Both the position numbers and the translations under genes were made by a program. Below are positions 1 through 64,000 of a DNA stretch of 64,000 bases, in pieces. Source of the stretch: an uncultured virus (IMG/VR IMGVR_UViG_3300022836_000006). Lineage: Duplodnaviria; Heunggongvirae; Uroviricota; Caudoviricetes. A model generated the notes under the pieces. That model made no database searches and was not told the origin of the DNA. It saw only the letters and a program-made list of their open reading frames with translations. The stretch lies in the IMG/VR virus record IMGVR_UViG_3300022836_000006. One strand, 5' to 3'. Each line of letters starts with the position of its first letter. The stretch's first letter is position 1.

Positions 1-3000
1 CAGGGACGTCCTGACTTGGCAAATCCTGCGGAGGATTCTGAATCTCGTAGCGTAGTCGACGCAGTTGACGAGGCCATGAAACCTGGACGTGAGCGTGAAA
101 CGGTCGAAATGTGGGACAAAGCGGCACAGGAGCGGCTAGACAAGGACCGGGTGGGCTACGTTAGGGAGTTGATCGATCGCGCCAACGATGGCCGTGGGTT
201 CGATGATCCGGTGCAGACTCGTGCGGCTCAGATGATCGTCAACGACTTGGTTCAGGACGCTGTATCGAGTGGCGATGCCCAGAAGATGAAGGACGCGCAG
301 GCGGTGGTGCTCGCGTATCGGGTGACTGGAACCGAACAGGGGCGAGCATTGGCTGCTCGTCGTGATCCCCACAAAACTCCCGAGGAACGGTTTTCGGAGT
401 TCATCGCGTCGTCGCTGTTTCTACCGAAGGCATCGGTTCGCAAAAACCTTTCTGACTCGTGGTCGGCGTCCGCCAAAGCGCGAGAGGTCGATCGTCTGCG
501 CAACAAGATTGCGGATCTGGAGGCTGCGAAGCTCGGGACCGTGGTTGGTGCACCGGGCACTCCTGGGCAGGATAAGACCTTGGCCAATATGCGGCTGAAG
601 TTGGGTGAAGCGATGCAACGTTCCAGCCAGCAGGAGATCGCTAAGAAGGCGGTTGATGGTCGCATGGCTAAGGTTGAGGCGGCGTTCCGTAAGATGGGTA
701 TCACGCTCGATCACATTTTCAATGGTGAGGCGTATTTGAAGCTGCGTGGAAACAAGTTGGTTGATTCGGCGATGAACAAGGCCGGCTACGATGCGAAAAA
801 GAAACGGGTTGTCGGCCTGATTCGACGGGGTTGGTCGGATTCCGATGTCGCCCGTCGCACGGATCAGAATGTATCTGCGGTGGTCAAGGTTCGCTCTGAG
901 ATTATTGCGGCTACTCGTGCAAGATTGGAAACGCTCGGCGACGCTGCTTTGGATCCGGACAAGCTCGATGCTGCGACGCTGGGTTCTGCTCGGGCTGACC
1001 TGAAATCTGGCACGTCTGGGGGGCTATCGGCAGCGGAGCGCCAGAAGAGAATCGATTTGATGCTCTCACGGATGGGGCTGATCGAGAACAAGGAGGCAGT
1101 GATTCGGACCGAAAAGGCGCAGGCAAAGCGTCGGCGCAGAAGCAATGCAAAGCCTAAACGCAAAGCGACACCGTTTCCGGCCAACGCAAAGCCGGGGAGC
1201 GTCGAGTTTCCTGCTGGTGCTGATGGGCAACGTCCCGACGACTTTGGAAACACGCAGCTCGGGCTCGGTGAGGATGCTGATATGGCTCCACCGGTGTTCG
1301 ATATTTCGGATCCGGCACAGGTGGCCCAGGTCGCGAGAACGATTCAGATAGCTGACAGCGGCGCGTTCGATATGCTGTTTGAGTTTTGGATCAATTCGAT
1401 TTTGTCCGGTCCTTTGACGCAGGGTGCAAATGTCGTCGGTAACTCGTTTAACACGGTTTGGGACATGGGGGTGAAGCGCATGGGCGAGGCGATTCTTAAC
1501 GCGGCAGTCAAGGATCCAACGGCGCCACAGCTCGGCGAGTTTAAGTGGATGCTCAAGGGGATGAATAAGTCGTTAGCCGGGGCATGGGCTGCTGCGGTGA
1601 ATACGTGGGCAACCGAGCAGAATATTTACACCAGTTCGATTCTGAATAGTCAGCTTGAGATTAACCCTGTTTTCGATAAGGCAGGCGGGATCAAGGCGGC
1701 GATTCCGGGCAAGACTGGTCGGGTTGTGCGTCTTCCTGGCCGGCTGTTGATGGCGACGGATGCGTTCTTTAAGGCGGCGATCGCTCGGACGCACGTGGCT
1801 GCGGAAGCATACCGCTTGGGTAAGTCATCAAAAAAGAAGGGGGCGGCATTGGTTTCGTTTATTGAGGCGGAGATTGATACGCCGGGGTCGGAGTCTTGGC
1901 GTAAGGCGCTGCTGCTTGCGAACGAGTTGACCTTTCAGGATGATCATGATGGGACGCGGATGGGTAAATGGATGACCTACCTGTCGAAGGCGCGGGAGTT
2001 GGAGGTTCCGGGTGGGATCAAGCCTTTGCGGTTTGTGATGCCGTTTATTCGGACGCCGTGGAACATCTTCCAGCAGGGTATCCGTCAGTCGCCGGTTGGC
2101 GCGGTGGCTTTCGCTGCTAGGATAGGCAGTGCTGGGCTTTACCGCATCAAGGATGGGCGACCAGTGGCGGTCAGCTACCCGACTCCTCTGCTGATCAAGC
2201 ACACGGTAGAGCAGGTGCTTGCTTGGTCGATGGCCGGTTTACTTTATGGGGCTGCAGCCGGAGACGACGACGATGAGGACAAGCAGTTTTTGATCACTGG
2301 GTCTTTGCCGAGCGATCGGATTTCCCAGCGCAATCTCGACCGACGAGTGGGTCTGGCACCTTACGCCATTCGATTTGGTGGCGCACAGGTCAGTTATTCG
2401 CGGATTGAGCCTTTAGCGACGATGCTGGGGCTTGGGGTGGATATGCTCTCTCGTTTGAAGTCAGGTGAGTCTGGGTTTGAGTCGTTTGGGGCGTTCATGT
2501 CTGCTTTGGGTGACTCGGTGGATTCCAAGACTTTTCTGCGGGGTTGGTCGGACCTTGCAGGCGCCATGTCAGGAGAGTCTCGGTTTACGAGCTTTGTTGC
2601 GTCCCAGTTATCGACGCTGATACCAAACCTTTTTCGTCAACCAGTTCGACAGCTTGATGGTGTCTATCGCGAGCGGGAGCATGGACTATTTGCCGAGGTG
2701 GTCCAGAATGTCTATGGGCCGGCCGGGTCTCCAAAAATCGACCCGTATGGCGAGGAGGTTGAACGTCGAGGAGGGTCGTTATGGCGCATGCTGGTGCCGA
2801 TCGAGGTGGGCAAAATCCCCGAGTTGAATCGAGTGGATCAGCTTTTGCTGAATTATCGGCAAACGGCGGACGATCCGCAGTCGTGGGCACCATCCAACCT
2901 GCAGAAATCTATCACGGTGAATGGGGAGCGTCGCACTTTGTCCGGCAAGGTGCTGGAGGAATATAGCCGACGCTCAGGGAAGATGGCGGCTCGTTTGCTG

Positions 3001-3141
3001 CAATCTGTCTCGCTTAATGTCAGCCGTCCTACCTCCCAGGATGTGGAGAAAATTCGTAGGGCATTTACCTTAGCTCGAGCCAATGTGCGCCGGGATATGT
3101 TTTTTGGAACTAGCGCGGATCGCTTTGCTGATCAAAATTGA
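1..3141 (+). CDS. Large virion/DNA-ejection-type protein, 5' truncated by window edge
   Basis: Frame is open from base 1. Helical >1000-aa protein whose C-terminal part (MPFIRTPWNIF, SYSRIEPLATML, KTFLRG) resembles C-termini of large phage internal virion proteins. Directly upstream of the portal. Confidence 0.6.
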   Translation, partial: QGRPDLANPAEDSESRSVVDAVDEAMKPGRERETVEMWDKAAQERLDKDRVGYVRELIDRANDGRGFDDPVQTRAAQMIVNDLVQDAVSSGDAQKMKDAQAVVLAYRVTGTEQGRALAARRDPHKTPEERFSEFIASSLFLPKASVRKNLSDSWSASAKAREVDRLRNKIADLEAAKLGTVVGAPGTPGQDKTLANMRLKLGEAMQRSSQQEIAKKAVDGRMAKVEAAFRKMGITLDHIFNGEAYLKLRGNKLVDSAMNKAGYDAKKKRVVGLIRRGWSDSDVARRTDQNVSAVVKVRSEIIAATRARLETLGDAALDPDKLDAATLGSARADLKSGTSGGLSAAERQKRIDLMLSRMGLIENKEAVIRTEKAQAKRRRRSNAKPKRKATPFPANAKPGSVEFPAGADGQRPDDFGNTQLGLGEDADMAPPVFDISDPAQVAQVARTIQIADSGAFDMLFEFWINSILSGPLTQGANVVGNSFNTVWDMGVKRMGEAILNAAVKDPTAPQLGEFKWMLKGMNKSLAGAWAAAVNTWATEQNIYTSSILNSQLEINPVFDKAGGIKAAIPGKTGRVVRLPGRLLMATDAFFKAAIARTHVAAEAYRLGKSSKKKGAALVSFIEAEIDTPGSESWRKALLLANELTFQDDHDGTRMGKWMTYLSKARELEVPGGIKPLRFVMPFIRTPWNIFQQGIRQSPVGAVAFAARIGSAGLYRIKDGRPVAVSYPTPLLIKHTVEQVLAWSMAGLLYGAAAGDDDDEDKQFLITGSLPSDRISQRNLDRRVGLAPYAIRFGGAQVSYSRIEPLATMLGLGVDMLSRLKSGESGFESFGAFMSALGDSVDSKTFLRGWSDLAGAMSGESRFTSFVASQLSTLIPNLFRQPVRQLDGVYREREHGLFAEVVQNVYGPAGSPKIDPYGEEVERRGGSLWRMLVPIEVGKIPELNRVDQLLLNYRQTADDPQSWAPSNLQKSITVNGERRTLSGKVLEEYSRRSGKMAARLLQSVSLNVSRPTSQDVEKIRRAFTLARANVRRDMFFGTSADRFADQN

Positions 3142-3175
3142 TTGAAAATCAACGTTTAACGGGAGAGAACAAATC

Positions 3176-5383
3176 ATGGCAGAACACGGACAACTCGAAG
3201 TTTTACAGGATCGCATCAGCGGGGTGGAGGCTCCCCCGCATGTTGATAGCACAACTGGACAACTTACGCCACGCGTTGCTTTCCCGTCCGTGCTTCAGCT
3301 CACCTATGATCAGGAGCTTGCGCTGGTGGATCATGCGATGACCCGGCTCGACGATATGGAAAAGGCGATGGGCCGCACGGACGTCATTGAGGACGAGTGG
3401 TGGAAGGGGGAGGGCGTTTCCTCCAATTCAATAGAAGGCGCGGCCGAGAGCTGGATGGGTCGACGTTCACGTTTTGAGGCACTGTTTGAGAACCGGGTGG
3501 ACTGGCGACCGTATTCATTGCCGTCGCCGAATATCTTTGAGGAGTCGAACTTGGTTGTTCCGATCTCGCGCCGGATCTGCCGTCAGATGATTGCTCGAGC
3601 TCAGAACTATTTCTTTGCCACCGATCCTTGGTTTAATGCTACGCCGGAGGGGATGGAGGATGGGGAGTTGGCGGATCAGATCGATCGTTATGCCAAGTGG
3701 AAACTGAACCTGATAGGTTCAAAACGGGGCAAGGAGCGGATCGTCAAGCGTGCCATGCTACTCGGTGAGTGCGTGGTCAAAACCACTTATCAGACGCGTG
3801 ATCAAATCTATGAGACGATGGTCAAGGCTCTAGTGGGCGCGGAGGGTGAGGCTATCCTGGATGCTAACGGGGAGATGATCTTGGAGCGTGCGGACTGGAT
3901 CGACACGGAAACTCCGGGGCTCCGGGTGTTGGGTAGTGATGGGGTGACGCAAGAACCGGAGGCGCCGGTTTACACCGATCAGAAAATAACTAAGCGGCAT
4001 GTGATATTTGAGGGTCCAGAATCGCTCCCAATCTACTACAAGGATTTCTTGGCTCCCCTCGATGCTTTTGATCTCCAGCAGGCGGACTGCATCGCGCATT
4101 TGTATGACCGCAGAGTCATGGATCTGGTCGATACTTACGCAAAGCATGGGGTATTCCGCGGCACGGATACCCAACGTTTCGAGCAGATGAAGCGCACGGT
4201 AGACGCCATGCGGACGATGCTCGATAACAACTCAGAGCCGAAGAGTGGGTCTGCTCGTAATCGGGACGAGGAGGAGGAGGAGGACGATGCTGAATATTCC
4301 GGCGGCGGTCAGCCTATCGTGGAGATGGCCGAGGTGATGCTTTGGTATGATGCCAATGGGGACGGCATACTTGAGAACATCGTTCTGCTGCTTGATCGCA
4401 AGAACCGGCTCCCTGTGCATTATAATTACGTGGCGAATATGTCACCAGATGGCTTGCGGCCGGTGGCGGTGGTGCGAGTTAACGAGGTGGACGACCGTTG
4501 GTATGGGCAGGGCGTCATGGAGATGTTTGACTCTACCCAGACGATCGTGGATCTGCTGGTGAACCGGTGGAACCTGAGCCAATCGAAGGCAGGGCGAGTT
4601 GATTTCTGGGATCCTTCGAAGGTGCTAGAGGGGCGCGACGATCCGAACCTTTGCCTGAATTGGGGGCAGTCCTACACGACAGTGCCGGGAGTTGATGTGA
4701 CCAAAGTGTTACAGTCTGTTTACCTGAACGACGTAAAATTTGAGGCGCTCAAGGATATGCTCGAGTTTTTCATGCAGATGGGGATGAACGAGTCGGGCGT
4801 GACGAATGCGAATGATGGGGCAGCTCTGGGCATGGATACCGCGAAGTTGGCTACCGGGATCCGCAATATTGAGAAGGCCGGCGAGGAGTTGTTTGCGCCG
4901 TTCCTTTCGGACCTGGAGCCGGGTCTTACCGATGTGCTCAAGAGTGAGATTCTAGTGCTTCTGGCTAACCTGAACAAGCCAGAGGTATTCAGCTACTTTG
5001 AGGGGCGAGAGCAGATTACTGCGACGATCGACCCGGCTGACGTGAGCGATGTGAATATGAATGTGACCATGTTCATGACGCGCTACAAGGGAGAGCAGAA
5101 ATTTCAGCAGATGTCGCAGGTTGCTGAAATCATTGAACGGTTTTACATGCTGGATCCGTTGGTCCAGGTGCACGTGGCCGAATACTACCGCGGTATGATC
5201 AAGGCGCTCGACCAGAAGATCAATGTGGACGAGCTGATTGTGCCTTTGCCACCGTTGCCGCCCGAGCAGGCGATCAACAGTGGGAAGGGGCCGCAGCCTA
5301 AGAGGGAGATGGTGACTCGTCCGAAGCCTTCGGCGGCTCCGTCTCAGTTGGACTCATCTTATCAGCCTTCGGCAGGTGGTTAG
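3176..5383 (+). CDS. Portal protein (module A)
   Basis: 735 aa with portal-like segments (LLGECVVKTTY, RWYGQGVMEMFDSTQ, TATGI-like KLATGI). Lies upstream of scaffold and capsid. Confidence 0.75.
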   Translation: MAEHGQLEVLQDRISGVEAPPHVDSTTGQLTPRVAFPSVLQLTYDQELALVDHAMTRLDDMEKAMGRTDVIEDEWWKGEGVSSNSIEGAAESWMGRRSRFEALFENRVDWRPYSLPSPNIFEESNLVVPISRRICRQMIARAQNYFFATDPWFNATPEGMEDGELADQIDRYAKWKLNLIGSKRGKERIVKRAMLLGECVVKTTYQTRDQIYETMVKALVGAEGEAILDANGEMILERADWIDTETPGLRVLGSDGVTQEPEAPVYTDQKITKRHVIFEGPESLPIYYKDFLAPLDAFDLQQADCIAHLYDRRVMDLVDTYAKHGVFRGTDTQRFEQMKRTVDAMRTMLDNNSEPKSGSARNRDEEEEEDDAEYSGGGQPIVEMAEVMLWYDANGDGILENIVLLLDRKNRLPVHYNYVANMSPDGLRPVAVVRVNEVDDRWYGQGVMEMFDSTQTIVDLLVNRWNLSQSKAGRVDFWDPSKVLEGRDDPNLCLNWGQSYTTVPGVDVTKVLQSVYLNDVKFEALKDMLEFFMQMGMNESGVTNANDGAALGMDTAKLATGIRNIEKAGEELFAPFLSDLEPGLTDVLKSEILVLLANLNKPEVFSYFEGREQITATIDPADVSDVNMNVTMFMTRYKGEQKFQQMSQVAEIIERFYMLDPLVQVHVAEYYRGMIKALDQKINVDELIVPLPPLPPEQAINSGKGPQPKREMVTRPKPSAAPSQLDSSYQPSAGG

Positions 5384-5732
5384 CTGATTCCATGCTTAGA
5401 ACGAGGTCTCGGCGGGCTCTTTCGAGCATAGATTTGGCGCGCTTGATGTCCTCGGGTTTGCCGTAGTTGAGGGCATCGATGGCGCCGTCGACGTAGGCCA
5501 TTGTGGAGGCAGTGCTGTCGCACAGCGTAAATGCCGCTTTGCTGATGTGCTCGGCTTCGTCGGTGAGTTGGGCGAGGGACTTGCGCTCGGGTTTGATTTT
5601 GAGCGATGCGATCACTCGGGCGTAGCATTGCTTGAGGGCGGTGTAGGCATGGCCTGGCACCATTGAGTCTCCTGGCGCTGGGTTGATGTTAACCGGCTGC
5701 GTTTTTTGGTCTTTTATGCTGCGATCTTTCAT
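5298..5732 (-). CDS. Hypothetical protein downstream of tRNA cluster
   Basis: ATG at 5732 (MKDRSIKD...) in the 5298..6020 frame, excluding the tRNA part. 3' end overlaps the portal end. Confidence 0.45.
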   Translation of the reverse strand: MKDRSIKDQKTQPVNINPAPGDSMVPGHAYTALKQCYARVIASLKIKPERKSLAQLTDEAEHISKAAFTLCDSTASTMAYVDGAIDALNYGKPEDIKRAKSMLERARRDLVLSMESANHLPKADKMSPTETEPPKASDESPSPS

Positions 5733-5763
5733 AATCTGTGGGGTTCTGGATTGTAGTGGAGAC

Positions 5764-5854
5764 TGGCGGAAGGAGGAGGAGTCGAACCCCACCCGATTAA
5801 ACGAGACCTGGGTTTCAAAGCCAGTCGCGGGCCTACCCCACTGCTTCACCTTCC
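5764..5854 (-). tRNA. tRNA-Ser(TGA), long variable arm, non-canonical fold
   Basis: GGAAGGTG...CTGGC TT-TGA-AA CCCAG...GGTTCGACTCC...CCTTCC-G-CCA; 91 nt; encoded CCA; G discriminator. Confidence 0.8.
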
Positions 5855-5859
5855 TAAAC

Positions 5860-5935
5860 TGGAGCACCCGGCAGGAATCGAACCCGCAACCTACGATATA
5901 CAAAAACGTCGCTCTACCATTTGAGCTACGAGTGC
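5860..5935 (-). tRNA. tRNA-Thr(TGT)
   Basis: GCACTCG TAGCTCAAATGGTAGAGC ... TT-TGT-AT ... GGTTCGATTCC ... CGGGTGC-T-CCA; 76 nt cloverleaf. Confidence 0.85.
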
Positions 5936-5941
5936 ATAAAT

Positions 5942-6016
5942 TGGAAGCAGGGGACGGAATCGAACCGACGACTTCTGGTTTATGAGGCCAGTGATCTACC
6001 ACTGATCTACCCTGCA
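5942..6016 (-). tRNA. tRNA-Met(CAT), initiator-like
   Basis: TGCAGGG TAGATCAGTGGTAGATC ... CT-CAT-AA ... GTCGGTTCGATTCCGTC CCCTGCT-T-CCA; unpaired 1:72 position as in initiator tRNAs. Confidence 0.85.
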
Positions 6017-6063
6017 TCAAATAAGTTGACCTAAAATCGGGGTGTCCTAAGAGTCAACAAATA

Positions 6064-6327
6064 ATGGACGTTGATGAACTGAACGATCGGAAAGACAGAC
6101 GGTTGCGGGAAATCACGAAGCTGACGGAGTGCGATGCGTTTACGGGTTACTTCTCGGATCGGTTGCGCGAGCGGCAGAAGGAACTGGAGACGGCGGTGCT
6201 GGAGGACGATTCCCTGACTCCTGAGCAACGCGAAATTACGCGGCGCATGGCGACCGAATACCGGACCTACACGCGCAAGATTGTAAGCACTGACCGGGCA
6301 TTGGCGTTGCGGCCGGCTATGGGTTAG
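6064..6327 (+). CDS. Hypothetical protein
   Basis: 87-aa ORF filling the gap between the tRNAs and the convergent glycosyltransferase. Confidence 0.55.
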   Translation: MDVDELNDRKDRRLREITKLTECDAFTGYFSDRLRERQKELETAVLEDDSLTPEQREITRRMATEYRTYTRKIVSTDRALALRPAMG

Positions 6328-7349
6328 TTTTCAGGGATCCACGGGATGTGTCGCGTCCTCAAATGCCCGATGCATTCTCCTTCTAGTTCATGGTAGGCAT
6401 GGTTGAGCACGTATTCCTTTTCGCTGCCTCCCTTTTTCTTTTCCCATATGACGTGGTCGCACGGGCAATGGGTGATTACGTTTATCCGGCAGTTGGCGGG
6501 AAACCAGCGATTCCATACGATATACAGGTCTTCTGTTCCGGCGCCGGTGTATCCTTCAAAGTGGGCGAGGTCTAGCGCCTTGGTGTTCATTAGCGTGCAA
6601 CCAAACCCACACCAGTCGGAGGGAACTACGGCACCGAGTCCTATGCCGGGGTAGGCGTTTTCAAGCCAGCCACGTCGACGGTATCGCTCTCCGTTAAGTG
6701 TCCAGACGTTTCCCTTGGTCGGGTAGTTTTTGATTCGCTTTTCGATCCGCATCATTCGTTTGGATTCTTTCTGGGCTTCTTCGTATGTTTTGAATTGATT
6801 CGCGATCCTGCGTCGAGCCTCTGCAATGGCACGTTCCGCATACCAGGGGAGTTTTCGTTCATCGACGTCGAAGTCTTCCGCGATTTGATTTTGCGGAGTG
6901 CCCCGACCACCGAGATACATGCCGTTGTTGTAGGGGCAGGTGCTCACGGAGTAGTGACCATCGTCAAACTCCAGCATTTGCAACGAGCACTTGAGTGCAT
7001 TGGGTGGGGGTAACACGTCGGAGTCTAGGGACCAGCAGTGGGTTGCTCCCAGCTTCCGTGCCGCGGTAAATGCTTCTGTGCGCAGACGAGCTATTAGCAT
7101 TTGCGCGTTGGTCTTGTAGTTTTCGTGGTCGTCGGTAAGTCCAGGGATCGCGATTAAGTGTATGCGCCATCCCTCGGGCATTATGCTTCGATATGCCTCG
7201 GCTACGGCGGCGAGTTCGGGCGACTCGTCGCCGACTAGGACAACGTGCCCCCCCTCAAGATGCCTTACGTTAGCTGCAACTCGGCGTAGCTGGGGGATCA
7301 TAGCATAGGTGTATGCGCTCGTCGCGCAGATCGTGATGGCAAGATTCAT
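6324..7349 (-). CDS. GT-A fold (family 2-like) glycosyltransferase
   Basis: DxD motif (WSLDSDV), GFGCTLM and GTEDL motifs, C-terminal CDH. Confidence 0.75.
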   Translation of the reverse strand: MNLAITICATSAYTYAMIPQLRRVAANVRHLEGGHVVLVGDESPELAAVAEAYRSIMPEGWRIHLIAIPGLTDDHENYKTNAQMLIARLRTEAFTAARKLGATHCWSLDSDVLPPPNALKCSLQMLEFDDGHYSVSTCPYNNGMYLGGRGTPQNQIAEDFDVDERKLPWYAERAIAEARRRIANQFKTYEEAQKESKRMMRIEKRIKNYPTKGNVWTLNGERYRRRGWLENAYPGIGLGAVVPSDWCGFGCTLMNTKALDLAHFEGYTGAGTEDLYIVWNRWFPANCRINVITHCPCDHVIWEKKKGGSEKEYVLNHAYHELEGECIGHLRTRHIPWIPEN

Positions 7350-9407
7350 TTATAGTGCGTTATTTAGAGTCGTATGAAGGTAGATCAGTCGTGAGTCTGG
7401 GTAATAATGACCGTAATCTGATGAAAATGATTGCGGACCAACATCGACAAATCCGCCGCATGCTTCGTGAGCACTCCTAGTGCTACCTGTGAAAGCAATT
7501 AGCTGTGGTTTGAGGAGGGAGGTAGTGCTCTCAGTGGTGGATCCCGTTTGGCTTGTTATACGGTAGAGTCTTTCGGAACGGTTTGCTGCGATTACGTGAT
7601 AATTGGAGTCTGCGTATTGTCCGCCCAGTCCTGCGGTAAAATCCAATTCATCGATGTCTTTGAACGGGCGCGCCAGTTGGTTTGCCGTGGCGGTAATAGC
7701 AATATTACTTAACGCTGGCGGGACCGGGACTGCGGCGGCGGCATCCTCACCAGTAAACGCTGTCAATGGGGGGGTGGTTTGGGTCGTGTTCGTAGTAGCC
7801 GTTGAAATTGAAATATAAAGAGGGTCGGTCGCTTCAATAGCGGAGGGAGGTTTCCAGCCGTTTGCTTGGGAGATCACGGAAGCACCATCGAGTCCTTTAT
7901 GAAAAGTGGTCCGTGGCCATATCGGCATATTTATCCCATTAAGGGTTAATCTGGCGGTGAGGCGTTCACCAAATATATCGGTTCGACTCGCACCAAATGA
8001 AAGAGAACCTGTGGCTGGAAAGCCGTTGGGCGAAACAAGTATCTCGATTACTGCTGTGGTTATTCCGGTCACGCTCCCGACGGACATGACATTTTCAAAA
8101 GTTCCGATCTCTCTGGTGGTGAATGTAGAGATTACGTTGTCTTCGTCGTCGTATTCCTCTTGGATGTATGAGTATGAAGTCGCACGTCCATGACAAGTAA
8201 CCTTGGAGATTCCCATATTGGAATCGTGAGTGAAATAGGTAAAGGTTTGAGGCCAGCCGAACGTGGCAAAGGTTGTTCTTGTGGTAATCTGCGGCCAAAC
8301 TTCTACGGGAATTATATATGGGATCCATAAAGCTCGCGACCACTTTATGGTTTTATCCATGGTGGCTTCAGCAGTTCCTGTCGATCTCTGCGTATCCGTG
8401 GTAGTAATCCAGCTTTCCGCCGTGGTCGTTATAGTATGCGACGGATTTGTCGATAAGCCTTTCGTGATGGTCGCTTCGCGAAGCGATAGCGCTAATGAGA
8501 CCGTCACTGTTTCGTAATTAACCGATATATAGGTCGCTGTCCCTGCGTCTGCGTCTGACGTGTAAGGATAGGTCGCCAGCACATAAGCGTTTGATGACGT
8601 ATTTGGGCTCCCTGTTGCGCGGGTCGCCGTTGTCGTTTCCGTGATCGCTGATAGCAATACCGTGCCGGTTGCAGTCGGGCGAGCGAGGATCAAAACTTCG
8701 CGGAACGGATCGACGATACTGGCATAAACAATCCCTAAATTGGGATTTATGGTTACCGTAGTGACCGCAGTCCCAAGGGTAGACGCGCTGGTGCTCTGTG
8801 TGGAAGTTGAGGATCTGGTAGTGGACGCGGAGGAGGTGACGGGAAATAATACACCTCCTGAATTTGACAAAGTTGTAATAGGAACGGTTGCGCTGCTATT
8901 TAGATACGTCACGACCACGGAAGTCTTAATAGTTGTGGCTTTTGATGATCGCATCGACGCGGTCAATACGTGTGAAGCGGTGGTTATCCCTGAATTTTCA
9001 CCACTGTTCGAGGCTGTGGATGTTACACTCGTTTCCGCCGAGTAAGACGTTGAAGTAGGCCATCCTGTGGTCGTTTCACTTAACGTCGTATATGTCGTCT
9101 CAGACGATTGGCTTAATGAAAAGCTTCTAGACGAGTAGGAAGTTCGACCGTTAGCATCTTGAGTTCGATAACGCTTTATCCGAGTAGACCATGACTGGTA
9201 GGTCATACGTCTAGGGCTATATCCGAATTCGTGAGTATCGGATTTGCTTATCGTTTCGGAAAAAGAAGAATTTACGTTGTAATCTTGATTATTAGTATAT
9301 CCTTCTTTATATACGGTCGCCGAAACGCTCCCTACGCCTGATATATAAGCGCATGTTAACGACATAGCTGGTGAGGCATACGTGGTGCGCTCTTGCCACG
9401 TTATCAT
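7350..9407 (-). CDS. Extremely Thr/Ser-rich protein, probably virion/tail-associated
   Basis: 685 aa with dense T/S tracts; translationally coupled to both neighbours; more AT-rich DNA than flanks. Confidence 0.6.
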   Translation of the reverse strand: MITWQERTTYASPAMSLTCAYISGVGSVSATVYKEGYTNNQDYNVNSSFSETISKSDTHEFGYSPRRMTYQSWSTRIKRYRTQDANGRTSYSSRSFSLSQSSETTYTTLSETTTGWPTSTSYSAETSVTSTASNSGENSGITTASHVLTASMRSSKATTIKTSVVVTYLNSSATVPITTLSNSGGVLFPVTSSASTTRSSTSTQSTSASTLGTAVTTVTINPNLGIVYASIVDPFREVLILARPTATGTVLLSAITETTTATRATGSPNTSSNAYVLATYPYTSDADAGTATYISVNYETVTVSLALSLREATITKGLSTNPSHTITTTAESWITTTDTQRSTGTAEATMDKTIKWSRALWIPYIIPVEVWPQITTRTTFATFGWPQTFTYFTHDSNMGISKVTCHGRATSYSYIQEEYDDEDNVISTFTTREIGTFENVMSVGSVTGITTAVIEILVSPNGFPATGSLSFGASRTDIFGERLTARLTLNGINMPIWPRTTFHKGLDGASVISQANGWKPPSAIEATDPLYISISTATTNTTQTTPPLTAFTGEDAAAAVPVPPALSNIAITATANQLARPFKDIDELDFTAGLGGQYADSNYHVIAANRSERLYRITSQTGSTTESTTSLLKPQLIAFTGSTRSAHEACGGFVDVGPQSFSSDYGHYYPDSRLIYLHTTLNNAL

Positions 9408-9973
9408 GCTAGTTCGGGGCCAATCACCCAGGTATAATAAATATCATAAGGGGAGTGCCCAAATACGGGAGTTGCTTGGTCAGACCGGTATGCCTCTACC
9501 GGAGTCGCGGTGATGGAATGGGCGCCAATAGTTTTATAACCCACTAGATTCACGATAATTCCAAGCAGCACCTTGAAAGACGTTGGTGGGCCTCCCTGTA
9601 AGATGCCAGGCGAACCGGGCGCGCTGGAATCAATGGTGATGTTTGCTGACGTGATCCGCCCACTTGATGTATTGACATTCAAAACAACGTATTCGGTTCC
9701 AGACGCCGCGAGGGCGAGAGTCGCAAATATGTTAGAGGGAATCACTTGATTTATGGTGCCGGGGTGAAATTTCAGTTCTTCGTCGTCGCTGTTTAGATAA
9801 AAATCAAATGGGGAAACCGCGGTATATCCGCCGCCGCCGCCGCCGCCGCCGCCAATCGTGGATTCAGGGGGGCGTTCAGGGTAGATTTCATACGTGCGCG
9901 GGGTTTCCGTCGGGGTGAAGTCGCCAGCCCCGTCCTTACTGAACTCATAGAATGGATCTCTTGGATCGTTCAT
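9404..9973 (-). CDS. Hypothetical virion protein with poly-Gly linker
   Basis: 189 aa; GGC run near 9828-9853; coupled to flanking ORFs. Confidence 0.6.
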   Translation of the reverse strand: MNDPRDPFYEFSKDGAGDFTPTETPRTYEIYPERPPESTIGGGGGGGGGYTAVSPFDFYLNSDDEELKFHPGTINQVIPSNIFATLALAASGTEYVVLNVNTSSGRITSANITIDSSAPGSPGILQGGPPTSFKVLLGIIVNLVGYKTIGAHSITATPVEAYRSDQATPVFGHSPYDIYYTWVIGPELA

Positions 9974-9976
9974 TGA

Positions 9977-12112
9977 TTAGGGCTCAATCAGTTCCCACGT
10001 TACGACCTCGAAGTAGTTCGTGCCATCAAGCGCAGTGAGCACCGGACGCACGTTGCGGCGTAAGATGCCATACTGCGAGCTGGTGTTGGACGTGGCGCCG
10101 GTGCCTTTGGCCTTTGTGGTGATAGTATTAGTGTAGGTGTCAGATTCGGAGTCAGTGGTATCGTATTCCTGCGTTCCCGTCGCCGATCCTCCTCCTGAAA
10201 GATAGCAACCGCGGTATTCGGCCTGCCTCACGCTCGATAATGTGCGGTATATCTCCGTGGAGATCGTGTTCGCAGTGCCGGCACCGATTACTTGAGTGCC
10301 GACATAGAGTTCTTCGGTTCGGATAAACGTCACGGCGCAGGATATTTGCCCGATGTCGTAGGCCGCGGTCCCTGCCGTCGGTGGAGTCGTCACGATTTCA
10401 ACGGTGACAGTCGCCAGCACTTGCTTCGATGACGGCGGAACGACCTCCGCGATTGCTACGGTGCCATCAGGAACGCTCTCGGTCGTAAGGTTCACCGTGC
10501 CGGGAATCGTCACGTTCACTAAATCGGTATAGGTATATTTCTCTTCGACGAGCGTGCCCTGAATCGCTGTCCGGACGTAGACGATATATCCATCGTCCTC
10601 GCGATCTTCGCTCCCAATCAATACCCCGCTCGGGACGTTCGCCGCACCAAACGCCGTATTCGTGACAACCTTTGTGCCAGGAATCTTACCGTCTCTGGTA
10701 ACCGACGAAATCAGGCCAGTGCCTTTAACGAATTCCGCAGTCCATATCCTTATACCGTCTTGATCTTGGTAGTCAGCCCGAATCGCCGTGTAATCGGCAG
10801 GCGTCGAAATCGGGTTGGATGCAGCCAGCGCCACAATATGCCGGATACGTCGGATCAGTATAGCCCCACCTCGGCGCGTTTGGTCGACCTGGGAGACTTG
10901 ACCGTTACCTTCAGCCCATTTCCGGTTGTAGACCGTGTATCCGTCTTCCTCTCTGGTGGATTCGTCGATCAAGACGACGCTGCCGCCGATCGTTTGAGTC
11001 GGAGTTGCTGGCAGGCTCCCTACACGCACTTGGTTGTAGATGACGAGTTTGCCGCCTTCCTTTGTTTGGACGTCGTTGACCAAGTATCCAGTACCGACAA
11101 TTTCAGCGTAGGCTTGGGAGGTGAGGACGTAACCATCTTTTTCGGTGACGTCGCTGTCGATCAGGTTGCCGGACGGGGTGGTGGCATCGTCGGCGCCGAG
11201 ATACTGGATCGACGTGATCTTGACCTGCCCCTTTTGACGGGTGCTTTCTTTGGTGGAGATGCGACCGACTCCTTTGGCAAATTGGTATGAGTATGTTGGC
11301 GATCCATCGGGGTTTTTTACGCTGGTATCGGTGAGCGTAAATCCGGACGGCGTTGATGGGATTTCGTTGAAGAAAACGAGTGATTTTACTATGAGCTTAC
11401 CGTTGCTCGAGTCTTTGGTGCTTTCGGAGAGTTTGCCGGCCGTAATGTATGTTCGGGAGATGGTGCGGACTGCACCGGACGTTTCGCTCTTTATGTCGGA
11501 CAGGGCAACACTGAGCGAGTCGATCGTGCTAATGTCACCGACGTCGCCCGGAACGTAGGTGGCGGCGGATAGTTGCACGAATGTTCGGACAAATGCAGTT
11601 CGTCCGTTTTCCGTGTCGATTCGTTGGTCGCCCCCTATTTGGGTTTCAGAGAGTTCAACCTCGAGGTATTTTACTTTTAGCTGGCGCCGAAACTCGTCAG
11701 ATTGGTTTACGATCTGCGTGGCGGCGTATGATGAGTTGTAAATGCTGCCGATCGATATGGCGGAGATATCCACGTCGGGCTGACCAATGAGTGTGCGAGT
11801 AATGGACTCTCTCGCGTTTACATCTGTGTCGGTAATCGGCTGGATCTCATCGACCATTGCTGTGGTCAACGTCTCGAATACCTGGATCAGGGTGTTGGGT
11901 TTGTTGAGTTCACCGCCGGCTAAATCCTGGGAAACAATGAGGCACTCGGTGTGCTTACTGTCGGCAGTCTTGGGTTCGAGGAGCACGCTGGCCAGTAGCT
12001 CGGCCTTGGTGTCGACGCTGTTGATCACGTCTGAACGGTAGGTGATTCGTAGTCGTCCACCGTAGAGACGATTCACGATTGGTGGTCGGTTTCTGCGATC
12101 AACGAGTGCCAT
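9977..12112 (-). CDS. Putative tail structural protein with internal ~60-aa repeats
   Basis: Beta-rich ORF with recurring E/D-D-G-Y-x-V/L and (A)KGxG units; probable start MALVDRR at 12112. Confidence 0.55.
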   Translation of the reverse strand: MALVDRRNRPPIVNRLYGGRLRITYRSDVINSVDTKAELLASVLLEPKTADSKHTECLIVSQDLAGGELNKPNTLIQVFETLTTAMVDEIQPITDTDVNARESITRTLIGQPDVDISAISIGSIYNSSYAATQIVNQSDEFRRQLKVKYLEVELSETQIGGDQRIDTENGRTAFVRTFVQLSAATYVPGDVGDISTIDSLSVALSDIKSETSGAVRTISRTYITAGKLSESTKDSSNGKLIVKSLVFFNEIPSTPSGFTLTDTSVKNPDGSPTYSYQFAKGVGRISTKESTRQKGQVKITSIQYLGADDATTPSGNLIDSDVTEKDGYVLTSQAYAEIVGTGYLVNDVQTKEGGKLVIYNQVRVGSLPATPTQTIGGSVVLIDESTREEDGYTVYNRKWAEGNGQVSQVDQTRRGGAILIRRIRHIVALAASNPISTPADYTAIRADYQDQDGIRIWTAEFVKGTGLISSVTRDGKIPGTKVVTNTAFGAANVPSGVLIGSEDREDDGYIVYVRTAIQGTLVEEKYTYTDLVNVTIPGTVNLTTESVPDGTVAIAEVVPPSSKQVLATVTVEIVTTPPTAGTAAYDIGQISCAVTFIRTEELYVGTQVIGAGTANTISTEIYRTLSSVRQAEYRGCYLSGGGSATGTQEYDTTDSESDTYTNTITTKAKGTGATSNTSSQYGILRRNVRPVLTALDGTNYFEVVTWELIEP

Positions 12113-12187
12113 GTGAACCGTTGTGATAGAAAGTTGAACAAAAATCAACGTTGACGATCAGGCATCTTTAGGAATATCGAGTAATCT

Positions 12188-13369
12188 ATGGCAATTTCTT
12201 CAGATCAGGCTGTCGCCGATCCCGAAACAGACACCGGCACCGATGATAATACAGCGGCGACGGTGGTAGAGGTTGCACAGGGTAACGACTTTACGTCGCG
12301 ACTCGACTCAGCGGAAAACCCCGCCGATATCCTTAGTTTGCTTGATGACGTGAATTCTGGAGGGATTGAAGTCCCCCAGGGGGAAGCGAAAGAAAAGCCG
12401 ACTGATGTTATTGAAACGGAGGAGACCGAAGAAACCGAGCAATTGGAAGAAACGGAAACCAACGAAGGGGCGGCAAAATTAGAAGAAAAGGAAGATGAGG
12501 AGCCGGAAGGTTCCGATAGTGCCGAGAAACCCGAGGAAGACGAAGACGAAGACGAAACGGAAGGCGACGCCTCCGCACATCGTAAGCAGTTCAGGATCCG
12601 AGGGAGTGATGCAGTAGAGGAGCGAGCGCTTGAGCTGAAGAAGTTCAATCGCGATATGTCTCTTGACGAGTGTCTCGAACGTGCGCGGCGTGAAACTTCA
12701 GGTAGCAATACCGAAGATTCGAAGGCCGAGGATACGGAGGAAGAGCGGGCGGATGGCCTACCCTCGACCACAGATGCCACACGTCTCAAAATCAAGGAGC
12801 TGCGTACTGAAAGGAGCAAAGCGATGACCGAGGAGTTGGATTTGGCTAAGGCGGACCGCCTAGACCAAGAGATCGACGACCTGCGGGATCACTTGATAGT
12901 GATCGATCGAGAAGAGCACGGTAAAGCGTCACAGAAGCAGTCGGCGGAGACTCGTCTTTACGATGAGTCGTTTGATGCGGCTACGGCAAAAGCCCACGGG
13001 CTATACGATTTTCTGAAAGATTCCAAGAGCGCAGCGATGGTTCGTTTGCGTGAGATTGATGCGACTTTGAAGGAGAACGGCGACCCGCTGTTCAATGATC
13101 CTGACAAGCCGCTGAAGCTCGCGCAAATGGTGGCATCCGAGTTGCGCATTGCGCCTAAGTCCAAAAAGACCGCAGCGCCTTCTAAAGAAGCCAAAAAATC
13201 CGCCCCAGTTGAGTCCGCCCAAAAAGTTCAGCTCGCGTCGGGAAGTTCCCGGACGAGCACACAATCTAATGGGAAGGATCAGCTTACTCAGACGCTGGAT
13301 TCGATCAAGAGCCCTGCCGACCTAGCGCGAGCTATGGAGGCATTGGGTATCAGCATCGATACGGGGTAA
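12188..13369 (+). CDS. Capsid scaffolding protein (module A)
   Basis: Very acidic N-half and coiled-coil C-half; immediately upstream of capsid gene. Confidence 0.7.
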   Translation: MAISSDQAVADPETDTGTDDNTAATVVEVAQGNDFTSRLDSAENPADILSLLDDVNSGGIEVPQGEAKEKPTDVIETEETEETEQLEETETNEGAAKLEEKEDEEPEGSDSAEKPEEDEDEDETEGDASAHRKQFRIRGSDAVEERALELKKFNRDMSLDECLERARRETSGSNTEDSKAEDTEEERADGLPSTTDATRLKIKELRTERSKAMTEELDLAKADRLDQEIDDLRDHLIVIDREEHGKASQKQSAETRLYDESFDAATAKAHGLYDFLKDSKSAAMVRLREIDATLKENGDPLFNDPDKPLKLAQMVASELRIAPKSKKTAAPSKEAKKSAPVESAQKVQLASGSSRTSTQSNGKDQLTQTLDSIKSPADLARAMEALGISIDTG

Positions 13370-13430
13370 TCCCCCGGATCCAGTTAATCAGTAGGCTGAC
13401 TCCGGCAGTTAACTTAAGGAGATCAGAAAA

Positions 13431-14912
13431 ATGGCTTATAGTGAAGTATCCCCCAACACTGGGGACGCGCTTTCGACAATGGACGACGGTTCAGTGCGGA
13501 AGCTTTGGCAGAAAACCGTGGATATGTTCGAACAGACCGAGGATTTCTTCGATCAGTTCGAGGGTAAGGGCAAAGGCTCCCCCGTCCTCATCAAAAACGA
13601 CACATCTAAGGGTGCCGGTCAGACGATGACCATCACCAATCGCGCCGGTTATTACGGCGAGGGCAAAAGTGGCGACGCTCTTTTCGAAGAGACTTCCGAC
13701 TACGAGGTTGATCGCATCAACAGCTACACGCTGTCTGTGGATTTTTTACGTAACGCTACGTCGATGACTGAGCGGACCGAGGAAGTCATGGGCATGCGCG
13801 GCGAGCTGCGTGGCGGTCAGGCTGCTGAGTTGGGCAGATGGATGGGCCGTGAAAAGTCCGCCCGGATGATGATGCTCTTTCGCGAGCGTGGTCTCTCGCC
13901 GAATTTGGTATTCGGTGGCGGACGAATGGCGGAGGCTGAGATCGTGTCTGCCGATGGCCTAAACTGGGACGAGATTGTCTCGGCTCAGGCGCAACTCCAA
14001 CCGATGGGCGGTCGTCCGGCTCTCATGGGTTACGATAAGGGTCGCAACGCGATCTATCGTTACATCGTGGCTGGCACGACTCCTGGGTTGTTCAGTCTCG
14101 AGGTCGATGCTGATTTCAAGCAGGTTCTGCGCGAGGCCGGTGTCCGTGGTGACAGCAATGCGGTCTTCGATGGTGGCTTCGTGGACGTTCGTGGTAATCG
14201 CATCAAGCGGTTCAATCCGATCGATCACGATGGCGCTGGCGCTGTGGGTTCCCCTTGGAATCCCAAGGCGTTTCTCGGTGCTGCTATTACGGCTGGCACG
14301 GAGGCTTTTGACGTCAAGGGCGGTGGTAATATCACCTACGGTGCGCTGACTACGCCTCTCTACTTTAAGTATTTTGAGGGTCATGACTTCGAGATGATGG
14401 CTGGTGATTTGCTTACGGCCAGCACGGTTGAGAAGTACTTCCTCATTGTGAATCCTCGCGGTTCTGGCTCAGACCAAGATGGCAAGGTCGGCATGTATGC
14501 ATTCACCGTGGGTAACAACGGCAACAAGATTACGGTGTCGAAGCGTCTCGGTTCTGCCACTGCGGGTATCCGAAATGATACCGTTGGTGAGGTCGATTGG
14601 AACGCCGGCGTGTGGAATGGCAAGCACACCGATGTCCATGAGGTTGGTGCGACGATCATCCCTTGTAATGCAAAGGGTGTTCCTATCGGTGATACGGTAA
14701 TCATGGGGGCTAATGCAGCCCTGCGTGGTTACGGTAAGTATCGGAACAAACGCTCCAGCGAGTCGAAGAACGGCGATTTTGTTCATTATCGCTACATCAG
14801 CTCGGTCTTTGGGCAGGCGTTGCGCAAGGACACGCTGGGTCGGATTCCGGGTTATATCCGGGTTCGCCACGCGTTGAACTACGCGGGTCTCGGTCTTCCG
14901 ACGGTCACTTGA
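13431..14912 (+). CDS. Major capsid protein, N4-gp56/DUF4043-like
   Basis: KGAGQTMTIT...GEGKSGD...YTLSVDFLRNA pattern; strong RBS (AAGGAGA); follows scaffold; followed by a hairpin. Confidence 0.75.
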   Translation: MAYSEVSPNTGDALSTMDDGSVRKLWQKTVDMFEQTEDFFDQFEGKGKGSPVLIKNDTSKGAGQTMTITNRAGYYGEGKSGDALFEETSDYEVDRINSYTLSVDFLRNATSMTERTEEVMGMRGELRGGQAAELGRWMGREKSARMMMLFRERGLSPNLVFGGGRMAEAEIVSADGLNWDEIVSAQAQLQPMGGRPALMGYDKGRNAIYRYIVAGTTPGLFSLEVDADFKQVLREAGVRGDSNAVFDGGFVDVRGNRIKRFNPIDHDGAGAVGSPWNPKAFLGAAITAGTEAFDVKGGGNITYGALTTPLYFKYFEGHDFEMMAGDLLTASTVEKYFLIVNPRGSGSDQDGKVGMYAFTVGNNGNKITVSKRLGSATAGIRNDTVGEVDWNAGVWNGKHTDVHEVGATIIPCNAKGVPIGDTVIMGANAALRGYGKYRNKRSSESKNGDFVHYRYISSVFGQALRKDTLGRIPGYIRVRHALNYAGLGLPTVT

Positions 14913-14933
14913 GGTTAAGCCTCTGCTAGTTTC

Positions 14934-14967
14934 AGCCGGTCTTGGTTAATCCCGAGGCCGGCTTTCT
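14934..14967 (+). terminator. Hairpin after capsid gene (weak U tract)
   Basis: AGCCGGTCTTGG-TTAATC-CCGAGGCCGGCT-TTCT. Confidence 0.5.
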
Positions 14968-14976
14968 GGGTGAACA

Positions 14977-15384
14977 ATGAAATTGATTATCTGCATTCGT
15001 AAGAAGTTGAACCTGCACGGACATTCGGTGCGGTCGTTTCGATATGATGCGGTGAGGGATGTCCATATTTGGCAGGGGCGGGAGTTGGGAGTGGAGGAGT
15101 TTAATCGGGAGTCACAGGCTGTGATCACGAACAACTCGGACCTGGCTCCGTTTGCCTTGGTGGTCGAGGAGGCGCAAGAGGTGGCCGCAACGAGCGCGGC
15201 TCAGGATACGGTTTCACAGTTGGAGGGATCGCTGAAGAAGTGGAAGGGTTACAATAAGGCCGGAGCTTTGGCGGAGAACCTGGCAACGCTTGTGTCGGAG
15301 CATGCGGCGATGGACTCCATATTGACTCCAGTAGTTCCCGCTCCAGCACGGAAAAAGAAGAAGCGGGGAGGATCGTCCAAATGA
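14977..15384 (+). CDS. Hypothetical protein
   Basis: 135-aa ORF coupled to next gene. Confidence 0.55.
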   Translation: MKLIICIRKKLNLHGHSVRSFRYDAVRDVHIWQGRELGVEEFNRESQAVITNNSDLAPFALVVEEAQEVAATSAAQDTVSQLEGSLKKWKGYNKAGALAENLATLVSEHAAMDSILTPVVPAPARKKKKRGGSSK

Positions 15385-16085
15385 TGACCGTGGTTGAATT
15401 GCGCGATGATGCGCTGGGTAAGTTGGGAATCGTTTATGCTGATGCCTCTGCGGATGTTTTACAGGATGTGCTGCAGGCGATCAACTGGGGGCAGCAGATG
15501 CTGTGGCGCTCCGGCACGGAGTATTTTACCCGGCAGCGCATTCCGGTTACGCTGATCGAGGGAACGGGGACCTACACGATGGAGGATTCGGTGCAGTCGC
15601 TGATTGGTCCGGTTATCTCTGCTGCGGGTGTCCCTTTGCGGCGGATTGATACGCGGGGCGAGATGGAGGAGTTTGGTCTGATCTACCTTGGTCAAACTGT
15701 TCGGACCCTTTCTAACGCAGCGCCGATTGCCTACTTTGTGGACGATTTGCGGCAGACCGGCGACGACGTGCATGACATTATCCTGTCGATCGTTCCTACG
15801 CCAGATTCTGGCGCGGTTACGAATCATTCGCCGGTGATAGTGGACGGAATACTTGAGCCTACTGTCTACGTGACGGCTGATTTAACCTCTACCGATGCGG
15901 TGCAGGTTGCTGATGGCTACGTGGAGTCTCTTTTGCTGCCATTGGTGCGGCTGGCGATCACTCGCTCGTCCTATTTTAGCCGCGAGGAGCTTGAGGTGCG
16001 GATTCAGGCTGATGCAGATCAGGCGATGGCGATCTTGGGGATTGCGGATCCAGAGAAACCTTTGAAGAGGGAGGCTAAACGATGA
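15381..16085 (+). CDS. Putative head-tail adaptor protein
   Basis: MTVVELRD..., AINWGQQ, LIEGTGTYTM, PIAY, IVPTPD pattern of podovirus adaptor-like proteins; position after capsid. Confidence 0.6.
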   Translation: MMTVVELRDDALGKLGIVYADASADVLQDVLQAINWGQQMLWRSGTEYFTRQRIPVTLIEGTGTYTMEDSVQSLIGPVISAAGVPLRRIDTRGEMEEFGLIYLGQTVRTLSNAAPIAYFVDDLRQTGDDVHDIILSIVPTPDSGAVTNHSPVIVDGILEPTVYVTADLTSTDAVQVADGYVESLLLPLVRLAITRSSYFSREELEVRIQADADQAMAILGIADPEKPLKREAKR

Positions 16086-16957
16086 CTATTGTTGAGGCAC
16101 TTTCACGTATCTCACGTCGGTATTCATCTCGGGCATATTCGGCGTTATCAGCGGCTGAGACGCAGGAGGCTCTCGAAGGGCTGAACGCGGGGATGCAGGA
16201 GCTGTATTCGCTGCTGCCGGAGGGTTACAAGATCAAGCCATTGTCGCTCTCAGTGGAAGCGCCGGCCAATCAAACGGTGAATGCGACAGAGGGATCTGCT
16301 ACATTGACGGCGGACGATTTTGCTACTGCCGACATTGGGAAGACTTTTGTTTCGAGTGCGGATCCGCTTTGGCACCGGGTGGCGGCGATCAATGCGTTTC
16401 GCGACGTTTGGCTTGGGGCGACAGGGGCCGAGGCCGGGATACTTTATCACGATTTCATTTTTGGCGACGACTACCCCTTTGTGCGGCTGGTCTCGGACCC
16501 GGTGCTCTTAGATGGGGCGCAAGCTCATCCGCTTCGGCTTTTGCAACAGAGCCAGATTGATAAACAGGAAATTGCGGGAGTGACGGCGAGTGTCGGGCGT
16601 CCTCGTTATTACTGGATCGAGCAGCAGGGAACCAGCCAAGGGTTGGATCCCATGATCGCGATCCGCCTGCTGCCAGTTCCCGATCGGGCCTACCGGATTA
16701 GGGTGCGTGCATCCTATCTTCCGCGTCGTGCTCTTTTTGCCGATATTGCCGCAAATGGAGTTTTGCCGATTCCTGATTCTTGCGTTGAGGCGTTTATCCA
16801 AATCGTGGGCGCTCACATGTCGGGTCTTAAGGGCTGGGACGCGGTGACGCCTGCGAAGGCAGAGAGCGACGCTCTGGCTGGTCGAAGTATTCCCAGCCGC
16901 CTCCCTCCTCACATGCATCTCCAAATATCCCGGGTGGGAACGCCTGCCTATTTTTAA
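16082..16957 (+). CDS. Second adaptor-like protein
   Basis: MTIVEAL..., GRPRYY, LLPVPDRAYRIRV motifs; similar layout to preceding gene. Confidence 0.55.
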   Translation: MTIVEALSRISRRYSSRAYSALSAAETQEALEGLNAGMQELYSLLPEGYKIKPLSLSVEAPANQTVNATEGSATLTADDFATADIGKTFVSSADPLWHRVAAINAFRDVWLGATGAEAGILYHDFIFGDDYPFVRLVSDPVLLDGAQAHPLRLLQQSQIDKQEIAGVTASVGRPRYYWIEQQGTSQGLDPMIAIRLLPVPDRAYRIRVRASYLPRRALFADIAANGVLPIPDSCVEAFIQIVGAHMSGLKGWDAVTPAKAESDALAGRSIPSRLPPHMHLQISRVGTPAYF

Positions 16958-16977
16958 TTTACTAAAATCATTACATC

Positions 16978-17490
16978 ATGAGCACATCTCCGTTTAATTC
17001 CTCCCGCACGCCCCTCCGCAACTTGCAACACCTCCTGAGCTCGTTGGTTTTTTCGGTGAGCAAAGTTTTTAATACCTTCGAGATTTGCGCTGCTCAGGTG
17101 CTTTTTAATCATAATGAGCGGATCGACACCATTGAGACGGGCCGGTTAAAGGTATCTCCTCGGGCTGCTGCTGCTGTCATTTCTACGGAAGGGAATGCAG
17201 TGTATTCCGCAGCTAATTTTGCCACCGGAGTCATTGAGCGTGATCCGAACGGATCAAATCGAGCGGACACGACTGATAGTGCCGTGAATCTGATCGCCGG
17301 CTTGGGTTTGACTGCAGATTACCAGAGTATTGATTGTCTCCTTGTTAATAAAAGCTCAGACCGTTCAGTTGGCCTTTCGGGAGGGACTGGAGTCACTCAG
17401 CAGTATGATATTAACTTTCGTGAATTACATGCGATTCGTATTAGTATTGTCCGCACAAGCGCAACTAACGTTTCCATCAGGTCGTTTTAA
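16978..17490 (+). CDS. Hypothetical virion protein
   Basis: 170-aa ORF in late operon. Confidence 0.5.
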   Translation: MSTSPFNSSRTPLRNLQHLLSSLVFSVSKVFNTFEICAAQVLFNHNERIDTIETGRLKVSPRAAAAVISTEGNAVYSAANFATGVIERDPNGSNRADTTDSAVNLIAGLGLTADYQSIDCLLVNKSSDRSVGLSGGTGVTQQYDINFRELHAIRISIVRTSATNVSIRSF

Positions 17491-17535
17491 TTAAATACTA
17501 GGAGCGCCTCAGTTTTACCAGTAATATAATAAATC

Positions 17536-17829
17536 ATGAAATCCGCAATTCCACACATTTCAACGACCGGTCGCGTTCTGACTACTACTACTGGTGATGC
17601 TTACATTAATCTCGGGGACGCTCTTGCGCACGAGGTTCAAATCATTAACCGGTCCGGCACCGAGATTGACGTGAAGACGGCCAATAGCGAAATCGCTGTT
17701 CCGATACCAAATGGAGCCGGATTGGTGCTCGGACTTTCCGCTAATCTTTCGGAGGTAGCGGTGCGACGCACTGACGGCGATAATGCTCAGGTGTTCGTTA
17801 GCTTCGTCCACCTTCGATTCACCAACTAA
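17536..17829 (+). CDS. Small beta-rich virion protein
   Basis: 97 aa; precedes fibre genes. Confidence 0.5.
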   Translation: MKSAIPHISTTGRVLTTTTGDAYINLGDALAHEVQIINRSGTEIDVKTANSEIAVPIPNGAGLVLGLSANLSEVAVRRTDGDNAQVFVSFVHLRFTN

Positions 17830-17847
17830 AAAAAGGAGACCCATAAA

Positions 17848-18204
17848 ATGAGATCACAAGGAGGATTAGGATATTCACCGGGGATTAGCTCAGGAGGTGC
17901 CCCTGCAGCTCATGCTTCGACGCATGCATCAGGTGGCAGCGACCCTATTGCTCCCGATGATTTCGGGGCCATGAGCGCTGCGCTTTCTGATTTAACTGGC
18001 GGAGAAGCTGGCTCCCTAGATGGACTGGCAACTGCTGGAGGCGCGATTGCTGAGAACTCTGTTCGGTTCGTGGTTCAAAACTTTGTGCTGTCGTCTTGGA
18101 AGCTAACGGATGACGATTCCGCAGAGAATGTCGCAGGCGGTATTATTCGTCCAGACGACTATGCAACGACTACGAATGAGTTTGTCTGGCTCCAGGTCAG
18201 CTAA
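17848..18204 (+). CDS. Small fibre-associated protein
   Basis: HASTHASGGSDPI motif typical of phage fibre proteins; RBS AAGGAG. Confidence 0.55.
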   Translation: MRSQGGLGYSPGISSGGAPAAHASTHASGGSDPIAPDDFGAMSAALSDLTGGEAGSLDGLATAGGAIAENSVRFVVQNFVLSSWKLTDDDSAENVAGGIIRPDDYATTTNEFVWLQVS

Positions 18205-18223
18205 CGGAAAGGGAAACACTATT

Positions 18224-19975
18224 ATGAAAATCATTACACAATATTTGGTGCTTTGGGCACTCTTAGCCGGACTGCTCTTCGGTCAAGTGGAGACGGTCAA
18301 GAAGAGTCCGGGCAATGATGAAATTACAGAGGATTTGGTAATCCCTGAAGGACGGGCTCTGACGGTCGATGGGACTCTGACGGTCAATGGCCTCGATGTT
18401 GGCAGTGTGTCGTCGCAATTCGCCGCCCGGCAAATGGCAGGCTACGGCATCAGCGACGGGGCGACGGCGAACCGTGGCGAGATCCTAACGCCGGGTGCGA
18501 TTGGGGACGTGGCTGGTTTACCAATGTCATTTCTCGCGGTCATAGACGTAGGCACATCTGACCCATCTTTAAATTCTGGCGTCATTTACATCGGAGACTC
18601 TACTTCTCCTAACTTCTCGACCGGGGGCGGGACCAGCAATGCCTCATACGCATATATTACAACCGGGGGAAGCCTGCAGATTCGAGTAAATGGGGCAGCT
18701 GGAAGTAATTATCGCCGCCTGATTTACACGGATTTCCGCACGGCTTATTCGGGTCGCAATGGACTCCGATTGGCGATAGTTTTCCCTGAAGGGAATAGCA
18801 CCACGAGCCCCAGAATCGAGGTCGATGGGGTGGATGTTACAGGGAGTTTTGCCCTCAGCACCGCTGGAGTAATTCCGAACTGGATTCCAACTGCTCTAGA
18901 AACTACCAAGTACCTATGGGGGTATCAATGGTCAGCAGGTCGCAGTCCCTACGTGCGAGCGATCATCGGCGCACTTAGCACCGCCGAGTCCGCAACGTGG
19001 GGCACCACCGGCGAGCTGCCGACGTGGGCGACTAAGGCGGGTAGTGCGGTAAATCCTATCGCGAATAGCGGATTTGAAACGACTGGTTCCGAGGGGACTT
19101 CCGTTTTTGCCAATTGGTGGGGCGGCGCGAACCTCACAACATCAGCTGAAACTAGCGATCCTTACGTTGGCGCTAACTCTCTTAGGCTAACCGGAGGGGG
19201 TGCATTGTCCTCAACCCTGAACAACCATTTGAGGGCTGAGCCTTTCGGACTCGACAACTTCGGGGCTCCATGGACTCCCGGTCAATATGGCAGAGTTACT
19301 TTTGCGGCAAAACACGTTTCAGGGGGCAGTCTCTATTTCGGTAACGCTTACGTATCCCTGAAAACAGTCGCATCTGGAGACGCGAGCGGGTGGACTGAGT
19401 TTGAGTGGTCTGGGATTATTACTAGCAGCTCCGGCTATGCAGCCCCTGTTTTTGGAGCGGCATCAAGCGCGGTTTGGTTAATTGATAAAGTAGTGTTTTT
19501 GCAAGAGGGATTAATAGACGACCCATACTACCAGCCAGCCCTTGCTACCGGTGACCGTCTAGGCCGCATGTCCCGCCGCTTGCTGGGTATCACTCCGATG
19601 GTCGCGCTCGGAGTCTCTGAGGTCGTCATCAGTCACACGCTATCATGGGACGGCACCAATCACACCGCGCAATCCCTCACCGGCGGCAAAGCGTTTGAGG
19701 CGGGCTTTGTTCCGACCATGATTTCGCTCGTGCCCGACGCCGCCAGCTCCGGCGACGGTTGGACTATCGGCACCTCCGCCGATGCCGACCAATACAAGAC
19801 CGTGGCGAGCTACTCGACCGGGAAAACGATCTACACGCAGGCCGACTTCGCGAGCCGCGTTCCCGGCGGCACCGGCGCGACCAACCTCGACCTCCTCATC
19901 GATCCCGATACCGCCAATTACACCGGCAGCATCGAGGTCACCATCTACGGCAGCAACACCGCGGGATCCCCCTAA
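18224..19975 (+). CDS. Fibre/receptor-binding-type protein A (LamG-like plus carbohydrate-binding-like domains)
   Basis: Probable start MKIITQY. NPIANSGFET resembles a CBM domain start. Homologous to 39135..40718. Followed by chaperone-like gene. Confidence 0.65.
   Translation: MKIITQYLVLWALLAGLLFGQVETVKKSPGNDEITEDLVIPEGRALTVDGTLTVNGLDVGSVSSQFAARQMAGYGISDGATANRGEILTPGAIGDVAGLPMSFLAVIDVGTSDPSLNSGVIYIGDSTSPNFSTGGGTSNASYAYITTGGSLQIRVNGAAGSNYRRLIYTDFRTAYSGRNGLRLAIVFPEGNSTTSPRIEVDGVDVTGSFALSTAGVIPNWIPTALETTKYLWGYQWSAGRSPYVRAIIGALSTAESATWGTTGELPTWATKAGSAVNPIANSGFETTGSEGTSVFANWWGGANLTTSAETSDPYVGANSLRLTGGGALSSTLNNHLRAEPFGLDNFGAPWTPGQYGRVTFAAKHVSGGSLYFGNAYVSLKTVASGDASGWTEFEWSGIITSSSGYAAPVFGAASSAVWLIDKVVFLQEGLIDDPYYQPALATGDRLGRMSRRLLGITPMVALGVSEVVISHTLSWDGTNHTAQSLTGGKAFEAGFVPTMISLVPDAASSGDGWTIGTSADADQYKTVASYSTGKTIYTQADFASRVPGGTGATNLDLLIDPDTANYTGSIEVTIYGSNTAGSP
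18414..18504 (+). repeat. Shared fibre block 1; inverted copy at 40528-40618
   Basis: Both encode QFAARQMAGYGISDGATANRGEILTPGAIG with only a few third-position differences. Confidence 0.95.
18947..19051 (+). repeat. Shared fibre block 2; inverted copy at 39993-40097
   Basis: PYVRAIIGALST(A/D)ESATWGTTGELPTWAT(K/Q)AGSAV; near-identical DNA. Confidence 0.95.
19517..19593 (+). repeat. Shared fibre block 3; inverted copy at 39478-39554
   Basis: DDPYYQPALATGDRLGRMSRRLLGIT; two synonymous differences seen. Confidence 0.95.
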
Positions 19976-19988
19976 CCCCTAACCAACC

Positions 19989-20546
19989 ATGAAGCGAATC
20001 ACTTATCTTATCCTCATTGGGCTGGCGTTATCGCTTGTCCTCTCCGCTCAATCGCAATCGCGAATCGTCGAGCTCGGCAGTGATGCGCCGAGTCCATCTG
20101 CTAGGGTCACGTCTATCGATCCCGGCGCAGGGGTTATCTTCTTCGGTTGGGTTGGGGACGATGGTTTTGCCGTTGGCTCCGGCACCTATATTGCGCGATT
20201 TGCTCCGCTCACTGCCGATGCTGAGACCGGAGAATTTGCCGGTCTCACCGATGCCGAGATCGTAGCCGCCATCCTCGCCCCGGATCCTCCCGCAGCGGTG
20301 CCCGCCAGCGTGACGCCCTACCAACTTTGGCGAGCACTCAAGGCCGAGTTTGGTTTATCACGCACTGAAGTCCTGACCGCTGTAAACGCGATCACGAACG
20401 CGGACACCAAGGACGCCTACCTTACTGCCATCGAGACGCCCCAAACCTACGAACGGGCAGACCCGACGATCGTTGCACTTGGGTTGATGCTCTCTCTTTC
20501 CTCCGATGATCTCGACACGCTGTTCCGTGCGGCCGCGAGGCTCTAA
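19989..20546 (+). CDS. Fibre assembly chaperone-like protein
   Basis: C-terminal VTPYQLWRAL...YERADPTIVALG...DLDTLFRAAARL pattern common downstream of fibre genes. Confidence 0.6.
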   Translation: MKRITYLILIGLALSLVLSAQSQSRIVELGSDAPSPSARVTSIDPGAGVIFFGWVGDDGFAVGSGTYIARFAPLTADAETGEFAGLTDAEIVAAILAPDPPAAVPASVTPYQLWRALKAEFGLSRTEVLTAVNAITNADTKDAYLTAIETPQTYERADPTIVALGLMLSLSSDDLDTLFRAAARL

Positions 20547-20551
20547 CCTCC

Positions 20552-21079
20552 ATGCGTCTCTCGCAAACAGAACTTAGATCGATCCTACTCATGGGCGGAG
20601 TGCCGTGTGTGGCACCGGGGTGGACGTTTTTTGATGCTTACTACGAGACGGTGAGCGTTGCGACGGTGCGGAAGATTCAGACTGCTTGGATGGATACGCT
20701 ACCTGATGAATTGACGACCAATCGGCGAATTGGAGGGGGGAAGTCCGTTCGGGTTCCTGTGCACACGATGGCTGGTAAGACAAACCCGGCCGATGACGAA
20801 GCCGGTGATTGCGACGATCACGGCGTGGGGCTGATGAATCACGCCAGAACGGGAAACTGGTTGAAGTCAGTACGGCTTGGCATCCCCCTTGGTGGTCTCG
20901 CAATTGGCCCAACGATTTTCTATTCGCTCCCTTCCCGAGCTAACGGCATGCGGTCCGGCAAGCATCTTCTGAATTGGGCAATCAACGGGAGTCGGCGGCT
21001 TTACTTCTGGGAGCCGGGAGACTCTGACATTGCCATTTTAACGCCCACCGAAAGGGCAACCGCAACCTGGGGATGTTGA
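20552..21079 (+). CDS. Putative papain/transglutaminase-like cysteine hydrolase
   Basis: GDCDDH, KHLLN and FWEP motifs consistent with a Cys-His-acid triad. Confidence 0.5.
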   Translation: MRLSQTELRSILLMGGVPCVAPGWTFFDAYYETVSVATVRKIQTAWMDTLPDELTTNRRIGGGKSVRVPVHTMAGKTNPADDEAGDCDDHGVGLMNHARTGNWLKSVRLGIPLGGLAIGPTIFYSLPSRANGMRSGKHLLNWAINGSRRLYFWEPGDSDIAILTPTERATATWGC

Positions 21080-21207
21080 GCGATGATAAAGCGCCTTATC
21101 TTCATTTTTCTCACCCTCGCCTGCGCTGGATGTCAGACGGTCACTCCGGTGGAGCAGACCGATGAGCCCGACGTTTGGCGCAATCCTAACGCCCGATATA
21201 TTGAGCC

Positions 21208-21966
21208 ATGAATCCCGACGCACTCCCATCTACCTCTGAAGTCTTTTCCATCTCGTTTCTCTCCACGTGGGGCGGTATCTTGTTTTGGATTACGATGCTT
21301 GGTCGCGCATATAAATCGACGCGCAATGGTGGAGGGTTGCGTGGTCTTTACCGCGGTCTCATTTACGGCGAAAACGTGCCGACCTCGATTGCCAAAGACT
21401 ACGAGGTTGAGTTGGCTAGGGAGAATAAGCGAAAACCGAAGGGCCCCTTTCCGATCGCCCTACTTGCCTTGTGCATCGCTTTTTTTTCAGTGGGGCCGAT
21501 TGGTTGCGCCACAAACCCCGGCAATGAACCGACTACGACCGAGCAGCGTGTTCGGCAGGTTGAGCTTATTTCTGCTGCCGTATCCGGTATTGTGCAACTT
21601 GCCGTTGCTTCCGACATTGCCAAAAATCCCGACCATCGCGCCTACTATGCTGCGGCCTCTGATGCTATCCTGATCGCCGCCGACACGGGAGTGAGTGATC
21701 CGACCTCGATTGCCGCTCTGGTCAAACGCTACACCTCCGACAGCTACGACGCGATCGCGGAGGCTTCGCTTGCGGCCGGCATGGGGCTCTACCAGTCGTT
21801 TTATTCCATTAACGTATCTAGTGCCTTGGACACAAAACCCGCGTTTAAGGTGGCCCTTGTCGCCATCGCTCAAGCAATCAACCGGGCTTCTTCTCCCGTC
21901 GCCGCGACCGAGCGACTTGCTGAACCTCCTTTTCTTCGGATTCCCGATGATCTGATCCTGCGTTAA
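21208..21966 (+). CDS. Membrane protein, holin-like N-terminus plus internal lipobox-like segment
   Basis: Hydrophobic N-terminal helix; second hydrophobic stretch ending IGC; at end of late operon. Confidence 0.45.
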   Translation: MNPDALPSTSEVFSISFLSTWGGILFWITMLGRAYKSTRNGGGLRGLYRGLIYGENVPTSIAKDYEVELARENKRKPKGPFPIALLALCIAFFSVGPIGCATNPGNEPTTTEQRVRQVELISAAVSGIVQLAVASDIAKNPDHRAYYAAASDAILIAADTGVSDPTSIAALVKRYTSDSYDAIAEASLAAGMGLYQSFYSINVSSALDTKPAFKVALVAIAQAINRASSPVAATERLAEPPFLRIPDDLILR

Positions 21967-21967
21967 A

Positions 21968-22162
21968 ATGGGCACGATCAAAGCAGTATTCTCTTTTCTT
22001 GCCGCCTTCCTGGGCGGACGAAACGCTGCGGCCAAACGTGCCAACACGCCAGAGATGAAGGCCAACGCTCAAGCCAAGCAGGACGCTGCGATTAAGGATG
22101 CAGTGCGGACCTCCGCAAAGAAGCGAAACCTCGAACAGATCAGAAAGGACTTGGCGGAATGA
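21968..22162 (+). CDS. Small membrane-anchored protein (i-spanin-like)
   Basis: N-terminal hydrophobic segment and helical tail; overlaps following lipoprotein gene. Confidence 0.45.
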   Translation: MGTIKAVFSFLAAFLGGRNAAAKRANTPEMKANAQAKQDAAIKDAVRTSAKKRNLEQIRKDLAE

Positions 22163-22512
22163 GAACGTTTTCAGCACTTCTTTTTGTCGTGGTCCTATCG
22201 GGCTGCGGGACTTCCCCGGTCATCCCTGATTTGGTGGCTCCTGCAGAGTTAGCCAGCTTTGATCCTGCCGATGGCGCCGAGCCTACCAGTGGCATCGTCT
22301 CCGTCGACGAGCAGGGGCTGACAATCACCACCAATGGTCGGGCACGCTACAACTCCTTGGTTGACGAATATGGGCACGAGTTTGTGCCTCGAATAAAAAA
22401 GGATTACGGCGTCTCGCCGTTGGAGGGGGGATTCTATTTTCTAAATAACGCCGGATTTGAAAAGTGGGGCATCATGGCCGAGTGGCGAAAAATGGGAAGG
22501 CAACCAAACTAA
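22159..22512 (+). CDS. Lipoprotein (o-spanin-like)
   Basis: MRTFSALLFVVVLSGC lipobox. Confidence 0.55.
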   Translation: MRTFSALLFVVVLSGCGTSPVIPDLVAPAELASFDPADGAEPTSGIVSVDEQGLTITTNGRARYNSLVDEYGHEFVPRIKKDYGVSPLEGGFYFLNNAGFEKWGIMAEWRKMGRQPN

Positions 22513-22877
22513 TGACTCAACAACGCAAAGAAGAGCTAAAACAAAAAACGGTCAATGTGGTCGATTTATTCACGCGTTCTGCAGCGGTGATTGCGATGAT
22601 GCTTTCGTCGTGGATGCTATTTACGGTTAACTCTAACGAGAACGATATCGTCAAAAGTCGAGGGGAGTATATTTCGTTGAGTGCCGATGTTTTAGTGCTT
22701 GGTAAGTCGCTCGATGAAGTCAGTCGTCTGTATTATCCTATCGATGCCGCAAACAAGCACGAGGCGTGGGCGTTGCGATTGGCGGCGGATAGTCGCGACG
22801 ATCGCAGGGAGATTAAACAGCGGATGGACACGATCATCGATTTGTTGATGAACGGTCGGCGGCAGGTCTTGCCATAG
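22512..22877 (+). CDS. Hypothetical membrane protein
   Basis: TAATG-coupled start (MTQQRK); one TM helix plus coiled coil. Confidence 0.5.
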   Translation: MTQQRKEELKQKTVNVVDLFTRSAAVIAMMLSSWMLFTVNSNENDIVKSRGEYISLSADVLVLGKSLDEVSRLYYPIDAANKHEAWALRLAADSRDDRREIKQRMDTIIDLLMNGRRQVLP

Positions 22878-22878
22878 G

Positions 22879-23143
22879 GGATTTGGAAACGGCTGGAGAC
22901 ACCTCACCCTGTCGGGGTGGGTGGCAGGAAACGCCCTGTGGGTTTGTGGTATCCGTGTGGGTTGCCAGCGATCGAAGTCGCGCCGTAGCAATGCCCCCGG
23001 CATACGTCCAGTTCAGGGTTTTGAGCGCTCAGTCGGAGGCACAGGATTTACGCCTGCCGTCTGAATCACTCCGGTCCAGTCCGCTACGGTTGCGAGCCGT
23101 TTGACAAATCCGCCTGATAGGGACCTCCGACTGAGTGCTCAAA
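22879..23143 (+). ncRNA. Candidate structured non-coding RNA or cis element
   Basis: Closing stem 22879-22894/23095-23111, several internal hairpins, and a 20-bp inverted repeat 23020-23039/23124-23143; no convincing ORF. Confidence 0.45.
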
Positions 23144-23427
23144 TGCTACGGTCCTCAGCTCTTGCGAGCACGTAGAATTAAGCCCGGATGGTATTAGTGT
23201 AATCAGTCCGGGCACCGTATTTACCTCAGTGGCTGTCGCTGCACGCTGCACAGGTTGCGGTTCTGGTTGTCCGCATAGTTGGCGGCATCGAGTAAAAACA
23301 GAAAACCCGAAGCGAAAACGGCGCCTCGGGCATCTGAATCTTAAGTCCACAAGAACTAAAAAAGTGTTAGCAGTCAGCACCGTTTTCGCTATGACAGCGC
23401 GATAGGAGCAGAAGAGTTGATCTAGAG

Positions 23428-23883
23428 TCAACGTTTTTTTTGGAGGAACGAGTCAACTCCCAGTAGCCACGCCTTGATTGCGTCGGGATTTGCGAGGGCT
23501 TGGGAGAGGATCTGGGCTTGTTTGGATGTGAGTCCTTTGGAGAGGGCTTCGAGGTCGGCATGAAGCTTTGCGCGTGCCTTGTCTGCGGTCGATCGAGCAG
23601 CGCTGAACCGCCGCCCCATGTCTTTGCGCGATCGACTGTCCTCCACTCGGTCCGATGCGTGTTCGGCGCTCCATATGGCGATCCCGTCGAGGTAGCGGCG
23701 GTCTCCCTCTGCAATGCCCATCCCTTTGGTTAGGATCTTGGCTACCATCTTGAGGCTTGGCGTAATAAGCCCCTTTTGCATTTTCGAGAGGGTGGACTTG
23801 CTGATCTCGGCTCGTCGGGCGATCTCGGCTGGTCGTAGGTCCACCTCGAGGCGGAGTTTGTCGAAGTATTGCGGAAATGTCAT
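23428..23883 (-). CDS. XRE-family HTH regulator
   Basis: AEIARRAEISKSTLSKMQKGLITPS. Confidence 0.85.
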   Translation of the reverse strand: MTFPQYFDKLRLEVDLRPAEIARRAEISKSTLSKMQKGLITPSLKMVAKILTKGMGIAEGDRRYLDGIAIWSAEHASDRVEDSRSRKDMGRRFSAARSTADKARAKLHADLEALSKGLTSKQAQILSQALANPDAIKAWLLGVDSFLQKKR

Positions 23884-25076
23884 GGCGTTGGTGGGGTAAT
23901 CTTTAGGAATTGTTGAGCTACAGTCGTCGGGACTAAAGCGGAGAGATATGAATTGTAGAGCCGGGTGGGGCTCTGGTGGCGCATTAGGGCTGCGACACGA
24001 TTGGCATTGCCGTCTATCGACATGAGGTAAGTGCAGAATGCTCTCCGGAAGCCGTTAAACGGCCATAGCGGGAGGTGCAGATCGCCCTCAAGCGAGGACG
24101 TGTGTTTAATGATGCGCCGCCAGTATCGTTTGCTGGGGGCGACGAATGGGCCGGTCTGCTCGGTCGTGAGATCCAGCCACCCCCATAAATTGGGGGGCAG
24201 GCCCATATCGGTGCTTAGGATCCAGTCGTCGTCGGTTTTACAGATTTCGGCCGGTATTCGGATCTGCTTTTCGTTGGTCTTGATCATGTCCCAGGTCATG
24301 CGGTCAGCTTCTGCTGTGCGGATGCCGGCGAAGGCTCGGACTGCGATGTTTGGGATGCATTGCGGCCGGTCGCTCATCACGAAGCGCAGGATTTCAGCGA
24401 TCTGGGTCGGCGTCGGTATTTGCTTCGGCTTGCGCTGGGGTTTGGGCAGATCGTCTTTTCGCAGATCAGCAATGGGGTTTTTACCGATCCAGCCGACCCG
24501 CTTGGCGTATCTGAAGAAGTTCCCCAGTGTCGTGCATCGGTTGTGCGCGGTTCTTGCTGCTTTCGGGGATAGAATGAATTTGAGCACTTCGGCGCGAAGG
24601 ATGGATGACATCATCCGGGATGGGCCGATGTTGCGTGCGAGTAGTCCGATCACGGAGTTGAGAGAGTCTACCGTGCGCCATTCTCGGTTGAGGCTACGCT
24701 TGATGCCGATGAAAAGTTGCCGAGCGTCATCGATGGTCACCTTGGAGTTGGAGTAATTGTCGAGGTAGTAGGTTGCGGCATCTGTGAGGGTTGCTCCGGT
24801 CGGCTGCAGGAGTCGGCGTGCTTGATCGAGGTCAGCGAGCACGTCTGGTTGCATGAGTGACTCGGCAGCGCCAGATCCGTAAGCGTTTAGGACTCGGCAG
24901 TGATTGCGCCATGCGGTGAGGGCTTTTTTCTCCGTCTCGAATCCTGGACGCTGGCGACGGCCGTTGATTGTGAGGGTGAGTTGCCACGGCTTTTTTCGTC
25001 CCTCGATGTGGGCGATGGGGATCGTTCCGCTTCGGGATGTCGGTGTCCGTTTTGTGGCAGTTTTGTGGGTGTTCAC
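23880..25076 (-). CDS. int: Tyrosine recombinase/integrase
   Basis: AFAGIRTAEA (R), ICKT (K), NGFRR, MRH, terminal Y; SAM-like middle domain. Confidence 0.85.
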   Translation of the reverse strand: MNTHKTATKRTPTSRSGTIPIAHIEGRKKPWQLTLTINGRRQRPGFETEKKALTAWRNHCRVLNAYGSGAAESLMQPDVLADLDQARRLLQPTGATLTDAATYYLDNYSNSKVTIDDARQLFIGIKRSLNREWRTVDSLNSVIGLLARNIGPSRMMSSILRAEVLKFILSPKAARTAHNRCTTLGNFFRYAKRVGWIGKNPIADLRKDDLPKPQRKPKQIPTPTQIAEILRFVMSDRPQCIPNIAVRAFAGIRTAEADRMTWDMIKTNEKQIRIPAEICKTDDDWILSTDMGLPPNLWGWLDLTTEQTGPFVAPSKRYWRRIIKHTSSLEGDLHLPLWPFNGFRRAFCTYLMSIDGNANRVAALMRHQSPTRLYNSYLSALVPTTVAQQFLKITPPTP

Positions 25077-25156
25077 GACGGTTTAAATGGGTAAATATGG
25101 GGTATTCGGAAGATATACGAATCGCAACTAAAATGATTATTTTAGAATACACGGGC

Positions 25157-25190
25157 TTGACTTGTGTAAGTATTTCCACAATTCTTCGGC
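25157..25190 (+). promoter_or_regulatory. Putative early promoter with overlapping palindrome
   Basis: TTGACT -35-like box in the AT-rich divergent gap; TTGTG-N10-CACAA at 25162-25181. Confidence 0.4.
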
Positions 25191-25439
25191 GTGCCTAAAA
25201 ATTCGAGTCCGATGATTGCGGTTCCGATAAGGTTTCCGGTCGATTTAAAAAAAGAATTGGAGGCGGCGGCGTCCAAGTTTGGGCTCAGTTTTTCCGACAT
25301 CTCCCGTTTATCGATGGAGCGTGGGGTAAAGACCCTAGTTGCTCAGCTAGGAGCACAAGTGGCCACTAGGGGTATCCCCCTACCTGAACGCGTAATTGAA
25401 GACATCAAATTGCGTAAAATATTGGAAAAGAAGGGCTAA
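25191..25439 (+). CDS. Ribbon-helix-helix (CopG/Arc-like) regulator
   Basis: VPIRFPVDLKKELEAAASKFGLSFSDISR. Confidence 0.65.
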   Translation: MPKNSSPMIAVPIRFPVDLKKELEAAASKFGLSFSDISRLSMERGVKTLVAQLGAQVATRGIPLPERVIEDIKLRKILEKKG

Positions 25440-25441
25440 TA

Positions 25442-25714
25442 ATGGGTTCATCCACTGAAGTCCTATCTTCGCTTCCACGGGTTCTCAAGATCGGGTTTGT
25501 GGGGCGGGTTATCCGATCGGATGCGCAGGCTGCGACCTACTGCGGTATGGGGCGCGAAAACTTCCGAAGCTGGGCATTGCGGAATAAATTGCGGCCTGAA
25601 ATCAAGGCGCAGGAACGTGCACAAAACATCTACAGCGTCGAGGAATTAGACCTCATCATGGACCAGGAAGTGGCCGATTGTAAGGCCGGCAAGCTGCGCC
25701 TCAGACAGCGTTGA
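25442..25714 (+). CDS. Excisionase-like HTH protein
   Basis: AQAATYCGMGRENFRSW...YSVEELD; divergent from integrase. Confidence 0.55.
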   Translation: MGSSTEVLSSLPRVLKIGFVGRVIRSDAQAATYCGMGRENFRSWALRNKLRPEIKAQERAQNIYSVEELDLIMDQEVADCKAGKLRLRQR

Positions 25715-25722
25715 TTTTCATC

Positions 25723-26805
25723 ATGACCAAAACAAACGATAAAACGGACGGCTCTGCCGCCATCACTAACGCAAAGAAATCCGCCCCACCGACTTTGAGG
25801 CAAATGCTGGAGGGACCGCAGTTTGCCGAGCAGGTGGCTAATGCGCTGCCAAAGCATCTCTCTCAAGAGCGATTCATTCGCGTCGCCATTACCGCGATGA
25901 CCAAGACGCCAAAGCTGGCGCTGTGTCACCAGAAGTCGTTTTTCATGGCTCTGCTCCAGCTTTCGGCTCTTGGCCTTGAGCCAGACGGCCGTCAGGCGCA
26001 TCTGATCCCGTTCAAAAACTCGAAGATGTCGTTGGCTGCGGGCCGCGAGGTTTGCGATTGCCAGCTCATCATCGACTGGAAGGGGTTAGCGGAGCTGGCC
26101 ATGCGCTCCGGGATGGTGAGCAATCTGCATGCTGACGTCATCTATGCGGGTGATTTGTTTGTCTACAGTTCGGGTGAGGTCACTAATCATTTGCCGCATT
26201 GGTTGCGCACCGACGCAGCCAAGCCCGGAAAGCAAGGGGCGCGGTTGGGCTTTTATGCTCAGGCCCGCTTTAAGGATGGGAGCCAGAAGGCCGAGGTCAT
26301 GTCCTTTGATCAGGTGCAGGCTATCCGCGCGCGGTCGGCTTCGGGCCAATCTGGGCCTTGGGTGACTGATTCAGACGAGATGGGGAAGAAGACCGCATTT
26401 CGGCGCCTATCGAAGTGGCTACCGCTTTCGCCTGAGTTTCGGGATGCGATCGCGCTGGACGACGAAAGTAACGGCATGGTCAATGTGACACCTGAGCGCA
26501 TGATGCTGGATCCGGCAGCTGGTCTTGGGGCTGCTCTGGCGCCATATTACGGCGAGGAGGAGGAATCTGGCCCAGAGCCAGAGAAACAGGCTGTGGCGGT
26601 GACGGAGGTGCAGAAGAAGGAGGCGCAGGACGCGTTGGAGGGTGCTATCCTCGATGATGTGACCACCGAGGCGCAGCTCTACGCATTGGCGCAGCGCTCG
26701 CATCTGGTTCCCGACGGGAGTTCGGATCTGTTCTGGGATCTGCCGGCTTCGGCGTTGGTCAAATTGGCCGCGATGATTCCTAGCTTGAAGAAGGAGGGTA
26801 AATAA
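25723..26805 (+). CDS. recT: RecT-family single-strand annealing protein
   Basis: ALPKHLSQERFIRVA, LGLEPD, AHLIPF, QLIIDWKGLAELAMRSG, PWVTDSDEMGKKTAFRRLSKWLPLSPE. Confidence 0.95.
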   Translation: MTKTNDKTDGSAAITNAKKSAPPTLRQMLEGPQFAEQVANALPKHLSQERFIRVAITAMTKTPKLALCHQKSFFMALLQLSALGLEPDGRQAHLIPFKNSKMSLAAGREVCDCQLIIDWKGLAELAMRSGMVSNLHADVIYAGDLFVYSSGEVTNHLPHWLRTDAAKPGKQGARLGFYAQARFKDGSQKAEVMSFDQVQAIRARSASGQSGPWVTDSDEMGKKTAFRRLSKWLPLSPEFRDAIALDDESNGMVNVTPERMMLDPAAGLGAALAPYYGEEEESGPEPEKQAVAVTEVQKKEAQDALEGAILDDVTTEAQLYALAQRSHLVPDGSSDLFWDLPASALVKLAAMIPSLKKEGK

Positions 26806-26806
26806 G

Positions 26807-28093
26807 ATGACTAACGATACTTCTATTCAAGCTATCGATATCGATGTCGAGGTGGTTGATGCTCCGATCGAGCTGGCTCTTGTGGTGAAGAACGAGGGAG
26901 TGGCTGGAGGTTCGGCAACGGAGATCCTGTCCGCGTTTAGTCCGCACTACCTGTTGGCGTCGGATTTGGTCAAAAAAGCCGAAGCGTTAATTGAAAGCGC
27001 CGGTGATGTGCCGGACGGCACTAATGCTAAGATGGCGCGGTTATTGCGGCTGGAGCTGCGGACTGCTCGGGGTCTCGCCGGAAAGAAGCTTAAGAGTCTC
27101 AAGACTGACGCTTTGCGGTTCAGCCGAGCGGTTGATGGGGTCAATAATCTGTTCCTCCTCATGGTTAAGCCGGTGGAGGAAAGGCTGGCCGAGATTGAGA
27201 ACGCTCGAGAGGTTGCCGCGGAAAAGGCCAAGGTTGAGCTGCGTCTGCAGCGTGACGCTCTGGTGGCTCCCTATGATGTAAATACCCGTTTTATAGTGCT
27301 GGAGGAAATGACCGCCGAGGTGTTTCAGGAATATCTTGACGGCCTCGAGGCGCATAAGGTCGCGAAAATTGCCGCAGTGAAGAAGTTCCAGGACGACCTC
27401 ACTGCTGCCTCGAAGAAAGCCGAGGACGATCGTTTCGCTGCCGAAAAAAAGGCCAAGGAGGACGAGGCTGCGCGGGTGGCGAAAGATGCAGCGGAAAAAG
27501 CCGAACGAGACGCCGAGAACGAACGGCTCCGTAAGGAGAAGGCGGCGGCAGAATCGGAGGCTGTTCGGGTTGCCAAGGAAGCCAAGGAGGAGGCCGATCG
27601 TCTCGCTGCTAAACAGGCGGAGAAGGATGCCGCAGCGAAAAAAGAGCAGGATCGCAAAGATGCCGCAGCCAAGGCCGAGCAGGATCGAAAGGACGCAGAG
27701 GCGAAAGCCGAACAGGAAAAGCGGGACGCTGCAGCCAAGGTGGAGCGCGATCGTATCGAAAAAGAGAAAGCGGAGGCTTTGGCTGCAGCTGAAGTCGAAC
27801 GCAAAAAGCGCGAAGAGTTGGAGGCGAAAGCCAAGGCCGACAAGGATGCGGTGGACGCCGAGGCTGCTCGTGTCGCCAAGGAAAAAGCCGACAAGGATGC
27901 GGCTGTGGCTGCGGCTGCTCATGCGGCTGCGATGGCTCCCGACAAGAAGAAGCTTGAAGCCTACGCCGATGCTCTGCGCCTCGTCCCTATCCCCGAATTG
28001 AAGGACTCAGCGGCCATAGAAGTGCGCGATAGTTCCGTGCGTCGGCTACAGCTGCTGATTTTGCGCATTCTGAGCAGCGCCAGCGAACTTTAA
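26807..28093 (+). CDS. Coiled-coil Ala/Lys/Glu-rich phage protein
   Basis: Low-complexity helical repeats (KDAAAKAEQDR); C-terminal APDKKKL. Confidence 0.75.
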   Translation: MTNDTSIQAIDIDVEVVDAPIELALVVKNEGVAGGSATEILSAFSPHYLLASDLVKKAEALIESAGDVPDGTNAKMARLLRLELRTARGLAGKKLKSLKTDALRFSRAVDGVNNLFLLMVKPVEERLAEIENAREVAAEKAKVELRLQRDALVAPYDVNTRFIVLEEMTAEVFQEYLDGLEAHKVAKIAAVKKFQDDLTAASKKAEDDRFAAEKKAKEDEAARVAKDAAEKAERDAENERLRKEKAAAESEAVRVAKEAKEEADRLAAKQAEKDAAAKKEQDRKDAAAKAEQDRKDAEAKAEQEKRDAAAKVERDRIEKEKAEALAAAEVERKKREELEAKAKADKDAVDAEAARVAKEKADKDAAVAAAAHAAAMAPDKKKLEAYADALRLVPIPELKDSAAIEVRDSSVRRLQLLILRILSSASEL

Positions 28094-28115
28094 CCTTTAA
28101 TCACCCCCAAATATT

Positions 28116-28586
28116 ATGCCCAAAATTGACATCAATCAAGTCGCTGAAATCATCAAGCGTAACGAAGTCGCCCCCGAGGTTCTTCGCCAAATCATCGAAG
28201 AAATGCAGGCTGTTATCCAGCCCGAGTCTGATGAGGAGAAGCCACCGCCCATCAAAAAACAGTGGTGCTGTCTCGTCTCGGATCCCGATAATCGTCTTCC
28301 CGCCGATGCTGAGTTCGTCGCGTGGGTTGCGCAGATTCCCGAGAGCGAAAGTCCAGTCACTACGGTTGAGCGGATTCACCGTGCCGCCTACGATTATAAC
28401 GCCAGCAAGCGTGGCCGTTTGCACCCTGCCCTCACGATCGGTGAGGCAATGGAGAACGTCGCAGCAAAGCACTTTAAGGATGCCGAGTGCTGGGTGAAAA
28501 CCAAGACGCCGGTCCTGATGCTTCGCACCGATAATCAAATCCCTACGACTGACTCGGAGAAGGATGCACGTTGGGGGCGCGTTTAA
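28116..28586 (+). CDS. Hypothetical protein
   Basis: 156-aa ORF in early operon. Confidence 0.65.
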   Translation: MPKIDINQVAEIIKRNEVAPEVLRQIIEEMQAVIQPESDEEKPPPIKKQWCCLVSDPDNRLPADAEFVAWVAQIPESESPVTTVERIHRAAYDYNASKRGRLHPALTIGEAMENVAAKHFKDAECWVKTKTPVLMLRTDNQIPTTDSEKDARWGRV

Positions 28587-28589
28587 GCC

Positions 28590-29558
28590 ATGAGTGACAT
28601 TACTCCATACGTCGAAGGTCCGATGCAGTTCGGAAAGATCAAGGACGAGCCTGCCGACGTCTACCACGCAGCTGATGCTCTCAGTAATTCCAAGCTGAAG
28701 AATTTCAGCGAGCGACCGCTCTACTTCTGGCGTAAGCATGTAGCAAAGCTCATCAAGCAGGAGGAGACTCGTCCTTTACGCGTCGGGCGTGCGGTTGACG
28801 CGTGGATTTTAGAGGGTCCGGCTGTTTTCCATCGTGAATTCATCGTGGTCCCGGTGAACGCCCCAAAGGTGCCGACGTCAGTTCAGCGTGCCGCGGCGAA
28901 GCCAGCCCAGAAATCGATTGACGCGATGTTATGGTGGGACGATTTCGCCGCGATCGCGCAGGACCGTTGTATCCTCTCCCAAGTCGAGTGGGCGGAGATC
29001 GCTCGTTTGGAGGAGACTTTGCGGTCGAGTCCCGAAGTCTGGGCAGCGCTTAACGCCGGCGAATCCCAGATCACTTGGCGCAAGGATTACGGCAATGGTA
29101 TTGTGGTGCAGGTGCGCACCGATGTTTGGTGCCCTAACGGGATTTCCGGCATTTGTGATACTGCGTGCATCGTGGATCTGAAGTCCTGCGTTAGTCTCTC
29201 GGATTCGTCGTTTTCGTCGTTCAATTCTCAGTTTTCTAAGCTCGGTTATTATCGGCAGGCTGGCCTCTATACCGCGGTGATCAGTGAGATCCTCCCAGCC
29301 GAGGAGCGTCCAGTCGATGGGCTGCGGTTTTTCTTTGCGGCCGCAGAAAAAGGGGAGCCATTTGCCGCTCAACTTTATGAGGCTTCTCAGGAAGATATCA
29401 CGCTTGGTTTCCGGGAGTCGGTTGATGCGATCGAGCAGGTGACCAAGTGCTACCAGACAGGTGTTTGGCCTGGCTCGCTTGGCGGCGTGCAGATGCTACA
29501 TATTCCGGCGTGGCATCGTCGCAAGGTCGAGGAGCGGCTTGATGGAGAACAGTCCTAA
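28590..29558 (+). CDS. RecE/exonuclease VIII-like PD-(D/E)XK nuclease (DUF3799-like)
   Basis: YHAADALSNSKLK, VRTD, IVDLKS, YYRQAGLY, WPG; near recT. Confidence 0.85.
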   Translation: MSDITPYVEGPMQFGKIKDEPADVYHAADALSNSKLKNFSERPLYFWRKHVAKLIKQEETRPLRVGRAVDAWILEGPAVFHREFIVVPVNAPKVPTSVQRAAAKPAQKSIDAMLWWDDFAAIAQDRCILSQVEWAEIARLEETLRSSPEVWAALNAGESQITWRKDYGNGIVVQVRTDVWCPNGISGICDTACIVDLKSCVSLSDSSFSSFNSQFSKLGYYRQAGLYTAVISEILPAEERPVDGLRFFFAAAEKGEPFAAQLYEASQEDITLGFRESVDAIEQVTKCYQTGVWPGSLGGVQMLHIPAWHRRKVEERLDGEQS

Positions 29559-29754
29559 TGGCAGGCAAATCTCCCAGTGTCGTCTCTGTAATCATCCACA
29601 GGCGTGGGGATGCTCGCTACGAGTGGCATGCCTTGTGTCGTAGCACTTACATTGCCGTATCCTCCAGATCATTTGGCGATCGCGCTTCAGCCGTCCGAAA
29701 CGCTCGGCGGTGTGCATCGGTGTTCAATCAATCAACAATCAAAATCCAAAAAGA

Positions 29755-30165
29755 ATGACAGATGAAAAAGCAGACAAAGTAATCAGTTTACTGACCGAAA
29801 TCAGGGACGCGTTAAAGTCGGGGGTGCCAGGTGGTGGCTCTGGCGGAGGTGGTGGCAAATCCTATACGGGCTGGAGGGCGTTCGTCGTTCCGGTTTTCAT
29901 CAAAAAGCAGGCGGGTCAAGCGCTCGGCGATATGGTGAAGGGTTCGCTGGAATTTTGGTTCTCTAAGTATGAGCCTCGGCCATACAGGGGCAATATCAGC
30001 GATTCGGATGTGGCATTTCGTGCTGCGCTGGACGAGGCAGGCGCAGAGCTTAAGCTCGAGAAGAAGGATTACGAGGATCGGCCTGCTCGCAAAGAGGAGG
30101 AACCGGATAGCGCTGGTGCGCCGCCCGCGCTGCCGCTCGATGAGGATGAAGAACCGCCGTTCTGA
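29755..30165 (+). CDS. Hypothetical protein with SSB-like acidic tail
   Basis: Ends DEDEEPPF. Confidence 0.55.
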   Translation: MTDEKADKVISLLTEIRDALKSGVPGGGSGGGGGKSYTGWRAFVVPVFIKKQAGQALGDMVKGSLEFWFSKYEPRPYRGNISDSDVAFRAALDEAGAELKLEKKDYEDRPARKEEEPDSAGAPPALPLDEDEEPPF

Positions 30166-30171
30166 TTTCTG

Positions 30172-30558
30172 ATGCGCGAGGACGAGCTCCAGACCATGAT
30201 CATCAAGTGGTGGTCACTTGCCCATCGGGGACTTGGAATTAAGGACGAGCGTCTCCTGTTCCATGTCCCCAATGGGGGCAAGCGCAACTTCCGCGAGGCG
30301 TGCCGGTTCAAGGCTCAGGGAGTTCGTGCCGGGGTTTGTGATTTGATCCTTTTGATTCCTCGGGGCCGTTATCCCGCGATGCTCCTGGAGCTGAAGGTCG
30401 GGAAGAATAAGCCAACGGCGGAGCAGCGGTCATTTATGGCGATCTGTGCGGAGGCCGGCTACTATGTCGATGTCTCGTGGGACTGGAATAATGCGACCGA
30501 TATTTTGAAACGCTACTGCGAGTTGAGTAGGGGTGGATCTATGGAGGAAAAGTCTTGA
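30172..30558 (+). CDS. VRR-NUC domain nuclease
   Basis: FHVPNGGKR, GVRAGVCDL, LELKVGKNKPTAEQ. Confidence 0.9.
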   Translation: MREDELQTMIIKWWSLAHRGLGIKDERLLFHVPNGGKRNFREACRFKAQGVRAGVCDLILLIPRGRYPAMLLELKVGKNKPTAEQRSFMAICAEAGYYVDVSWDWNNATDILKRYCELSRGGSMEEKS

Positions 30559-31070
30559 GGAATATCTTGGAACTATCGGTGCTGGCTCGGCCAGAGTTTG
30601 CGTTGGCGTCGAGCCAAGCGGTAGGCACGTGGCTGCGATGCGTCTCGTATTTGGTGCGGGCTGGTGGTGATACCATCGTGGGTGCGTCCGGCTGGACGGA
30701 TGCCGATTGGCGTGCTGCGGTCGGATGCTCATATGATGATGTTTTAGCCGCCCTACCTTTGGTTAAGGTGGGACTGTTCGACGTGTATGTGATTGCTGGA
30801 TCGAAGCAGAGCGCAAAGGCCAGCAGGCGTGCTGCTCCGATGACACGTCCATCGCTTGAGGAATGGATGGCTTACTCCGAGGAGGTGGGGTTTGTGCGTA
30901 ATGATGCGCAGGCGTCGTATGACCATTACGAGTCGTGCGGCTGGCGGATCGGGTCCGGGGCAGGCAAGCCTGTTAAAGACTGGAAGGCATGCCTGCGGAC
31001 CTGCAAAAATAGACGGGGTCCCGGGCGATCTACGTTCGGTGGTGATGATAAATTAAGGAATACATTTTGA
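30555..31070 (+). CDS. Putative replication initiator-like protein
   Basis: PSLEE...YDHYESCGW...KDWKA C-terminal motif; directly upstream of DnaC-like ATPase. Confidence 0.55.
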   Translation: MRNILELSVLARPEFALASSQAVGTWLRCVSYLVRAGGDTIVGASGWTDADWRAAVGCSYDDVLAALPLVKVGLFDVYVIAGSKQSAKASRRAAPMTRPSLEEWMAYSEEVGFVRNDAQASYDHYESCGWRIGSGAGKPVKDWKACLRTCKNRRGPGRSTFGGDDKLRNTF

Positions 31071-31924
31071 TGGACGACGACGAAGGATTTGAACGAAAAG
31101 AGGCCACGGTATCAATTGGCAATATCGTGGATGCGATGCATGCTAGTTTACGATACAATGGCTGGTCGGAGGAGCGCATCGAACAGTTTAAGAATGCCCC
31201 GAAGCAGGACCTCGATGAAGTCGGACGGAAGTATCTTGAGGACGCAAAGCGATCCGATCGAAATTCGCGATTTGAGTATGTCGTGGGTGATGAGTATTTG
31301 TCGTCGGATTGGGATCATCCGAGCATGCTGCTGGCGCCAGACTCGATCGAGGCGGTGCTGAAATGGAACCCCGAAAATAAGAAGGGGCTCCTTGCGGCTG
31401 GACCGACTGGTCGTGGGAAGACTCGGTCAATCATGGCGTTGTTGTATCGGCTGATGGTCGTCGACGGTCGGGACGTGCATTACGCTGTGGCTCAGGACTG
31501 GTTTCATGAATTGGCGCAGCAGGAAAGTTTTGGGAGGGACTTGGCGCTGCCGTGGATCCGTAAGCAGGCGGCTTACGATATTTTCTTTTTGGACGATCTA
31601 GGACAGGAGGCGGTGGTGCGGTCAAAGGAGGACTGGGCAATGGGCTGGTTTTTCCGGTTTTTAGACATGCGGCGAGCAAAGGGATTGCCCCTAATTTGCA
31701 CGACAAATTTAAGCGCGACGCAGATTTGTGGCTCGTCGAAGAGTTCCGAGATTCGGACCGATCCTTTGCTCTGCCGGTTATTGGATCTCTGCGACATGGT
31801 GCATTTTTTGACGGTCGATGAAAAGCGAGAGCGCGAGAAAAGAATCCAAAAAGCGGCGGAAGCGAAGAAAAAGCACGCTGACCTTTTTAACGAGGCGACT
31901 TTGCCCAGTAGGGGGGGGGGATGA
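31070..31924 (+). CDS. DnaC/IstB-like AAA+ ATPase (helicase loader)
   Basis: Walker A GPTGRGKT, Walker B FFLDDLG, ICTTNL. Confidence 0.85.
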   Translation: MDDDEGFERKEATVSIGNIVDAMHASLRYNGWSEERIEQFKNAPKQDLDEVGRKYLEDAKRSDRNSRFEYVVGDEYLSSDWDHPSMLLAPDSIEAVLKWNPENKKGLLAAGPTGRGKTRSIMALLYRLMVVDGRDVHYAVAQDWFHELAQQESFGRDLALPWIRKQAAYDIFFLDDLGQEAVVRSKEDWAMGWFFRFLDMRRAKGLPLICTTNLSATQICGSSKSSEIRTDPLLCRLLDLCDMVHFLTVDEKREREKRIQKAAEAKKKHADLFNEATLPSRGGG

Positions 31925-32907
31925 TAACTTCTATGAAATACCCAATTTACAAGCGCACCGTTTGGCGGTGCCTTAAAGGTCTACGGTTGTCCGATCCTAG
32001 GTTTTCCCGTTGGTGCGTTGATCACCATTTCTTCGGGCTTTTTCACCGCAGTGAGCATTGGCTCGGCTGCGAGACGTGGAGCATTGCCGGCGAATTTCGC
32101 GGGTGGTATTTTTGCAATTTTAAGAGCTACGGATGGTTGAATTCGGAGGAATCTAGGACATACCTGGAGCTGCGTCTGGGGCGGGCCATTTGGCTAATTG
32201 GGCGCCAGAGTCCTGATCAGTATAAGGGCGTCGAGGTGTTCGGTGGCGTGCATGATCTCGAGGGGGTGGTGCTGTGAGCCTCGAGTATGTGCGCAGTTTC
32301 TACAAGGTGCCGGCAGAGATCGGGCGGCGCGTGGTCGTTTACGGTAAGGCTGGGATCATTGCAGAGGATCACGGTCATTACATTGGAGTAAATCTCGACT
32401 CAGATAGGCCCGGGAATGTCGGCCGTTATCATCCATGCGATGATGTCAAATATTTGGGTATGGGCGAAGTGCGAGAGCTGACGCGAGGAGATACGACGGA
32501 AGCGGTATCGAATGGGAGGTTATGAACCCTAGGCGCATATCTCATTATTACGAGATCCCAGAACCTGAAATCCTAACTGAATCATGAAATACACATACTC
32601 AATCGAATCCTACTTCTCCAGTAAGTGGGTAAAGCTCTTCACTGAAACGCGAGACTTCTGCAAGGGTTGGCTTACTCACGCACAATACGACTACCCAAGA
32701 AACGCTAAGCGAATCGTGAGGAGCGACGGCAAGGTCATGGCCGAAATCAAAGCCAACGACGAGGTGAGCATCGGCATGATCGCAAGCTACCCGACTCCGG
32801 AACAATACGAGAGAGCAGCAAATGTCGCTCTCGCAAAGGCGGCACGCATCCGAGAAGCGGACGGACATGAAGAACGCCGAATGAACCGCATATCGCTATC
32901 CACCTAA
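31921..32907 (+). CDS. Three small hypothetical genes (31921-32277, 32274-32525, 32584-32907)
   Basis: Co-oriented short ORFs, first two coupled. Confidence 0.55.
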
Positions 32908-32959
32908 CAACTTCTACCATGAACGCCGCCAACAATCACCTCCCAAACATTGACCACCA

Positions 32960-34036
32960 ATGATACCCGCAAACCAAACCCCTCCCACGACCGCCAAGCC
33001 GCGACCAGCTGGTTCGCACTTTTCCGTAGCAGTCAAATCTGAATGGAAAGGAGGCTGGCAAGCTGAGTTCAGTGTCGGAGTGCAGACCTTCGCAGTCGGG
33101 CCAGAGTATAAGACGTTTTCAGAAGCACAGTGGATGTCTGACCGACTACGGGAAGCCCTCACGTCTATTGCGAAGTCTGAACCCGCACAACGGTCTGCAT
33201 CGCTTTGCTGCCCAGACTGCGAGGATACCGGCATGGTGGGCGATCAGGAAGCAGGCGGCATGTATCGGGGATCCAAACGGACGCTCAACGACGAATGGGC
33301 AATGTGCGGGTGTGATCCGGGGGCCCTGGCGGTCCGTAATCTCGCAAAACGATCAGGGCCGAACACCGGAGATCAGCTATGAGCGACTCAAATAAAGGCA
33401 ACTGGGCGACGGCTACGGCCGCCCAAAAAGAGGCAGTGAATGAAGCGTGGCGTCGCGCCGCACAACGGTCCGAATCGGTGGATTTGCTGACCAACCGGAA
33501 AACAGACTCCATCGTCAAAGACAGAGACTACCATATCACCGGATACGTGCTTACATCTAAGTCAGGAAAGGAATCCTGCGTCGTAGATAGAGCAGCAGTC
33601 CGATGGCTCACGAGCGTGGAATGGTGGGAGCTCATGCACCCCGCGAGCGACGACCTCGCGCCGAACAATGAACACACCCCGAAAAACGACCGTGAATAAC
33701 ACTCAAAATTCCAAAGGCGTGACTGGATCGAATTGTCTGCATAATCTGGTTTCCTTATTTCGCAACCGGTTGATCCCCAGCGAGGGCCGGACTCAGGGCG
33801 AGCAATACTATGACGACAGGTGGTTCGCGCTCTCCGACGGGTGCGATACGGTCCAGAATCTAGCCGATGACCTCGAACCGATTATCGAGGAAAGTGAACG
33901 TCGAAAGGAAGCACTCGAATGGTGCCTACGCAAACTCAAAACCCATCACGCGACCAAGCGCGGAATCTCCGCGTTAATCAAAGAAACTGAAGCGATGACG
34001 AACACCCAGTTGAGCCGCGAGCCCAAACAACCCTAA
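32960..34036 (+). CDS. Three accessory hypothetical genes (32960-33382, 33379-33699, ~33692-34036)
   Basis: Coupled short ORFs ending PNTGDQL, PNNEHTP, TNTQLSR (left-arm peptides). Confidence 0.55.
33729..33751 (+). repeat. 23-bp direct repeat; second copy at 35707-35729
   Basis: CGAATTGTCTGCATAATCTGGTT, identical, encoding NCLHNLV in both ORFs. Confidence 0.95.
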
Positions 34037-34055
34037 CCCAGCCCCATCCAATATC

Positions 34056-34958
34056 ATGCCCAATAATCCCACCCCTCCCGCTGCCGTGCAACCTAGGCTT
34101 GTTGGCTCAACGTCTGGTTCGGCCAATCTGGAAGACTTACTAGCGAGGTGCAAAAAGCTCCATTCGTTTATCGGATGGTATTGCATGTCATGCGATTCCG
34201 AGGTCGATGCGACATACCGAGAACGCTGCGCGTCATGTGGCGGCGTCCTACATGACGAGACAATCACCGGAAACCTAGTCGAAGCGGCGACTTATGAATT
34301 AAACGCACTGAAGTGTCCGTGGCATCCTATCGAAACTGCACCGAAGGACGATAGGATAGACATATGGCTGTCTTGCGGCACCCGATGGTGCGACTGTTAC
34401 TATGATGTGATTTGCGACCAATGGCGAACGAGTAGGCCATCCGGGAATCTCCTTTCGGTCAAAGCAAGGTTTGTATCTCACTGGATGCCCATACCGCAAT
34501 CACCGAAACCCGCGAATGATGCGCCTCGCCAGAAGCGACTGGTTCGGCTCGATCGCTCAAACTACCTCGACTTCGATCCGCCTCAACGCTGCGAGTGCGG
34601 GGGATCCCTCCAAGTCAAAGACTATCCAAACCGCCGGGATGAATCGAGGTATGAGGTATTCTGCCCGCAATGCTCACAATGTGACCCAAACGGCTACGGA
34701 TCGCAGCGTGAAGTAATCGACCAATTCCCCAGTATACTTTCTGAGAACTCTGGTTCTAAATTTTATGCCGATGATAGAGGCAACGTCGTGGACTACTACG
34801 ACGAAACTGAGCAAGTCGCGCGAATAGATAGAGAGGCTACCGTCAACGGGAAGGCCGATCAAAGCACCTTCGACAACTGGGCGGGAGGCCAAGCACTAGA
34901 GGCGTGGATGCGACTCAACGACTACGGGGAGGAACTCGATGAGGCGGCCCGAATTTGA
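34056..34958 (+). CDS. Mosaic accessory protein (Zn ribbon, DUF551-like, second Zn ribbon)
   Basis: CxxC pairs; WHPIETAPKD...SHWMPIP; reads through an internal right-arm repeat. Confidence 0.6.
   Translation: MPNNPTPPAAVQPRLVGSTSGSANLEDLLARCKKLHSFIGWYCMSCDSEVDATYRERCASCGGVLHDETITGNLVEAATYELNALKCPWHPIETAPKDDRIDIWLSCGTRWCDCYYDVICDQWRTSRPSGNLLSVKARFVSHWMPIPQSPKPANDAPRQKRLVRLDRSNYLDFDPPQRCECGGSLQVKDYPNRRDESRYEVFCPQCSQCDPNGYGSQREVIDQFPSILSENSGSKFYADDRGNVVDYYDETEQVARIDREATVNGKADQSTFDNWAGGQALEAWMRLNDYGEELDEAARI
34506..34544 (+). repeat. 39-bp direct repeat; second copy at 35034-35072
   Basis: AAACCCGCGAATGATGCGCCTCGCCAG(A/C)AGCGACTGGTT. Confidence 0.95.
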
Positions 34959-35110
34959 TGCGAGCCCGGCGGATTGAGCCGCAAGCCGTAGGCTCAAATC
35001 GCTTTGTTCGGCACTATTCCCACCCCACCTCAAAAACCCGCGAATGATGCGCCTCGCCAGCAGCGACTGGTTAGCCTCCGAATTTCAACCGTAACAGAAA
35101 ATATAATACA

Positions 35111-35680
35111 ATGAGCGATACACCCAAAACTGACAGCGCATTTGATACCGGTCCCGGTTCGGGCAAGCTAATGTGCCAACTACTCGAAAAGGAGACCGCA
35201 CGCCACGCGGAGATACTACACGACGGCTATGCTGTCTACTCGCAACTCACGGACCACGAAAAGAAATACACATCAGCAGAAAACGTTTCCACCGTTCTCG
35301 ATGCGTTCAAACGCGCAGTGGCTAACAACGAGGTCAGACGCGACCCGTCGAAGGCTTAAAACCTCAACCAACCAATAAAAATGTCATACCAAAATAAAAT
35401 GTCAGAAGCCGGACAGCGAGGGTCGTTGTCTGAAGTGGTTTGTTATGCTCAGATTGGCATCGACTGCTGCAATCAACCGATAATCCCAACGCGTGCCAAG
35501 CTGTCGATGCACACCAATCGGCACACCAGCACGTCAGGAAACTCGTGGGGATGGGTCGATGGTTGCTCGCTAAACATATGCTGGTCAAACGACGGCGAGA
35601 AATTCAACAGAAAAAAGGCCGCTGAACTGGTTGCTTTGCATAACACCACTATCAGACAAGAGGGCCAACCCAATGAGTAA
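35111..35680 (+). CDS. Two accessory hypothetical genes (35111-35359, 35381-35680)
   Basis: Short ORFs whose junction lies inside the 35320-35448 palindrome. Confidence 0.55.
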
Positions 35681-36011
35681 CCGAATTTCAAATACCGTCA
35701 AAGGCCCGAATTGTCTGCATAATCTGGTTCTGTCTCTGGTGCTTACTTTTCAATGGTATGCAGCGACAAAAACAGGAGGCAAGCGCATCGAATATCGCGC
35801 CATGTCCGCCTGGTGGAAGCCGCGAATATGGGAGCTAAGATCAGAGATAACGCACGTCCGATTCTATCGAGGCATGACAAAAGAGACGCTCGAATTTCTA
35901 GTGGACAAAATAGACATAGGACCGTGCCCGATCCCGAAATGGAAGGGCCAATACTACCGCATCCACTTTTCCCAGAACACTAAGCTCATCAACAAGGCGA
36001 AGCCGGTTTGA
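35673..36011 (+). CDS. ASCH/PUA-like domain protein
   Basis: LVLTFQWY...GGKRIEYR...WWKPRI...VRFYRG. Confidence 0.6.
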   Translation: MSNRISNTVKGPNCLHNLVLSLVLTFQWYAATKTGGKRIEYRAMSAWWKPRIWELRSEITHVRFYRGMTKETLEFLVDKIDIGPCPIPKWKGQYYRIHFSQNTKLINKAKPV

Positions 36012-36053
36012 TGCAGCGACTGTTCGGCACTTTATTATGACCCTTCCAAATCC

Positions 36054-36413
36054 ATGAAACGATCCCCACTTAAACGAGGCACCAGCCAACTCAAGCGCAC
36101 GCCGATCAACAAGGTCAGCCCACGGCGTAAACGTGAGTCAGCCATCTATTCCAAGGCCAAGAAACAAGCGTTCTTCGAACTGGCTGGCGATCAGTCAAAC
36201 GGGGAGGACGAGCCAATTGCGCTGTGCGAACGATGCATGACAACTGCCGAATGGAACGAAGACGCTAAGCCTGCTCAGGACTGGCACCACTGGCACCCAG
36301 TTGGACAAGGTGGTCCCTACCTAGGCGGACGGATGATCTGCGTCTGTCGGCCATGCCATGACTGGATTCACCAGCACCCGGCTATTGCCCGAAAGGACGG
36401 GTGGCTCAAGTAG
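36054..36413 (+). CDS. HNH-like endonuclease
   Basis: CERC, DWHH, CVCRPCHDWIH; basic N-terminus. Confidence 0.7.
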   Translation: MKRSPLKRGTSQLKRTPINKVSPRRKRESAIYSKAKKQAFFELAGDQSNGEDEPIALCERCMTTAEWNEDAKPAQDWHHWHPVGQGGPYLGGRMICVCRPCHDWIHQHPAIARKDGWLK

Positions 36414-36506
36414 TTGACTTTTGACTACTCCGACCGTTCTCCTCCTGCATAGATATTGATCGATCAGAGAGTTGTTCGGGTAGCATACAACGCCAGCGAA
36501 ACTCTC

Positions 36507-36541
36507 GCCCCCTGTCCTGTGATCGCAGGCAGGGGGCTTTT
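36507..36541 (+). terminator. Intrinsic terminator at convergence of early region and module B
   Basis: GCCCCCTG(T)CCTG...CAGGCAGGGGGC-TTTT. Confidence 0.7.
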
Positions 36542-36543
36542 CG

Positions 36544-37158
36544 TTAGATCGGGAGGAACCTTTTCAGGAACGCATACACTCTGCGGAAAGTCTGACGAAA
36601 CCAGCCCGGTATCTTGATCTCTCGGTTATAGGGACCGGACCCTTCCTTCATGATCGGCCGGTTGGCGTTGAACTGCCAGTAGTCCACGGCTCGACCTGTT
36701 CGAGTCTGGATGTCCAGCGTAACCTCTCGGGTGACTGCGTTACTCTGGTCTGAGTGCTCACCTAGTGCCACGTCCGTAGCCTTACCATGGCCCAACAGGA
36801 CGGTGACGATGAAGATGTCCCGGCTTCCACCCTTACAGGTGATGGCGTAGCGCCCACCCGGTAGCAGTCCATCTGCTGCATAGATAGTGAGGTTTCGACA
36901 CTCGTTGTTGATGTCGATGCAGTCCTCTTTGCCTCCCGGCACCACTCCTATGATCATCACACGCAGGTCAATGACTCCTGAAAACTTGACGGTGTCGCTG
37001 ATACCTGCCGGCAGGACCAAGCCTCTCAGGTTCAGCGTGTAGACTCGCACATTGCCCGGGGTCCAGTCCCGGTCCCAGAACAGGATCAGGCCATTGAGCC
37101 AGATATTGCCCTCTGTGTCGCCGGTGAACGAATACAGGTTTACATCAGGCTTGCCCAT
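36544..37158 (-). CDS. Hypothetical protein, possible beta-helix
   Basis: TAATG-coupled start MGKPDV; EDCIDIN motif. Confidence 0.55.
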   Translation of the reverse strand: MGKPDVNLYSFTGDTEGNIWLNGLILFWDRDWTPGNVRVYTLNLRGLVLPAGISDTVKFSGVIDLRVMIIGVVPGGKEDCIDINNECRNLTIYAADGLLPGGRYAITCKGGSRDIFIVTVLLGHGKATDVALGEHSDQSNAVTREVTLDIQTRTGRAVDYWQFNANRPIMKEGSGPYNREIKIPGWFRQTFRRVYAFLKRFLPI

Positions 37159-37391
37159 TAGTTTCCCCCCCCAACCACTTTGAAGACTTGGACGCCGACG
37201 ACCCAAACCAAAGAGAGCGCCCCTGCCGCACCTCCAAGCCATAAAACGCCACGCTCGAGCGCACTGATGCGACGGTCATGATCTGTCACCTGATGGACTA
37301 GACCACGGTGGCCTAAGTTCTTGTCGCCCACTAAGGCATTTTCAATCCGCTTAACGGACGCGACGAGATCGTTGTAGTTGTTATCACTCAT
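37158..37391 (-). CDS. Small membrane protein (holin-like)
   Basis: Coiled coil plus C-terminal TM helix. Confidence 0.5.
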   Translation of the reverse strand: MSDNNYNDLVASVKRIENALVGDKNLGHRGLVHQVTDHDRRISALERGVLWLGGAAGALSLVWVVGVQVFKVVGGGN

Positions 37392-37416
37392 GGTTTGTTT
37401 TGCCCCTGCTGCACCT

Positions 37417-38232
37417 TCAGATGCGAGTTAGCTTAGCGTGTCTCGATGCTACCTTTTTGTGGTCATCATCTAAAGATTCGTCCATGAGCTGCTCAACCTG
37501 TGCTCCAATTTCGGTGCCGACTTTGGCTCGGATCGCATTCATTCCTTCGCCAACCTTCGTAAGCCCCTTTTGCGCCCTGCTGTAAGCATAACTCATGGCT
37601 GGACTGATTACCCCATTGGCAACGGCAGCAACGCCCGAAAACGCCGGGTTGAGGCGGGCCAGCAAGCTCAATACATTCCCAGCCACAAAGAGAAAGGCCA
37701 ACAAACCAGCGATGAACCAAAAGTTTCTCACCGTGTTGGCCAGCTTGCGCTCCCTGATGTAGCCGGCTTCGAGCTTGTCAGTCTGGCGCTCCACCAGCGT
37801 ATGCAGCTCGGCATTGTCGTCAGCCAGATCGGCAGATCGATCCTCTGCATCCATCTGCAACCTCTCAGCTTTGCCCCGTGCGGTCATTTCGGCGCTCAAC
37901 AGTCCCTCCACTATGGCTCGAGCCTTAATCGTCTCTCCTAGCGGGACAGGCCCGTTTGCTGTAGCCAATATGCTCTCAGTGTTGGTGGCCATGCGTCGCG
38001 CTACATCAACTGGCTGGGATTTCTCTGCTCCTGACAATGCCGCGACCGTCTTCACTGCTTCCAGCTGTGCCGCTCGGATCATCGCCCGCTCGTTCACCTC
38101 GATCTTTTTCTCAACCTTGGCAACTGCCTCGGCACGATCAGTGCCCCACGTCATCGGATTCCAGAGAACCTTTGTGCCTTGGGTGGCGCACCCGCCCAAC
38201 AGGAGCAGTCCCACAACAGCGAGGATCTTCAT
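37417..38232 (-). CDS. Lipoprotein with coiled coil and distal TM segment (spanin-like)
   Basis: MKILAVVGLLLLGGC lipobox; FWFIAGLLAFLFVAG TM. Confidence 0.55.
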   Translation of the reverse strand: MKILAVVGLLLLGGCATQGTKVLWNPMTWGTDRAEAVAKVEKKIEVNERAMIRAAQLEAVKTVAALSGAEKSQPVDVARRMATNTESILATANGPVPLGETIKARAIVEGLLSAEMTARGKAERLQMDAEDRSADLADDNAELHTLVERQTDKLEAGYIRERKLANTVRNFWFIAGLLAFLFVAGNVLSLLARLNPAFSGVAAVANGVISPAMSYAYSRAQKGLTKVGEGMNAIRAKVGTEIGAQVEQLMDESLDDDHKKVASRHAKLTRI

Positions 38233-38714
38233 TCGTTTGCCCCCTTGGTGTAGATCTGCCCAACCAGTATCTGGGTTACTGTGCTCCGAGGAACCCACCC
38301 ATCATATCGAGCGTTTGAGATCCCCACTGAGATGAAATGCGTGTCATTGATTGCAGCAACTTGGTGGAGGATACGCTTACCATCCCGAGCCGACACCACG
38401 ATCTGCCCCACCACAAGAATCCTGCCATCGGCTGGCGCGTAGATGGGGATTACTGAGCTGTCGATAAGTGGCTCCATTGAGCCCGTAGGATTGACGCTTC
38501 CGAACGACCCGCCCGGGATGGCACCTGCCCACTCCCTAGCAATTGCAAAGCCCTGCTCGTAAGTTACAGCACCTTTGGGTGCACGACCTTTCTCGAGCCC
38601 TGTGTTGCGCTCCGAGTCACCCTTGCCGCAGCCCGTGATCAGCATCAGCCACAGCAACACGCATGTGACGAAGAGGCTGACTATACAGGCTCTTAAGAGG
38701 TCGGAGCCTCTCAT
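38229..38714 (-). CDS. S24/S26-like serine peptidase, membrane anchored
   Basis: PTGSMEP, RILHQV, GISNARYD resemble the signal peptidase GxSMxP / HR / GDN-D motifs. Confidence 0.55.
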   Translation of the reverse strand: MRGSDLLRACIVSLFVTCVLLWLMLITGCGKGDSERNTGLEKGRAPKGAVTYEQGFAIAREWAGAIPGGSFGSVNPTGSMEPLIDSSVIPIYAPADGRILVVGQIVVSARDGKRILHQVAAINDTHFISVGISNARYDGWVPRSTVTQILVGQIYTKGANE

Positions 38715-39133
38715 GGTGCAAGTAGCAATTCCCACCGCGCAGTTGCGATGATGTTCAGCGCGTTAAGTGCAGGCACCCCGGCCACGAAAGCAGGGTCGTC
38801 CGACCTGATAGCGCCCTCTGCTGTTGCCATAGCCACAAACGCCTTAATCTGCCATTGGTCAGAGCCAAACAAGGCTGCTGATTCCGCATCCGTAAGCCTG
38901 CTGATAACCGTTCGCGTTGATTGCCGAGCGACCGCAGGCGCAGGTGCTGGCGGGTTGGCAAGGTCGGCTTCAACGTTCGCGGCTGTTGCTTCACCGTTGG
39001 CTGGCATTCCGATACGTTTGCCGCTCGGCGTTTGGATGATGTAACTCGCGCCGTCGATTTCGACTACGGTCCCAAGGGCGCAATCAAATGGCTCAAATAC
39101 GACCTCTTCTTCAGTTTCGATGTCTTCGCTCAT
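38711..39133 (-). CDS. Fibre chaperone-like protein
   Basis: Start MSEDIET; directly after fibre B; helical C-terminus. Confidence 0.5.
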   Translation of the reverse strand: MSEDIETEEEVVFEPFDCALGTVVEIDGASYIIQTPSGKRIGMPANGEATAANVEADLANPPAPAPAVARQSTRTVISRLTDAESAALFGSDQWQIKAFVAMATAEGAIRSDDPAFVAGVPALNALNIIATARWELLLAP

Positions 39134-39134
39134 A

Positions 39135-40718
39135 TTAAACAGGTGTTGAAATTTGGTGACCTCTGACAAAGGTGCGAACGACCATCGTCCCGTCGGACTT
39201 GGCCCAAAGGTTCGCAGTAGCAACCTTGCGAGTTGCGAGAGTGCTAGGATTAACCCCAGCTGCAAGTGCTGCACTAGCGACATACGTGGTGAGTGCTCCC
39301 GTGGCGGAGCCGACAGAGGTGGTAGGCGTTCCGCTCGCTGGCACTTGCTCGATGCTGTCAATGACCGTAGTGCCTACGTCAATGACTGGGCCACCGAGGA
39401 TCTGCTCACCACCGGCGGCGCTGGAGTCAGTGTTACCGATGACGATGAAATCGTTTTGCCCGAGGGCAGGAACGGGCGTGATACCCAGCAAGCGGCGGGA
39501 CATGCGGCCTAGACGGTCGCCGGTGGCAAGGGCTGGCTGGTAGTATGGGTCGTCAATGAGTCCGGGCCGTAATATCTTAATGTAGTCTACCTCCCAGTTT
39601 GCGGCTGCGGTAGTGCCCAGACGCAATTGGTTCTGACCTGACCCGTCATTATCAGAAATCGTAAGAGTGCCCGACCACACTTCCCACGCAGGGGTGCTTT
39701 GCGTTAATTCAAGGTCAAGCTCTTTATCTCCGGTGTCTCGCGTGAAGTAAAGTATGTCTCCAGCAGATCCTCCGACCCGACGAGCCCGAAGCTCGTAGTA
39801 AAAGGGATCGCCTACACCAAAGCCTGAAAATCCACCGGTGTCTACCAAACTGTTGTTACCCGAATTAGTAAGTCCATTGCCCGTGATCTGCACGCCGTCT
39901 GTCGTCTCGGCGGTCGTAATACTTACTCCAGTAGTCCACCCGTCCGGCGTGCTGCCAGTAAAGTCTGTGAACTCGCCGTGAGACAACGTGTCTACCGCGC
40001 TACCCGCCTGAGTCGCCCACGTCGGCAGCTCGCCGGTGGTGCCCCACGTTGCGGATTCGTCGGTGCTGAGTGCGCCGATAATTGCTCGCACGTAGGGAAC
40101 GCGGCCAGAGGGCCAATCGAGACCAAATCCCACATACGTTGTCGCTACGTTGTTTGGCATCCAGTTGGACCCAGTGCCGAGAGTCTCTATCGTGAACGAA
40201 CTAGAAACATCGACACCGTTAATTTCAAAACGCGGTTTTGTTGAGCTATTACCTTCGGTGAATATGATAGCAACTGAAAGTCCTTTGACCCCAGAATAAT
40301 CAGCACGAAATCCGCTGTAATTATACCGCTCCCACTGGGTCGAACTTGCGTTGTTTTGCTGAATCCGCAAATTCCCGTCTGTAAATAGACTAAAAATAAA
40401 AACGCCCTCCTCTGTAAAATCTAACGGGAACTGAGAATTTGCATAAAATAATCGAGCGGTGGCACTTATATTAGCAGACGGCACGTCAAGCACTGCCAAA
40501 ATTGTAAGGGGCAAACTCGTCACCGCGCCAATTGCGCCCGGCGTGAGGATCTCACCACGGTTCGCCGTCGCGCCGTCGCTGATGCCGTAGCCTGCCATTT
40601 GCCGGGCGGCGAATTGCGGGCCGACCACGTCCTGAAGCCCAATGCGGTCCCGCATCTGTTCCTGTGATGCCGATTGCATGAATGCATGAATGTCACTGCC
40701 TACTGTAATGTCTGCCAT
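39135..40718 (-). CDS. Fibre/receptor-binding-type protein B
   Basis: Homologue of 18224..19975 with different N-terminus, CBM-like middle and C-terminus. Confidence 0.65.
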   Translation of the reverse strand: MADITVGSDIHAFMQSASQEQMRDRIGLQDVVGPQFAARQMAGYGISDGATANRGEILTPGAIGAVTSLPLTILAVLDVPSANISATARLFYANSQFPLDFTEEGVFIFSLFTDGNLRIQQNNASSTQWERYNYSGFRADYSGVKGLSVAIIFTEGNSSTKPRFEINGVDVSSSFTIETLGTGSNWMPNNVATTYVGFGLDWPSGRVPYVRAIIGALSTDESATWGTTGELPTWATQAGSAVDTLSHGEFTDFTGSTPDGWTTGVSITTAETTDGVQITGNGLTNSGNNSLVDTGGFSGFGVGDPFYYELRARRVGGSAGDILYFTRDTGDKELDLELTQSTPAWEVWSGTLTISDNDGSGQNQLRLGTTAAANWEVDYIKILRPGLIDDPYYQPALATGDRLGRMSRRLLGITPVPALGQNDFIVIGNTDSSAAGGEQILGGPVIDVGTTVIDSIEQVPASGTPTTSVGSATGALTTYVASAALAAGVNPSTLATRKVATANLWAKSDGTMVVRTFVRGHQISTPV

Positions 40719-40730
40719 TTGATTTCCTTC

Positions 40731-40874
40731 TTAGATTGGTTGATAGTAAAGTGCTGATCCGTCTGGTTGCAGGTAGCGATCCGCGCCTCCCGGTTGCAGG
40801 TAGAGTTCCGTTCCGTCCGGTCCCCCTGAGGAGGAATCCATGACTAGATTGAGTCCGACTCCAATGGAGAGCAT
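40731..40874 (-). CDS. 47-aa peptide, putative head-spike/fibre adaptor (not in ORF track)
   Basis: MLSIGVGLNLVMDSSSGGPDGTELYLQPGGADRYLQPDGSALYYQPI; TAATG-coupled to upstream gene. Confidence 0.6.
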   Translation of the reverse strand: MLSIGVGLNLVMDSSSGGPDGTELYLQPGGADRYLQPDGSALYYQPI

Positions 40875-41134
40875 TAGAGTAAAGCAATGATGCTGGTTGC
40901 GGTCGTGCCAGTGCTCTTGATCACGTGGCCACCAATGGGTTGTGCTACCCCGGCAACTACACTCACGAACACGTGGCTGACTCCCTTTTCATCGATGGTG
41001 GCCACGTCGCCACTGATTCCGACATAGATCCCTCGAAAGGGAACGGTCCTGCCGTCTGAGTTGGATAAGACCGGATTGCTGTCGTGCGGTGTTACGTTGA
41101 TCTGTGACCGGGATGATTCGTTGATGTCTCTCAT
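40874..41134 (-). CDS. Head spike base protein, Rcc01079-like
   Basis: VTPHD...RGIYVGISGDV...STGTTATSIIAL pattern. Confidence 0.7.
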   Translation of the reverse strand: MRDINESSRSQINVTPHDSNPVLSNSDGRTVPFRGIYVGISGDVATIDEKGVSHVFVSVVAGVAQPIGGHVIKSTGTTATSIIALL

Positions 41135-41149
41135 GATTTTTTTGGTAGG

Positions 41150-42055
41150 TTAGACTGCAATTCTGTGAGCGATGATATGTCCTGATGGCCCTTCTGCGCT
41201 GCCCACGTCTAGCTGCTGTGCCTCGCAGAAAACTTTGAACCGGACTACATGGGTCTCTCCCGCAGGAATCGTGATGGTTCCACTCACATTGAGACCTGTT
41301 CGGGTCTGTGCTTCATGGACTGCTGGGCCACCCCCAAACGCTACGTCATCCGTGTCGTCATAGAACTGAGCCCACACTGTATCTGCGGCATCCGAGGTGC
41401 GGGCGGTGACCCCGCCTGAAAGTATCCACTTGCCCTCGGTCAGCTCCACATAAGGAGCGCGTTGGGCATCGAACACCACGTCCGCACCAGACCCCCCTCC
41501 CTCCTTGGTCACATTGATAGCATCAGCAAGGCTACTCTCCACGGTGAGCGACCCATCCACGGTGCCGTCATCCTTCAGTGACAGGACTGTTCCCGTTGAA
41601 TCCCAGCCAAGGAGCTTATTCGCCCGGGATGCTGCTGCTGCGAGCTGCATGTTGGCACCACCAATCTCTTGGGCCGGTAGGCGCAAGCTGCGTGTCAGGA
41701 TCTCCTCAAGGCGCTGGATGGTCATGGCTATTGAGTCGAGTGCCAGCTCAACCGTGGCGCTTGGGTATCGGCCAAGGTTGTCAAACGTCTGCTCCTGCTT
41801 CCAAGGGATCAACCGAAGGATGGTGATCGCTGATCCAATGATCAACCCATTGCCACTTGTGGGCACTGTGGTCAGGGTGCCACCTCCCGGCGCTCCCTCG
41901 CCTGAAAGGGTGTAGTCAGTGGTCTCAACGAGCACCGTGCCGTCACTTTTGATGAGCAGCACGTGGGAGGCATCCACGAAATAAAAGATGGCGATGTCTT
42001 GAGCAGCTGATGTCAGCGTCACATCTACACGGTTGGTTTCGGATGATAGGCTCAT
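41150..42055 (-). CDS. Tail fibre protein with T7 gp17-like N-terminal adaptor
   Basis: DYTLSGEG..GGTL, ITILR, ELALDSIAMTIQ; follows internal virion genes. Confidence 0.75.
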   Translation of the reverse strand: MSLSSETNRVDVTLTSAAQDIAIFYFVDASHVLLIKSDGTVLVETTDYTLSGEGAPGGGTLTTVPTSGNGLIIGSAITILRLIPWKQEQTFDNLGRYPSATVELALDSIAMTIQRLEEILTRSLRLPAQEIGGANMQLAAAASRANKLLGWDSTGTVLSLKDDGTVDGSLTVESSLADAINVTKEGGGSGADVVFDAQRAPYVELTEGKWILSGGVTARTSDAADTVWAQFYDDTDDVAFGGGPAVHEAQTRTGLNVSGTITIPAGETHVVRFKVFCEAQQLDVGSAEGPSGHIIAHRIAV

Positions 42056-42096
42056 GGCGGTATCGACAAGCTGGATGCGTTTTTTCGGGATTGCGA

Positions 42097-45000
42097 CTAT
42101 CGATTGCGCTTCGATCCTTCACGCTCTTCACGCCGCTTCTGGATCTTGTCCGCGCCTGCACCGAAATGCCAGTAATACGGTGATCCAGCGAACGGGAGAA
42201 TGCGCCAGAAGTCGAAGTCCCCGGGCTTAATTTCATCACCGTCCTCGATCTTAGACCATGAATCAAATAGGTCCATGACCGGGAACTGGATGAATGGTGC
42301 CGGCGGCAATGCGAGCAGGGCCACCGACTCAATCGGGTTTTGCCTGTAGCGGAAGTTCCACAGATGCCAGCGACTCACTCCAGAGAGCTTGAATAGGTTG
42401 TCCACCATCAGGTCACTGAGCTGGGGATCTCTGCCCATCAGCCAATCCTTGAGCCAGTCAACCGGGACGTTGATCAGGTAGAGCACTCCCATCAGTCGGA
42501 TCAGGTTGGCCATGCCCTGTGCCTTCTGACTGGCGTTGCCCGTAACCATCATGTCGATACCCTCACGACGGAAGGCCTCGAGTTGCTTGAGAGTGAATGT
42601 CTTGAGCATGTAGAACACCCGACCATTTGGATTGGTGAGGTAGGATTCTGGATACTCCGACAGGCTGATCGGTTGGTAGTCGGCCAGCGTGCTGTAGACC
42701 GCGAACAGGACGTCCGAGGACTCCTTGCCAGCTGCGAGATCCGCCACCACCTGTGCGCCTTGCGCCTCACCAAACGAGGTGTTGATGCGGGCGATGGTCT
42801 TGGGACTCAGTTTCCCCTTCTTGGCTTCACGCTGCATGCTTCTCAGCTTCGCGTTGACCAAGGTTTCCTTACCGATCCGGTCGATGTAGCTCAGGCCCGT
42901 CAGCTTGAACGTCATCTCCAGAGCGCGGTTCATCTTGGTCTTATCCCGAAATTCTTCGGCGATGTTCTCGATGCCCATAGTTTCCTTGGTGACCTTCGAC
43001 TTACCTGCAACCGCAGTTCCAGCCGCAATGGCAGTGTCCCAGACTCCTGACTCGTAGATGGAAAACGCGAGATCGCCCAGCTGAGTGAGTGCCGATGTGA
43101 CCTGCCCCATGGTGGTGATGTAGCCAATGGTCTTGAACATCTTGATGACACCACTGGTGATGCCTTGGTTGAATCGGCCTTCCAAGATCGCGATCACTTC
43201 ACGCTGACTTTGGCCATCCAGCTCTCCACTGGATACCAGCGAATCAACCAGCCCGCCGATGGATGCATCTAGGGCCAGCTTCTTGCTCGACTTAACTCCA
43301 CTGATAGTCGGGGTATCCACGGCGTAATTACCGAAGAATCGGCGCTTCTCGATGGCGGCATTGGTGCTGTCGATGTAGCCAAGCAGGGCTTGGATCGAGT
43401 CTGCGTAGAATGCGTTGGCATCCACATCGACGACGTCCGTCTTGCGTCCCTTGAAGTTGCCCGGGATCGATCCCTTGCGACCGAGTCCTTGCAGGGTTCG
43501 GTTGACTACCTCCATGCGTTCTTCGTCGGTCAGGACTCTGCCCATCAGTGCTGCCTTCTTCGATGCTTCCTTAACTGCACGATCTACCACGCCACCTTCT
43601 GGCTTCCCGTAGTAGTGTGCTCGGAGTCCATCGAGGTCCATGACCTTGCGCGGGAAGTAGTCGGTGAGCTCACCAATCTCGTATCCTGCGGCAAGGCCTC
43701 GCTTACGGGTGTCTGCCAGCACTGCTTGCACTTCTGCGTAGGCTTCGCGTAGATCAAACGCCTGAAGGATCTGGTCCCGGGTTTGCGTGTCACCATTCTT
43801 TAACGCGAGATCCAAGATCAGTGCTTCGTTCTGACCCAACTTGGCGAATGCATCGACGAACGGTTTGATCTTGTCGAAATCCGCCTTGATCGCTCTGCCC
43901 GTGTCGAACTCGAAGCGACGAAGCCGGGCCGCAAGGGTGGGTGCGAATCGATGTAGCCGGCCGGTGATTGGAATGAGTAGGCGAGCAGCCATGCTGGACT
44001 CTGCCGTGCGCTTGGCACGCTTCACCCGGGTGGGGAGTGTCTCACCCATCCTGATACGCCGGACCAGCTCTGCCGTGGCATCCTGTGCCTTGCTGCGGAT
44101 CTTCTCAGCATCAGCCTGCAATGACTGCTCTTCGTTCTGAGGCACGCCTGTCAGGCCGAACACCACGTCCTCCTTGGATACCAAGCTGAAGGTGGAGTCT
44201 TCGTTGTCTGACAACTCCTCTTCCATGTCATCCAGTTGGTCCTCTGCATCACGACGGCTCACCATTGCACCATCCAAGTAATCGGCAGGCTTGGCCGCAC
44301 CTTTGGCGACACCGTGGTCTAAGAATAGATTCTTCTCACGATACCACACGATGGCCTGCATGTCTGCCACGGTGAGCTTGAAGCCGAGATCCTTCAGCTT
44401 CTGCTGAGCATTCAGCACGATGGCTTCGAACCAACCGCGCTCCGTTTTGTTTTGGGGAGCTGCCTTCATGCTGGCGTGGATCTGGATGGTGCGGGCTGCT
44501 TTCTCAATGGCATACCCATCGGCGAACTTGGCGTATCCCTTTTTAGCATACTCATTCTTCTGACTCCATCGGGTAAACAGCTTAACCGCCGCTCGGACAG
44601 TGTGCTCACCACCACGGTTGGCTTCCTTCATGTCCAAGCCATAGGTGCGAGTGCCGGGCTTGTTCAGCTCTGCACGGAATGCTGCTACCATCTTCTTTGA
44701 TTTGGGTGTATCCAGAGGCAGGACCGACTCACCAACGTAGCGATGCATCGTGCGGGTATACCACAGATCCATGGTGATGGTATCGAAGCGCCCACGGAGG
44801 TTGTTGAAGAACGATCCGATCTTGGGACCAAGCACTCGGTTACCTCGCACAATCTCCGAAAGGGTGACCCCATCTGGAGCTGCCCCGAACATCTCCTTCA
44901 GTTGTCCGCCGGTCACTTCCTTGTCCATGAACTCGCGGAACCCATCGAGGCCATACTCCGCGATGATGCTATTCATCGTTGCGAGGTTGTCGTTGATCGG

Positions 45001-48000
45001 TTTCTTGGCGGCGGCGAACTTGGTGTCAGTCGGCAGGACTCCGTTCTTCTTGTAGCTTTCGTAAACCTTACGCGCATACTTGAAGTTCAGGATCACATTG
45101 TTGCCCTGTGAGGTCGCTGCCAGTGCTCCAATAAAGACGGTCATGGCATTAGGGTCTTCGGAGAACTCTGGAAAGATCTTCATCAATTCCCTGAACGTCT
45201 CTTGCACCCGCTCATCATACCACCCCATCCCTGAACCGTCAGTGCTTAGTCCATCAATGATGTCATAGGCCAGCGTGGTCCCACCATTGGTGATGCCCTC
45301 TTGGCTTCCTACTTCGTAGGCACCGACCTCGGTGTTTTCCTTGAACCGGGCATCTAGCCACAGACCGTAGTCGCGGATGGTGTCGAACTTGATTGAGCCC
45401 AGTTCTTGATCGATCTTCGCCGCCGACTCTGGAGGAACAGGAAGGGACTTGAGCACCTTCTTGGCTTTGCGGGCGACCTTCGCCGCTGCCGCCTGCTTCT
45501 TTATTCTCCGCTCTGCTCTAGATACAACTTCGTTGAGGGCTTCTTGCTGTTGCCCGGCAGGGAGCTTGCTTGCACGAACCCGCGCCTCTCCAGCGATGCT
45601 TTCATATCTGCCACGCTCATCGGATGGGAACTCGGCCCGGCCCTGCCCCTGCGTAGGGATCTCCCCAACGCTAATGCTTCCTTTCTTGGTTGCTTTCTTA
45701 ATAAAGGCTTCGACATGTCCATGCATCTCATCATCTGGGGACTTTAAGACAAGTGTGAATCGTCGGTTGGCTACGTCGTAGCTGAAGGCGGGCACCTTGC
45801 CCCGGTTCCAGTCCTTCGCAATAGCGGTCGCTGCTGCATCATTGGCCACGGTGAAGGTAATGATCTGATCCGGCCCGTTCTCGTCGTCTTGCCACACTAG
45901 CGCCGAGTTCTGAAGCTCTGGTGCGCTTGCTGCCACTAGTCCGGCCATCTCTGCACCGATTTCCATGTCGTCGGTGTCAAACTCGACCACTTCCGGCACC
46001 TCAAGGCTCACTTTTCCTCGCTCGGTCCATCCACCGATGACCGGGAAGCGGGCGGTGATCTTCACACCATACGCTGCTGCCACGTCATCGAAGATCTGCT
46101 GAAGGTGGATGAACTTTGCCGATCCTGATCGCTTGAGCAGTTCGGCCTTGGTCAGTTTCGGCACCGTATCCACTCGGACGGGTGCGACGGTGACACGGAG
46201 GCTGAACGACGTGTCGGCTACGTCAGGATCCACCGACTCGCGAGGGTTGATGTGGTCACCTGCGTTACCTGCTCGACCATCAAGCCATGTCCATTCCGGC
46301 ATGAGCCCCGTCTTCTGCTCAGCGAATACCGTGTCGAACACCTTTGCCGTCTTGTTGGTTTCGCCATGCGGCCCGAAGTTAAGCCAGCTGTTCTGGCCCC
46401 GGGTCTCGCTGGTGAGAGCACCCACGGCGCTTCCCCTGAACAGGCGGACGTGTGCCTGCCATGCGTTCTCCTCACCCCGGGCACGGAAGCCTGCTCCCTC
46501 GATACCATGGCCAAAGGCATCATGGACTGCTCGGAACAGGTCATTAGCCAGCACTCGCTTCATTGGCCCATCCTTACCGAAGCGCCACGTGATCCCGGTG
46601 TCCGACAGTAGGGGGTTTTCTGAGGTATCTACCGTGGTGGATTCATCGCTACCAAACCCAGCCTCCGTGGCGTAGACTGCCATGCGCTTGTTGGCCCGCA
46701 GGTCACGCATCGCATTCCATGGGTTGCCGGCGTAAGGATCGTTGCTGTCATCGACCAGATAGAACTCGTAGCCAGCTGCCTCAAGGGCGCGATACTGGGC
46801 GGCGGTCTGGGTGATCAGGTTCTGGTAAGCCTCTGCCACCACCGGGTCACCCGGGGCGTGCTTCATCTTGTCGTAGGCCTGAGCGATCTTCGCCGCTCGG
46901 TCTTTGTCTACGTGAACGAACTCTGCCTGACGGTGAAGAGGGAGGCCAAGGCTCTTGGCATACTCCTCCACTACACTGACGAGGTTCAGGTCCGGTCCGG
47001 TCGCGCCTTCAATAGCTGGCGCACCTTCAAGCGGCGTAAGGACTCCGCTGCCGTATCTTTCTGCTCCGTCTGTTCCGGTGTCTCCGGTAGTGCGTCGGGC
47101 ATTGGCTGGCTGAGAGTCTCCTGTAGTTCCTTTGTCATATCTTGGGGTCCGTTGTGCCCCAGTGCCATCCGGTTGTCCATCACTGTCTCCAACAGAGAAG
47201 GTGATGTCGGGATTGGCTGGATCGTAGGTGCCACGGTTGCCGGTGGCGCTCTTGATCTGAGTCGGCTCGAAGACAACAAACATCGAAGTGCCTGCAGCCT
47301 TTCCGGTGCCGGTAACAACGATGCCGTCGTGCCCACCCCGCTTGGCCTTATCCTGTATGTCCTGCCAGCTCTGATCGTAAAAAGACTGAGGCCACTTGCC
47401 GCCCGACTTCCGAACATACGGGTTAGTAATTCTAAGATACACCGGGACGATATTCTCCCTCGCATTGGCTCTGGCGTCCCAGATACCTGCCTCAAAGGCG
47501 GAATCTTCTGCCTCCAGCGGGTTGGTTGTGAAGAAGAAACCTTCGCGTCCCTCAAACTGAGATGACGACGGTCCATCACCTTGGCGGCTTTTGTTAAACT
47601 CTGCGAAGGACGATGACGTCCCATGGTAAACCACTTTTGGCTTTCCGGCATCATTCACGACCTTGCTGTCCCCAAACCACTTGTTGAATGCAGGCGATCC
47701 AACAGAGAAGGTGATGTCAGGATCGACTGGATCGTAGGTTCCTCGGTTGCCGGTGGCGCTCTTGATCTGCGCGGGCTCGAAGACGACATAGATTGTCCCC
47801 TCTTCCCCCCCAGTGCTATCTGGTCCGCCGTCCGACACGTTGTGGATGATGAGCCCATCTGCCTCCATATCCCTAGCGTCCCGAGCCCAACTGTCAGTGG
47901 ATTTTCCCCAAGACCTAGTAAACTTCGATGCCTTCCCTTCGTCTACTGCCGCCTGCGCTTCACTTTCCGTGTAGACCGTGTCGAATGTATCACCATCTTC

Positions 48001-51000
48001 GTCGAAGAGATCGAACCCTTCCGATATGTCGTCCCAATTTTGCCCCTTGGCGTCGATAATGATAGGGTCTTTAAGCGCCAAATAAACTTCGTAAACCCCT
48101 GAGAAAGCCTCTGGCTGCAAGTTATCAACTGCTTCGTCCAGAGCGTCCTCCCGGGAGGATCCCTCGAAGGTTTCCCCGTCAGGATTCGTCGCAATCCATA
48201 TGTCATATCTTTCGTCAAATTCCACTTCAATACCGTGGCGTTCTGGGTCTTTTCGGATTTTCTCCAACGAAGGTGGATCCTCAACGCCGCTTCTACCCGA
48301 ATACGTTTTTGCAGTGAACAGATCATCCGTGAAAAAGGCACCTGTTCTGGCAGTCTTACCCTTTCCATCGGTGTCAAATTCCGTGAATCCCAGCTGAGTG
48401 CTCCCATGGTAAACCACTTTTGGCTTTCCGGCATCATTCACGACCTTGCTGTCCCCAAACCACTTGTTGAATGCAGGCGATCCAACAGAGAAGGTGATGT
48501 CAGGATCGACTGGATCGTAGGTGCCACGGTTGCCGGTGGCGCTCTTGATCTGAGTCGGCTCGAAGGCAACGTAAACCGGGAAGGAAATAGCCTTCGGGTC
48601 ATCACGGTCTAGGATCTTCAGCCCTTGGGTCTTATGGACTTTTTTAGCGGTTGTTTCACGTGTGATTATTCCATCATAGCCCTGACGTTGAAGATCGAGC
48701 TTAGCTGTCGGGCTGATGTTCCCACTGAACCCTCGGGCCGCGCCGAATGTCTGCCCTTTCTCGATATAACGGGCAAGGTCATCCACGTGATCTACAACGA
48801 GTGGATTCTTGATGCTAAGATAGACCGGGATCGACTTCGGTTGGTTGGGTTCTCCCCGGTATGATTGATTTGATTGGAATCGTTGTCCGTATTCCGTGAA
48901 TAAATTAGCACCTGTAATGTCGGAAAAATAGAACCCGTAGCCTGCTTTACCAAACCGTTGTTCACTTACGTCAAAGCTGCTGATTCCGCCATCAGCCGAA
49001 AATACGTTTCCATGGACCACCACTTTCGGCTTTCCGTCAGCGTCCACCACCTTGCTGTCTCCAAACCACTTCTTGAATGCTACTGAGTTCGTAGCCGGTG
49101 CCACGCTGAACGACACATCCCCGTAGCCCTCTTCATCAAGGATGCGCTGAGCCTGCACACTGATCTCTGCGGTTATGCCGTAGACTGGCTCGATCTCTGC
49201 CTGAGCCCGTTGCAGCATGATGGCAGTCAGCTCTTCCTCACGGGACAGCTTGTGCTTCAACCGCTGGTAATTCTCCAGTGACTCACGCTCTGCCGCTTCG
49301 GGCTTGATCATAGCAAACACCTCTTCCAGTTCCGCCTGCTTCTTCGCCCTCCCCCGGTCTACTGCTGCTGCCACTGCCTCTGCTTTGGGAGTGAGGCCAA
49401 GCGCACCCTTGAGCGCCTGCTCTAGCTCGGTATTCAATTTACCATCACGCTGCATCTTGGTCATCTTCGCGGCCATCTTCATGACCTGCCTGAGGTGATC
49501 ACCAAGCATGCGAAGGAACCCACCCCAGCTCTTCGGCATGTTGTCTGCCTTGCGGTTGCTCACTGCGTAGTCGACGACCCGGGCGCTGAACCATTCCACC
49601 AAGCCCTGCTTGCTGTTGGTGCCGGGGGCAATCCCTGCTTTCGCATCGTATTCGGTTCTCCATGACTGAAGCTCATCGAGACTCAAGTCACCAATCTTCA
49701 GGCGCTTCTTCACGTAACCCTCTGAGACTTCCTCGATCACCGTGAATGCGTTGCCGCCTCTCCAGATCTTGGATACATCAGTCTCCACGTTGTTACGGTA
49801 TTCGGTGATATTGTTTCCCAGAACTACCATATCCCGTGGGTTCGTGCCCTCTGGGATGTTGGCACCGTTCTCGATGGCGATCTTCATGCGCTCCTCTGCC
49901 TTCTTTATGTCGGCCAAACCTGCGTCAATGAAGTCACCCATGGTTCGCTCCTCCTCCTCGAACTCGATCACCTTGGTCTCGTCATCGAATCGCTTGGTGA
50001 GTTCGTTCGCCACCTCCTGTGCCGCTTTCTTGGATACCTGCGCTTTGAACCGCTCCAAGAACTGGACGTGCTCTTGATTCGAGAGGTTGATGGCGAAGAT
50101 ATTTCCTTCCTTGTCCTTCAGGACGGGCACCCCTTTGACGTTACCTAAGGTCATGCCCGCTGCTTCCATGCCCTCGGTTGCCGTAAACTGTTCGTTGATC
50201 AGCTTCTTGTTGTATTCCCGCTGAGCGACCACGTCACCATTGACCGCTGCCACCAGTAGCTTGCCGCTCTCTGCGTCTGGTGCGGATGCCATCAGTTCCT
50301 CATCGCTCTTGATCTTGCGCAATGCGTTGAACTCTGGACCTGTTAGCGGGTTGCCGTCCTTGGCTACAACCATGGCACCTTCGGCCTTGGTTGCTGCTGC
50401 GGAGTCCATTGATTCAGCGATGGCGATAGGGCCACCAAACAGAGCGCCCATGGTAGCACCCGCGACCATTTCGAACAGACGGCGCTCTGCTGCATCACCG
50501 GTGATGATCATGCGCTTCTCGTCATAGGTCAGGCTTGCGATCATGTCGCCCCATGCTCCCTGAGCAGGCTCGGTCCATGCTTCACCTATTGACGATTCCA
50601 CGACCCGTTTCCCCACGTTCTTGAGGTAGTCCCCGAACATGACCTTCCCTCCCACCTTGGCTGTGGCTTTCATCGCCGAGGCCAGCACCTTCTCGATACC
50701 TACATACCGCTCAAGGATCATCTGGGGGACCGCAGACGCTAGGTTGGTTGCTACGCCTTGTTGTGGGTCATACGTGCCGCCTTGCTCCTCGATCGCCCGC
50801 TTCTGGTCCATCTCAGCCTCCCCGAAGAACACCGACTCCATCGCTGCCAATCCACCCGGCCCCATCATCCCCAGAACCGCAGTTGCTGGGACACCTCCTG
50901 CCATTTGCGCGAACTTACCGAGGGTCGTTTCCGCGAACTCAGGATCGATCCCGTAGTAGTGGTTCATCTCCTCAGCCATCTCGTAGAGGGTGTCGGAGTT

Positions 51001-51780
51001 CTTGCGGACCTGCTTGGCCTTCTCTGCCCGCTCTGGGTTCTCCGATTCGAAATCCTCCGTTGCCTTCGACCACGCTCGCATGTTGACGATATGCTCCTTG
51101 TCCAAGCGGGTGCGTATGCCTCTCATGCGCTTCTCGTTTGCCTCGAGCTGGGGATCGTAGGCAGCAGGGTTGAAGTAGCTGCCCTCTTCATCTCGAACCG
51201 AGCTGAACTGATAGGGATCCTCCATCTCTTTGTTGCGGCGGGCCAGCGTGGCATACTCACCATCACTCATGGGATCCGGTGCCTGTGGCATGGTCGGTCC
51301 ACCAATAAATGAAGCCTCCTGACTGTGGGCTGCCGCTAACCCCATGTATCCGATTTTTGCTGCTCCTGAGGGGATCGACCGTGCAGCCTGCTCCGCCTTG
51401 TAGAGGAAGGTATTGGCTGGTGCCTTGGGCATACCTCCGACTGGGGAATACTCCTCCGTTGGGGTCTGGGTGCCATCGGTTCCTTCACCCTCTCCGCCGG
51501 CGAACTCGAAGGTCTTTGAGATCTGATCGTATGCTCCAGATGGGGTCACCCCCGGTCCGAAGAATCGCCCGGCAATGGCATCGAAGTTGTCGGCCACCTG
51601 TTTCTTGGGAAGACCCAGCCGCTTGGATAGCCAGAGTGAAGAGAACTGCTTGTCGGCGAACTGTGTGTCGCCTGCCTTTGTTGCCTCCTGTTCTGCTACG
51701 GAGAACGTGTTTCTGACGGTTTCAGGAAGCCGGTTGACCCGGGTGTCACGGGACTCGAAGAAGGGAGATAGATCATCCAT
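42097..51780 (-). CDS. Giant internal virion/polyvalent protein (3227 aa) with three ART-like repeats
   Basis: T7 gp16-like position; 3x FxKWFGDSKVV...HG...F(F/Y)F...VYL...P...DG...QIKSATGNRGTYDP; further enzymatic-looking modules. Confidence 0.85.
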   Translation of the reverse strand: MDDLSPFFESRDTRVNRLPETVRNTFSVAEQEATKAGDTQFADKQFSSLWLSKRLGLPKKQVADNFDAIAGRFFGPGVTPSGAYDQISKTFEFAGGEGEGTDGTQTPTEEYSPVGGMPKAPANTFLYKAEQAARSIPSGAAKIGYMGLAAAHSQEASFIGGPTMPQAPDPMSDGEYATLARRNKEMEDPYQFSSVRDEEGSYFNPAAYDPQLEANEKRMRGIRTRLDKEHIVNMRAWSKATEDFESENPERAEKAKQVRKNSDTLYEMAEEMNHYYGIDPEFAETTLGKFAQMAGGVPATAVLGMMGPGGLAAMESVFFGEAEMDQKRAIEEQGGTYDPQQGVATNLASAVPQMILERYVGIEKVLASAMKATAKVGGKVMFGDYLKNVGKRVVESSIGEAWTEPAQGAWGDMIASLTYDEKRMIITGDAAERRLFEMVAGATMGALFGGPIAIAESMDSAAATKAEGAMVVAKDGNPLTGPEFNALRKIKSDEELMASAPDAESGKLLVAAVNGDVVAQREYNKKLINEQFTATEGMEAAGMTLGNVKGVPVLKDKEGNIFAINLSNQEHVQFLERFKAQVSKKAAQEVANELTKRFDDETKVIEFEEEERTMGDFIDAGLADIKKAEERMKIAIENGANIPEGTNPRDMVVLGNNITEYRNNVETDVSKIWRGGNAFTVIEEVSEGYVKKRLKIGDLSLDELQSWRTEYDAKAGIAPGTNSKQGLVEWFSARVVDYAVSNRKADNMPKSWGGFLRMLGDHLRQVMKMAAKMTKMQRDGKLNTELEQALKGALGLTPKAEAVAAAVDRGRAKKQAELEEVFAMIKPEAAERESLENYQRLKHKLSREEELTAIMLQRAQAEIEPVYGITAEISVQAQRILDEEGYGDVSFSVAPATNSVAFKKWFGDSKVVDADGKPKVVVHGNVFSADGGISSFDVSEQRFGKAGYGFYFSDITGANLFTEYGQRFQSNQSYRGEPNQPKSIPVYLSIKNPLVVDHVDDLARYIEKGQTFGAARGFSGNISPTAKLDLQRQGYDGIITRETTAKKVHKTQGLKILDRDDPKAISFPVYVAFEPTQIKSATGNRGTYDPVDPDITFSVGSPAFNKWFGDSKVVNDAGKPKVVYHGSTQLGFTEFDTDGKGKTARTGAFFTDDLFTAKTYSGRSGVEDPPSLEKIRKDPERHGIEVEFDERYDIWIATNPDGETFEGSSREDALDEAVDNLQPEAFSGVYEVYLALKDPIIIDAKGQNWDDISEGFDLFDEDGDTFDTVYTESEAQAAVDEGKASKFTRSWGKSTDSWARDARDMEADGLIIHNVSDGGPDSTGGEEGTIYVVFEPAQIKSATGNRGTYDPVDPDITFSVGSPAFNKWFGDSKVVNDAGKPKVVYHGTSSSFAEFNKSRQGDGPSSSQFEGREGFFFTTNPLEAEDSAFEAGIWDARANARENIVPVYLRITNPYVRKSGGKWPQSFYDQSWQDIQDKAKRGGHDGIVVTGTGKAAGTSMFVVFEPTQIKSATGNRGTYDPANPDITFSVGDSDGQPDGTGAQRTPRYDKGTTGDSQPANARRTTGDTGTDGAERYGSGVLTPLEGAPAIEGATGPDLNLVSVVEEYAKSLGLPLHRQAEFVHVDKDRAAKIAQAYDKMKHAPGDPVVAEAYQNLITQTAAQYRALEAAGYEFYLVDDSNDPYAGNPWNAMRDLRANKRMAVYATEAGFGSDESTTVDTSENPLLSDTGITWRFGKDGPMKRVLANDLFRAVHDAFGHGIEGAGFRARGEENAWQAHVRLFRGSAVGALTSETRGQNSWLNFGPHGETNKTAKVFDTVFAEQKTGLMPEWTWLDGRAGNAGDHINPRESVDPDVADTSFSLRVTVAPVRVDTVPKLTKAELLKRSGSAKFIHLQQIFDDVAAAYGVKITARFPVIGGWTERGKVSLEVPEVVEFDTDDMEIGAEMAGLVAASAPELQNSALVWQDDENGPDQIITFTVANDAAATAIAKDWNRGKVPAFSYDVANRRFTLVLKSPDDEMHGHVEAFIKKATKKGSISVGEIPTQGQGRAEFPSDERGRYESIAGEARVRASKLPAGQQQEALNEVVSRAERRIKKQAAAAKVARKAKKVLKSLPVPPESAAKIDQELGSIKFDTIRDYGLWLDARFKENTEVGAYEVGSQEGITNGGTTLAYDIIDGLSTDGSGMGWYDERVQETFRELMKIFPEFSEDPNAMTVFIGALAATSQGNNVILNFKYARKVYESYKKNGVLPTDTKFAAAKKPINDNLATMNSIIAEYGLDGFREFMDKEVTGGQLKEMFGAAPDGVTLSEIVRGNRVLGPKIGSFFNNLRGRFDTITMDLWYTRTMHRYVGESVLPLDTPKSKKMVAAFRAELNKPGTRTYGLDMKEANRGGEHTVRAAVKLFTRWSQKNEYAKKGYAKFADGYAIEKAARTIQIHASMKAAPQNKTERGWFEAIVLNAQQKLKDLGFKLTVADMQAIVWYREKNLFLDHGVAKGAAKPADYLDGAMVSRRDAEDQLDDMEEELSDNEDSTFSLVSKEDVVFGLTGVPQNEEQSLQADAEKIRSKAQDATAELVRRIRMGETLPTRVKRAKRTAESSMAARLLIPITGRLHRFAPTLAARLRRFEFDTGRAIKADFDKIKPFVDAFAKLGQNEALILDLALKNGDTQTRDQILQAFDLREAYAEVQAVLADTRKRGLAAGYEIGELTDYFPRKVMDLDGLRAHYYGKPEGGVVDRAVKEASKKAALMGRVLTDEERMEVVNRTLQGLGRKGSIPGNFKGRKTDVVDVDANAFYADSIQALLGYIDSTNAAIEKRRFFGNYAVDTPTISGVKSSKKLALDASIGGLVDSLVSSGELDGQSQREVIAILEGRFNQGITSGVIKMFKTIGYITTMGQVTSALTQLGDLAFSIYESGVWDTAIAAGTAVAGKSKVTKETMGIENIAEEFRDKTKMNRALEMTFKLTGLSYIDRIGKETLVNAKLRSMQREAKKGKLSPKTIARINTSFGEAQGAQVVADLAAGKESSDVLFAVYSTLADYQPISLSEYPESYLTNPNGRVFYMLKTFTLKQLEAFRREGIDMMVTGNASQKAQGMANLIRLMGVLYLINVPVDWLKDWLMGRDPQLSDLMVDNLFKLSGVSRWHLWNFRYRQNPIESVALLALPPAPFIQFPVMDLFDSWSKIEDGDEIKPGDFDFWRILPFAGSPYYWHFGAGADKIQKRREEREGSKRNR
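47619..47739. repeat. 121-bp exact direct repeat; second copy at 48402-48522; partial copies at 47188-47277 and 49010-49080
   Basis: Base-by-base comparison of the linkers between ART-like domains. Confidence 0.9.
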
Positions 51781-51825
51781 TGCCGGAAGTGAACCTTACT
51801 TCCCAAACAAAAGCCATTCCAACGT

Positions 51826-53478
51826 CTAGCTGCCCGGTAGCAAATCCCCAAAGGCTTCCTCAACGGTTTGGGCACCGGATAGTTCTCGGACCTCCGACTC
51901 CAATACCTCCTTCAGCTTGGCTACTTCCACTGGTGGTGGGTTGCCCTCATAGGCGTCGTAGAAGCTGCGGATTCGTCTCTCCTGACCGAACATTGCGTCT
52001 CCCATTTGCGTGGCACCAAGACCGACTGACAGCTTACGGTAGGTCTCCAGCATTCCCTTTCGAAGATCCTTTTCCCCTGCCGTAATATCGCGATCAGCGA
52101 ATGCCCCAGTTCCCTCTTCTTCTAGGTCATTGATGTCCGTGATCTTCATCAGCATCAGATCATCCATCAACCTGAGTCGGGTTGGCTGGGTCACCTCTGC
52201 GTTGAGTATCCGGTTTTGCAGGACGATATAAGCAGGGTCCGATCGCTGGGCACCCTCTGCACCTTTGTCCAGCGCATCCCACCATCCCGCTGCCATGTCG
52301 GCCTTGATCGACCTGTATTCACCTTCTGGATCCTGAATCTCGGTCGTTGATGCCAGTTCAAGTTGGGCAGCAATCTTTTTCCCCTGTTCACCAGTGATCA
52401 CCCCAAGGACTACTTGCTGCTCAACCTCTCGAAGTCCTGCCTCCTTCTTCTCCAGCACGGTTGCCGTCAACGAGTCTGCGGACTTGGCCTTACGGATGGC
52501 TTGATCGTTTGCATCTTCGGCAACCTTGGCCCGGCGCTCTTCGGTGGCTTGCTTGACGTAGGGATCCAATCCCATGGCCGTCCGCTCATCGATCTCTCCA
52601 TCATCCAGTGCGGCTTGAACATCTGATGCCGTGGCTTTCCCGGCCCTGATAGATGCGACCAAACTTCGCCCCGTGACGTCCATCTGGCGCTGGGCTGCAC
52701 GTGCTCTGGATCCCGCGATTGATTGGAGGTTCACCCGTTGTCCAAGTGCCATGCCCCCTTCCTTTTCTTCCCACTCTGAGTGGGCACCGTCGTCGTTCTT
52801 GGCTGTGAGCCTACCCACGAAGTCACCGTAGGAGTCCAGCTGTTCGGCTGGGGTCTGCTCCGAGATCGAATCGAGTTCGTTGTTGGCCATGCGATAGAGA
52901 CCCTGTTCGAGTCCATCACGGATAGCCCGCTGCTTAGCCTCGGGAGCGAGGTTCATCTTGTTCATCGCCTCCTTGAACTTATCGTGGTATCCCCCTCTCA
53001 AGTATGCCTGAGCATTGGTTTCAATGTTCGCATTCGATTTTCGGATACTGGCCCGCTTCGTGGCGATATTAGTCTGCGCTACGAACCTTGCTTTGAAGTC
53101 CTCGTATTGCATGCGGTCAGCTTCGACCACTTGCTTGCTCCACCCATCATCCTTGGCCCGCTTGTCACGGGATTTCTCATACGCACCGAGCGATTCATTG
53201 ATGTGAGCTTCCCACGTCTCCGGTTTGTCTTGGTTGTCCTCCATCCACACCTTGATTTCTGAATCGGTATTGATGCGAACGGTGTCCTCATGGGCCATGA
53301 TTCCCTCGCCCACGTGCTTCTTCACCTCTTGATCGATGCGCAGCATCACAGCACCGGTCTGGCTGATGGCTCGGCCTGCTTGGGCTATGGCACCACCAGC
53401 GGCGATCTGGGCCGATGGATCAACTGCTCGCGATAGAGGGACTGACCCAACTGGTGGGCGATCTACTGTAGGGATCAT
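51826..53478 (-). CDS. Internal virion protein (gp15-like position)
   Basis: Helical 550 aa between small and giant internal proteins. Confidence 0.6.
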   Translation of the reverse strand: MIPTVDRPPVGSVPLSRAVDPSAQIAAGGAIAQAGRAISQTGAVMLRIDQEVKKHVGEGIMAHEDTVRINTDSEIKVWMEDNQDKPETWEAHINESLGAYEKSRDKRAKDDGWSKQVVEADRMQYEDFKARFVAQTNIATKRASIRKSNANIETNAQAYLRGGYHDKFKEAMNKMNLAPEAKQRAIRDGLEQGLYRMANNELDSISEQTPAEQLDSYGDFVGRLTAKNDDGAHSEWEEKEGGMALGQRVNLQSIAGSRARAAQRQMDVTGRSLVASIRAGKATASDVQAALDDGEIDERTAMGLDPYVKQATEERRAKVAEDANDQAIRKAKSADSLTATVLEKKEAGLREVEQQVVLGVITGEQGKKIAAQLELASTTEIQDPEGEYRSIKADMAAGWWDALDKGAEGAQRSDPAYIVLQNRILNAEVTQPTRLRLMDDLMLMKITDINDLEEEGTGAFADRDITAGEKDLRKGMLETYRKLSVGLGATQMGDAMFGQERRIRSFYDAYEGNPPPVEVAKLKEVLESEVRELSGAQTVEEAFGDLLPGS

Positions 53479-53484
53479 GGGAGT

Positions 53485-53967
53485 TTAACCTTTTTTTAAG
53501 TCGTAGATTGAACCCGCTGCTGAGCCGAGTCCTGAAAGTAGTGTGGCACCTGCTGCGGTTCGGTATCCAGCACCACGGTCGTATCCGTCCTGCCTTGCTT
53601 GGGATCCACCTTCACGTAGGCGCTTCGACTTGGCCCGACCGGTGCGGCCCTGCTCCAGTGCGTCCAGCTCCATGAGCCCCGCCGACTCTGCCAACACCTC
53701 GAGAGGGGTGCCTTCCATGACGACACCGGCCTTGGCATACTTGGACCGTTGGGTGCTGCTGGTGGCCTTGTTGCGCTCACGTTGCCGGCGCACTGCTTCG
53801 TTGGTGTCGAGCGTGGTCTGGAGGGCATCCATCTCCGCATTGGCGGCGTTCTGTTCTCCCGCCCGCTCTGCTGCCTTGGCTTGCTTGCGCTGGCCCATGA
53901 CTTGGACACCTGTGCCGATGGCAGAGGCGGCAATGGATCCGATTGCGAGTGCTGTCATTGCTGCCAT
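53485..53967 (-). CDS. Internal virion protein (gp14-like)
   Basis: Ala/Gly-rich termini; AKAGVVMEGTPL motif. Confidence 0.7.
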   Translation of the reverse strand: MAAMTALAIGSIAASAIGTGVQVMGQRKQAKAAERAGEQNAANAEMDALQTTLDTNEAVRRQRERNKATSSTQRSKYAKAGVVMEGTPLEVLAESAGLMELDALEQGRTGRAKSKRLREGGSQARQDGYDRGAGYRTAAGATLLSGLGSAAGSIYDLKKG

Positions 53968-53969
53968 GG

Positions 53970-54371
53970 TTAGTCCCTCAGATTGAGGTTAAGAAGGGTC
54001 ACACCTTCGTCGGTCTTGGTGAATCCATTTCTCTCATACAGCGAGACGAGGCCATCCTGTCTGCATGCTGTGAGCATTACGCCATAGTCGTTGTCCAATC
54101 CCACCTGCTTGAGGAAGGTGACGATGCGGCTGATGGCTCGAACTGACTTGAGCGGGCTGGCCTTGGGGTTCGTGACCAACCAGTCCATCCAGCACACGCC
54201 AACGCTGTTGTCCATGTAGAGCCAAGCAGCGGCGATGCCTGACAGGTCTGCGTCTAACACCACGCACCCAATCTTCGGCAGCGCCTGCTCTGGCACCATG
54301 GGCCATCCGTGGCCTACCCACCATTGGCTGATTACTGCGTAGTCCTTGGGGTCGGTGAGTCGGATGTTCAT
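53970..54371 (-). CDS. GNAT-like protein (gp13-like position)
   Basis: C-terminal LVSLYERNGF; between tail tube B and internal proteins. Confidence 0.6.
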   Translation of the reverse strand: MNIRLTDPKDYAVISQWWVGHGWPMVPEQALPKIGCVVLDADLSGIAAAWLYMDNSVGVCWMDWLVTNPKASPLKSVRAISRIVTFLKQVGLDNDYGVMLTACRQDGLVSLYERNGFTKTDEGVTLLNLNLRD

Positions 54372-56986
54372 TAGCCGTTGATGTCGTATTTTGCGATGAT
54401 GGCGAGGATGGTCATGGGGAGAGGTTGGTCCTGTTTGATCAGGATGTCACCTTCATACCCGTAGCCCCCGTCAAACTCGACTTCTAGGTCTCCGGTGAAG
54501 AGCGGGGGCGATGCGTCCATGGTGTCCTCTACTCCTCGGAAGTTCACGTCGTCCTCGTAGGCTCCATCTCCCACCTTCAATCCAAGAGATGAATACATCC
54601 GAACGAACAACTGGGTGATGCGTTTCGTCTGACCCATGGTCATTCCATAGCTGGGGTCTACGTCCAACTTCTGGGGCTTCAGGATCGACTCGTAGGAAAG
54701 GCCGACATGAGCCACCACCGCAGAGTTTTGAAGGGTAATCGATCCACTTCTCACGGTGTGAGTCTCAACCGCACCATCAGCCAGCACCTGCACCTCCATG
54801 TTGGTGAGATGTCCCAGTCCGGTCAGGGTCTTGACTGACTGGGTGACAGTGCCGCCCGCCAATGAAGGAAGGGTTGGCGATTCAAAAGTGAACTTGAAAC
54901 GGTCAGCAACTACCCATGGGCCTGACTGGCCTTCTTGATCAATCGGCAGGAGATAAAACGTGGTGGTGCTTGCGACGTCTACGGCATACTCACCAGCGAG
55001 ACCGAAAACCACTGAACCTTCGAGCCTGACCACGTCCCCGTCTGTAAGCCCATGCACTGATACCGTCTGAATTGAAACGGTGAACGTGTAGAGTGACCCC
55101 ACGTTGGACAATGGGGCAGCAGTCAGTGTCTGGATATCGGTCGCAGTGCTGGCCGCATCATAGGTCAGGGCGCTGTCCAAGAAGAATGCATCCTGCTTGG
55201 TGTCTCCTTCGTTCGGGCTGAAGTAATTGTGCATGCGCTCAACGTAGCGTTTGATGTATCCGTTGATGGTGCGCTTCACGACGATATAGACCTCGTCATT
55301 CCTAGTGCCGAAGACCACAGCCACGCTCTCAACGGTGCCCTGCGTTTCGTGGTGAGTCCATCCAACCACGTCCTGCTCTCGCTCATAGGTCATGCTGATC
55401 AGTTTACCGTTACCAGTGACTGCCCACAGCGTGTTGTAGGGCAACTGCTGGACTGCCAGCTGCACGATGCCACCGGCTGTGATGTGCTCAGCCACCAAGG
55501 TCAGATCCGGTGCCACGAACTTGTCCTGATCAAATCGATACGTCAGCTCCCTGACCTTGCGGGTGTTGCGCTGCACGAAGACAATCACGTCCCCCAGTAG
55601 CCTTGCCTCGAGCACTGCGCTTCCATGTTCGGACTGCGGGCGGATGGATACATTCGTCGGTGTGATCGCTGATGTGCTATCCCCAGCCGATGCGATGGCG
55701 TGCTCTCCTGAGGTGGTGCCAATGAGCATAGCCTTCTGTGGTGCCATCCAGAGAATGGTTTGGCGCTTCTTCGTGGCCAGCGTGAAGGCAAGTGCATCCG
55801 TGTCCAATGCCCCATAGTCGAAGTTTAAGTAGTCGTCAGTAGCTGATGCCCAAACCGTCTGGATCTGGTATTCACTCCCCGCATACCACACCCGCTGTTC
55901 GAAGATCGCCACTGCTCTGGGATAGCCTCGGACATCCGACCAAGCGCCTTCGGCCCAGTATGTGGTCGCGTCTGTTGATTCCAGCGCCGTGATGACAGTT
56001 GCGGTGACTGATGTGGCTGATCCCCGTGCTGTGATCTTAACGGTCCCCCAGATGTCTGCATCCACCGCTTCGATCACTACCCGGGGAGTAGTGGCACCTG
56101 CGACCGATGGTGCGATCCGGTTCTCGATCTTGACCCTGAAATACGCCTGCGTGTCCTGCGTTCCGACCTGATCGATGTTGCGGTCTTCCTTGCCTGAGAA
56201 CTTGCGGATGGTCTCCCAGTTCGTGGATCCGTCAGCACTGCGCTGGATCAGGATGTCTGCGTTCCAGACTCCGTAGGTGCGGACCTGCCAGTCACCAATG
56301 ATCTTGAGCCCGGTTCCAGTCACGTTGGCGCTGATGCTCTCCTCTTCGTAGGTCGATTCGCGAAGGTGTCCGATCCTCCAGTAGCTGCCGACGTGATCAT
56401 CTTGGAACCCGGCCTCGAGCTCACTGAACCCTGCACCGCTTGCCGTGATCGTGATGGTCCCACTCGTTGCTGATGGCGTGAGCGTGATGGCACTCAGGTT
56501 CTGGTCCAGCATGGGTGGCACCTCGAACACTGTATCCGCCAAGGTCCAACTGTCTGCCGCGAGTCTGGTCAGGGTCCGTGATGGGTGGCCCGGGCAGGTG
56601 ATGTAAGCGATATCGTTGATCTGGGCAATCTGGAGCAGGAAGCACTCAGCAATCGTGTAGTTGTGGACGACGGTAACAGGGGATCCTCCTCCACTCTCAA
56701 GCTCAGCCCCGTTAGAAATGAACCGAAGGTATCCCTCCACCCACACCAAGATGTAAGACGTGGTGGTCGAGTATTCCCAATCCATCAGTCTCGCCTTATT
56801 GTCTCCGAATGTGCCCCCCACGTATCGCGATCCCGGCCGGCGTTCGCACTGCCCGTAAAGGCCGGCGATCACATTCTTCATGGTCCTTGCCCCGTTGCGG
56901 GTCTTGGCCACGTCCACGCGACCCTCAAGCAAGGGTGAGATCTCGCCAGCATTGAAGCTGGTCATGACGGTTTTGGATTTAGCCAT
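54371..56986 (-). CDS. Tail tubular protein B (nozzle)
   Basis: SFNAGEISPLLEGRVD, RRPGSRYV, GYPRAVAIFEQR, QDQPLPMTILAI. Confidence 0.9.
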   Translation of the reverse strand: MAKSKTVMTSFNAGEISPLLEGRVDVAKTRNGARTMKNVIAGLYGQCERRPGSRYVGGTFGDNKARLMDWEYSTTTSYILVWVEGYLRFISNGAELESGGGSPVTVVHNYTIAECFLLQIAQINDIAYITCPGHPSRTLTRLAADSWTLADTVFEVPPMLDQNLSAITLTPSATSGTITITASGAGFSELEAGFQDDHVGSYWRIGHLRESTYEEESISANVTGTGLKIIGDWQVRTYGVWNADILIQRSADGSTNWETIRKFSGKEDRNIDQVGTQDTQAYFRVKIENRIAPSVAGATTPRVVIEAVDADIWGTVKITARGSATSVTATVITALESTDATTYWAEGAWSDVRGYPRAVAIFEQRVWYAGSEYQIQTVWASATDDYLNFDYGALDTDALAFTLATKKRQTILWMAPQKAMLIGTTSGEHAIASAGDSTSAITPTNVSIRPQSEHGSAVLEARLLGDVIVFVQRNTRKVRELTYRFDQDKFVAPDLTLVAEHITAGGIVQLAVQQLPYNTLWAVTGNGKLISMTYEREQDVVGWTHHETQGTVESVAVVFGTRNDEVYIVVKRTINGYIKRYVERMHNYFSPNEGDTKQDAFFLDSALTYDAASTATDIQTLTAAPLSNVGSLYTFTVSIQTVSVHGLTDGDVVRLEGSVVFGLAGEYAVDVASTTTFYLLPIDQEGQSGPWVVADRFKFTFESPTLPSLAGGTVTQSVKTLTGLGHLTNMEVQVLADGAVETHTVRSGSITLQNSAVVAHVGLSYESILKPQKLDVDPSYGMTMGQTKRITQLFVRMYSSLGLKVGDGAYEDDVNFRGVEDTMDASPPLFTGDLEVEFDGGYGYEGDILIKQDQPLPMTILAIIAKYDING

Positions 56987-57596
56987 TGGTCGAAGAGATG
57001 CGGGATTGAATGAATCGTGACTCTGCGGCGGGGTTGCGACGGATGGGCTTGCGCTCTGCCATGTCCTTCATCTGCGCCATGGGCAGCTTGTCAGCTCGAT
57101 ACTCGCGCATAAGATTGTGCGCCTTGTCTCCATTGTCGTCTCGGATCGGCGTGGCGATCTCAGCAGCCAGCCGGCAGACCACTGCGGCAGTAAGTAAGGC
57201 ATCCCATGCGGCGGTGTCGTGGTCCTCTTTGATGTATTGCACCTGTGCGATATCTGCATTGGTCAGGAGGGATCGCCCTTCGATCTCAAATGCATCACCC
57301 GGGTCAGCATCGTTTAATGTGCCGTTGACCTTCACGATGCGTGCGCAGTCGGAGGGAAGTGGATACGAGTAGTCCCAACCAAAGGCAGGCGCTGTCGTGT
57401 GCTGAGCCAGCTCAGTCCGGCCCTTCAGGCAGTTCCATTGACCGCTGCGAATTACCTCAGCGACGATGGACGTGAATGCGGCCTTGCAGATGCGTGCGTT
57501 CTTCGACGCGACGTCATCCATTGAAGTGATACGGGAACCTCCCACGCGCATCAGGGCGAGGTTTGCGATAGTGGTCTTGGAAGTAGTGGCAGACAT
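56979..57596 (-). CDS. Tail tubular protein A (adaptor)
   Basis: IANLALMRVG, FGWDYSYPLPSDCARI, RLAAEIA. Confidence 0.85.
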   Translation of the reverse strand: MSATTSKTTIANLALMRVGGSRITSMDDVASKNARICKAAFTSIVAEVIRSGQWNCLKGRTELAQHTTAPAFGWDYSYPLPSDCARIVKVNGTLNDADPGDAFEIEGRSLLTNADIAQVQYIKEDHDTAAWDALLTAAVVCRLAAEIATPIRDDNGDKAHNLMREYRADKLPMAQMKDMAERKPIRRNPAAESRFIQSRISSTNG

Positions 57597-57610
57597 TGTG
57601 TTTAGAGTTG

Positions 57611-57649
57611 AAAGCAAAAGAGCCCCGCCCGCCGAAGCAGACAGGACTC
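57611..57649 (-). terminator. Intrinsic terminator after capsid genes
   Basis: GAGTCCTGTCTGC-TTCG-GCGGGCGGGGCTC-TTTTGCTTT on - strand. Confidence 0.8.
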
Positions 57650-57672
57650 AGTTATGACCATCAGCTAGGTGA

Positions 57673-58131
57673 TTAGACCTGAGCCAAATACGGGATCTGG
57701 AACGTGATCTTCTTGCCAGCGGTCATCGGGAAAGTCCCGGCAAGCGTTGCCTTGAGGGTCACGTTCGCCAACTCGATACGATACGGGGTGACCATGATCG
57801 CATTGGTTGGGGTCACAGTCACAATGCCAGCAGCGGTAAGAGCCACGTTGGTTGCGCTGTAGCGGTCATCATCGGTTGCGTCGCCCAGCTTGCTGATGAC
57901 AGCGGCAGTTCCACCAGCGGCGTCGTTGGAGATCTTCACCTGATCAGTCAGGAGCTGGCAACCTACAGGGAGGTCGATGATGTTGAGAACGTCAGCAGCA
58001 GCTTCAGCGGCAGTGACGGTGTGGGTGACCATAGCCACCATGATCGCAGCGGTCAGCTCGCGACCTTTGAGTCGGGATCCAAGCGTTGGTGCGATCTGGA
58101 TGGCACGGAGAGCAGTGTTAATATCAGCCAT
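57673..58131 (-). CDS. Capsid decoration/cement-like protein
   Basis: 152-aa beta-rich protein directly after capsid. Confidence 0.6.
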   Translation of the reverse strand: MADINTALRAIQIAPTLGSRLKGRELTAAIMVAMVTHTVTAAEAAADVLNIIDLPVGCQLLTDQVKISNDAAGGTAAVISKLGDATDDDRYSATNVALTAAGIVTVTPTNAIMVTPYRIELANVTLKATLAGTFPMTAGKKITFQIPYLAQV

Positions 58132-58174
58132 GGGAATTATTCCTTAGTAGAATTGTTACGGTTGCGGGGAGGTC

Positions 58175-59077
58175 TTAGGCAGTCTCATCACAGAAGATGA
58201 GAGTGACTCGTTCCTCTTCCATGCGGGTGGCACCAAGCATCATCTTGGTCCGAATCTGAACGGTCTCGTTCATGTCATCACGGATGGACATCTTGACCGA
58301 GCGATCCTTGCTCTCACCGAGAAGCACGCCCGCTTTGTGGTAGGCGATACAGGTGCGAACACTTGTTGCCGCGACAAGCGTAAGTAGCTCCAAGCGGCAG
58401 AACTCGAAACCAAGGAACCGGGTCACGGTGCCTTCATTGAGCGCCTTGACGTTGGCGTAGTCAGAAGACTTCACCTCGATCACATTCTCCAACAGGTCAG
58501 AGAGCTGCTTGGCACTGTGCAGGAAGTAGCGGTCTTCATCGGGGACTTCCGCCACGTCTTGGAGGTATTTGGCCCGAATGAGCTTGTCCAAGGTCAGGCC
58601 GGAATTGGCAGCACCACCCGATTTGACGTAGGCGACCTCAACCTTCTGGGCGGCTCCTAGGTCCACGGCATCAGTGCCTGTGTTGCCGATGTAGGCAGTG
58701 CCCTCGAGTGCGGCGATGATGACCTCGTCCATGGTGCGCTTAGCAGCCATGGCGTGATTCATCACATGCTCAGAATCTGGTTCCGGCAGCTCGCCCAGCG
58801 CAATGCCGTCGAACTCATCGATGTGGGTGACCTCATCATAGCCGATGGGACGAACCCAACGCTTGGCCATGGTGGTGTTCGACGCGATGGTCTTGCCATT
58901 GCGCGTAGTGATCATCCGCATACGGGACTTACCGAGCTGGGAGAATTGACGTTCCTTGCCCTTAACGGTGGCGCGGCGGCACTTACCCTCAAGGCGGGAT
59001 TCCTTCTGCTGAAGGAGGTGTTCCCAGTTACTTGCGAACTGGGTCTGATAATGATCAGGAAGACTTTCGAGAGACAT
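58175..59077 (-). CDS. Major capsid protein (module B, BPP-1/T7-like)
   Basis: LLQQKESRL, RTMDEVIIAAL, SSDYANVKALNEG..RFLGFEF, GATRMEEERV. Confidence 0.9.
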   Translation of the reverse strand: MSLESLPDHYQTQFASNWEHLLQQKESRLEGKCRRATVKGKERQFSQLGKSRMRMITTRNGKTIASNTTMAKRWVRPIGYDEVTHIDEFDGIALGELPEPDSEHVMNHAMAAKRTMDEVIIAALEGTAYIGNTGTDAVDLGAAQKVEVAYVKSGGAANSGLTLDKLIRAKYLQDVAEVPDEDRYFLHSAKQLSDLLENVIEVKSSDYANVKALNEGTVTRFLGFEFCRLELLTLVAATSVRTCIAYHKAGVLLGESKDRSVKMSIRDDMNETVQIRTKMMLGATRMEEERVTLIFCDETA

Positions 59078-59261
59078 TTTAGAATAGAGATTAGAGTTGG
59101 ATCGAACCAGCTGGTGCTGGCGTTACGCCGTTCGCTCTGGGTGTCCTATCGGGCCGTTGCTTCGGATGCTGATAGTTCAGGCTCCCGCCAAGGGAGGTGT
59201 CTGCTCTGTGTAACCACTAATCCGCTACTGTGATGCATCTGTCAACTGGATACATGCCCAC

Positions 59262-59292
59262 AAAAAAGACCCGGGCTGTTACACCCGGGTCT
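59262..59292 (-). terminator. Intrinsic terminator after scaffold gene
   Basis: AGACCCGGG-TGTAACAG-CCCGGGTCT-TTTTT on - strand. Confidence 0.75.
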
Positions 59293-59339
59293 CCCCCATA
59301 TGTCTTATGAAACCGAGGTGGCTACCTACCCCTAAGCAG

Positions 59340-60353
59340 CTACCTCGGTTTGATCTTCTCCCCAGACCCTGCCTTATACAAGGACGAAACAGCAGCGACT
59401 GCCTGCTCTTTCGATGGGCCAGCCGGTCCCCAGTATGCTTGGTGCTGCGGGTTGGCTGGGTTGTTGATGATGTCGTTGGCCTTCTCGGTGTTGGTCATCC
59501 CGGTGCTACCACCTGAGGTGTCACCATTGACCAGCGAGTCCTCACTGATGTGGGGCATCATCTTGGCGAACGCTTTGACTACACTCGCCGATTTGAACAT
59601 CGGGTCATTGGCCGGATCCAACCCGAGGGTGCGGGCGACACGGGATGCGTTGTCTGCCTCCTTGGCGAAGTCACCACCCCATGCTTCTTTAAGGCTATCG
59701 ATCTGGGCCTTGTCGTGTGCTGCGGTGGTCACCTCTTGCTGAGCTCGAAGCGATGAGGCTTCTTTGATGTCAGCGTCCACCAATGCCCGAACCAACTCTG
59801 GTGATGCGTTGTGCTGATGAAGGATCCCGACCATCCCGTTGACGTAGTCCCCAGCCCATGCCTCTTCAGGAATGTCATCAGGGCGCTTGATGCCATAGTC
59901 TTCGGGCTTCTCTGGGACTCCGTTGGCAATCCGCATGTGGTCGCTGCGTGCCTGCTTGTCAGCATCGCTGGCATCTGCGGGCAGGGGTTGCATCTGCTTA
60001 CTGCCAACCAGCTTGGTCATGTTGAACATGCCGCGCATCATGTCTGCCTCGGTCTTGTATTTGCCCAAGGTGTCCTTGAACCCACGGATGTCCTCTGGGA
60101 GGGTCGCTAGCCGGTCTGGCACTAGATCACCCTTTTCGTCGTAGAAGCTGCTGAGGCGCACGGAACCGGAACCGGAACCGGCACCACCGGCATCACCTGC
60201 GCCTTCACCACCAGCGCCTTCACCACCTGCGGCGGAACCTTCTCCACCTGACAGCAGCGTTGTGCCACCACCTGAGCCACCAGATCCACCAGTGCCTCCG
60301 TCTCCTCCACCATCCTCTTCCCAGAGGGTTCTGAATTGTGTGTATTTGATCAT
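59340..60353 (-). CDS. Capsid assembly scaffolding protein
   Basis: Gly-rich N-terminus; GVPEKPEDY, LKEAWG motifs; between portal and capsid. Confidence 0.8.
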   Translation of the reverse strand: MIKYTQFRTLWEEDGGGDGGTGGSGGSGGGTTLLSGGEGSAAGGEGAGGEGAGDAGGAGSGSGSVRLSSFYDEKGDLVPDRLATLPEDIRGFKDTLGKYKTEADMMRGMFNMTKLVGSKQMQPLPADASDADKQARSDHMRIANGVPEKPEDYGIKRPDDIPEEAWAGDYVNGMVGILHQHNASPELVRALVDADIKEASSLRAQQEVTTAAHDKAQIDSLKEAWGGDFAKEADNASRVARTLGLDPANDPMFKSASVVKAFAKMMPHISEDSLVNGDTSGGSTGMTNTEKANDIINNPANPQHQAYWGPAGPSKEQAVAAVSSLYKAGSGEKIKPR

Positions 60354-60365
60354 CGGTTACAGGGG

Positions 60366-60911
60366 TTAGTCTGAATACATGTCGCTGTCCGTCTCGCCGG
60401 ACTGTGGCAATTCGGTGAGGTGGGTCTTGCGGGTGGCCAAGATGCAATCCTGCTCGTAAGGAACATCAATGGGCTCACCCGTTTCATCGTCCAAGGCCTT
60501 GCGCCACTTGGTGACCTTGCCCGGGCCGATGATGCCATACTTGGCCTTGTATTCTTCGGGCTTGTAGTCCCGATACCACTCCACCAATTCAGGCGTCTTG
60601 TCGCCGGCTTGACGGGTCATCTTGGGCATGGGTGGGATAGCCTGCTTGGAGCGGGCGTGCACTGCTGCCTCATCACCGATCAGGATGACCGACTTCACCG
60701 TCTTCAGGTTGGGCTCACCACTGAGCCAGCGGTTGACCGCTCCTCGATACTTCTGATGGTCAGGATGGATCGAAAGAACCCCTCCTGAGAAGTTGGCCAC
60801 GTGGGTGACGTCGCCGTCGTCGTGGCGCATGATCTTGGTGCCCTCGAAGGCGTATCCACGTTGTGGAGCGTCCTCTGGGTAACCGTCCTCTGTCTTTTTG
60901 TCTTCTGACAT
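60366..60911 (-). CDS. Hypothetical protein
   Basis: 181-aa ORF with RBS (AAGGA). Confidence 0.6.
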   Translation of the reverse strand: MSEDKKTEDGYPEDAPQRGYAFEGTKIMRHDDGDVTHVANFSGGVLSIHPDHQKYRGAVNRWLSGEPNLKTVKSVILIGDEAAVHARSKQAIPPMPKMTRQAGDKTPELVEWYRDYKPEEYKAKYGIIGPGKVTKWRKALDDETGEPIDVPYEQDCILATRKTHLTELPQSGETDSDMYSD

Positions 60912-60939
60912 GTCTTATCCTTTGCTGATGGTTTGCTGA

Positions 60940-61218
60940 CTATTCGGGTCTTGCCCGAGTAAACTCTTGAATCTCGAGGAACAGCATTCGCTTGCCCTCG
61001 GCTTGTGCAGTCCTGAGTGGGCACAGGTGGCCTGCCTTGTCTGGCACCATGGTGGGGCGGTTGGCGTAGCATGCAGCCATCATGTCGTTCCACACGATCT
61101 GCTGTGCCACGGTCCTGTCTGCGTCGGTGCCATACACTGACCGGTAAGCCTTGATGCGCCTGATCTTGGCCTTGCGGATCTCTGCTGCGTCTTCCTGCGC
61201 CTTCTCTATGTTGGTCAT
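60940..61218 (-). CDS. Bbp19-like small protein after portal
   Basis: YRSVYGT...TAQAEGKRMLFLEI. Confidence 0.65.
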   Translation of the reverse strand: MTNIEKAQEDAAEIRKAKIRRIKAYRSVYGTDADRTVAQQIVWNDMMAACYANRPTMVPDKAGHLCPLRTAQAEGKRMLFLEIQEFTRARPE

Positions 61219-61220
61219 GA

Positions 61221-62897
61221 TTATGGTGACAGGGTGTTGCGCCCGCCTTCGTTGGCAGAACTCAGATCCTTCACAGCCTTGGCAATGCCGGGCGCTGCTT
61301 CAGCTGCCATGGCCTGCTGTTGCTGCTCTGCCCGTGCTTCTCGCATTGCGTCCCGGTCGAATACGTCACGCATCCATTCGGTGGGCAGGGCGAGGTTGTG
61401 ACTGATGCCACGGGCGATCTTGTCGGTGTCCCAGTTGTCCATGATCTCTGGGGCAATCTCCATCATTGGTTGGAAGATCGAGATCAGCTGGAGGAATGCG
61501 TTGTTCTCCACTGCCTTGATTGCCATGGCCAGCTTCGAGGTGAGCACGACCTTGGGCAGCGGCAGGATGGGTGATCCATCAGGTCCGGCCATCATTGCGC
61601 CGATGGGGGGCTCTTCGAATCTGCCGGCACGATACATCATGTTGAACACCCGGGTGAGCACTGGGGTGAGAACCTCATGGTCAATGCGGTAGAACGTCGG
61701 GCTGAAGTTGGCCACCTTCTCTGCCAATCGTTCGGCGATCTCGTAAGCAGTGCGGTCACCCTGATCCATGGACTTGAGCATCTGGAACAGGTCCACGTGG
61801 TAGGCTCGGTTGATGGCCTCGTCCTTGGACTCGATACGATCCTTGCCGATGTCGTAGCGCCCCTGCGTGCCCCACTCCTCTGGCTTGGCGTGTGGGGCGG
61901 CTGGGTTGACGTCGTATGGCGTGATGCCTCCTGAGCGTAGATCGATGTCACCCTCTTGGCCGGATGGGGTGAGGATCCGTGGGAATGCTGCGATCTCTGC
62001 GAGTGCATCCATCTGCTGCTCGATGAAGTTGACCTGCTTGACCGTGGGTAGCGTGGAGATCGATGGGCTGTAACCGTAGGGGTCTTTGCCCCACTTGAGG
62101 TAGCGGCTGATCATGGTGGGCATCTCGTCGTAGCCACCTTCGGAAATGACCTGCGAGTCCTTGACTGCCACGTAGGTGGATCCGATGCGCTTGTTGATGC
62201 CATCGAAGCGTTTCACATCCCGGCCCATGCGTGGCTCAATCACGTGGAGCAGCTCGAACTTCTCATCAGCTGCCTTGGTGTTCTCGCTTTGCTGGTAGTC
62301 CTGCCATGCTTTTAGAATGATCGGTGGCAGCTTGTCCTCACCGAACTTCATGGCGCACTGCCGGGCAGTCATGGAGAACTGTCGGAACACTGTATCCACA
62401 TACCCCTCATCGTCCTCGCAGACACAGAAGTCACCCACATCGAACTTCTGGAAGTTGAGCAATGAACGCTTGCCCTCCTCTAGGTGCAGGGAGGCTGTGC
62501 CGAATCCACCACGATCTAGGAAATGCTCATGGATGTTCAGGTAGAAGTTGGACCGGGCCAGCTCCATCATCGCCCGCTTGGTGGCCTTTCGATACCACAT
62601 GATCGCATCGTCGTCCTCACCCAGCTCTTCGGGTGGCTCCCATGCGAACCAGTTGCCGCTGACCATGTAGTCCTTCTGGCCAGCTGCGAGCACCCCGTTG
62701 GCCTCCACTGCAGTCTGGTTGTAGAGGTCCGAGTTAAGGTCTGACCCGGGGGTTCTGCTGGTGGTGATCTGGGCCTTGCGTGGCATCACGTAGTCGGCGA
62801 TCTCCTGCCATAGTGATTCCCAGCTGGACGCATTGGTCTTGAGCTGGGAGTGGCGCTTGAGCAAGTCGAGTGCTCGGGGGTCTTTGGTGATCGTCAT
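61221..62897 (-). CDS. Portal (head-tail connector) protein, T7 gp8/BPP-1-like
   Basis: WESLWQEIADYVMPRK, LARSNFY, FGTASL, YGYSP, TAYEIAER. Confidence 0.92.
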   Translation of the reverse strand: MTITKDPRALDLLKRHSQLKTNASSWESLWQEIADYVMPRKAQITTSRTPGSDLNSDLYNQTAVEANGVLAAGQKDYMVSGNWFAWEPPEELGEDDDAIMWYRKATKRAMMELARSNFYLNIHEHFLDRGGFGTASLHLEEGKRSLLNFQKFDVGDFCVCEDDEGYVDTVFRQFSMTARQCAMKFGEDKLPPIILKAWQDYQQSENTKAADEKFELLHVIEPRMGRDVKRFDGINKRIGSTYVAVKDSQVISEGGYDEMPTMISRYLKWGKDPYGYSPSISTLPTVKQVNFIEQQMDALAEIAAFPRILTPSGQEGDIDLRSGGITPYDVNPAAPHAKPEEWGTQGRYDIGKDRIESKDEAINRAYHVDLFQMLKSMDQGDRTAYEIAERLAEKVANFSPTFYRIDHEVLTPVLTRVFNMMYRAGRFEEPPIGAMMAGPDGSPILPLPKVVLTSKLAMAIKAVENNAFLQLISIFQPMMEIAPEIMDNWDTDKIARGISHNLALPTEWMRDVFDRDAMREARAEQQQQAMAAEAAPGIAKAVKDLSSANEGGRNTLSP

Positions 62898-62900
62898 TGA

Positions 62901-63110
62901 TTAGCCTCCTAGGAGTGTTTGCGGTGCGGTGACTGCTCCACCCGTCTCACCTGCGATGAGTGTCTTCCGGTAGCCTGACCGGCGCTTGGCATCACGTCTG
63001 GACTGCATGGATGCTGCCTTCACTTCGGTGGATCGTTCGGTCACGGGTGGCGTGATGGTTGGTTGCGGATTCGATGCCCGGTCTGGGCTTTTTGAGCTTC
63101 TGAAACACAT
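62901..63110 (-). CDS. Small virion-associated protein preceding portal
   Basis: MCF...RRSGYRKTL...TLLGG pattern. Confidence 0.65.
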   Translation of the reverse strand: MCFRSSKSPDRASNPQPTITPPVTERSTEVKAASMQSRRDAKRRSGYRKTLIAGETGGAVTAPQTLLGG

Positions 63111-63111
63111 G

Positions 63112-63462
63112 TTAGATTTCCCCTATGAATAATTCGCCTGCTCCAAGGCGGGTGAGTCCCAGCCTTTCCAAGTATTGGTAATATGGTGACGTTGTCTCTG
63201 TGGGCAAGATAATGCGGGCGTGGCCAAGGTCGCGCATGGTCTGTCTGATGTGGCAGAAAACCTTGAACGAAACCATGGGGGTCTGGGCTGAGTGAACCCA
63301 CATAAACACGGCCGGTGCGTAGACCGTCGAGAAGGCAGCGATGATCTGTCCTTGGTCATCTGATACAGCATGGCTAACGCATGGCACGTTGTGACCATCC
63401 ATCACCATCAGGTTGTGGACATAGGCCGACTCGACCGGGGTGGTTATCTGGTATGTTTTCAT
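63112..63462 (-). CDS. Hypothetical protein
   Basis: ATGA-coupled to terminase end. Confidence 0.55.
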   Translation of the reverse strand: MKTYQITTPVESAYVHNLMVMDGHNVPCVSHAVSDDQGQIIAAFSTVYAPAVFMWVHSAQTPMVSFKVFCHIRQTMRDLGHARIILPTETTSPYYQYLERLGLTRLGAGELFIGEI

Positions 63463-64000
63463 CGGATACTTCTGGGGGCGCGGGCGCGGGGTCTGTTGAT
63501 TGCACCATGGTTGGATCTGATGCCCGTCTTGGCCTGTGGGTTGAGCCCGGTCTTGGGCTTGGCTGGGATGGCTGATCGGTCGGTGAGGTAGCCACCTTTG
63601 ATCGCTTGGTGAATGTAGCCAAAGGCTGTGCTGAAGTGGGATGCCCAGTCATGCACCGGCACGTTGCGCACACTCTGCCCGTCGCTCTCCTCCTTGGACC
63701 TGAACGCATCCAATGCATCGATACCGCCCTCGCACCCGTCGAGGTTGAAGGCACAGCGGGCGATGGATGCCAGACCTTGGTTGATGTTGTCCCACTCATT
63801 GATATTGCGGGCCATGCAGACGGTGTGGTCGAGGCCTGCCCTGATCAGCTGGCCTTGGTAGTCCACTGCAGCGTCATGTGGGAGGAAGTGACCACCGTAG
63901 TTGAATGGCAGCGCCTTGATGCGTTTGGCCCATGCACCGGCGTGGTTGCAGTCGTCCCCACCCGTCAGGGACAGCAGCAGGTTGATGCGATCACCCACCA
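63459..64000 (-). CDS. terL: Terminase large subunit, C-terminal nuclease domain (partial)
   Basis: YGGHFLPHDA and PVHDWASHFSTAFGY motifs; upstream of portal. Confidence 0.85.
   Translation of the reverse strand, partial: VGDRINLLLSLTGGDDCNHAGAWAKRIKALPFNYGGHFLPHDAAVDYQGQLIRAGLDHTVCMARNINEWDNINQGLASIARCAFNLDGCEGGIDALDAFRSKEESDGQSVRNVPVHDWASHFSTAFGYIHQAIKGGYLTDRSAIPAKPKTGLNPQAKTGIRSNHGAINRPRARAPRSIR

Follow-up and report, generated by a model that had tools for sequence, protein, structure and literature searches.

We have analysed a 64,000-nt stretch of DNA assigned to an uncultured virus (IMG/VR IMGVR_UViG_3300022836_000006), referred to here as the window, and conclude that it is very probably a metagenome assembly chimera, joined at an inter-genomic repeat, of two unrelated salt-lake phages, rather than a single genome that carries two morphogenesis modules. 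Phage A occupies window positions 1-35645 and phage B positions 35324-64000; the two have exactly positions 35324-35645 in common. The first-pass annotation of this sequence had noted two dissimilar virion assembly modules around one integrase/replication region, and had left 3 explanations standing: tandem or nested prophages, a real dual-morphogenesis or helper/passenger fusion, and an assembly chimera. Below, we show that the contig paths, sequencing depths and gene contents of the 2 halves favour the last of these.

The 322-bp repeat and its depth

The segment common to the 2 phages (35324..35645, + strand) begins with the last 36 nt of an upstream ORF, runs through a spacer of 21 nt and takes in the first 265 nt of ORF 35381-35680. 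We observed that this segment is 100% identical between A-type contig L024 and B-type contig L030, and that its flanks differ between A and B on both sides. The block starts and ends inside genes, and the junction lies within ORF 35381-35680, 10 kb from the integrase. This position is inside the 33-36.4 kb interval that had been proposed for the junction on first reading; the interval had been described as a repeat-rich cassette array, and the short repeats that we found there are few in number (D4, D5 and D6). Cassette genes flanking the repeat are homologous but diverged in the 2 phages, as seen from the 51% amino-acid identity between B ORF 35631-36011 and an ORF on the A exit side, and from repeat D6. 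A second suspected junction, at 22.9-23.4 kb, was not borne out, as that region is continuous in all A-type contigs and holds a conserved RNA element, also found in B, that is described later in this report.

Independent assemblies contain positions 1-35645 at 100% identity and go on with other sequence past 35645. The A-only part (1..35323, + strand), which carries late, lysogeny and early/recombination genes, is 100% identical and collinear in contigs G002, G003 and G004; thus the suggested link of the early genes to module A was upheld by 3 other assemblies that are contiguous over the whole of 1-35645, and also by composition (see below). The path that enters the repeat from A and leaves it into A is followed by contigs G003, L028 and L029, and G004 contains the A entry plus 123 bp of the A exit. 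The path from B to B is followed by contig L030 (43167 bp), which enters the repeat from phage B's own early genes. L030 too crosses the repeat by short-read assembly, and as evidence its path formally ranks equal to that of the window. Among the contigs found, the path from A into B is present in the window only: an exact 40-mer across 35645|35646 gave 0 matches in IMG/VR, and none of the 3 metagenome contigs containing the interior of the repeat takes this path.

For phage B, the window from 35324 to 64000 matches contig G005 (38086 bp, CheckV ~90% complete), which terminates with the first 127 nt of the repeat. Window positions 35324-39554 are 98.5% identical to L030, and from 39809 onward the window is the same as G005 at 100%. 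Closing G005 with window 35451-39808 yields a putative circle of 42444 bp. The protein encoded at 37417-38298 has no relative in IMG/VR, and the segment 35646-39808 is therefore confirmed only through metagenome contig L030. The overlap left at contig ends is 127 bp, which suggests that the assembly k was 127, presumably a metaSPAdes-type maximum k; the 322-bp repeat is longer than this overlap.

We propose that the chimera would have arisen as follows. A and B are members of the same salt-lake communities, and have one 322-bp stretch that is 100% identical within the small-gene cassette arrays of both. In a de Bruijn graph such a stretch is a repeat with two entries and two exits, and the assembler would have entered it from A and left it into B. 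We infer that no molecule stands behind the path of the window contig from A into B.

Sequencing depths showed the step that had been named beforehand as the sign of a chimera. In run X1 (runs X1-X10 are only possible source runs of the window), k-mer depth was 38.1-38.6 for A and 10.5-10.7 for B, a 3.6-fold difference, and a separate Logan unitig corresponding exactly to 35324-35645 had a depth of 49, or ~38.6+10.5; depths of 38, 49 and 10.5 are equally expected if roughly one in four copies of A had B integrated. The assembly graph branches at this unitig, and the loose ends at 35324 and 35645 are letter for letter the sequences of the B entry and the A exit. In run X11 the depths were 11.4 for A and ~4-5 for B, and in runs X21 (A 6-7.5) and X23 (A 9.9) B was essentially absent. 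Uniform depth over both modules, as expected of a single genome, was seen in none of these 4 runs. Logan contigs bridge the repeat in 0/4 runs; k=31 unitigs cannot span 322 bp, so this count says nothing either way.

The composition of the DNA breaks at the same place. Tetranucleotide usage, also singled out earlier as a useful check, switches at ~35 kb, with correlations (r) of 0.865 between the A late and A early regions, 0.903 within B, and 0.43-0.64 between A and B. Only 4 protein-level similarities were found between the 2 phages. Their distributions also differ, as the A portal occurs in 5 IMG/VR samples and the B portal (100% identity) in 4, with both in only 1 of the 8 samples. In 3 IMG/VR samples, B-type contigs were found with no A portal contig.

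Gene content of phages A and B

The first-pass annotation correctly recognized 2 portals and 2 capsids of different families. The A portal, at 3176..5383 (+), matches PF23899 SU10_portal (E 8.8e-22; 77.7 bits against a cut-off of 30; 557 residues) and phrog_1216 (E 2.8e-19), and is preceded at 1..3141 (+) by the 3' end of a giant internal-virion-like protein (phrog_6651 internal virion protein, E 2.5e-15). This protein has 4370 aa in the G002 variant, and its ORF extends 9972 nt further upstream in contig L025; for G002 and G003, identity falls to ~80% just upstream of window position 1. Genes for tRNA-Thr(TGT) and tRNA-Met(CAT) lie at 5860..6016 (-), as detected by ARAGORN and by the Rfam tRNA model (61.4 and 58.3 bits). 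They are followed by a block of 4 ORFs without family match (6324..12148), which runs against the rest of module A (- strand) and varies between A strains; contig L004 has other sequence in place of 6324 to ~9970, and its homologue of the 723-aa ORF shows just ~57% identity. The A major capsid protein (13431..14912, +) was assigned through phrog_334 major head protein (E 2.5e-10); a separate search with this protein gave one weak match, of 27% over 47% of its length. A 621-aa fibre-like protein is encoded at 18110..19975 (+).

The central region of integrase, HTH, RecT, exonuclease, VRR-NUC and DnaC-like genes was found at 23.4-32 kb, as had been described. It contains an HTH regulator (23428-23883, -; HTH_3, E 1.2e-5), a tyrosine integrase (23880-25076, -; phrog_1 integrase, E 1.9e-24; PF00589 at 22.8 bits, below its 27.1 cut-off), RecT (25711-26805, +; PF03837, E 5.2e-39), a DUF3799/exonuclease (28590-29558, +; PF12684, E 5.3e-21), a VRR-NUC protein (30172-30558, +; PF08774, E 1.3e-7) and a DnaC-like protein (31067-31924, +; phrog_3277, E 3.5e-16). 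The earlier idea that one early region serves both modules was mistaken: the 23-35.6 kb region belongs to A only, and B's own early region lies outside the window. A terL-like gene of 630 aa was located upstream of the window in phage A, the genome of which is at least about 62-62.7 kb, a minimum summed from contigs. Window 1-23000 had no megablast match among 50,697 phage records, and the A portal no tblastn match in these records at E<=1e-5. Phage A is a novel and probably temperate phage.

Phage B is a phage of about 42-43 kb, unrelated to A, with a T7-like portal/capsid/tail-tube module. Reading inward from the end of the window, we identified the 3' part of the large terminase (63459..64000, -), which runs off the window end and is complete as a 535-aa ORF at L026 1652-3259(-) (phrog_2, E 7.5e-18); the portal (61221-62897, -; PF12236 Head-tail_con, E 3.4e-112); the capsid (58175-59077, -; PF19821 Phage_capsid_2, E 1.2e-64); tail tubular A (56979-57617, -; phrog_394, E 2.5e-43) and tail tubular B (54371-56986, -; phrog_376, E 9e-188); an internal virion protein (53485-53967, -; phrog_418); and a polyvalent protein of internal-virion type (42097..51780, -; 3227 aa) with ADP-ribosyltransferase domains (PF18760 ART-PolyVal, E 2.7e-58, 4 stretches). 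The distal end of the late operon (36544..42055, -) comprises a tail fibre N-terminal domain protein (41150-42055, -), a phrog_12296 protein (40874-41134, -), a 527-aa fibre-like protein (39135-40718, -) and ORFs that are unknown or lipobox-like. The end of the early operon (35646..36413, +) holds ORF 35631-36011 and an HNH gene (36054-36413; phrog_740, E 1.2e-9), and is contiguous with the B early region in L030. Beyond the window, where a second terminase or replication module had been suggested as worth seeking, we found terminases for both A and B and replication genes for B; the B genes outside the window are terL, terS, a pectate-lyase tailspike, exonucleases, a DnaC-like loader, a DnaA_C HTH protein and a RusA-like protein. 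No integrase was found among the B ORFs scanned, in the window and in the contigs outside it. The B module had no megablast match in the 50,697 phage records, and among cultured phages its portal is closest to those of Pelagibacter phages (28-31% identity).

The 2 fibre genes reported earlier were confirmed and proved to be homologous to each other, with 45% identity over 462 aa by blastp (E 2e-100) and nucleotide patches of 89-93%. Since these genes are related, A and B probably infect the same host. The claims of 2 scaffolds and 2 lysis blocks fared less well. For A, a scaffold candidate at 16978-17490 matches phrog_673 (E 1.1e-7); for B, the ORF at 59340-60353 (-) matches phrog_3742, of unknown function, and is named a positional scaffold only from its place between portal and capsid. 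As to lysis, a crude hydropathy scan pointed to lipobox-like and hydrophobic N-termini in 22159-22512, 37417-38298 and 38229-38735, and no lysin or holin family was matched by 27 unknown ORFs at Pfam E<=0.5.

Separately, we observed a structured-RNA candidate of ~240 nt at 22983..23219 (-) in A, which is also present in B outside the window (L026 6166-6409, 84% identity). Its predicted fold has 75 pairs, of which 8 are compensatory, none is broken and one is beside a gap. Neither Rfam (E<=1) nor the phage records searched by blastn gave a match to it, and pattern scans for it matched only A-, B- and L011-type contigs. A hammerhead-like reading of its CUGAGGA/GAAA motifs was rejected, as the GAAA is a varying GNRA loop (GCAA, GAAA, GAGA) and not a junction strand.

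Alternative accounts of the junction

The most serious competitor to an assembly error is a real cointegrate, in which some members of the population have B inserted, by homologous recombination at the 322-bp repeat, into A or an A prophage, so that the path from A into B is true. Such an arrangement could let the integrase-less B ride on A's lysogeny, and is compatible with the depths of 38, 49 and 10.5, with a B depth that never exceeded that of A in 4/4 runs, and with the failure to detect an integrase in B. Phage A also has genes for RecT and an exonuclease, proteins that favour recombination at short homologies, and the 100% identity of the repeat shows that exchange was recent. Yet the junction from A into B is in no independent contig, B-type contigs occur in IMG/VR samples that lack an A portal contig, L030 closes B on itself (a putative closure), and a cointegrate of >100 kb would presumably be unpackageable by either phage head. 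No observation requires the cointegrate, and we regard it as unlikely. That the window is a phage-in-phage snapshot, with a minority of real molecules produced by RecT-assisted entry of B at the shared cassette and piggybacking on A lysogeny, is distinctly unlikely.

Tandem or nested prophages, with A and B side by side in a host chromosome and each bounded by att sites, would fit the integrase of A and a host probably shared by the 2 phages, as judged from their fibre genes. This arrangement is nevertheless very improbable, as the junction falls in a cassette-array gene and not at an att site or beside the integrase, no host DNA was recognized in the A- or B-type contigs examined, and B is permuted at the junction simply as its circular map would be if opened at the repeat. 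The depths are unequal, and neither portal has a relative, prophage or other, in the genome contigs searched. A single genome that truly encodes two virion modules, by dual morphogenesis or helper/passenger fusion, finds its support in the window contig alone and can scarcely be credited in view of the 3.6-fold depth difference in X1, the occurrence of A without B in X21 and X23, the different composition of the halves, and the terminase and replication genes that each half has for itself in separate contigs. Moreover, independent assemblies did not reproduce the junction (0 in IMG/VR, 0/3 among repeat-holding metagenome contigs). Both of these proposals from the first reading are thus left without support, and the assembly chimera, with its depth step from 38 to 10.5, its repeat at 49 and its parents present as separate contigs, is the one of the three that we retain.

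Relation to known phages and to chimeric contigs

As a catalogue entry, the window would pass for a phage of at least 64 kb with two portals and two capsids, and could be misread as new biology, either dual morphogenesis or a helper-satellite fusion. In practice this calls for care in quality control: such chimeras can be recognized when the join falls in an exact inter-genomic repeat, when the depth of that repeat adds up to those of its two parents, and when sibling assemblies contain the parental paths. The real biology is modest, and concerns 2 poorly related, largely unannotated salt-lake phages that exchange short cassettes and fibre segments and both carry the RNA candidate.

Phage A resembles the SU10-type (Kuravirus) phages in its SU10_portal profile, a kinship at the level of the family profile only. 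In the above searches with window 1-23000 and the portal, A shows no genome-wide similarity to cultured members; it also differs from them in its integrase, which makes it temperate-looking, and in its virion protein of 4370 aa. Phage B shares with T7-like podoviruses (e.g., Pelagibacter HTVC028P and HTVC035P) the Head-tail_con portal, tail tubular A and B, internal virion proteins, a giant last internal protein, a T7-gp17-like fibre N-terminal domain and the T7 gene order. It differs from them in a lambdoid-style early region (exonucleases, DnaC-like, DnaA_C HTH, RusA-like and HNH proteins) and in the place of its terminase, which is upstream of the portal and not last in the late operon. A single-subunit phage RNA polymerase is the defining trait of the Autographiviridae. 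B has the structural genes in T7 order, and neither an RNA polymerase of phage type nor a DNA polymerase was found in the scanned B ORFs, which were selected larger ORFs (from lists starting at 80 aa for the window and 70 aa for L026) of the window and G005 22000-38086, searched at Pfam E<=1e-3 and PHROG E<=1e-4.

Short modules are exchanged as a mosaic between unrelated phages that share a host. The 322-bp block with its gene-internal ends, its diverged cassette neighbours and the 89-93% nucleotide patches in the fibre genes make up an ordinary case of this mosaicism, here misleading an assembler. For simulated Illumina viromes, one report (PMC4247695) describes chimeric contigs as common and co-existing similar genomes as harmful to assembly. 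Like known chimeric contigs formed at inter-genomic repeats in short-read viromes, the window has an exact 322-bp stretch in co-occurring genomes, with two entries and two exits, a summed repeat depth and a mixed path. It differs from them in that its parents are otherwise unrelated and are not strains of one virus, and the join therefore gives a striking pseudo-genome with two head modules.

Contig paths through the 322-bp repeat

Family scans bore out the first-pass annotation's claim that the window holds two dissimilar virion modules: phage A (window 1-35645) carries an SU10-type portal and phage B (window 35324-64000) a PF12236 portal, and their capsids are separate. At 100% identity, the A portal was found on 5 IMG/VR contigs and the B portal on 4 others; both occurred in only one of 8 samples, and there on two different contigs (35,768 and 38,086 bp). 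Three A-type contigs (G002, G003 and G004) are collinear with window 1-35645 and 100% identical to it. G002 ends at window position 35450, G003 continues past 35645 for 9.3 kb that are not present in the window, and G004 continues for 123 bp that match the continuation of G003. The B-type contig G005 corresponds through its nucleotides 1-24192 to window 39809-64000 at 100% and extends 13.8 kb beyond the window end, its last 127 bp being window 35324-35450.

The segment common to the two phages, 35324-35645 (322 bp), is 100% identical between the A-type contig L024 and the B-type contig L030, and its flanks in A and B are unrelated over 100 nt before and 130 nt after. It begins 36 nt before the end of an upstream ORF, crosses a short spacer and takes in the initial 265 nt of ORF 35381-35680. 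In one scan of JGI metagenome contigs, a 40-mer from within the repeat matched 3 contigs. L028 and L029 enter and leave the repeat through A sequence, while L030 (part of a 43,167-bp contig) enters and leaves through B sequence, matches the far end of G005 at 100% and follows window 35646-39554 past the repeat at 98.5% identity. Among the contigs compared, only the window combines A sequence entering with B sequence leaving the repeat, and a 40-mer spanning 35645|35646 had no IMG/VR match.

After the common 88-codon ORF start, three continuations were observed at 35645: the B sequence, a first A type (G003, G004, L028 and metagenome runs X1 and X11) and a second A type with approximately 524 bp extra directly after 35645 (L029, at its 10186-10709, and runs X21 and X23). 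Site 35645/35646 is a cassette-swapping hotspot.

Read depth and interpretation of the junction

Window segment 33.5-37.5 kb was present whole or partly in 24 salt-lake metagenome runs, and Logan unitig k-mer depth was followed over 26001-46000 in 4 of these. The first-pass annotation had proposed that a chimera would be revealed by a coverage step or a lack of spanning sequence at the junction. Such a step was found (~38 to ~10.5): in X1, the possible source run, depth was 38.1-38.6 up to the repeat and 10.5-10.7 past it, and a unitig of exactly 322 bp (35324-35645) stood at depth 49, or about 38.6+10.5. The loose ends of X1 at 35324 and 35645 were identical letter by letter to the sequences by which B enters and A leaves the repeat. 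Depths in X11 were 11.4 for A and ~4-5 for B; B was essentially absent from X21 (A, 6-7.5) and from X23 (A, 9.9), in which one 28-kb contig passes the repeat into a variant A continuation. Spanning sequence was likewise not found; k=31 unitigs are too short for 322 bp, and therefore the absent bridge proves nothing by itself.

Correlation of tetranucleotide deviations was 0.865 between the late and early parts of A, 0.903 between the halves of B, and 0.43-0.64 for A versus B. A sliding tetranucleotide profile changes over at 35-40 kb, where the sliding windows were included in their own reference.

We consider it very probable that the window is an assembly chimera formed at an inter-genomic repeat; short-read virome assemblies are documented to contain chimeric contigs (PMC4247695). 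The main rival, to which we assign a small probability, is that an A::B cointegrate really exists in a minority of molecules. The depth figures are equally compatible with a cointegrate, no integrase was detected in B, the gene set of A includes RecT and an exonuclease, and the depth of B was never above that of A in the four runs; however, the junction was not found independently, three samples have B-type contigs without an A portal contig, and no observation requires such a molecule. Tandem, att-bounded prophages appear very improbable and a true dual-morphogenesis genome barely conceivable, both being contradicted by the junction position and the depth step.

Gene content of the two phages

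A and B are each complete without the other. Module A occupies 1-23 kb on the + strand, with the 3' end of a giant internal-virion-like gene (1-3141; phrog_6651, E 2.5e-15), the portal (3176-5383; PF23899, E 8.8e-22), the capsid protein (13431-14912; phrog_334, E 2.5e-10), a weakly matched scaffold-like protein (16978-17490) and a 621-aa fibre-like protein (18110-19975). On the - strand lie tRNA-Thr and tRNA-Met (5860-6016) and, at 6324-12148, four unknown ORFs of 341, 685, 189 and 723 aa. In L004, a related stretch from another sample (13150-15624), the first three of these ORFs are swapped for ~1 kb of different sequence, and the counterpart of the 723-aa ORF is only ~57% identical. The block is hypervariable and possibly contains receptor-binding or defence genes.

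In G002 this giant protein of the A virion reaches 4370 aa (window 1-3141 plus 451-10422 of the upstream stretch L025). Just upstream of window position 1, the identity of G002 and G003 falls to ~80%, and position 1 is where G004 begins, so the window probably starts at a contig end that lies in a variable part of this gene. The A sequence preceding the window holds the remainder of the giant gene, a 397-aa ORF and a 630-aa ORF resembling a terminase.

An HTH regulator and a tyrosine integrase are encoded at 23428-25076(-), and region 23.4-36.4 kb also carries RecT, a DUF3799 exonuclease, VRR-NUC, a DnaC-like loader, a small-ORF array and an HNH endonuclease (36054-36413). Adjoining RecT, a 428-aa unknown ORF (26807-28093, +) contains degenerate 33-nt (11-codon) tandem repeats at 27197-27923. 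MazG and a resolvase/invertase were likewise found in A, whose pieces sum to at least about 62.7 kb.

Module B (36.5-64 kb, - strand) has T7 gene order in family scans: portal (61221-62897; PF12236, E 3.4e-112), a scaffold assigned by its position between portal and capsid, capsid (58175-59077; PF19821, E 1.2e-64), tail tubular proteins A and B, internal virion proteins and fibre genes. One internal protein, of 3227 aa (42097-51780), matched ART-PolyVal (ADP-ribosyltransferase of polyvalent proteins) in four stretches. Across both modules, lysin and holin families gave no match even at Pfam E<=0.5, only lipobox-like N-termini being seen. Outside the window, B has the rest of the large terminase, the small terminase, a pectate-lyase-type tailspike, tRNA-Met and a rightward early operon (two exonuclease-like proteins, a DnaC-like loader, a DnaA_C HTH protein and a RusA-like resolvase), which enters the repeat and continues as window 35646-36413. 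Joined to window 35451-39808, G005 closes at 42,444 bp, consistent with the CheckV estimate of 90% for the 38,086-bp G005 and with the 43,167-bp contig of L030.

Features common to A and B, and relatives

All-against-all blastp of stop-to-stop frames detected only four A-B protein similarities: the fibre proteins (A 18110-19975(+), B 39135-40718(-); 45% aa identity over 462 aa), an ART segment of the giant proteins (~31%), one cassette protein (51%) and the DnaC-like loaders (22%). Kinship of the fibres, with nucleotide patches at 89-93% identity, points to a host common to A and B; portal searches of genome contigs gave no host name for either. Logan contigs break up at the fibre genes, and inside this gene G005 and L030 part from the window. 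The fibre gene is a second site at which A and B exchange sequence and strains vary, and it may be locally mis-assembled.

The tRNA-Met(CAT) genes of A (5942-6016, -) and B (6419-6494(-) of L026, a B stretch outside the window) look related in a three-sequence alignment, whose columns average 74% identity across all its members. Directly after the B gene, L026 6166-6409(-) is 84% identical to window 22983-23219(-), which in A lies downstream of the HTH/integrase operon. This ~240-nt segment is a conserved structured-RNA candidate common to otherwise unrelated phages. For its - strand RNAalifold predicted 75 pairs, of which 8 show compensatory changes, 0 are broken and 1 lies beside a gap (slid controls, 0-1), in a comparison of two sequences from which the structure itself was derived. 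The 5' hairpin is kept, with a compensatory change, in L011, a distant B relative (about 1040-1140, +), and its GNRA loop is GCAA in A, GAAA in B and GAGA in L011. No Rfam match was obtained at E<=1, and ORF 23084-23431, called across the candidate, is probably spurious.

Against cultured phages, A gave no nucleotide and no portal match, and its capsid one weak match. B is not classed as an autographivirus, because no RNA or DNA polymerase was detected among its scanned ORFs. Its structural core is like that of T7, and portals of Pelagibacter podophages are 28-31% identical to its own.

Follow-up and report, generated by a model that had tools for sequence, protein, structure and literature searches.

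The window, a stretch of 64,000 nucleotides, most probably (we estimate roughly 78%) joins parts of two phages whose tail fibres trade cassettes by homologous recombination at short conserved blocks, the join itself being an assembly path. The sequence changes from the first phage (phage A) to the second (phage B) at a short stretch termed R; a small early gene ends in it, and ~88 codons from the start of a gene of ~100 aa (35381-35680) fall within it. Both phages come with a separate set of portal, capsid and terminase candidates, and the two modules appear to belong to two separate, unrelated phages. The coordinates of the relevant features are collected in Table 1.

Table 1. Features of phage A, phage B and the stretch R between them, in window coordinates.
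Feature	Position	Strand	Remarks
Phage A part	1..35323	.	End of giant virion protein, portal, capsid, fibA, integrase, RecT, exonuclease, replication genes
Portal, phage A	3176-5383		SU10-like
Capsid, phage A	13431-14912		
fibA, tail-fibre gene of phage A	18110..19975	+	621 aa counted from first ATG
fibA block 1	18414..18505	+	Exact core shared with fibB 18414-18459
fibA cassette S1	18506..18943	+	Variable body of predicted LamG/pentraxin-like jelly roll
fibA block 2	18944..19051	+	Exact core 18989-19033
fibA cassette S2	19052..19507	+	Predicted CBM4/22-like nested domain
fibA block 3	19508..19597	+	Exact cores 19517-19545 and 19553-19593
fibA C-terminal domain	19598..19972	+	Type a
Integrase, phage A	23880-25076		Tyrosine integrase
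RecT-family single-strand annealing protein, phage A	25711..26805	+	PF03837, E 5.2e-39; phrog_148, E 1.3e-69
RecE-like PD-(D/E)XK exonuclease, phage A	28590..29558	+	DUF3799, E 5.3e-21; phrog_412 (exonuclease VIII), E 1.9e-44
R	35324..35645	+	322 nt, 100% identical in phage-A and phage-B contigs
Phage B part	35646..64000	.	Small early genes (+) to 36413, then minus-strand late genes (lysis-like genes, fibB, 3227-aa virion protein, tail tube A/B)
fibB, tail-fibre gene of phage B	39135..40718	-	527 aa
fibB C-terminal domain	39138..39473	-	Type b
fibB block 3	39474..39563	-	Core 39478-39518
fibB cassette S2	39564..39992	-	Same cassette in phage-A-type fibre L023, DNA 99% identical
fibB block 2	39993..40100	-	Core 40011-40055
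fibB cassette S1	40101..40526	-	
fibB block 1	40527..40618	-	Core 40573-40618
301-aa protein, phage B	41150..42055	-	Tail-fibre N-terminal (tail attachment) domain; phrog_1640, E 1.9e-17
Capsid, phage B	58175-59077	-	
Portal, phage B	61221-62897	-	T7-like

The earlier note had described three DNA blocks of about 91, 105 and 77 bp, nearly identical in inverted orientation in both fibre genes. A repeat search of the window recovered all three pairs (18414-18549/40483-40618, 136 nt, 83%; 18929-19051/39993-40115, 123 nt, 89%; 19508-19611/39460-39563, 104 nt, 88%), each in frame within the fibA and fibB ORFs; the sizes were about right, the third block being somewhat longer. Trimmed to their conserved parts, blocks 1, 2 and 3 measure 90, 108 and 90 nt and are 93.3, 91.7 and 92.2% identical as DNA and 100, 92 and 100% identical as protein between fibA and fibB. 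The corresponding nucleotide and amino acid identities are 47.2% and 39% for S1, 41.2% and 35% for S2, and 43.1% and 26% for the C-termini. The longest exact runs common to both genes reach 46, 45 and 41 nt in blocks 1, 2 and 3, and codon shuffles of one fibre gene (n = 200) gave exact shared runs of at most 16 nt. When all available DNA of the two phages was compared, only five shared stretches emerged, three of which are the fibre blocks. Related database entries begin at MKIITQY (18224), which would make fibA 583 aa long. The fibB gene occupies the position of gp17 in T7-like phages, downstream of the 301-aa protein with the tail-fibre N-terminal domain, which is likely its adaptor.

The near-identity of the blocks extends to synonymous sites. 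At degenerate positions encoding identical residues, fibA and fibB use the same codon in 72/89 cases within the blocks and in 37/133 outside, so that these sites are conserved in the blocks among local alleles and not saturated, an outcome that the earlier note had left to be checked. The blocks are also constrained as protein. We regard it as highly improbable that purifying selection on protein seams, together with a shared codon bias, produced this likeness with no recombination. The block motifs are indeed conserved across 86 members of the fibre family, and block 3 of allele D, which is more distant, retains only 10/25 codons, the background level, though it is conserved as protein; part of the block identity is therefore due to purifying selection. 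However, such selection fits poorly with the codon difference given above and with the behaviour of S1, which family-wide (86 sequences) is as conserved as the blocks (0.50; blocks 1 and 2, 0.47 and 0.50), yet locally, between fibA and fibB, has 39% protein identity where the blocks have 92–100%. Nor does it fit with entire cassettes that are 99–100% identical across different backbones.

These cassettes were found by comparing six alleles with available DNA (15 pairwise comparisons), all derived from short-read assemblies. Allele C (L023) matches fibA in its N-terminus (100% of nucleotides) and C-terminus (96%), and allele B2 (L025) matches fibB in the same parts (100% and 94%). Despite these different phage backbones, S1 of allele C and allele B2 is 100% identical as DNA (141/141 codons), and S2 of allele C is 99% identical to that of fibB (134/136 codons), while the same allele pairs are only 36–51% identical in their other cassettes. 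By BLAST, L023 begins with A, followed by other DNA, then B and again A, and the matches to A and to B overlap within block 3. Allele C thus switches from type a to c in block 1, from c to b in block 2 and from b to a in block 3, and the codon alignment places the switch points within the exact cores. The proposal that the blocks act as exchange points is supported by these switches, and allele C recurs in L024 and in the runs X22 and X1. Of these, L024 physically joins allele C to 7.6 kb of phage-A backbone. The Logan contigs from runs X22 and X1 start at the fibA N-terminus (loose end = window 18384-18413), traverse block 1 and differ from the window by 431 and 429 replaced letters, respectively, between blocks 1 and 2; the X22 contig continues past block 2 into a B-type S2. 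Allele B2, present also in run X18, runs on in L025 into the phage-B genes (39563-35324). Besides that, protein-level entries (P0005, P0006, P0007, P0009) supply more cassette combinations. Logan contigs are built with k = 31 and could in principle mis-join at exact repeats of 41–46 nt.

It could be argued that the mosaic alleles are artefacts, produced when assemblers crossed from one co-existing fibre allele to another at the identical cores, an explanation that we consider very unlikely. The cores exceed the Logan word length, and the fibre genes are places where assemblies break: G003 begins at 39809, the last position of G004 is 40608, another contig stops at 18860, that of L024 stops inside S2, and contig Ga0222655_1000099 has two alleles at its two ends. 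Against this, four assemblies (L023, L024, X22, X1) yielded allele C, its type c S1 occurs only in mosaic contexts, and its C-terminus differs from that of fibA (96% identity), so that the allele does not represent a splice between fibA and fibB. The ends of IMG/JGI contigs share overlaps of 127 nt, suggesting that their word length was greater than the cores. Even if allele C is set aside, the patch at 18570-18993 in phage A and the protein-level combinations still show cassette-wise variation.

This patch contains all 36 differences found between phage-A contigs across 21,863 nt and lies between blocks 1 and 2. Such a restriction to 424 nt of a fibre gene, together with the inverted repeats in the window, could point to a dedicated diversity machine. 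Phages Mu (G/Gin) and P1 (C/Cin) and plasmid shufflons use a site-specific recombinase at short crossover sites within one genome, and their inversion of alternative fibre ends resembles the inversion suggested earlier for the window. Nevertheless, we give almost no credence to an invertase of this kind or a diversity-generating retroelement. None of the 60 window ORFs matches a serine recombinase or a reverse transcriptase (Pfam, E ≤ 0.001), the sole recombinase match among them being the tyrosine integrase. The 36 changes affect all four bases, where a retroelement would alter adenines alone, and the two fibre genes appear to lie on different genomes, where an invertible segment would require one replicon.

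The separation of the genomes follows from independent contigs. Phage A, temperate and at least 62 kb in size, has an SU10-like portal; contigs G001 and G005 follow the window up to 35645 and then together enter other DNA. Phage B, a T7-like podophage, forms a closed circle of 42,444 nt (42.4 kb): the 43,167-nt contig Ga0222655_1000099 wraps this circle, L025 and G003 have phage-B DNA on both sides of R, and CheckV gave 90% for the 38,086-nt G003. Its structural genes (PF12236, E 3.4e-112; PF19821, E 1.2e-64; phrog_394, phrog_376, phrog_418) follow the T7 order of head-tail connector, capsid, tail tube A/B, internal virion proteins and fibre. No relative was found in GTDB genomes or among GenBank phages. 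Both phages come from salt-lake metagenomes.

The join in the window is thus probably an artefact, a path of the assembly graph through R, and the two fibre genes do not appear to sit on one genome. The alternative is a real molecule in which crossover at R placed phage B inside phage A or inside a prophage of it; recombination between the blocks would then invert 20–22 kb and swap the fibre ends. This we consider unlikely. The window itself does hold A-left, R and B-right in one piece, as expected if a single crossover of the circle with a second genome at R produced the order A-left, R, B, R, A-right. In run X1, from which the window may derive, contigs from A-left and from B-left contexts both enter R, and one contig (35324-38932) crosses 35645 unbroken with no alternative listed, so a real A-R-B junction is possible there. 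However, G001 and G005 continue from R into DNA that is not of phage B, contigs from X22 and X18 diverge from the window at 35645, and in L025 and G003 the DNA leading into R is that of phage B. In addition, the contigs recorded for the two fibre clusters reach 78,090 nt at most. If the longest one begins at window base 1, A-left (35,323), the B circle (42,444) and R (322) add up to 78,089, the size expected if a walk through the graph went round B once and halted at the next branch; a cointegrate would be about 105 kb, larger than either phage genome. Since A and B are separate, the predicted 20-kb inversion has nothing to act on if the contig is not a real cointegrate, and because the join is most likely an assembly path through R, there would be no 20-kb invertible segment.

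The seams also have a plausible structural meaning. An AF2 model of the fibre (pLDDT 85.8, pTM 0.85) matches pentraxin/LamG chains in fold searches (Z 14.0–14.7, rmsd 2.9–3.8), the matches stretching over residues 41-419 though just 181–202 residues align, and CBM22/16/4 chains at residues 240-390 (Z 11.1–11.9, rmsd 2.7–3.3, 129–141 aligned). The family profile matches xylanase CBM4 chains at profile positions 264-389 (E 2.1e-6 to 8e-5); Pfam CBM_4_9 was matched by 2/8 members, with a best E of 0.0026 that did not reach the cut-off. The model thereby suggests that the blocks, whose placement at domain boundaries had been raised as a question, serve as strands at the seams of a LamG-like jelly roll that encloses a nested CBM4-like domain. 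Blocks 1–3 and S1 would form the LamG/pentraxin-like (concanavalin A-like) lectin fold, a fold-level assignment, and the segment between blocks 2 and 3, noted before as CBM-like, is assigned as a CBM4/CBM22-like module by its beta-sandwich fold and profile similarity to CBM4. By the same model, the cassettes would determine receptor binding and specificity.

Enzymes suited to short homologies are at hand, in agreement with the earlier recognition of a RecT/RecE system. Phage A encodes the RecT protein and the RecE-like exonuclease on the + strand, 1.8 kb apart, consistent with a pair in one operon; no annealing protein was recognised among the phage B genes. For recombination by Rac RecET or lambda Red, arms of ~50 bp suffice (PMC11610958); the 41–46-nt cores come close to this length. 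Short-homology recombinases such as the phage A pair may therefore catalyse the exchange, but host RecA or phage B enzymes are equally possible routes.

Altogether, we propose that fibA and fibB are members of a single family of lectin-like receptor-binding proteins, in which a backbone-specific N-terminal anchor would be followed by the S1 jelly roll, the S2 domain nested in it and a C-terminal domain. Blocks 1–3 would be the conserved seams of this fold, near-identical also as DNA among co-circulating alleles. Phages with such fibres may co-infect one cell of a shared host, for which the evidence is the shared DNA that is 100% identical. Homologous recombination at two seams would then replace the intervening cassette and leave the fold unbroken, so that S1, S2 and the C-terminal domain could re-assort independently, even across unrelated phage backbones. 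It is conceivable, if doubtful, that seam DNA is kept uniform across unrelated lineages of one host community so that it can serve short-homology recombination as a common docking site. If true, this would be a natural plug-and-play standard, in which any carrier of the scaffold could take LamG, CBM and C-terminal cassettes out of a pool available to all, driven by RecT/RecE-type phage enzymes, with nested domains making each double crossover foldable.

Cassette trading is a known route to new host specificity. The alleles compared here offer a view, at single-nucleotide resolution and in natural populations, of receptor-binding domain transfer between apparently unrelated phages: whole lectin-like domains are replaced between seams conserved as protein and DNA, and the tail-attachment end stays with its phage. 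These data from uncultured phages support the long-standing model of modular fibre evolution, and the block junctions could be used to study or re-target such fibres. They also provide a warning that the genomes of phages that occur together can be fused into a single metagenomic contig by short identical stretches, 322 nt in this case.

The closest known system is that of the T-even long-tail-fibre adhesins gp37/gp38, whose specificity is swapped by recombination between conserved motifs such as His boxes and glycine-rich motifs (Tetart et al. 1998, as summarised in PMC12032242; see also Trojet et al. 2011, PMC3157838). In both cases, short conserved motifs of the structural core alternate with variable specificity segments; there the motifs were proposed as recombination hot spots for modular shuffling, and here natural recombinants switch within them. 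No sequence relation was found: Pfam has no match for the fibA or fibB protein, gp38 is absent from the four weak Pfam matches among 8 members (E ≤ 1), and the fold searches list lectin jelly rolls and not gp38. The systems differ in that the cassettes here are whole folded domains of 140–150 aa and not loops, and that the exchange crosses two unrelated lineages with natural DNA cassettes that are 99–100% identical. Distantly related families of Alteromonas phages infecting one host also share host-recognition modules and tail-fibre parts by horizontal transfer and recombination (Gonzalez-Serrano et al. 2023, PMC10579305); there a whole module with its chaperone is shared, whereas here sub-gene cassettes are exchanged at three seams and the anchor stays with its backbone. 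The mechanism of exchange is already known from T-even gp37/gp38, and the fibres described here are a clean natural example of it across lineages.

The window holds two complete, unrelated structural modules according to Pfam and PHROGs, one SU10-like (phage A) and one T7-like (phage B), each with its own tail-fibre gene (fibA and fibB, respectively). Comparison with independent virus records showed that G001 (46.5 kb) and G005 (35.8 kb) match the window at 100% over 1-35645 and then enter the same non-window DNA, and that G002 (52.7 kb) adds 17 kb to the left side of phage A and stops at 35450. On the other side, G003 (38.1 kb, CheckV 90%) begins at 39809, extends beyond the window's right end, where it encodes a terminase, a pectate-lyase-like spike and early genes of its own, and its last 127 nt equal window 35324-35450. 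The 43,167-nt metagenome contig Ga0222655_1000099 follows the window from 39563 down to 35324 and continues with the phage B early DNA of G003 at 100% identity. Since both of these contigs enter the stretch 35324-35645 (R) from phage B early DNA, phage B closes, by arithmetic from the contig matches, into a circle of 42,444 nt. The phage A portal had no tblastn match among GenBank phages; the phage B portal reaches only ~28-31% identity, with Pelagibacter and other podophages.

The DNA common to both phages amounts to only five stretches, namely R, three blocks in the fibre genes and one 244-nt stretch. R is 100% identical over 322 nt; it takes in the final 12 codons of one small gene and, from the start of a ~100-aa gene, ~88 codons. 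Based on these contig comparisons, we estimate at about 85% the probability that the A-to-B join is an assembly path. The longest recorded contig for both fibre clusters has 78,090 nt, and the left part of A (35,323), one circle of B (42,444) and R (322) sum to 78,089; if it started at window base 1, where G005 also starts, this contig would be a walk along A and once round B, halting at the next branch. A real cointegrate of the two phages would agree with sequencing run X1, in which one Logan contig crosses 35645 with no alternative listed; contig depths in that run, about 6.4-7.8 on the A part and 11.1 on 35324-38932, are too coarse for telling genomes apart. However, Logan contigs of runs X22 and X18 depart from the window sequence at 35645, and we consider a cointegrate improbable. 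Logan contigs of X21 and X22 cover 20800-35645, with missing cover on 36808-38808 not counted as evidence, and no viral contig contained an exact copy of a 45-nt word from 36860-36905. An assembly path through R would make the window a clean case of two genomes fused in one chimeric contig via a short shared stretch.

Features of the window and their positions. Identities are from the fibA/fibB codon alignment and refer, for the blocks, to their conserved parts within the repeats; conservation is the share of 86 aligned relatives that carry the commonest residue.
Feature	Position	Orientation	Identity nt / aa (%)	Conservation	Basis or remark
fibA ORF (phage A)	18110-19975	+			621 aa; repeats in frame
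fibB ORF (phage B)	39135-40718	-			527 aa; repeats in frame
Block 1 repeat pair	18414-18549 / 40483-40618	inverted	93.3 / 100	0.47	repeat search
Block 2 repeat pair	18929-19051 / 39993-40115	inverted	91.7 / 92	0.50	repeat search
Block 3 repeat pair	19508-19611 / 39460-39563	inverted	92.2 / 100	0.48	repeat search
S1 (blocks 1-2 interval)			47.2 / 39	0.50	
S2 (blocks 2-3 interval)			41.2 / 35	0.24	
C-termini			43.1 / 26	0.35	
SU10-like portal (phage A)	3176-5383				Pfam/PHROGs
Capsid protein (phage A)	13431-14912				Pfam/PHROGs
Head-tail connector (phage B)	61221-62897				Pfam/PHROGs
Capsid (phage B)	58175-59077				Pfam/PHROGs
Fibre-adaptor protein (phage B)	41150-42055				Pfam/PHROGs
Tail tube A and B, internal virion proteins (phage B)					include the 3227-aa protein
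3227-aa protein	42097-51780	-			internal-virion-protein position; four ART-PolyVal (ADP-ribosyltransferase) stretches, PF18760, E 2.7e-58
172-nt repeats in the 3227-aa gene	47619-47790 / 48402-48573				95% identity
Integrase, repressor-like HTH protein, RecT, RecE-like exonuclease, VRR-NUC nuclease, DnaC-like loader					between modules
428-aa ORF	26807-28093	+			between RecT and exonuclease; charged alanine/lysine/glutamate-rich repeats (D1, D2 direct repeat families); no family match
244-nt stretch common to A and B	22983-23219				83.6% identity; adjoins phage A repressor/integrase region; counterpart (L014 4166-4409) at phage B early/late switch, outside window
Two ORFs downstream of fibB	37417-38735	-			lipoprotein-like signal starts (cysteine after hydrophobic stretch); no family match; possibly spanin or lysis genes
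5'-open ORF	1-3141	+			end of a 4370-aa ORF (L016 5311-18423) upstream of phage A portal

Several further observations concern the surroundings of the join and the window's left end. To the right of R, at least three continuations occur at 35645 (G001/G005/X18; X22; window/L025), with more divergence points in 35324-36200 at 35729 (X18) and 36190 (X21), and the small early genes of this region look like a cassette region swapped among phages. A terminator-like hairpin (36515-36534, within 36413-36544) lies between converging early (+) and late (-) phage B genes; it fits phage B's own layout, which argues against a junction artefact at that point. Directly left of window base 1, G001 and G002 drop to 73-79% identity, which suggests that the 4370-aa gene is another variable spot as well as an assembly break point.

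The earlier note had described three inverted, near-identical block pairs in the two fibre genes bracketing diverged DNA, and both the repeat search and the codon alignment bear this out. The encoded proteins share 45% identity across 462 residues, and the genes downstream of fibA and fibB are unrelated to each other. The synonymous comparison showed that codons are kept within the blocks (same codon for 72/89 shared degenerate residues) but not outside them (37/133). The longest exact runs common to both genes measure 46, 45 and 41 nt, whereas 200 codon shuffles yielded no run above 16. A-type fibres (window 18224-18290 in fibA) and some other family members, P0006 and P0008 included, begin with a hydrophobic signal-peptide-like segment (MKIITQYLVLWALLAGLLFGQ), an unusual feature in a virion fibre; the real fibA start codon may differ.

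Mosaic combinations of the segments were already visible in protein alignments of the close fibre family (8 proteins at E <= 1e-5 among 8000 candidates scored). P0004 combines the N- and C-termini of fibA with a third S1 type and the S2 of fibB, and P0005 the S1 and C-terminus of fibA with a new S2. In P0007 the N-terminus is fibB-like and S2 is fibA-like; P0009 has the N-terminus of fibA followed by a different body. The DNA of six alleles was then compared segment by segment.

Segment types of the six fibre alleles.
Allele	Source	N anchor	S1	S2	C-terminal domain
A	window	a	a	a	a
A'	L010	a	a'	a	a
C	L023	a	c	b	a
B	window	b	b	b	b
B2	L025	b	c	e	b
D	L028	d	d	d	a-like (88% nt)

Alleles C and B2 agree at 100% nt over block 1 and S1 (141/141 S1 codons identical) and at 98% over block 2, and allele C shares its S2 with window fibB (99% nt; 134/136 codons). 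Their ends follow their own backbones, with 100% (N-terminus) and 96% (C-terminus) identity of C to fibA and 100% and 94% of B2 to fibB; non-matching cassettes of the same pairs show 36-51%. Judged by the last and first informative sites, the cassette switches fall within the exact cores, so the mosaics expected if the blocks serve as exchange points for receptor-binding domains do occur. Allele C is joined to 7.6 kb of phage A backbone in L024 and is carried by Logan contigs of X22 and X1, which run from a loose end at 18384-18413 (fibA N-terminus) through block 1, 431 (X22) or 429 (X1) replaced letters and block 2, the X22 contig extending into b-type S2. Allele B2 is joined to phage B genes and is also present in run X18. 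Over 21,863 nt, all 36 differences among phage A contigs lie within 18570-18993, plus one additional difference in L011 at 12806; the a' variant of S1 had no donor among four other alleles. Contigs ending inside fibre genes (G003, G004, those behind L012 and L024, and Ga0222655_1000099 at both ends) fit several coexisting alleles in one sample. Because R and the S1 cassette are 100% identical, the sequences imply that A-type and B-type phages were in contact very recently, which would in turn point to a shared host. A search of the GTDB species genomes gave no fibre relative and hence no named host.

Searching 1.84 billion representatives by profile yielded 319 relatives at E <= 0.001, of which 173 reach E <= 1e-30; many of the relatives differ in their N-termini. 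Neither fibA nor fibB had a Pfam or PHROGs match, with weak CBM_4_9 matches only in 2/8 members of the close family (Pfam, E <= 1), and fibB had no tblastn match among GenBank phages. Conservation of the blocks across the 86-sequence family alignment marks them as old protein features. S1 is conserved family-wide like the blocks, yet only 39% identical between fibA and fibB. In the more distant allele D, block 3 retains no more than 10/25 codons. The near-identical blocks among local alleles thus reflect recent exchange in addition to protein constraint.

The AlphaFold2 model of fibB from 86 sequences (pLDDT 85.8, pTM 0.85) replaced a poor one from 8 sequences (pLDDT 45.9). Among 48,161 chains, VIA-align matched it to pentraxin/LamG domains (Z 14.0-14.7, rmsd 2.9-3.8), where no more than 181-202 residues, scattered over model positions 41-419, were aligned, and to CBM22, CBM16 and CBM4 modules (Z 11.1-11.9) at residues 240-390. 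At the sequence level, xylanase CBM4 chains are matched by the family profile too (E 2e-6), in agreement with the earlier note's CBM-like S2. Foldseek with the whole model gave TM 0.14-0.39 to multi-domain lectin-like proteins, informative on fold class only, and viral Laminin_G_3/CBM_4_9 proteins in the ESM Atlas (scores 0.88-0.91) serve as leads only. Read from alignment ranges and secondary structure, the simplest predicted architecture is one LamG-like jelly roll formed by block 1, S1, block 2 and block 3, with the CBM-like S2 as a nested insertion from block 2 to block 3 and an additional beta-rich C-terminal domain after block 3. In this model, the blocks would be seams around S1 and S2 where cassette replacement keeps the fold intact.

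The probable mechanism is a double crossover at two seams, which would replace the cassette between them in a mixed infection or an infected lysogen. The N-terminal anchor remains with its own phage backbone. Phage A encodes RecT and a RecE-like exonuclease (Pfam/PHROGs), and arms of about 50 bp are reported to suffice for RecET/Red-type systems (PMC11610958). As this is close to the 41-46-nt exact cores, these enzymes may have acted on the fibre blocks; host RecA or phage B enzymes would be equally able.

In this respect, fibA and fibB resemble the T-even gp37/gp38 genes, where conserved motifs are described as recombination points swapping adhesin specificity (Tetart 1998, via PMC12032242), the same principle being reported by Trojet 2011 (PMC3157838). 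Distant phage families are also reported to share host-recognition modules (PMC10579305). The principle of motif-based adhesin swapping is already established; distinctive here are cassettes that would represent whole domains, a scaffold with a nested domain, and documented exchange between lineages of SU10-like and T7-like phages.

Follow-up and report, generated by a model that had tools for sequence, protein, structure and literature searches.

Integrons have been studied as bacterial devices. In sedentary chromosomal integrons of the Vibrio type, many unrelated small cassettes share one homogeneous site type, and the attCs of an array are near-identical. Inverted cassettes in bacterial integrons are single exceptions per array and mostly hold toxin-antitoxin genes with their own promoters. 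In lambdoid phages, the boundaries of nin-type regions and other modules are merely short shared sequences. Clusters of attC sites without an integron integrase (CALINs) were reported from phages only in 2023 and are rare there: 17 were found in 10,705 phage genomes, and IntI1 recombined five of the six phage attCs assayed against attI1 (Qi, Rajabal, Ghaly, Tetu, Gillings 2023, Front Microbiol, PMC9892861). The parts of that report drawn on here describe a survey of isolate genomes, not of IMG/VR or metagenomes.

We analyzed a stretch of 64,000 nt from an uncultured Caudoviricetes virus (IMG/VR record IMGVR_UViG_3300022836_000006), called the window below. Five hairpin sites with attC architecture lie within 2.0 kb of it (33997-36028), at about one site per gene. 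The element kind, an integrase-less attC cluster in a phage, is already published: as in the phage CALINs presented in those parts of the 2023 report (PMC9892861), attC-type sites stand between small phage genes, there is no phage IntI, and DNA methyltransferases belong to the cargo. New with respect to them are the inverted orientation, the in-frame run-in of ORFs to the AAC crossover box and the evidence for swapping at the population level. With Vibrio-type arrays the locus shares many unrelated small cassettes, one site type, the R''-L''...L'-R' layout, the bulged base and the unpaired spacers, whereas it has no adjoining IntI, attI or Pc, its genes are inverted and it is located in a phage early operon. 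As in the inverted cassettes of bacteria, ORFs are antisense to the attC top strand; here, however, inversion extends to the entire array, which is read through transcription of the operon. The position between replication genes and HNH/terminase genes, the small genes of unknown function and the high mosaicism recall lambdoid nin-type regions but, unlike lambdoid mosaic boundaries, those of the array have structured sites, conserved AAC/GTT triplets and covariation.

On the gene strand, the sites read xxxxAAC, a spacer of 4-8 nt, an imperfect stem with one bulged base, a second spacer and GTTxxxx; all five are assigned to the - strand. The first (33997-34123, 127 nt) reads GACGAAC-ACCCA-GTTGAGCC...GGCTCAAC-GTCTG-GTTCGGC, with 9 pairs and a bulge in the 3' arm, and its loop contains the ATG of the next ORF at 34056. 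Its two halves, at 33997 and about 34085, had been listed as separate arms in the preliminary description and together make one full site. The second (34964-35012) is short and degenerate, a hairpin followed by GTTCGGC; the partial hairpin proposed at 34969-35013 is real, but its left end lacks the AAC triplet. The third (35320-35448, 129 nt; GGCTAAC...TCAGACGCGACCC / GGGTCGTTGTCTGA...GTTATGC) has 12 pairs and a 3'-arm bulge, and contains in its loop the ATG of the ORF at 35381; an IMG/VR contig (L001) stops just past it, at 35450. The fourth (35638-35733, 96 nt; GCATAAC-ACCAC-TATCAGACAA...TTGTCTG(C)ATA-ATCTG-GTTCTGT; 10 pairs, 3'-arm bulge) joins a right arm noticed earlier at 35707 to a left arm at 35638, GCATAAC, that had been overlooked. 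The fifth (35972-36028, 57 nt) has the boxes and arms first ascribed to it; like 35320-35448, it had been claimed as a full site, and in both the sequence confirms boxes and arms and the single strand folds as expected.

The five lengths (49, 57, 96, 127 and 129 nt) and the terminal structures vary, as they do among attCs (about 57-141 nt). AAC and GTT triplets are present in four of the five sites, 34964-35012 lacking one, and are invariant in 37-38 of 38 sites from related phages. The four outer box positions agree only in part with RYYYAAC/GTTRRRY and are paired in 50-70% of sites. Spacers are 5/5 in the array sites, against 5/6 in most of the true attCs aligned. Folded as single-stranded DNA, full sites form the R pair, leave their spacers unpaired and have a single bulge in the stem. 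For the - strand of 35972-36028 the fold z-score is -3.18, with none of 200 shuffles equally stable; the other full sites are of ordinary stability (z -0.5 to -1.8), and 34964-35012 has z -0.52.

The preliminary description had placed an array from 32902 to 36028, but sites are recognizable only from 33997 on. Neither of the arm pairs 32902/33010 and 33660/33729 adopts the architecture on folding (z -1.18 and +1.66) or has a significant model match, and the supposed left arm at 33358 is a solitary AAC box. The arm at 33729 belongs to an orphan (33727-33751, + strand), an exact 24-nt copy of 35705-35729 (repeat family D3) that ends in CTGGTT and has neither a partner left arm nor a fold. Those at 34530 and 35060 proved to be two copies of a 45-nt direct repeat with AAT replacing AAC (34506-34550 and 35034-35078, + strand; 93% identity, family D2). 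The first copy is a mini-site ending in GACTGGTT within a 300-aa ORF, the second stands upstream of the ORF at 35111, and a third, diverged copy precedes a homologous module in the related viral record G001. We also considered the 24-nt and 45-nt repeats as phage promoters or leader peptides, an idea dropped given the paired left arms and the covariation.

Could the boxes and stems be the product of chance, or a side effect of coding? We scanned for AAC and GTT boxes with spacers of 4-8 nt and a stem of at least 9 pairs with at most one bulge and at most one mismatch. Five loci were found in 33600-36100, including a doubtful one at 33671-33771, with stems of 9-12 pairs, a single bulge and spacers of 4-8 nt; the remaining 61.5 kb of the window contained two. 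Dinucleotide shuffles (n = 300) gave a mean of 0.20 loci and a maximum of 3, and none reached five. The motif CTGGTT occurs 21 times in the window, eight of them in the array region. The AAC box does lie in coding sequence and several of the arms first listed are not sites, both of which suit a chance origin. It is nevertheless very improbable in view of the shuffles and of three further results described below: none of 500 shuffles reproduces the covariation, the same five places come out on top in independent models, and the site family recurs in unrelated contigs.

We built three covariance models; all are home-made, and their E-values are rough. R1 represents the GTTCAGAGG subfamily. R2 was trained on 12 true attCs, taken from class-1 cassettes and from a plasmid integron of a cyanobacterium, and R3 on 38 sites of relatives, with none from the window. 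Control attCs were taken from plasmid integrons; the alternative source was the 32 genomes behind chance loci, whose contigs end just past intI. Run with filters off, R1 proved too narrow as a window-wide detector; it gives 32.3 bits for 33997-34123, on which it was not trained, and 10.2 bits for the first 45-nt repeat copy.

Over 240,908 bases, R2 returned 32 matches: 13 training sites or duplicates, 15 phage sites scoring 14.6-42.5 bits, and four held-out true attCs (43, 31.1, 29.4 and 14.1 bits), with no others and none in the window. Sites in four related phage contigs thus reach 14.6-42.5 bits, as high as the held-out attCs, and over all R2 scans the relatives' sites score 14.6-44.6 bits (E down to 2e-8). 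When the related contigs were scanned in full (115,787 bases), the 12 matches all fell within arrays, on one strand per contig. Two attCs of the published phage TJE1, which were recombined by IntI1, score 25.2 and 28.8 bits, and this 25-29-bit level is within the range of the relatives' sites. The window's own sites match R2 weakly (5.9-12.9 bits, E 0.18-9.1), none of them significantly when taken singly. With filters off over 15 kb of the window, five of seven R2 matches coincide with predicted sites, each of them on the - strand; the top match in 25-40 kb is 35972-36028 (12.9 bits, E 0.18), and the others score 11.4 (35320-35448), 11.2 (33997-34123; E 0.46, - strand), 6.7 (35638-35733) and 5.9 bits (34964-35012). 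With R3, the five sites take the top ranks in the whole 64 kb at 21.5-31.3 bits, the next match reaching 14.5: 35320-35448 comes first (31.3 bits, E 5e-5), with 27.5 bits for 33997-34123 (E 4e-4), 23.2 for 35972-36028, 21.7 for 35638-35733 and 21.5 for 34964-35012 (E 0.009).

The stem covaries. Among the 38 relatives' sites, 86.7% of paired cells are complementary, against 66.9% in shuffles and 29-42% in slid controls, and both sides have changed in 114 cells against 45 in shuffles; none of 500 shuffles reached the observed pairing or the observed number of two-sided changes. The L helix is 93.5% paired, with two-sided changes in seven of its nine pairs.

The sites are also inverted. The top strand of an attC normally runs with the cassette ORF, which precedes the site, and the array sites do not follow this order. 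In the true attCs (15 of 15) the bulged base sits in the 5' arm as read on the coding strand, whereas each array site has it in the 3' arm; all R2 and R3 matches in the arrays are on the strand opposite to the genes, and Pfam-confirmed genes (Dam, N6_N4_Mtase) are oriented opposite to the R2 matches. In TJE1 the sites share the strand of the genes and follow the canonical order, ORF then attC, whereas here every site is inverted. Both the attC architecture and the opposite orientation, as first proposed, are thus backed by the true-attC model and by the side of the bulge. With at least two neighboring attC sites and no intI nearby, the locus is a CALIN on the site calls of our home-made models.

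The subfamily is scarce elsewhere. A scan covering 185,579 species, each represented by one genome, found no full site other than a hairpin of an Acinetobacter prophage, present in two copies (L151 and L153); its 53 stretches were otherwise devoid of a full site. A search with the right-half 16-mer returned 123 viral stretches, nearly all Ser/Gly-repeat coding sequence, with real sites in two contigs only. The region had no blastn match in 50,697 phage records.

All cargo ORFs of the window are on the + strand. The first (34056-34958) encodes a Cys-rich protein of 300 aa of no known family, possibly two modules fused at the 45-nt repeat. It is followed by ORFs of 82 aa (35111-35359, no family) and 99 aa (35381-35680), and by a phrog_625 gene of unknown function (35675-36011), whose homologue in G001 begins to be similar at the GTT box. 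An HNH endonuclease gene (36054-36413; PF01844 E 0.0054, phrog_740 E 1.2e-9) comes last, past the last site. Upstream ORFs enter the hairpin in a single frame in 29 of 34 cases, and the next genes start within or just past it. In relatives the cargo is rich in DNA methyltransferases, Lar and an Acb2/Tad1-like protein, the gene for the last being found in G001; it is largely counter-defense.

Gene content changes at the boxes in related contigs, as had been predicted. The nearest contig, G001, matches the window at 99.9% identity as far as 35645 (GCATAACA) and shows no relation to it beyond, and contigs of four sequencing runs likewise depart from the window after this position; three continuations in salt-lake assemblies have nothing in common beyond AACA. 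At 34003, contigs of two runs part directly after AAC, and a branch point at 35324 in salt-lake assemblies coincides with the AAC of site 35320-35448; only the AAC(A) box is shared at both. The unit between 35324 and 35645, which consists of this site and the ORF at 35381, was assembled as a separate piece with a depth of 30, against 10-19 on its flanks. Similarity between the related records G034 and G036 begins exactly at AAC. A 51-nt GATGA site is 98% identical across otherwise unrelated contigs: in 20 metagenome contigs it follows no fewer than 16 different upstream ends, and the identical site with its downstream gene is found behind two or three different upstream genes. Integron cassettes have their boundary at G|TT of R'; read on the attC top strand, the junctions at 34003, 35324 and 35645, in G034/G036 and in the metagenome contigs fall at this triplet. 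The GTT box is a similarity boundary too: the 51-nt site has nine different downstream contexts, and two distinct right arms are found ahead of the phrog_625 module, a pattern that exchange by IntI at one side does not by itself predict.

These junctions could have another origin. The hairpins may serve translational coupling, RNA processing or weak termination, swapping being a by-product of recombination by the phage's RecT and exonuclease between near-identical copies in co-infecting phages. The window phage encodes both proteins; the 51-nt site, 98% identical between unrelated contigs, is long enough for annealing-type recombination, and both of its ends are similarity boundaries. The single reading frame and the gene starts in or just past the hairpin are consistent with a translational role. 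We nevertheless consider this explanation rather unlikely. The five window sites differ from one another in sequence, and the branches at 34003, 35324 and 35645 share AAC(A) only, leaving no homology tract for annealing. None of the five sites coincides with a terminator-like call on the + strand, where the single such call is at 36515-36534, past the HNH gene, and a search of 32000-37000 against Rfam (E up to 1) returned no match. Nor would this reading explain why the sites, with bulge and spacers in place, fit a model built from true attCs only.

We favor, with a probability of roughly 0.6, the reading that the array is an inverted, integrase-less attC-type cluster (CALIN) whose cassettes are exchanged at the boxes by an integron-type recombinase supplied in trans. 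The array would be the accessory-gene stretch that closes the early operon in a temperate phage from a salt lake, built in reverse of bacterial integron cassettes. The canonical 'bottom' strand of each site, the recombinogenic one, would be the gene-sense strand, so that a cassette would consist of a site and the ORF downstream of it. Sites would fold as single strands in vivo, and the left edge of the cassette would fall inside the AAC triplet, between AA and C, the mirror image of the integron crossover between G and TT. For the upstream ORF, AAC would usually be an Asn codon, the last residues and the stop codon coming from the neighboring cassette's site. An integron-type tyrosine recombinase acting in trans would let cassettes be gained, lost and re-ordered at the boxes; the enzyme would most likely be a host IntI, less likely an unrecognized phage enzyme.

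No integron integrase was found in cis. The tyrosine integrase of the phage (23880-25076, - strand; phrog_1, E 1.9e-24) is not an integron integrase: it has no match to TIGR02249, and its top NCBIfam match is XerC at 19 bits. None of five related viral records (G001, G034-G037; one a 97% complete provirus) contains an IntI over the cut-off, tblastn of two IntI proteins against the window and 33 loci gave nothing, and no IntI was found in 23 metagenome contigs. The locus is hence not a complete integron, which would have intI (TIGR02249), attI and Pc beside the array. This leads to a third alternative, in which the sites are processed by an enzyme of the phage itself, such as its divergent tyrosine integrase or the HNH nuclease encoded where the array ends, in a self-contained system that has converged on the attC form. 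The lack of IntI in cis suits it, as does the absence of the subfamily from representative bacterial genomes, and inverted cassettes would be antisense at a bacterial attI and thus silent. Furthermore, the window, G034 and G037 each have one or more tyrosine recombinases, and in G037 the array end directly adjoins a tyrosine integrase. However, the window integrase shares only 19% identity with that of G037, both lack a match to the IntI family, and no gene was found to accompany all arrays, G035 (a fragment) having none between primase and terminase. We regard a phage-encoded system as still less probable than the RecT explanation.

Returning to the inverted CALIN, we may tentatively extend it, as a possible but doubtful scenario, to a mirror-image cassette pool of the salt-lake phages' own: site then gene, an in-frame crossover at Asn, a stop lent by the next cassette, and counter-defense cargo shuffled on the gene-sense strand during replication by a borrowed host IntI or an unrecognized recombinase. 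If so, a bacterial integron would leave such mirror-image cassettes silent, and the phages would hold a viral counterpart to the defense-banking integrons of bacteria. What the present data add is an uncultured phage family with whole inverted arrays, and population assemblies that branch exactly at the crossover triplet, so that turnover becomes directly visible in population data. Should IntI or a new enzyme prove to act on these sites, this would explain the mosaic accessory (nin-like) regions of phages, and the flanking sites would offer a route to counter-defense genes.

The window contains a temperate phage whose early operon, on the + strand, encodes RecT, an exonuclease, a VRR-NUC protein and a DnaC-like loader, followed by a series of small genes that match no Pfam family (32274-36011) and, at its end, an HNH endonuclease (36054-36413). 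We find in this series a real attC-type array without integrase, situated in the phage accessory region. Two full sites (35972-36028 and 35320-35448) and a partial hairpin (34969-35013) are present as the preliminary description gave them. The left arm at 33997 and the right arm near 34085, both listed there, re-pair as one full site, 33997-34123; for the site at 35638-35733 the right arm (35707) had been listed and the left arm, GCATAAC, had been missed. Other proposed arms did not hold as sites: 32902/33010 and 33660/33729 show no site-like fold, the left arm at 33358 is a lone box, and the right arms at 34530 and 35060 are copies of a 45-nt direct repeat with AAT in place of AAC.

Read on the gene strand, all sites have the order xxxxAAC (AAC box), a spacer of 4-8 nt, a stem of 9-12 pairs with one bulged base, a second spacer and GTTxxxx (GTT box). 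A scan for this architecture returned five loci in 33600-36100, one of them doubtful (33671-33771), and two in the other 61.5 kb of the window; 300 dinucleotide shuffles of the region gave a mean of 0.20 loci and a maximum of 3. Single-strand DNA folding gave the expected shape for each of the four full sites. Just one of them, the 57-nt site at 35972-36028, clearly exceeds its shuffles in stability (z -3.18 for the - strand); z values of the long sites are -0.5 to -1.8. No Rfam match to the sites and no + strand terminator-like call on any array site was obtained. Three longer ORFs, at 34056-34958 in the window, at 7917-8555 in L002 (a stretch of the related viral contig G001) and at 2849-3355 in the DNA stretch L229, run straight through a site or site remnant, and look as if the genes of two cassettes had been fused in one frame.

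As controls we took the ends of annotated cassettes from five class-1 plasmid integrons and one cyanobacterial plasmid integron. These true attCs are detected by the same scan. A covariance model, R2, built from an alignment of twelve true attCs, produced 32 matches over 240,908 bases: 13 training or duplicate sequences, four held-out true attCs (43, 31.1, 29.4 and 14.1 bits) and 15 phage sites (42.5 to 14.6 bits), with none elsewhere in these bases. Over the full related contigs, 12 of 12 matches fell inside arrays. The attCs of phage TJE1, described in PMC9892861 as recombining with attI1 via IntI1, score 25.2 and 28.8 bits; by the yardstick of this model, the relatives' sites equal validated ones in their likeness to attC. 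The window sites are weaker (12.9, 11.4, 11.2, 6.7 and 5.9 bits, E 0.18-9.1), and make up five of the seven R2 matches in 15 kb. A further model, R3, built from 38 sites of relatives and none from the window, places the five sites at the top of the whole window on both strands (31.3, 27.5, 23.2, 21.7 and 21.5 bits; next match, 14.5 bits). E-values are rough for both models, as for R1, a model of one site subfamily. Furthermore, the attC structure is maintained by compensation across the 38 sites: 86.7% of cells pair, versus 66.9% in shuffles, and both-side changes occur in 114 cells versus 45, values reached in none of 500 shuffles, in an alignment that was fitted to the model and thus leans towards structure. 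Slid controls of this alignment are 29-42% paired.

The sites had been called reversed, rightly so, since R2 and R3 matches are without exception opposite in strand to the genes, Pfam-confirmed Dam and N6_N4 methylases among them, and since every array site, read on the gene strand, carries its bulge in the 3' arm; true attCs, read on the coding strand, carry it in the 5' arm (15/15). In contrast, R2 matches in TJE1, the phage published in PMC9892861, are on the gene strand, and inversion separates this site family from at least that case. The left box on the gene strand is usually followed by A (AACA), like R'' in the true attCs aligned for R2, which speaks against a plain mirror image.

From 28056 onwards, the window sequence recurs without difference in three IMG/VR contigs. 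The longest of them, G001, agrees with window 1-35645 at 99.9% and shows no relation to it thereafter; the break follows GCATAACA, which is the left box of site 35638-35733. Beyond this point G001 carries three short, very clear sites, AAC-N5-GTTCAGAGG-hairpin-CTCTG(A/G)AAC-GTCTG-GTTRGRY. Pattern scans recovered sites of this type from another four viral contigs (G034-G037) and from 23 metagenome contigs; no full site of the type was found in one genome per species across 185,579 species. A 28-nt conserved hairpin, GTTCAGATGAAGCGCCATCTGGAAC, flanked by AAC and GTT at longer spacers, occurs in eight viral contigs and two Acinetobacter genomes (L131, L133, L135, L137, L138, L143-L145, L151, L153).

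Arrays of different contigs resemble one another in nucleotide sequence only at the sites, where 10 of 10 blastn matches fall. One site and its following gene are common to G034 and G036, which differ in the genes before it; their similarity begins exactly at AAC. A 51-nt GATGA site has at least 16 distinct upstream ends in 20 metagenome contigs, and nine downstream contexts in the 18 where these are visible; four of the contexts each recur behind two or three different upstream genes. Two of these contigs have ATC or ACC as the triplet, which a cut between AA and C (AA/C) would predict. Contigs from four salt-lake runs (the window possibly derives from one of these runs) were compared with 32800-36500; they depart from it at 34003, 35324 and 35645, all at AAC boxes, and beyond 35645 three different continuations share only AACA. 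The stretch 35324-35645, a site and its ORF, forms a separate contig of depth 30, with flanks at 10-19; rare forms and circles are not visible in such contigs. The cassette unit is therefore a site plus its downstream gene with its left edge at AA/C, the equivalent of the integron crossover when the opposite strand is read. Boundaries fall at the GTT box as well: nine different downstream contexts follow a single site, and the phrog_625 module lies behind two different right arms.

The tyrosine integrase of the window (23880-25076, - strand) is not an integron integrase; the preliminary description had noted no obvious IntI-specific insertion in it. TIGR02249 gave nothing over its cut-off in five related viral records, one a 97% complete provirus, and tblastn with two IntI proteins found no match in the window or 33 related loci. 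The metagenome runs containing window DNA are from salt lakes. A putative host IntI supplied in trans is plausible, because integrons and CALINs (attC clusters lacking an integrase) are reported from hypersaline bacteria in PMC7923331.

Several other features were observed. The window holds two distinct structural gene sets: a first module at 1-23 kb (1-23000, + strand) with portal and major head genes, and a podovirus-like one at 36544-64000 on the - strand with tail tubular, head and adaptor genes. G001 shares only the left phage, and the join falls just past the HNH gene; either tandem prophages or a chimeric assembly could account for this. Three inverted segments of 89-114 nt, 89-93% identical, between 18414-19596 and 39475-40618, connect ORF 18110-19975 of the left phage to ORF 39135-40718 of the right one, and may be shared receptor-binding segments pointing to a common host. 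The convergent gap past the HNH gene contains a GC-rich hairpin and T run (36500-36545), the sole + strand terminator-like call; AAC and GTTAGAT lie on its flanks, and its bulge is on the side opposite to that in array sites. Past the G001 array (L002 10190-12720), AGTAGGG(G/A) precedes the ATG of five successive genes by 5-10 nt. This motif differs from the GGAGG found in other parts of these contigs; it may have an atypical role in ribosome binding or regulation, or mark DNA of other origin.

Window cargo ORFs have no Pfam family. In relatives' arrays, 13 of 54 ORFs do, among them seven methyltransferases, two Lar restriction-alleviation proteins and one Acb2/Tad1-like protein in G001. The latter, a 102-aa ORF directly after the third G001 site (L006:18838-19146; PF24729 hairpin domain, 31.3 bits, E 2.3e-7), is a candidate sponge against cyclic-nucleotide defence signalling. 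Reading frames were counted at 40 sites (window, L006, L227-L233 and L236-L256), and at 34 of these an ORF of 40 codons or more comes from upstream and reaches the box; the 34 cases are not all independent, though the upstream genes are mostly unrelated. For 29 of the 34, the reading frame makes the AAC box an Asn codon. Five use the frame with xAA before C, where xAA is a stop codon in four and the frame stays open in the fifth; none uses the third frame. Tails such as NDEFRGGCKPSSGTSCS are common to unrelated proteins and are encoded in the neighbour's site.

An attC array without integrase in a phage is of a kind already known, attC clusters in phages being described in PMC9892861. Our literature search, to which the supplements of that paper (possibly listing orientations) did not belong, returned no paper on inverted arrays or population-level swapping. 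New here are the inversion, the population evidence and the in-frame box: with the crossover placed inside a codon that is read in frame, whatever gene stands upstream would stay open as far as the neighbouring site and take both its tail and its stop from there.
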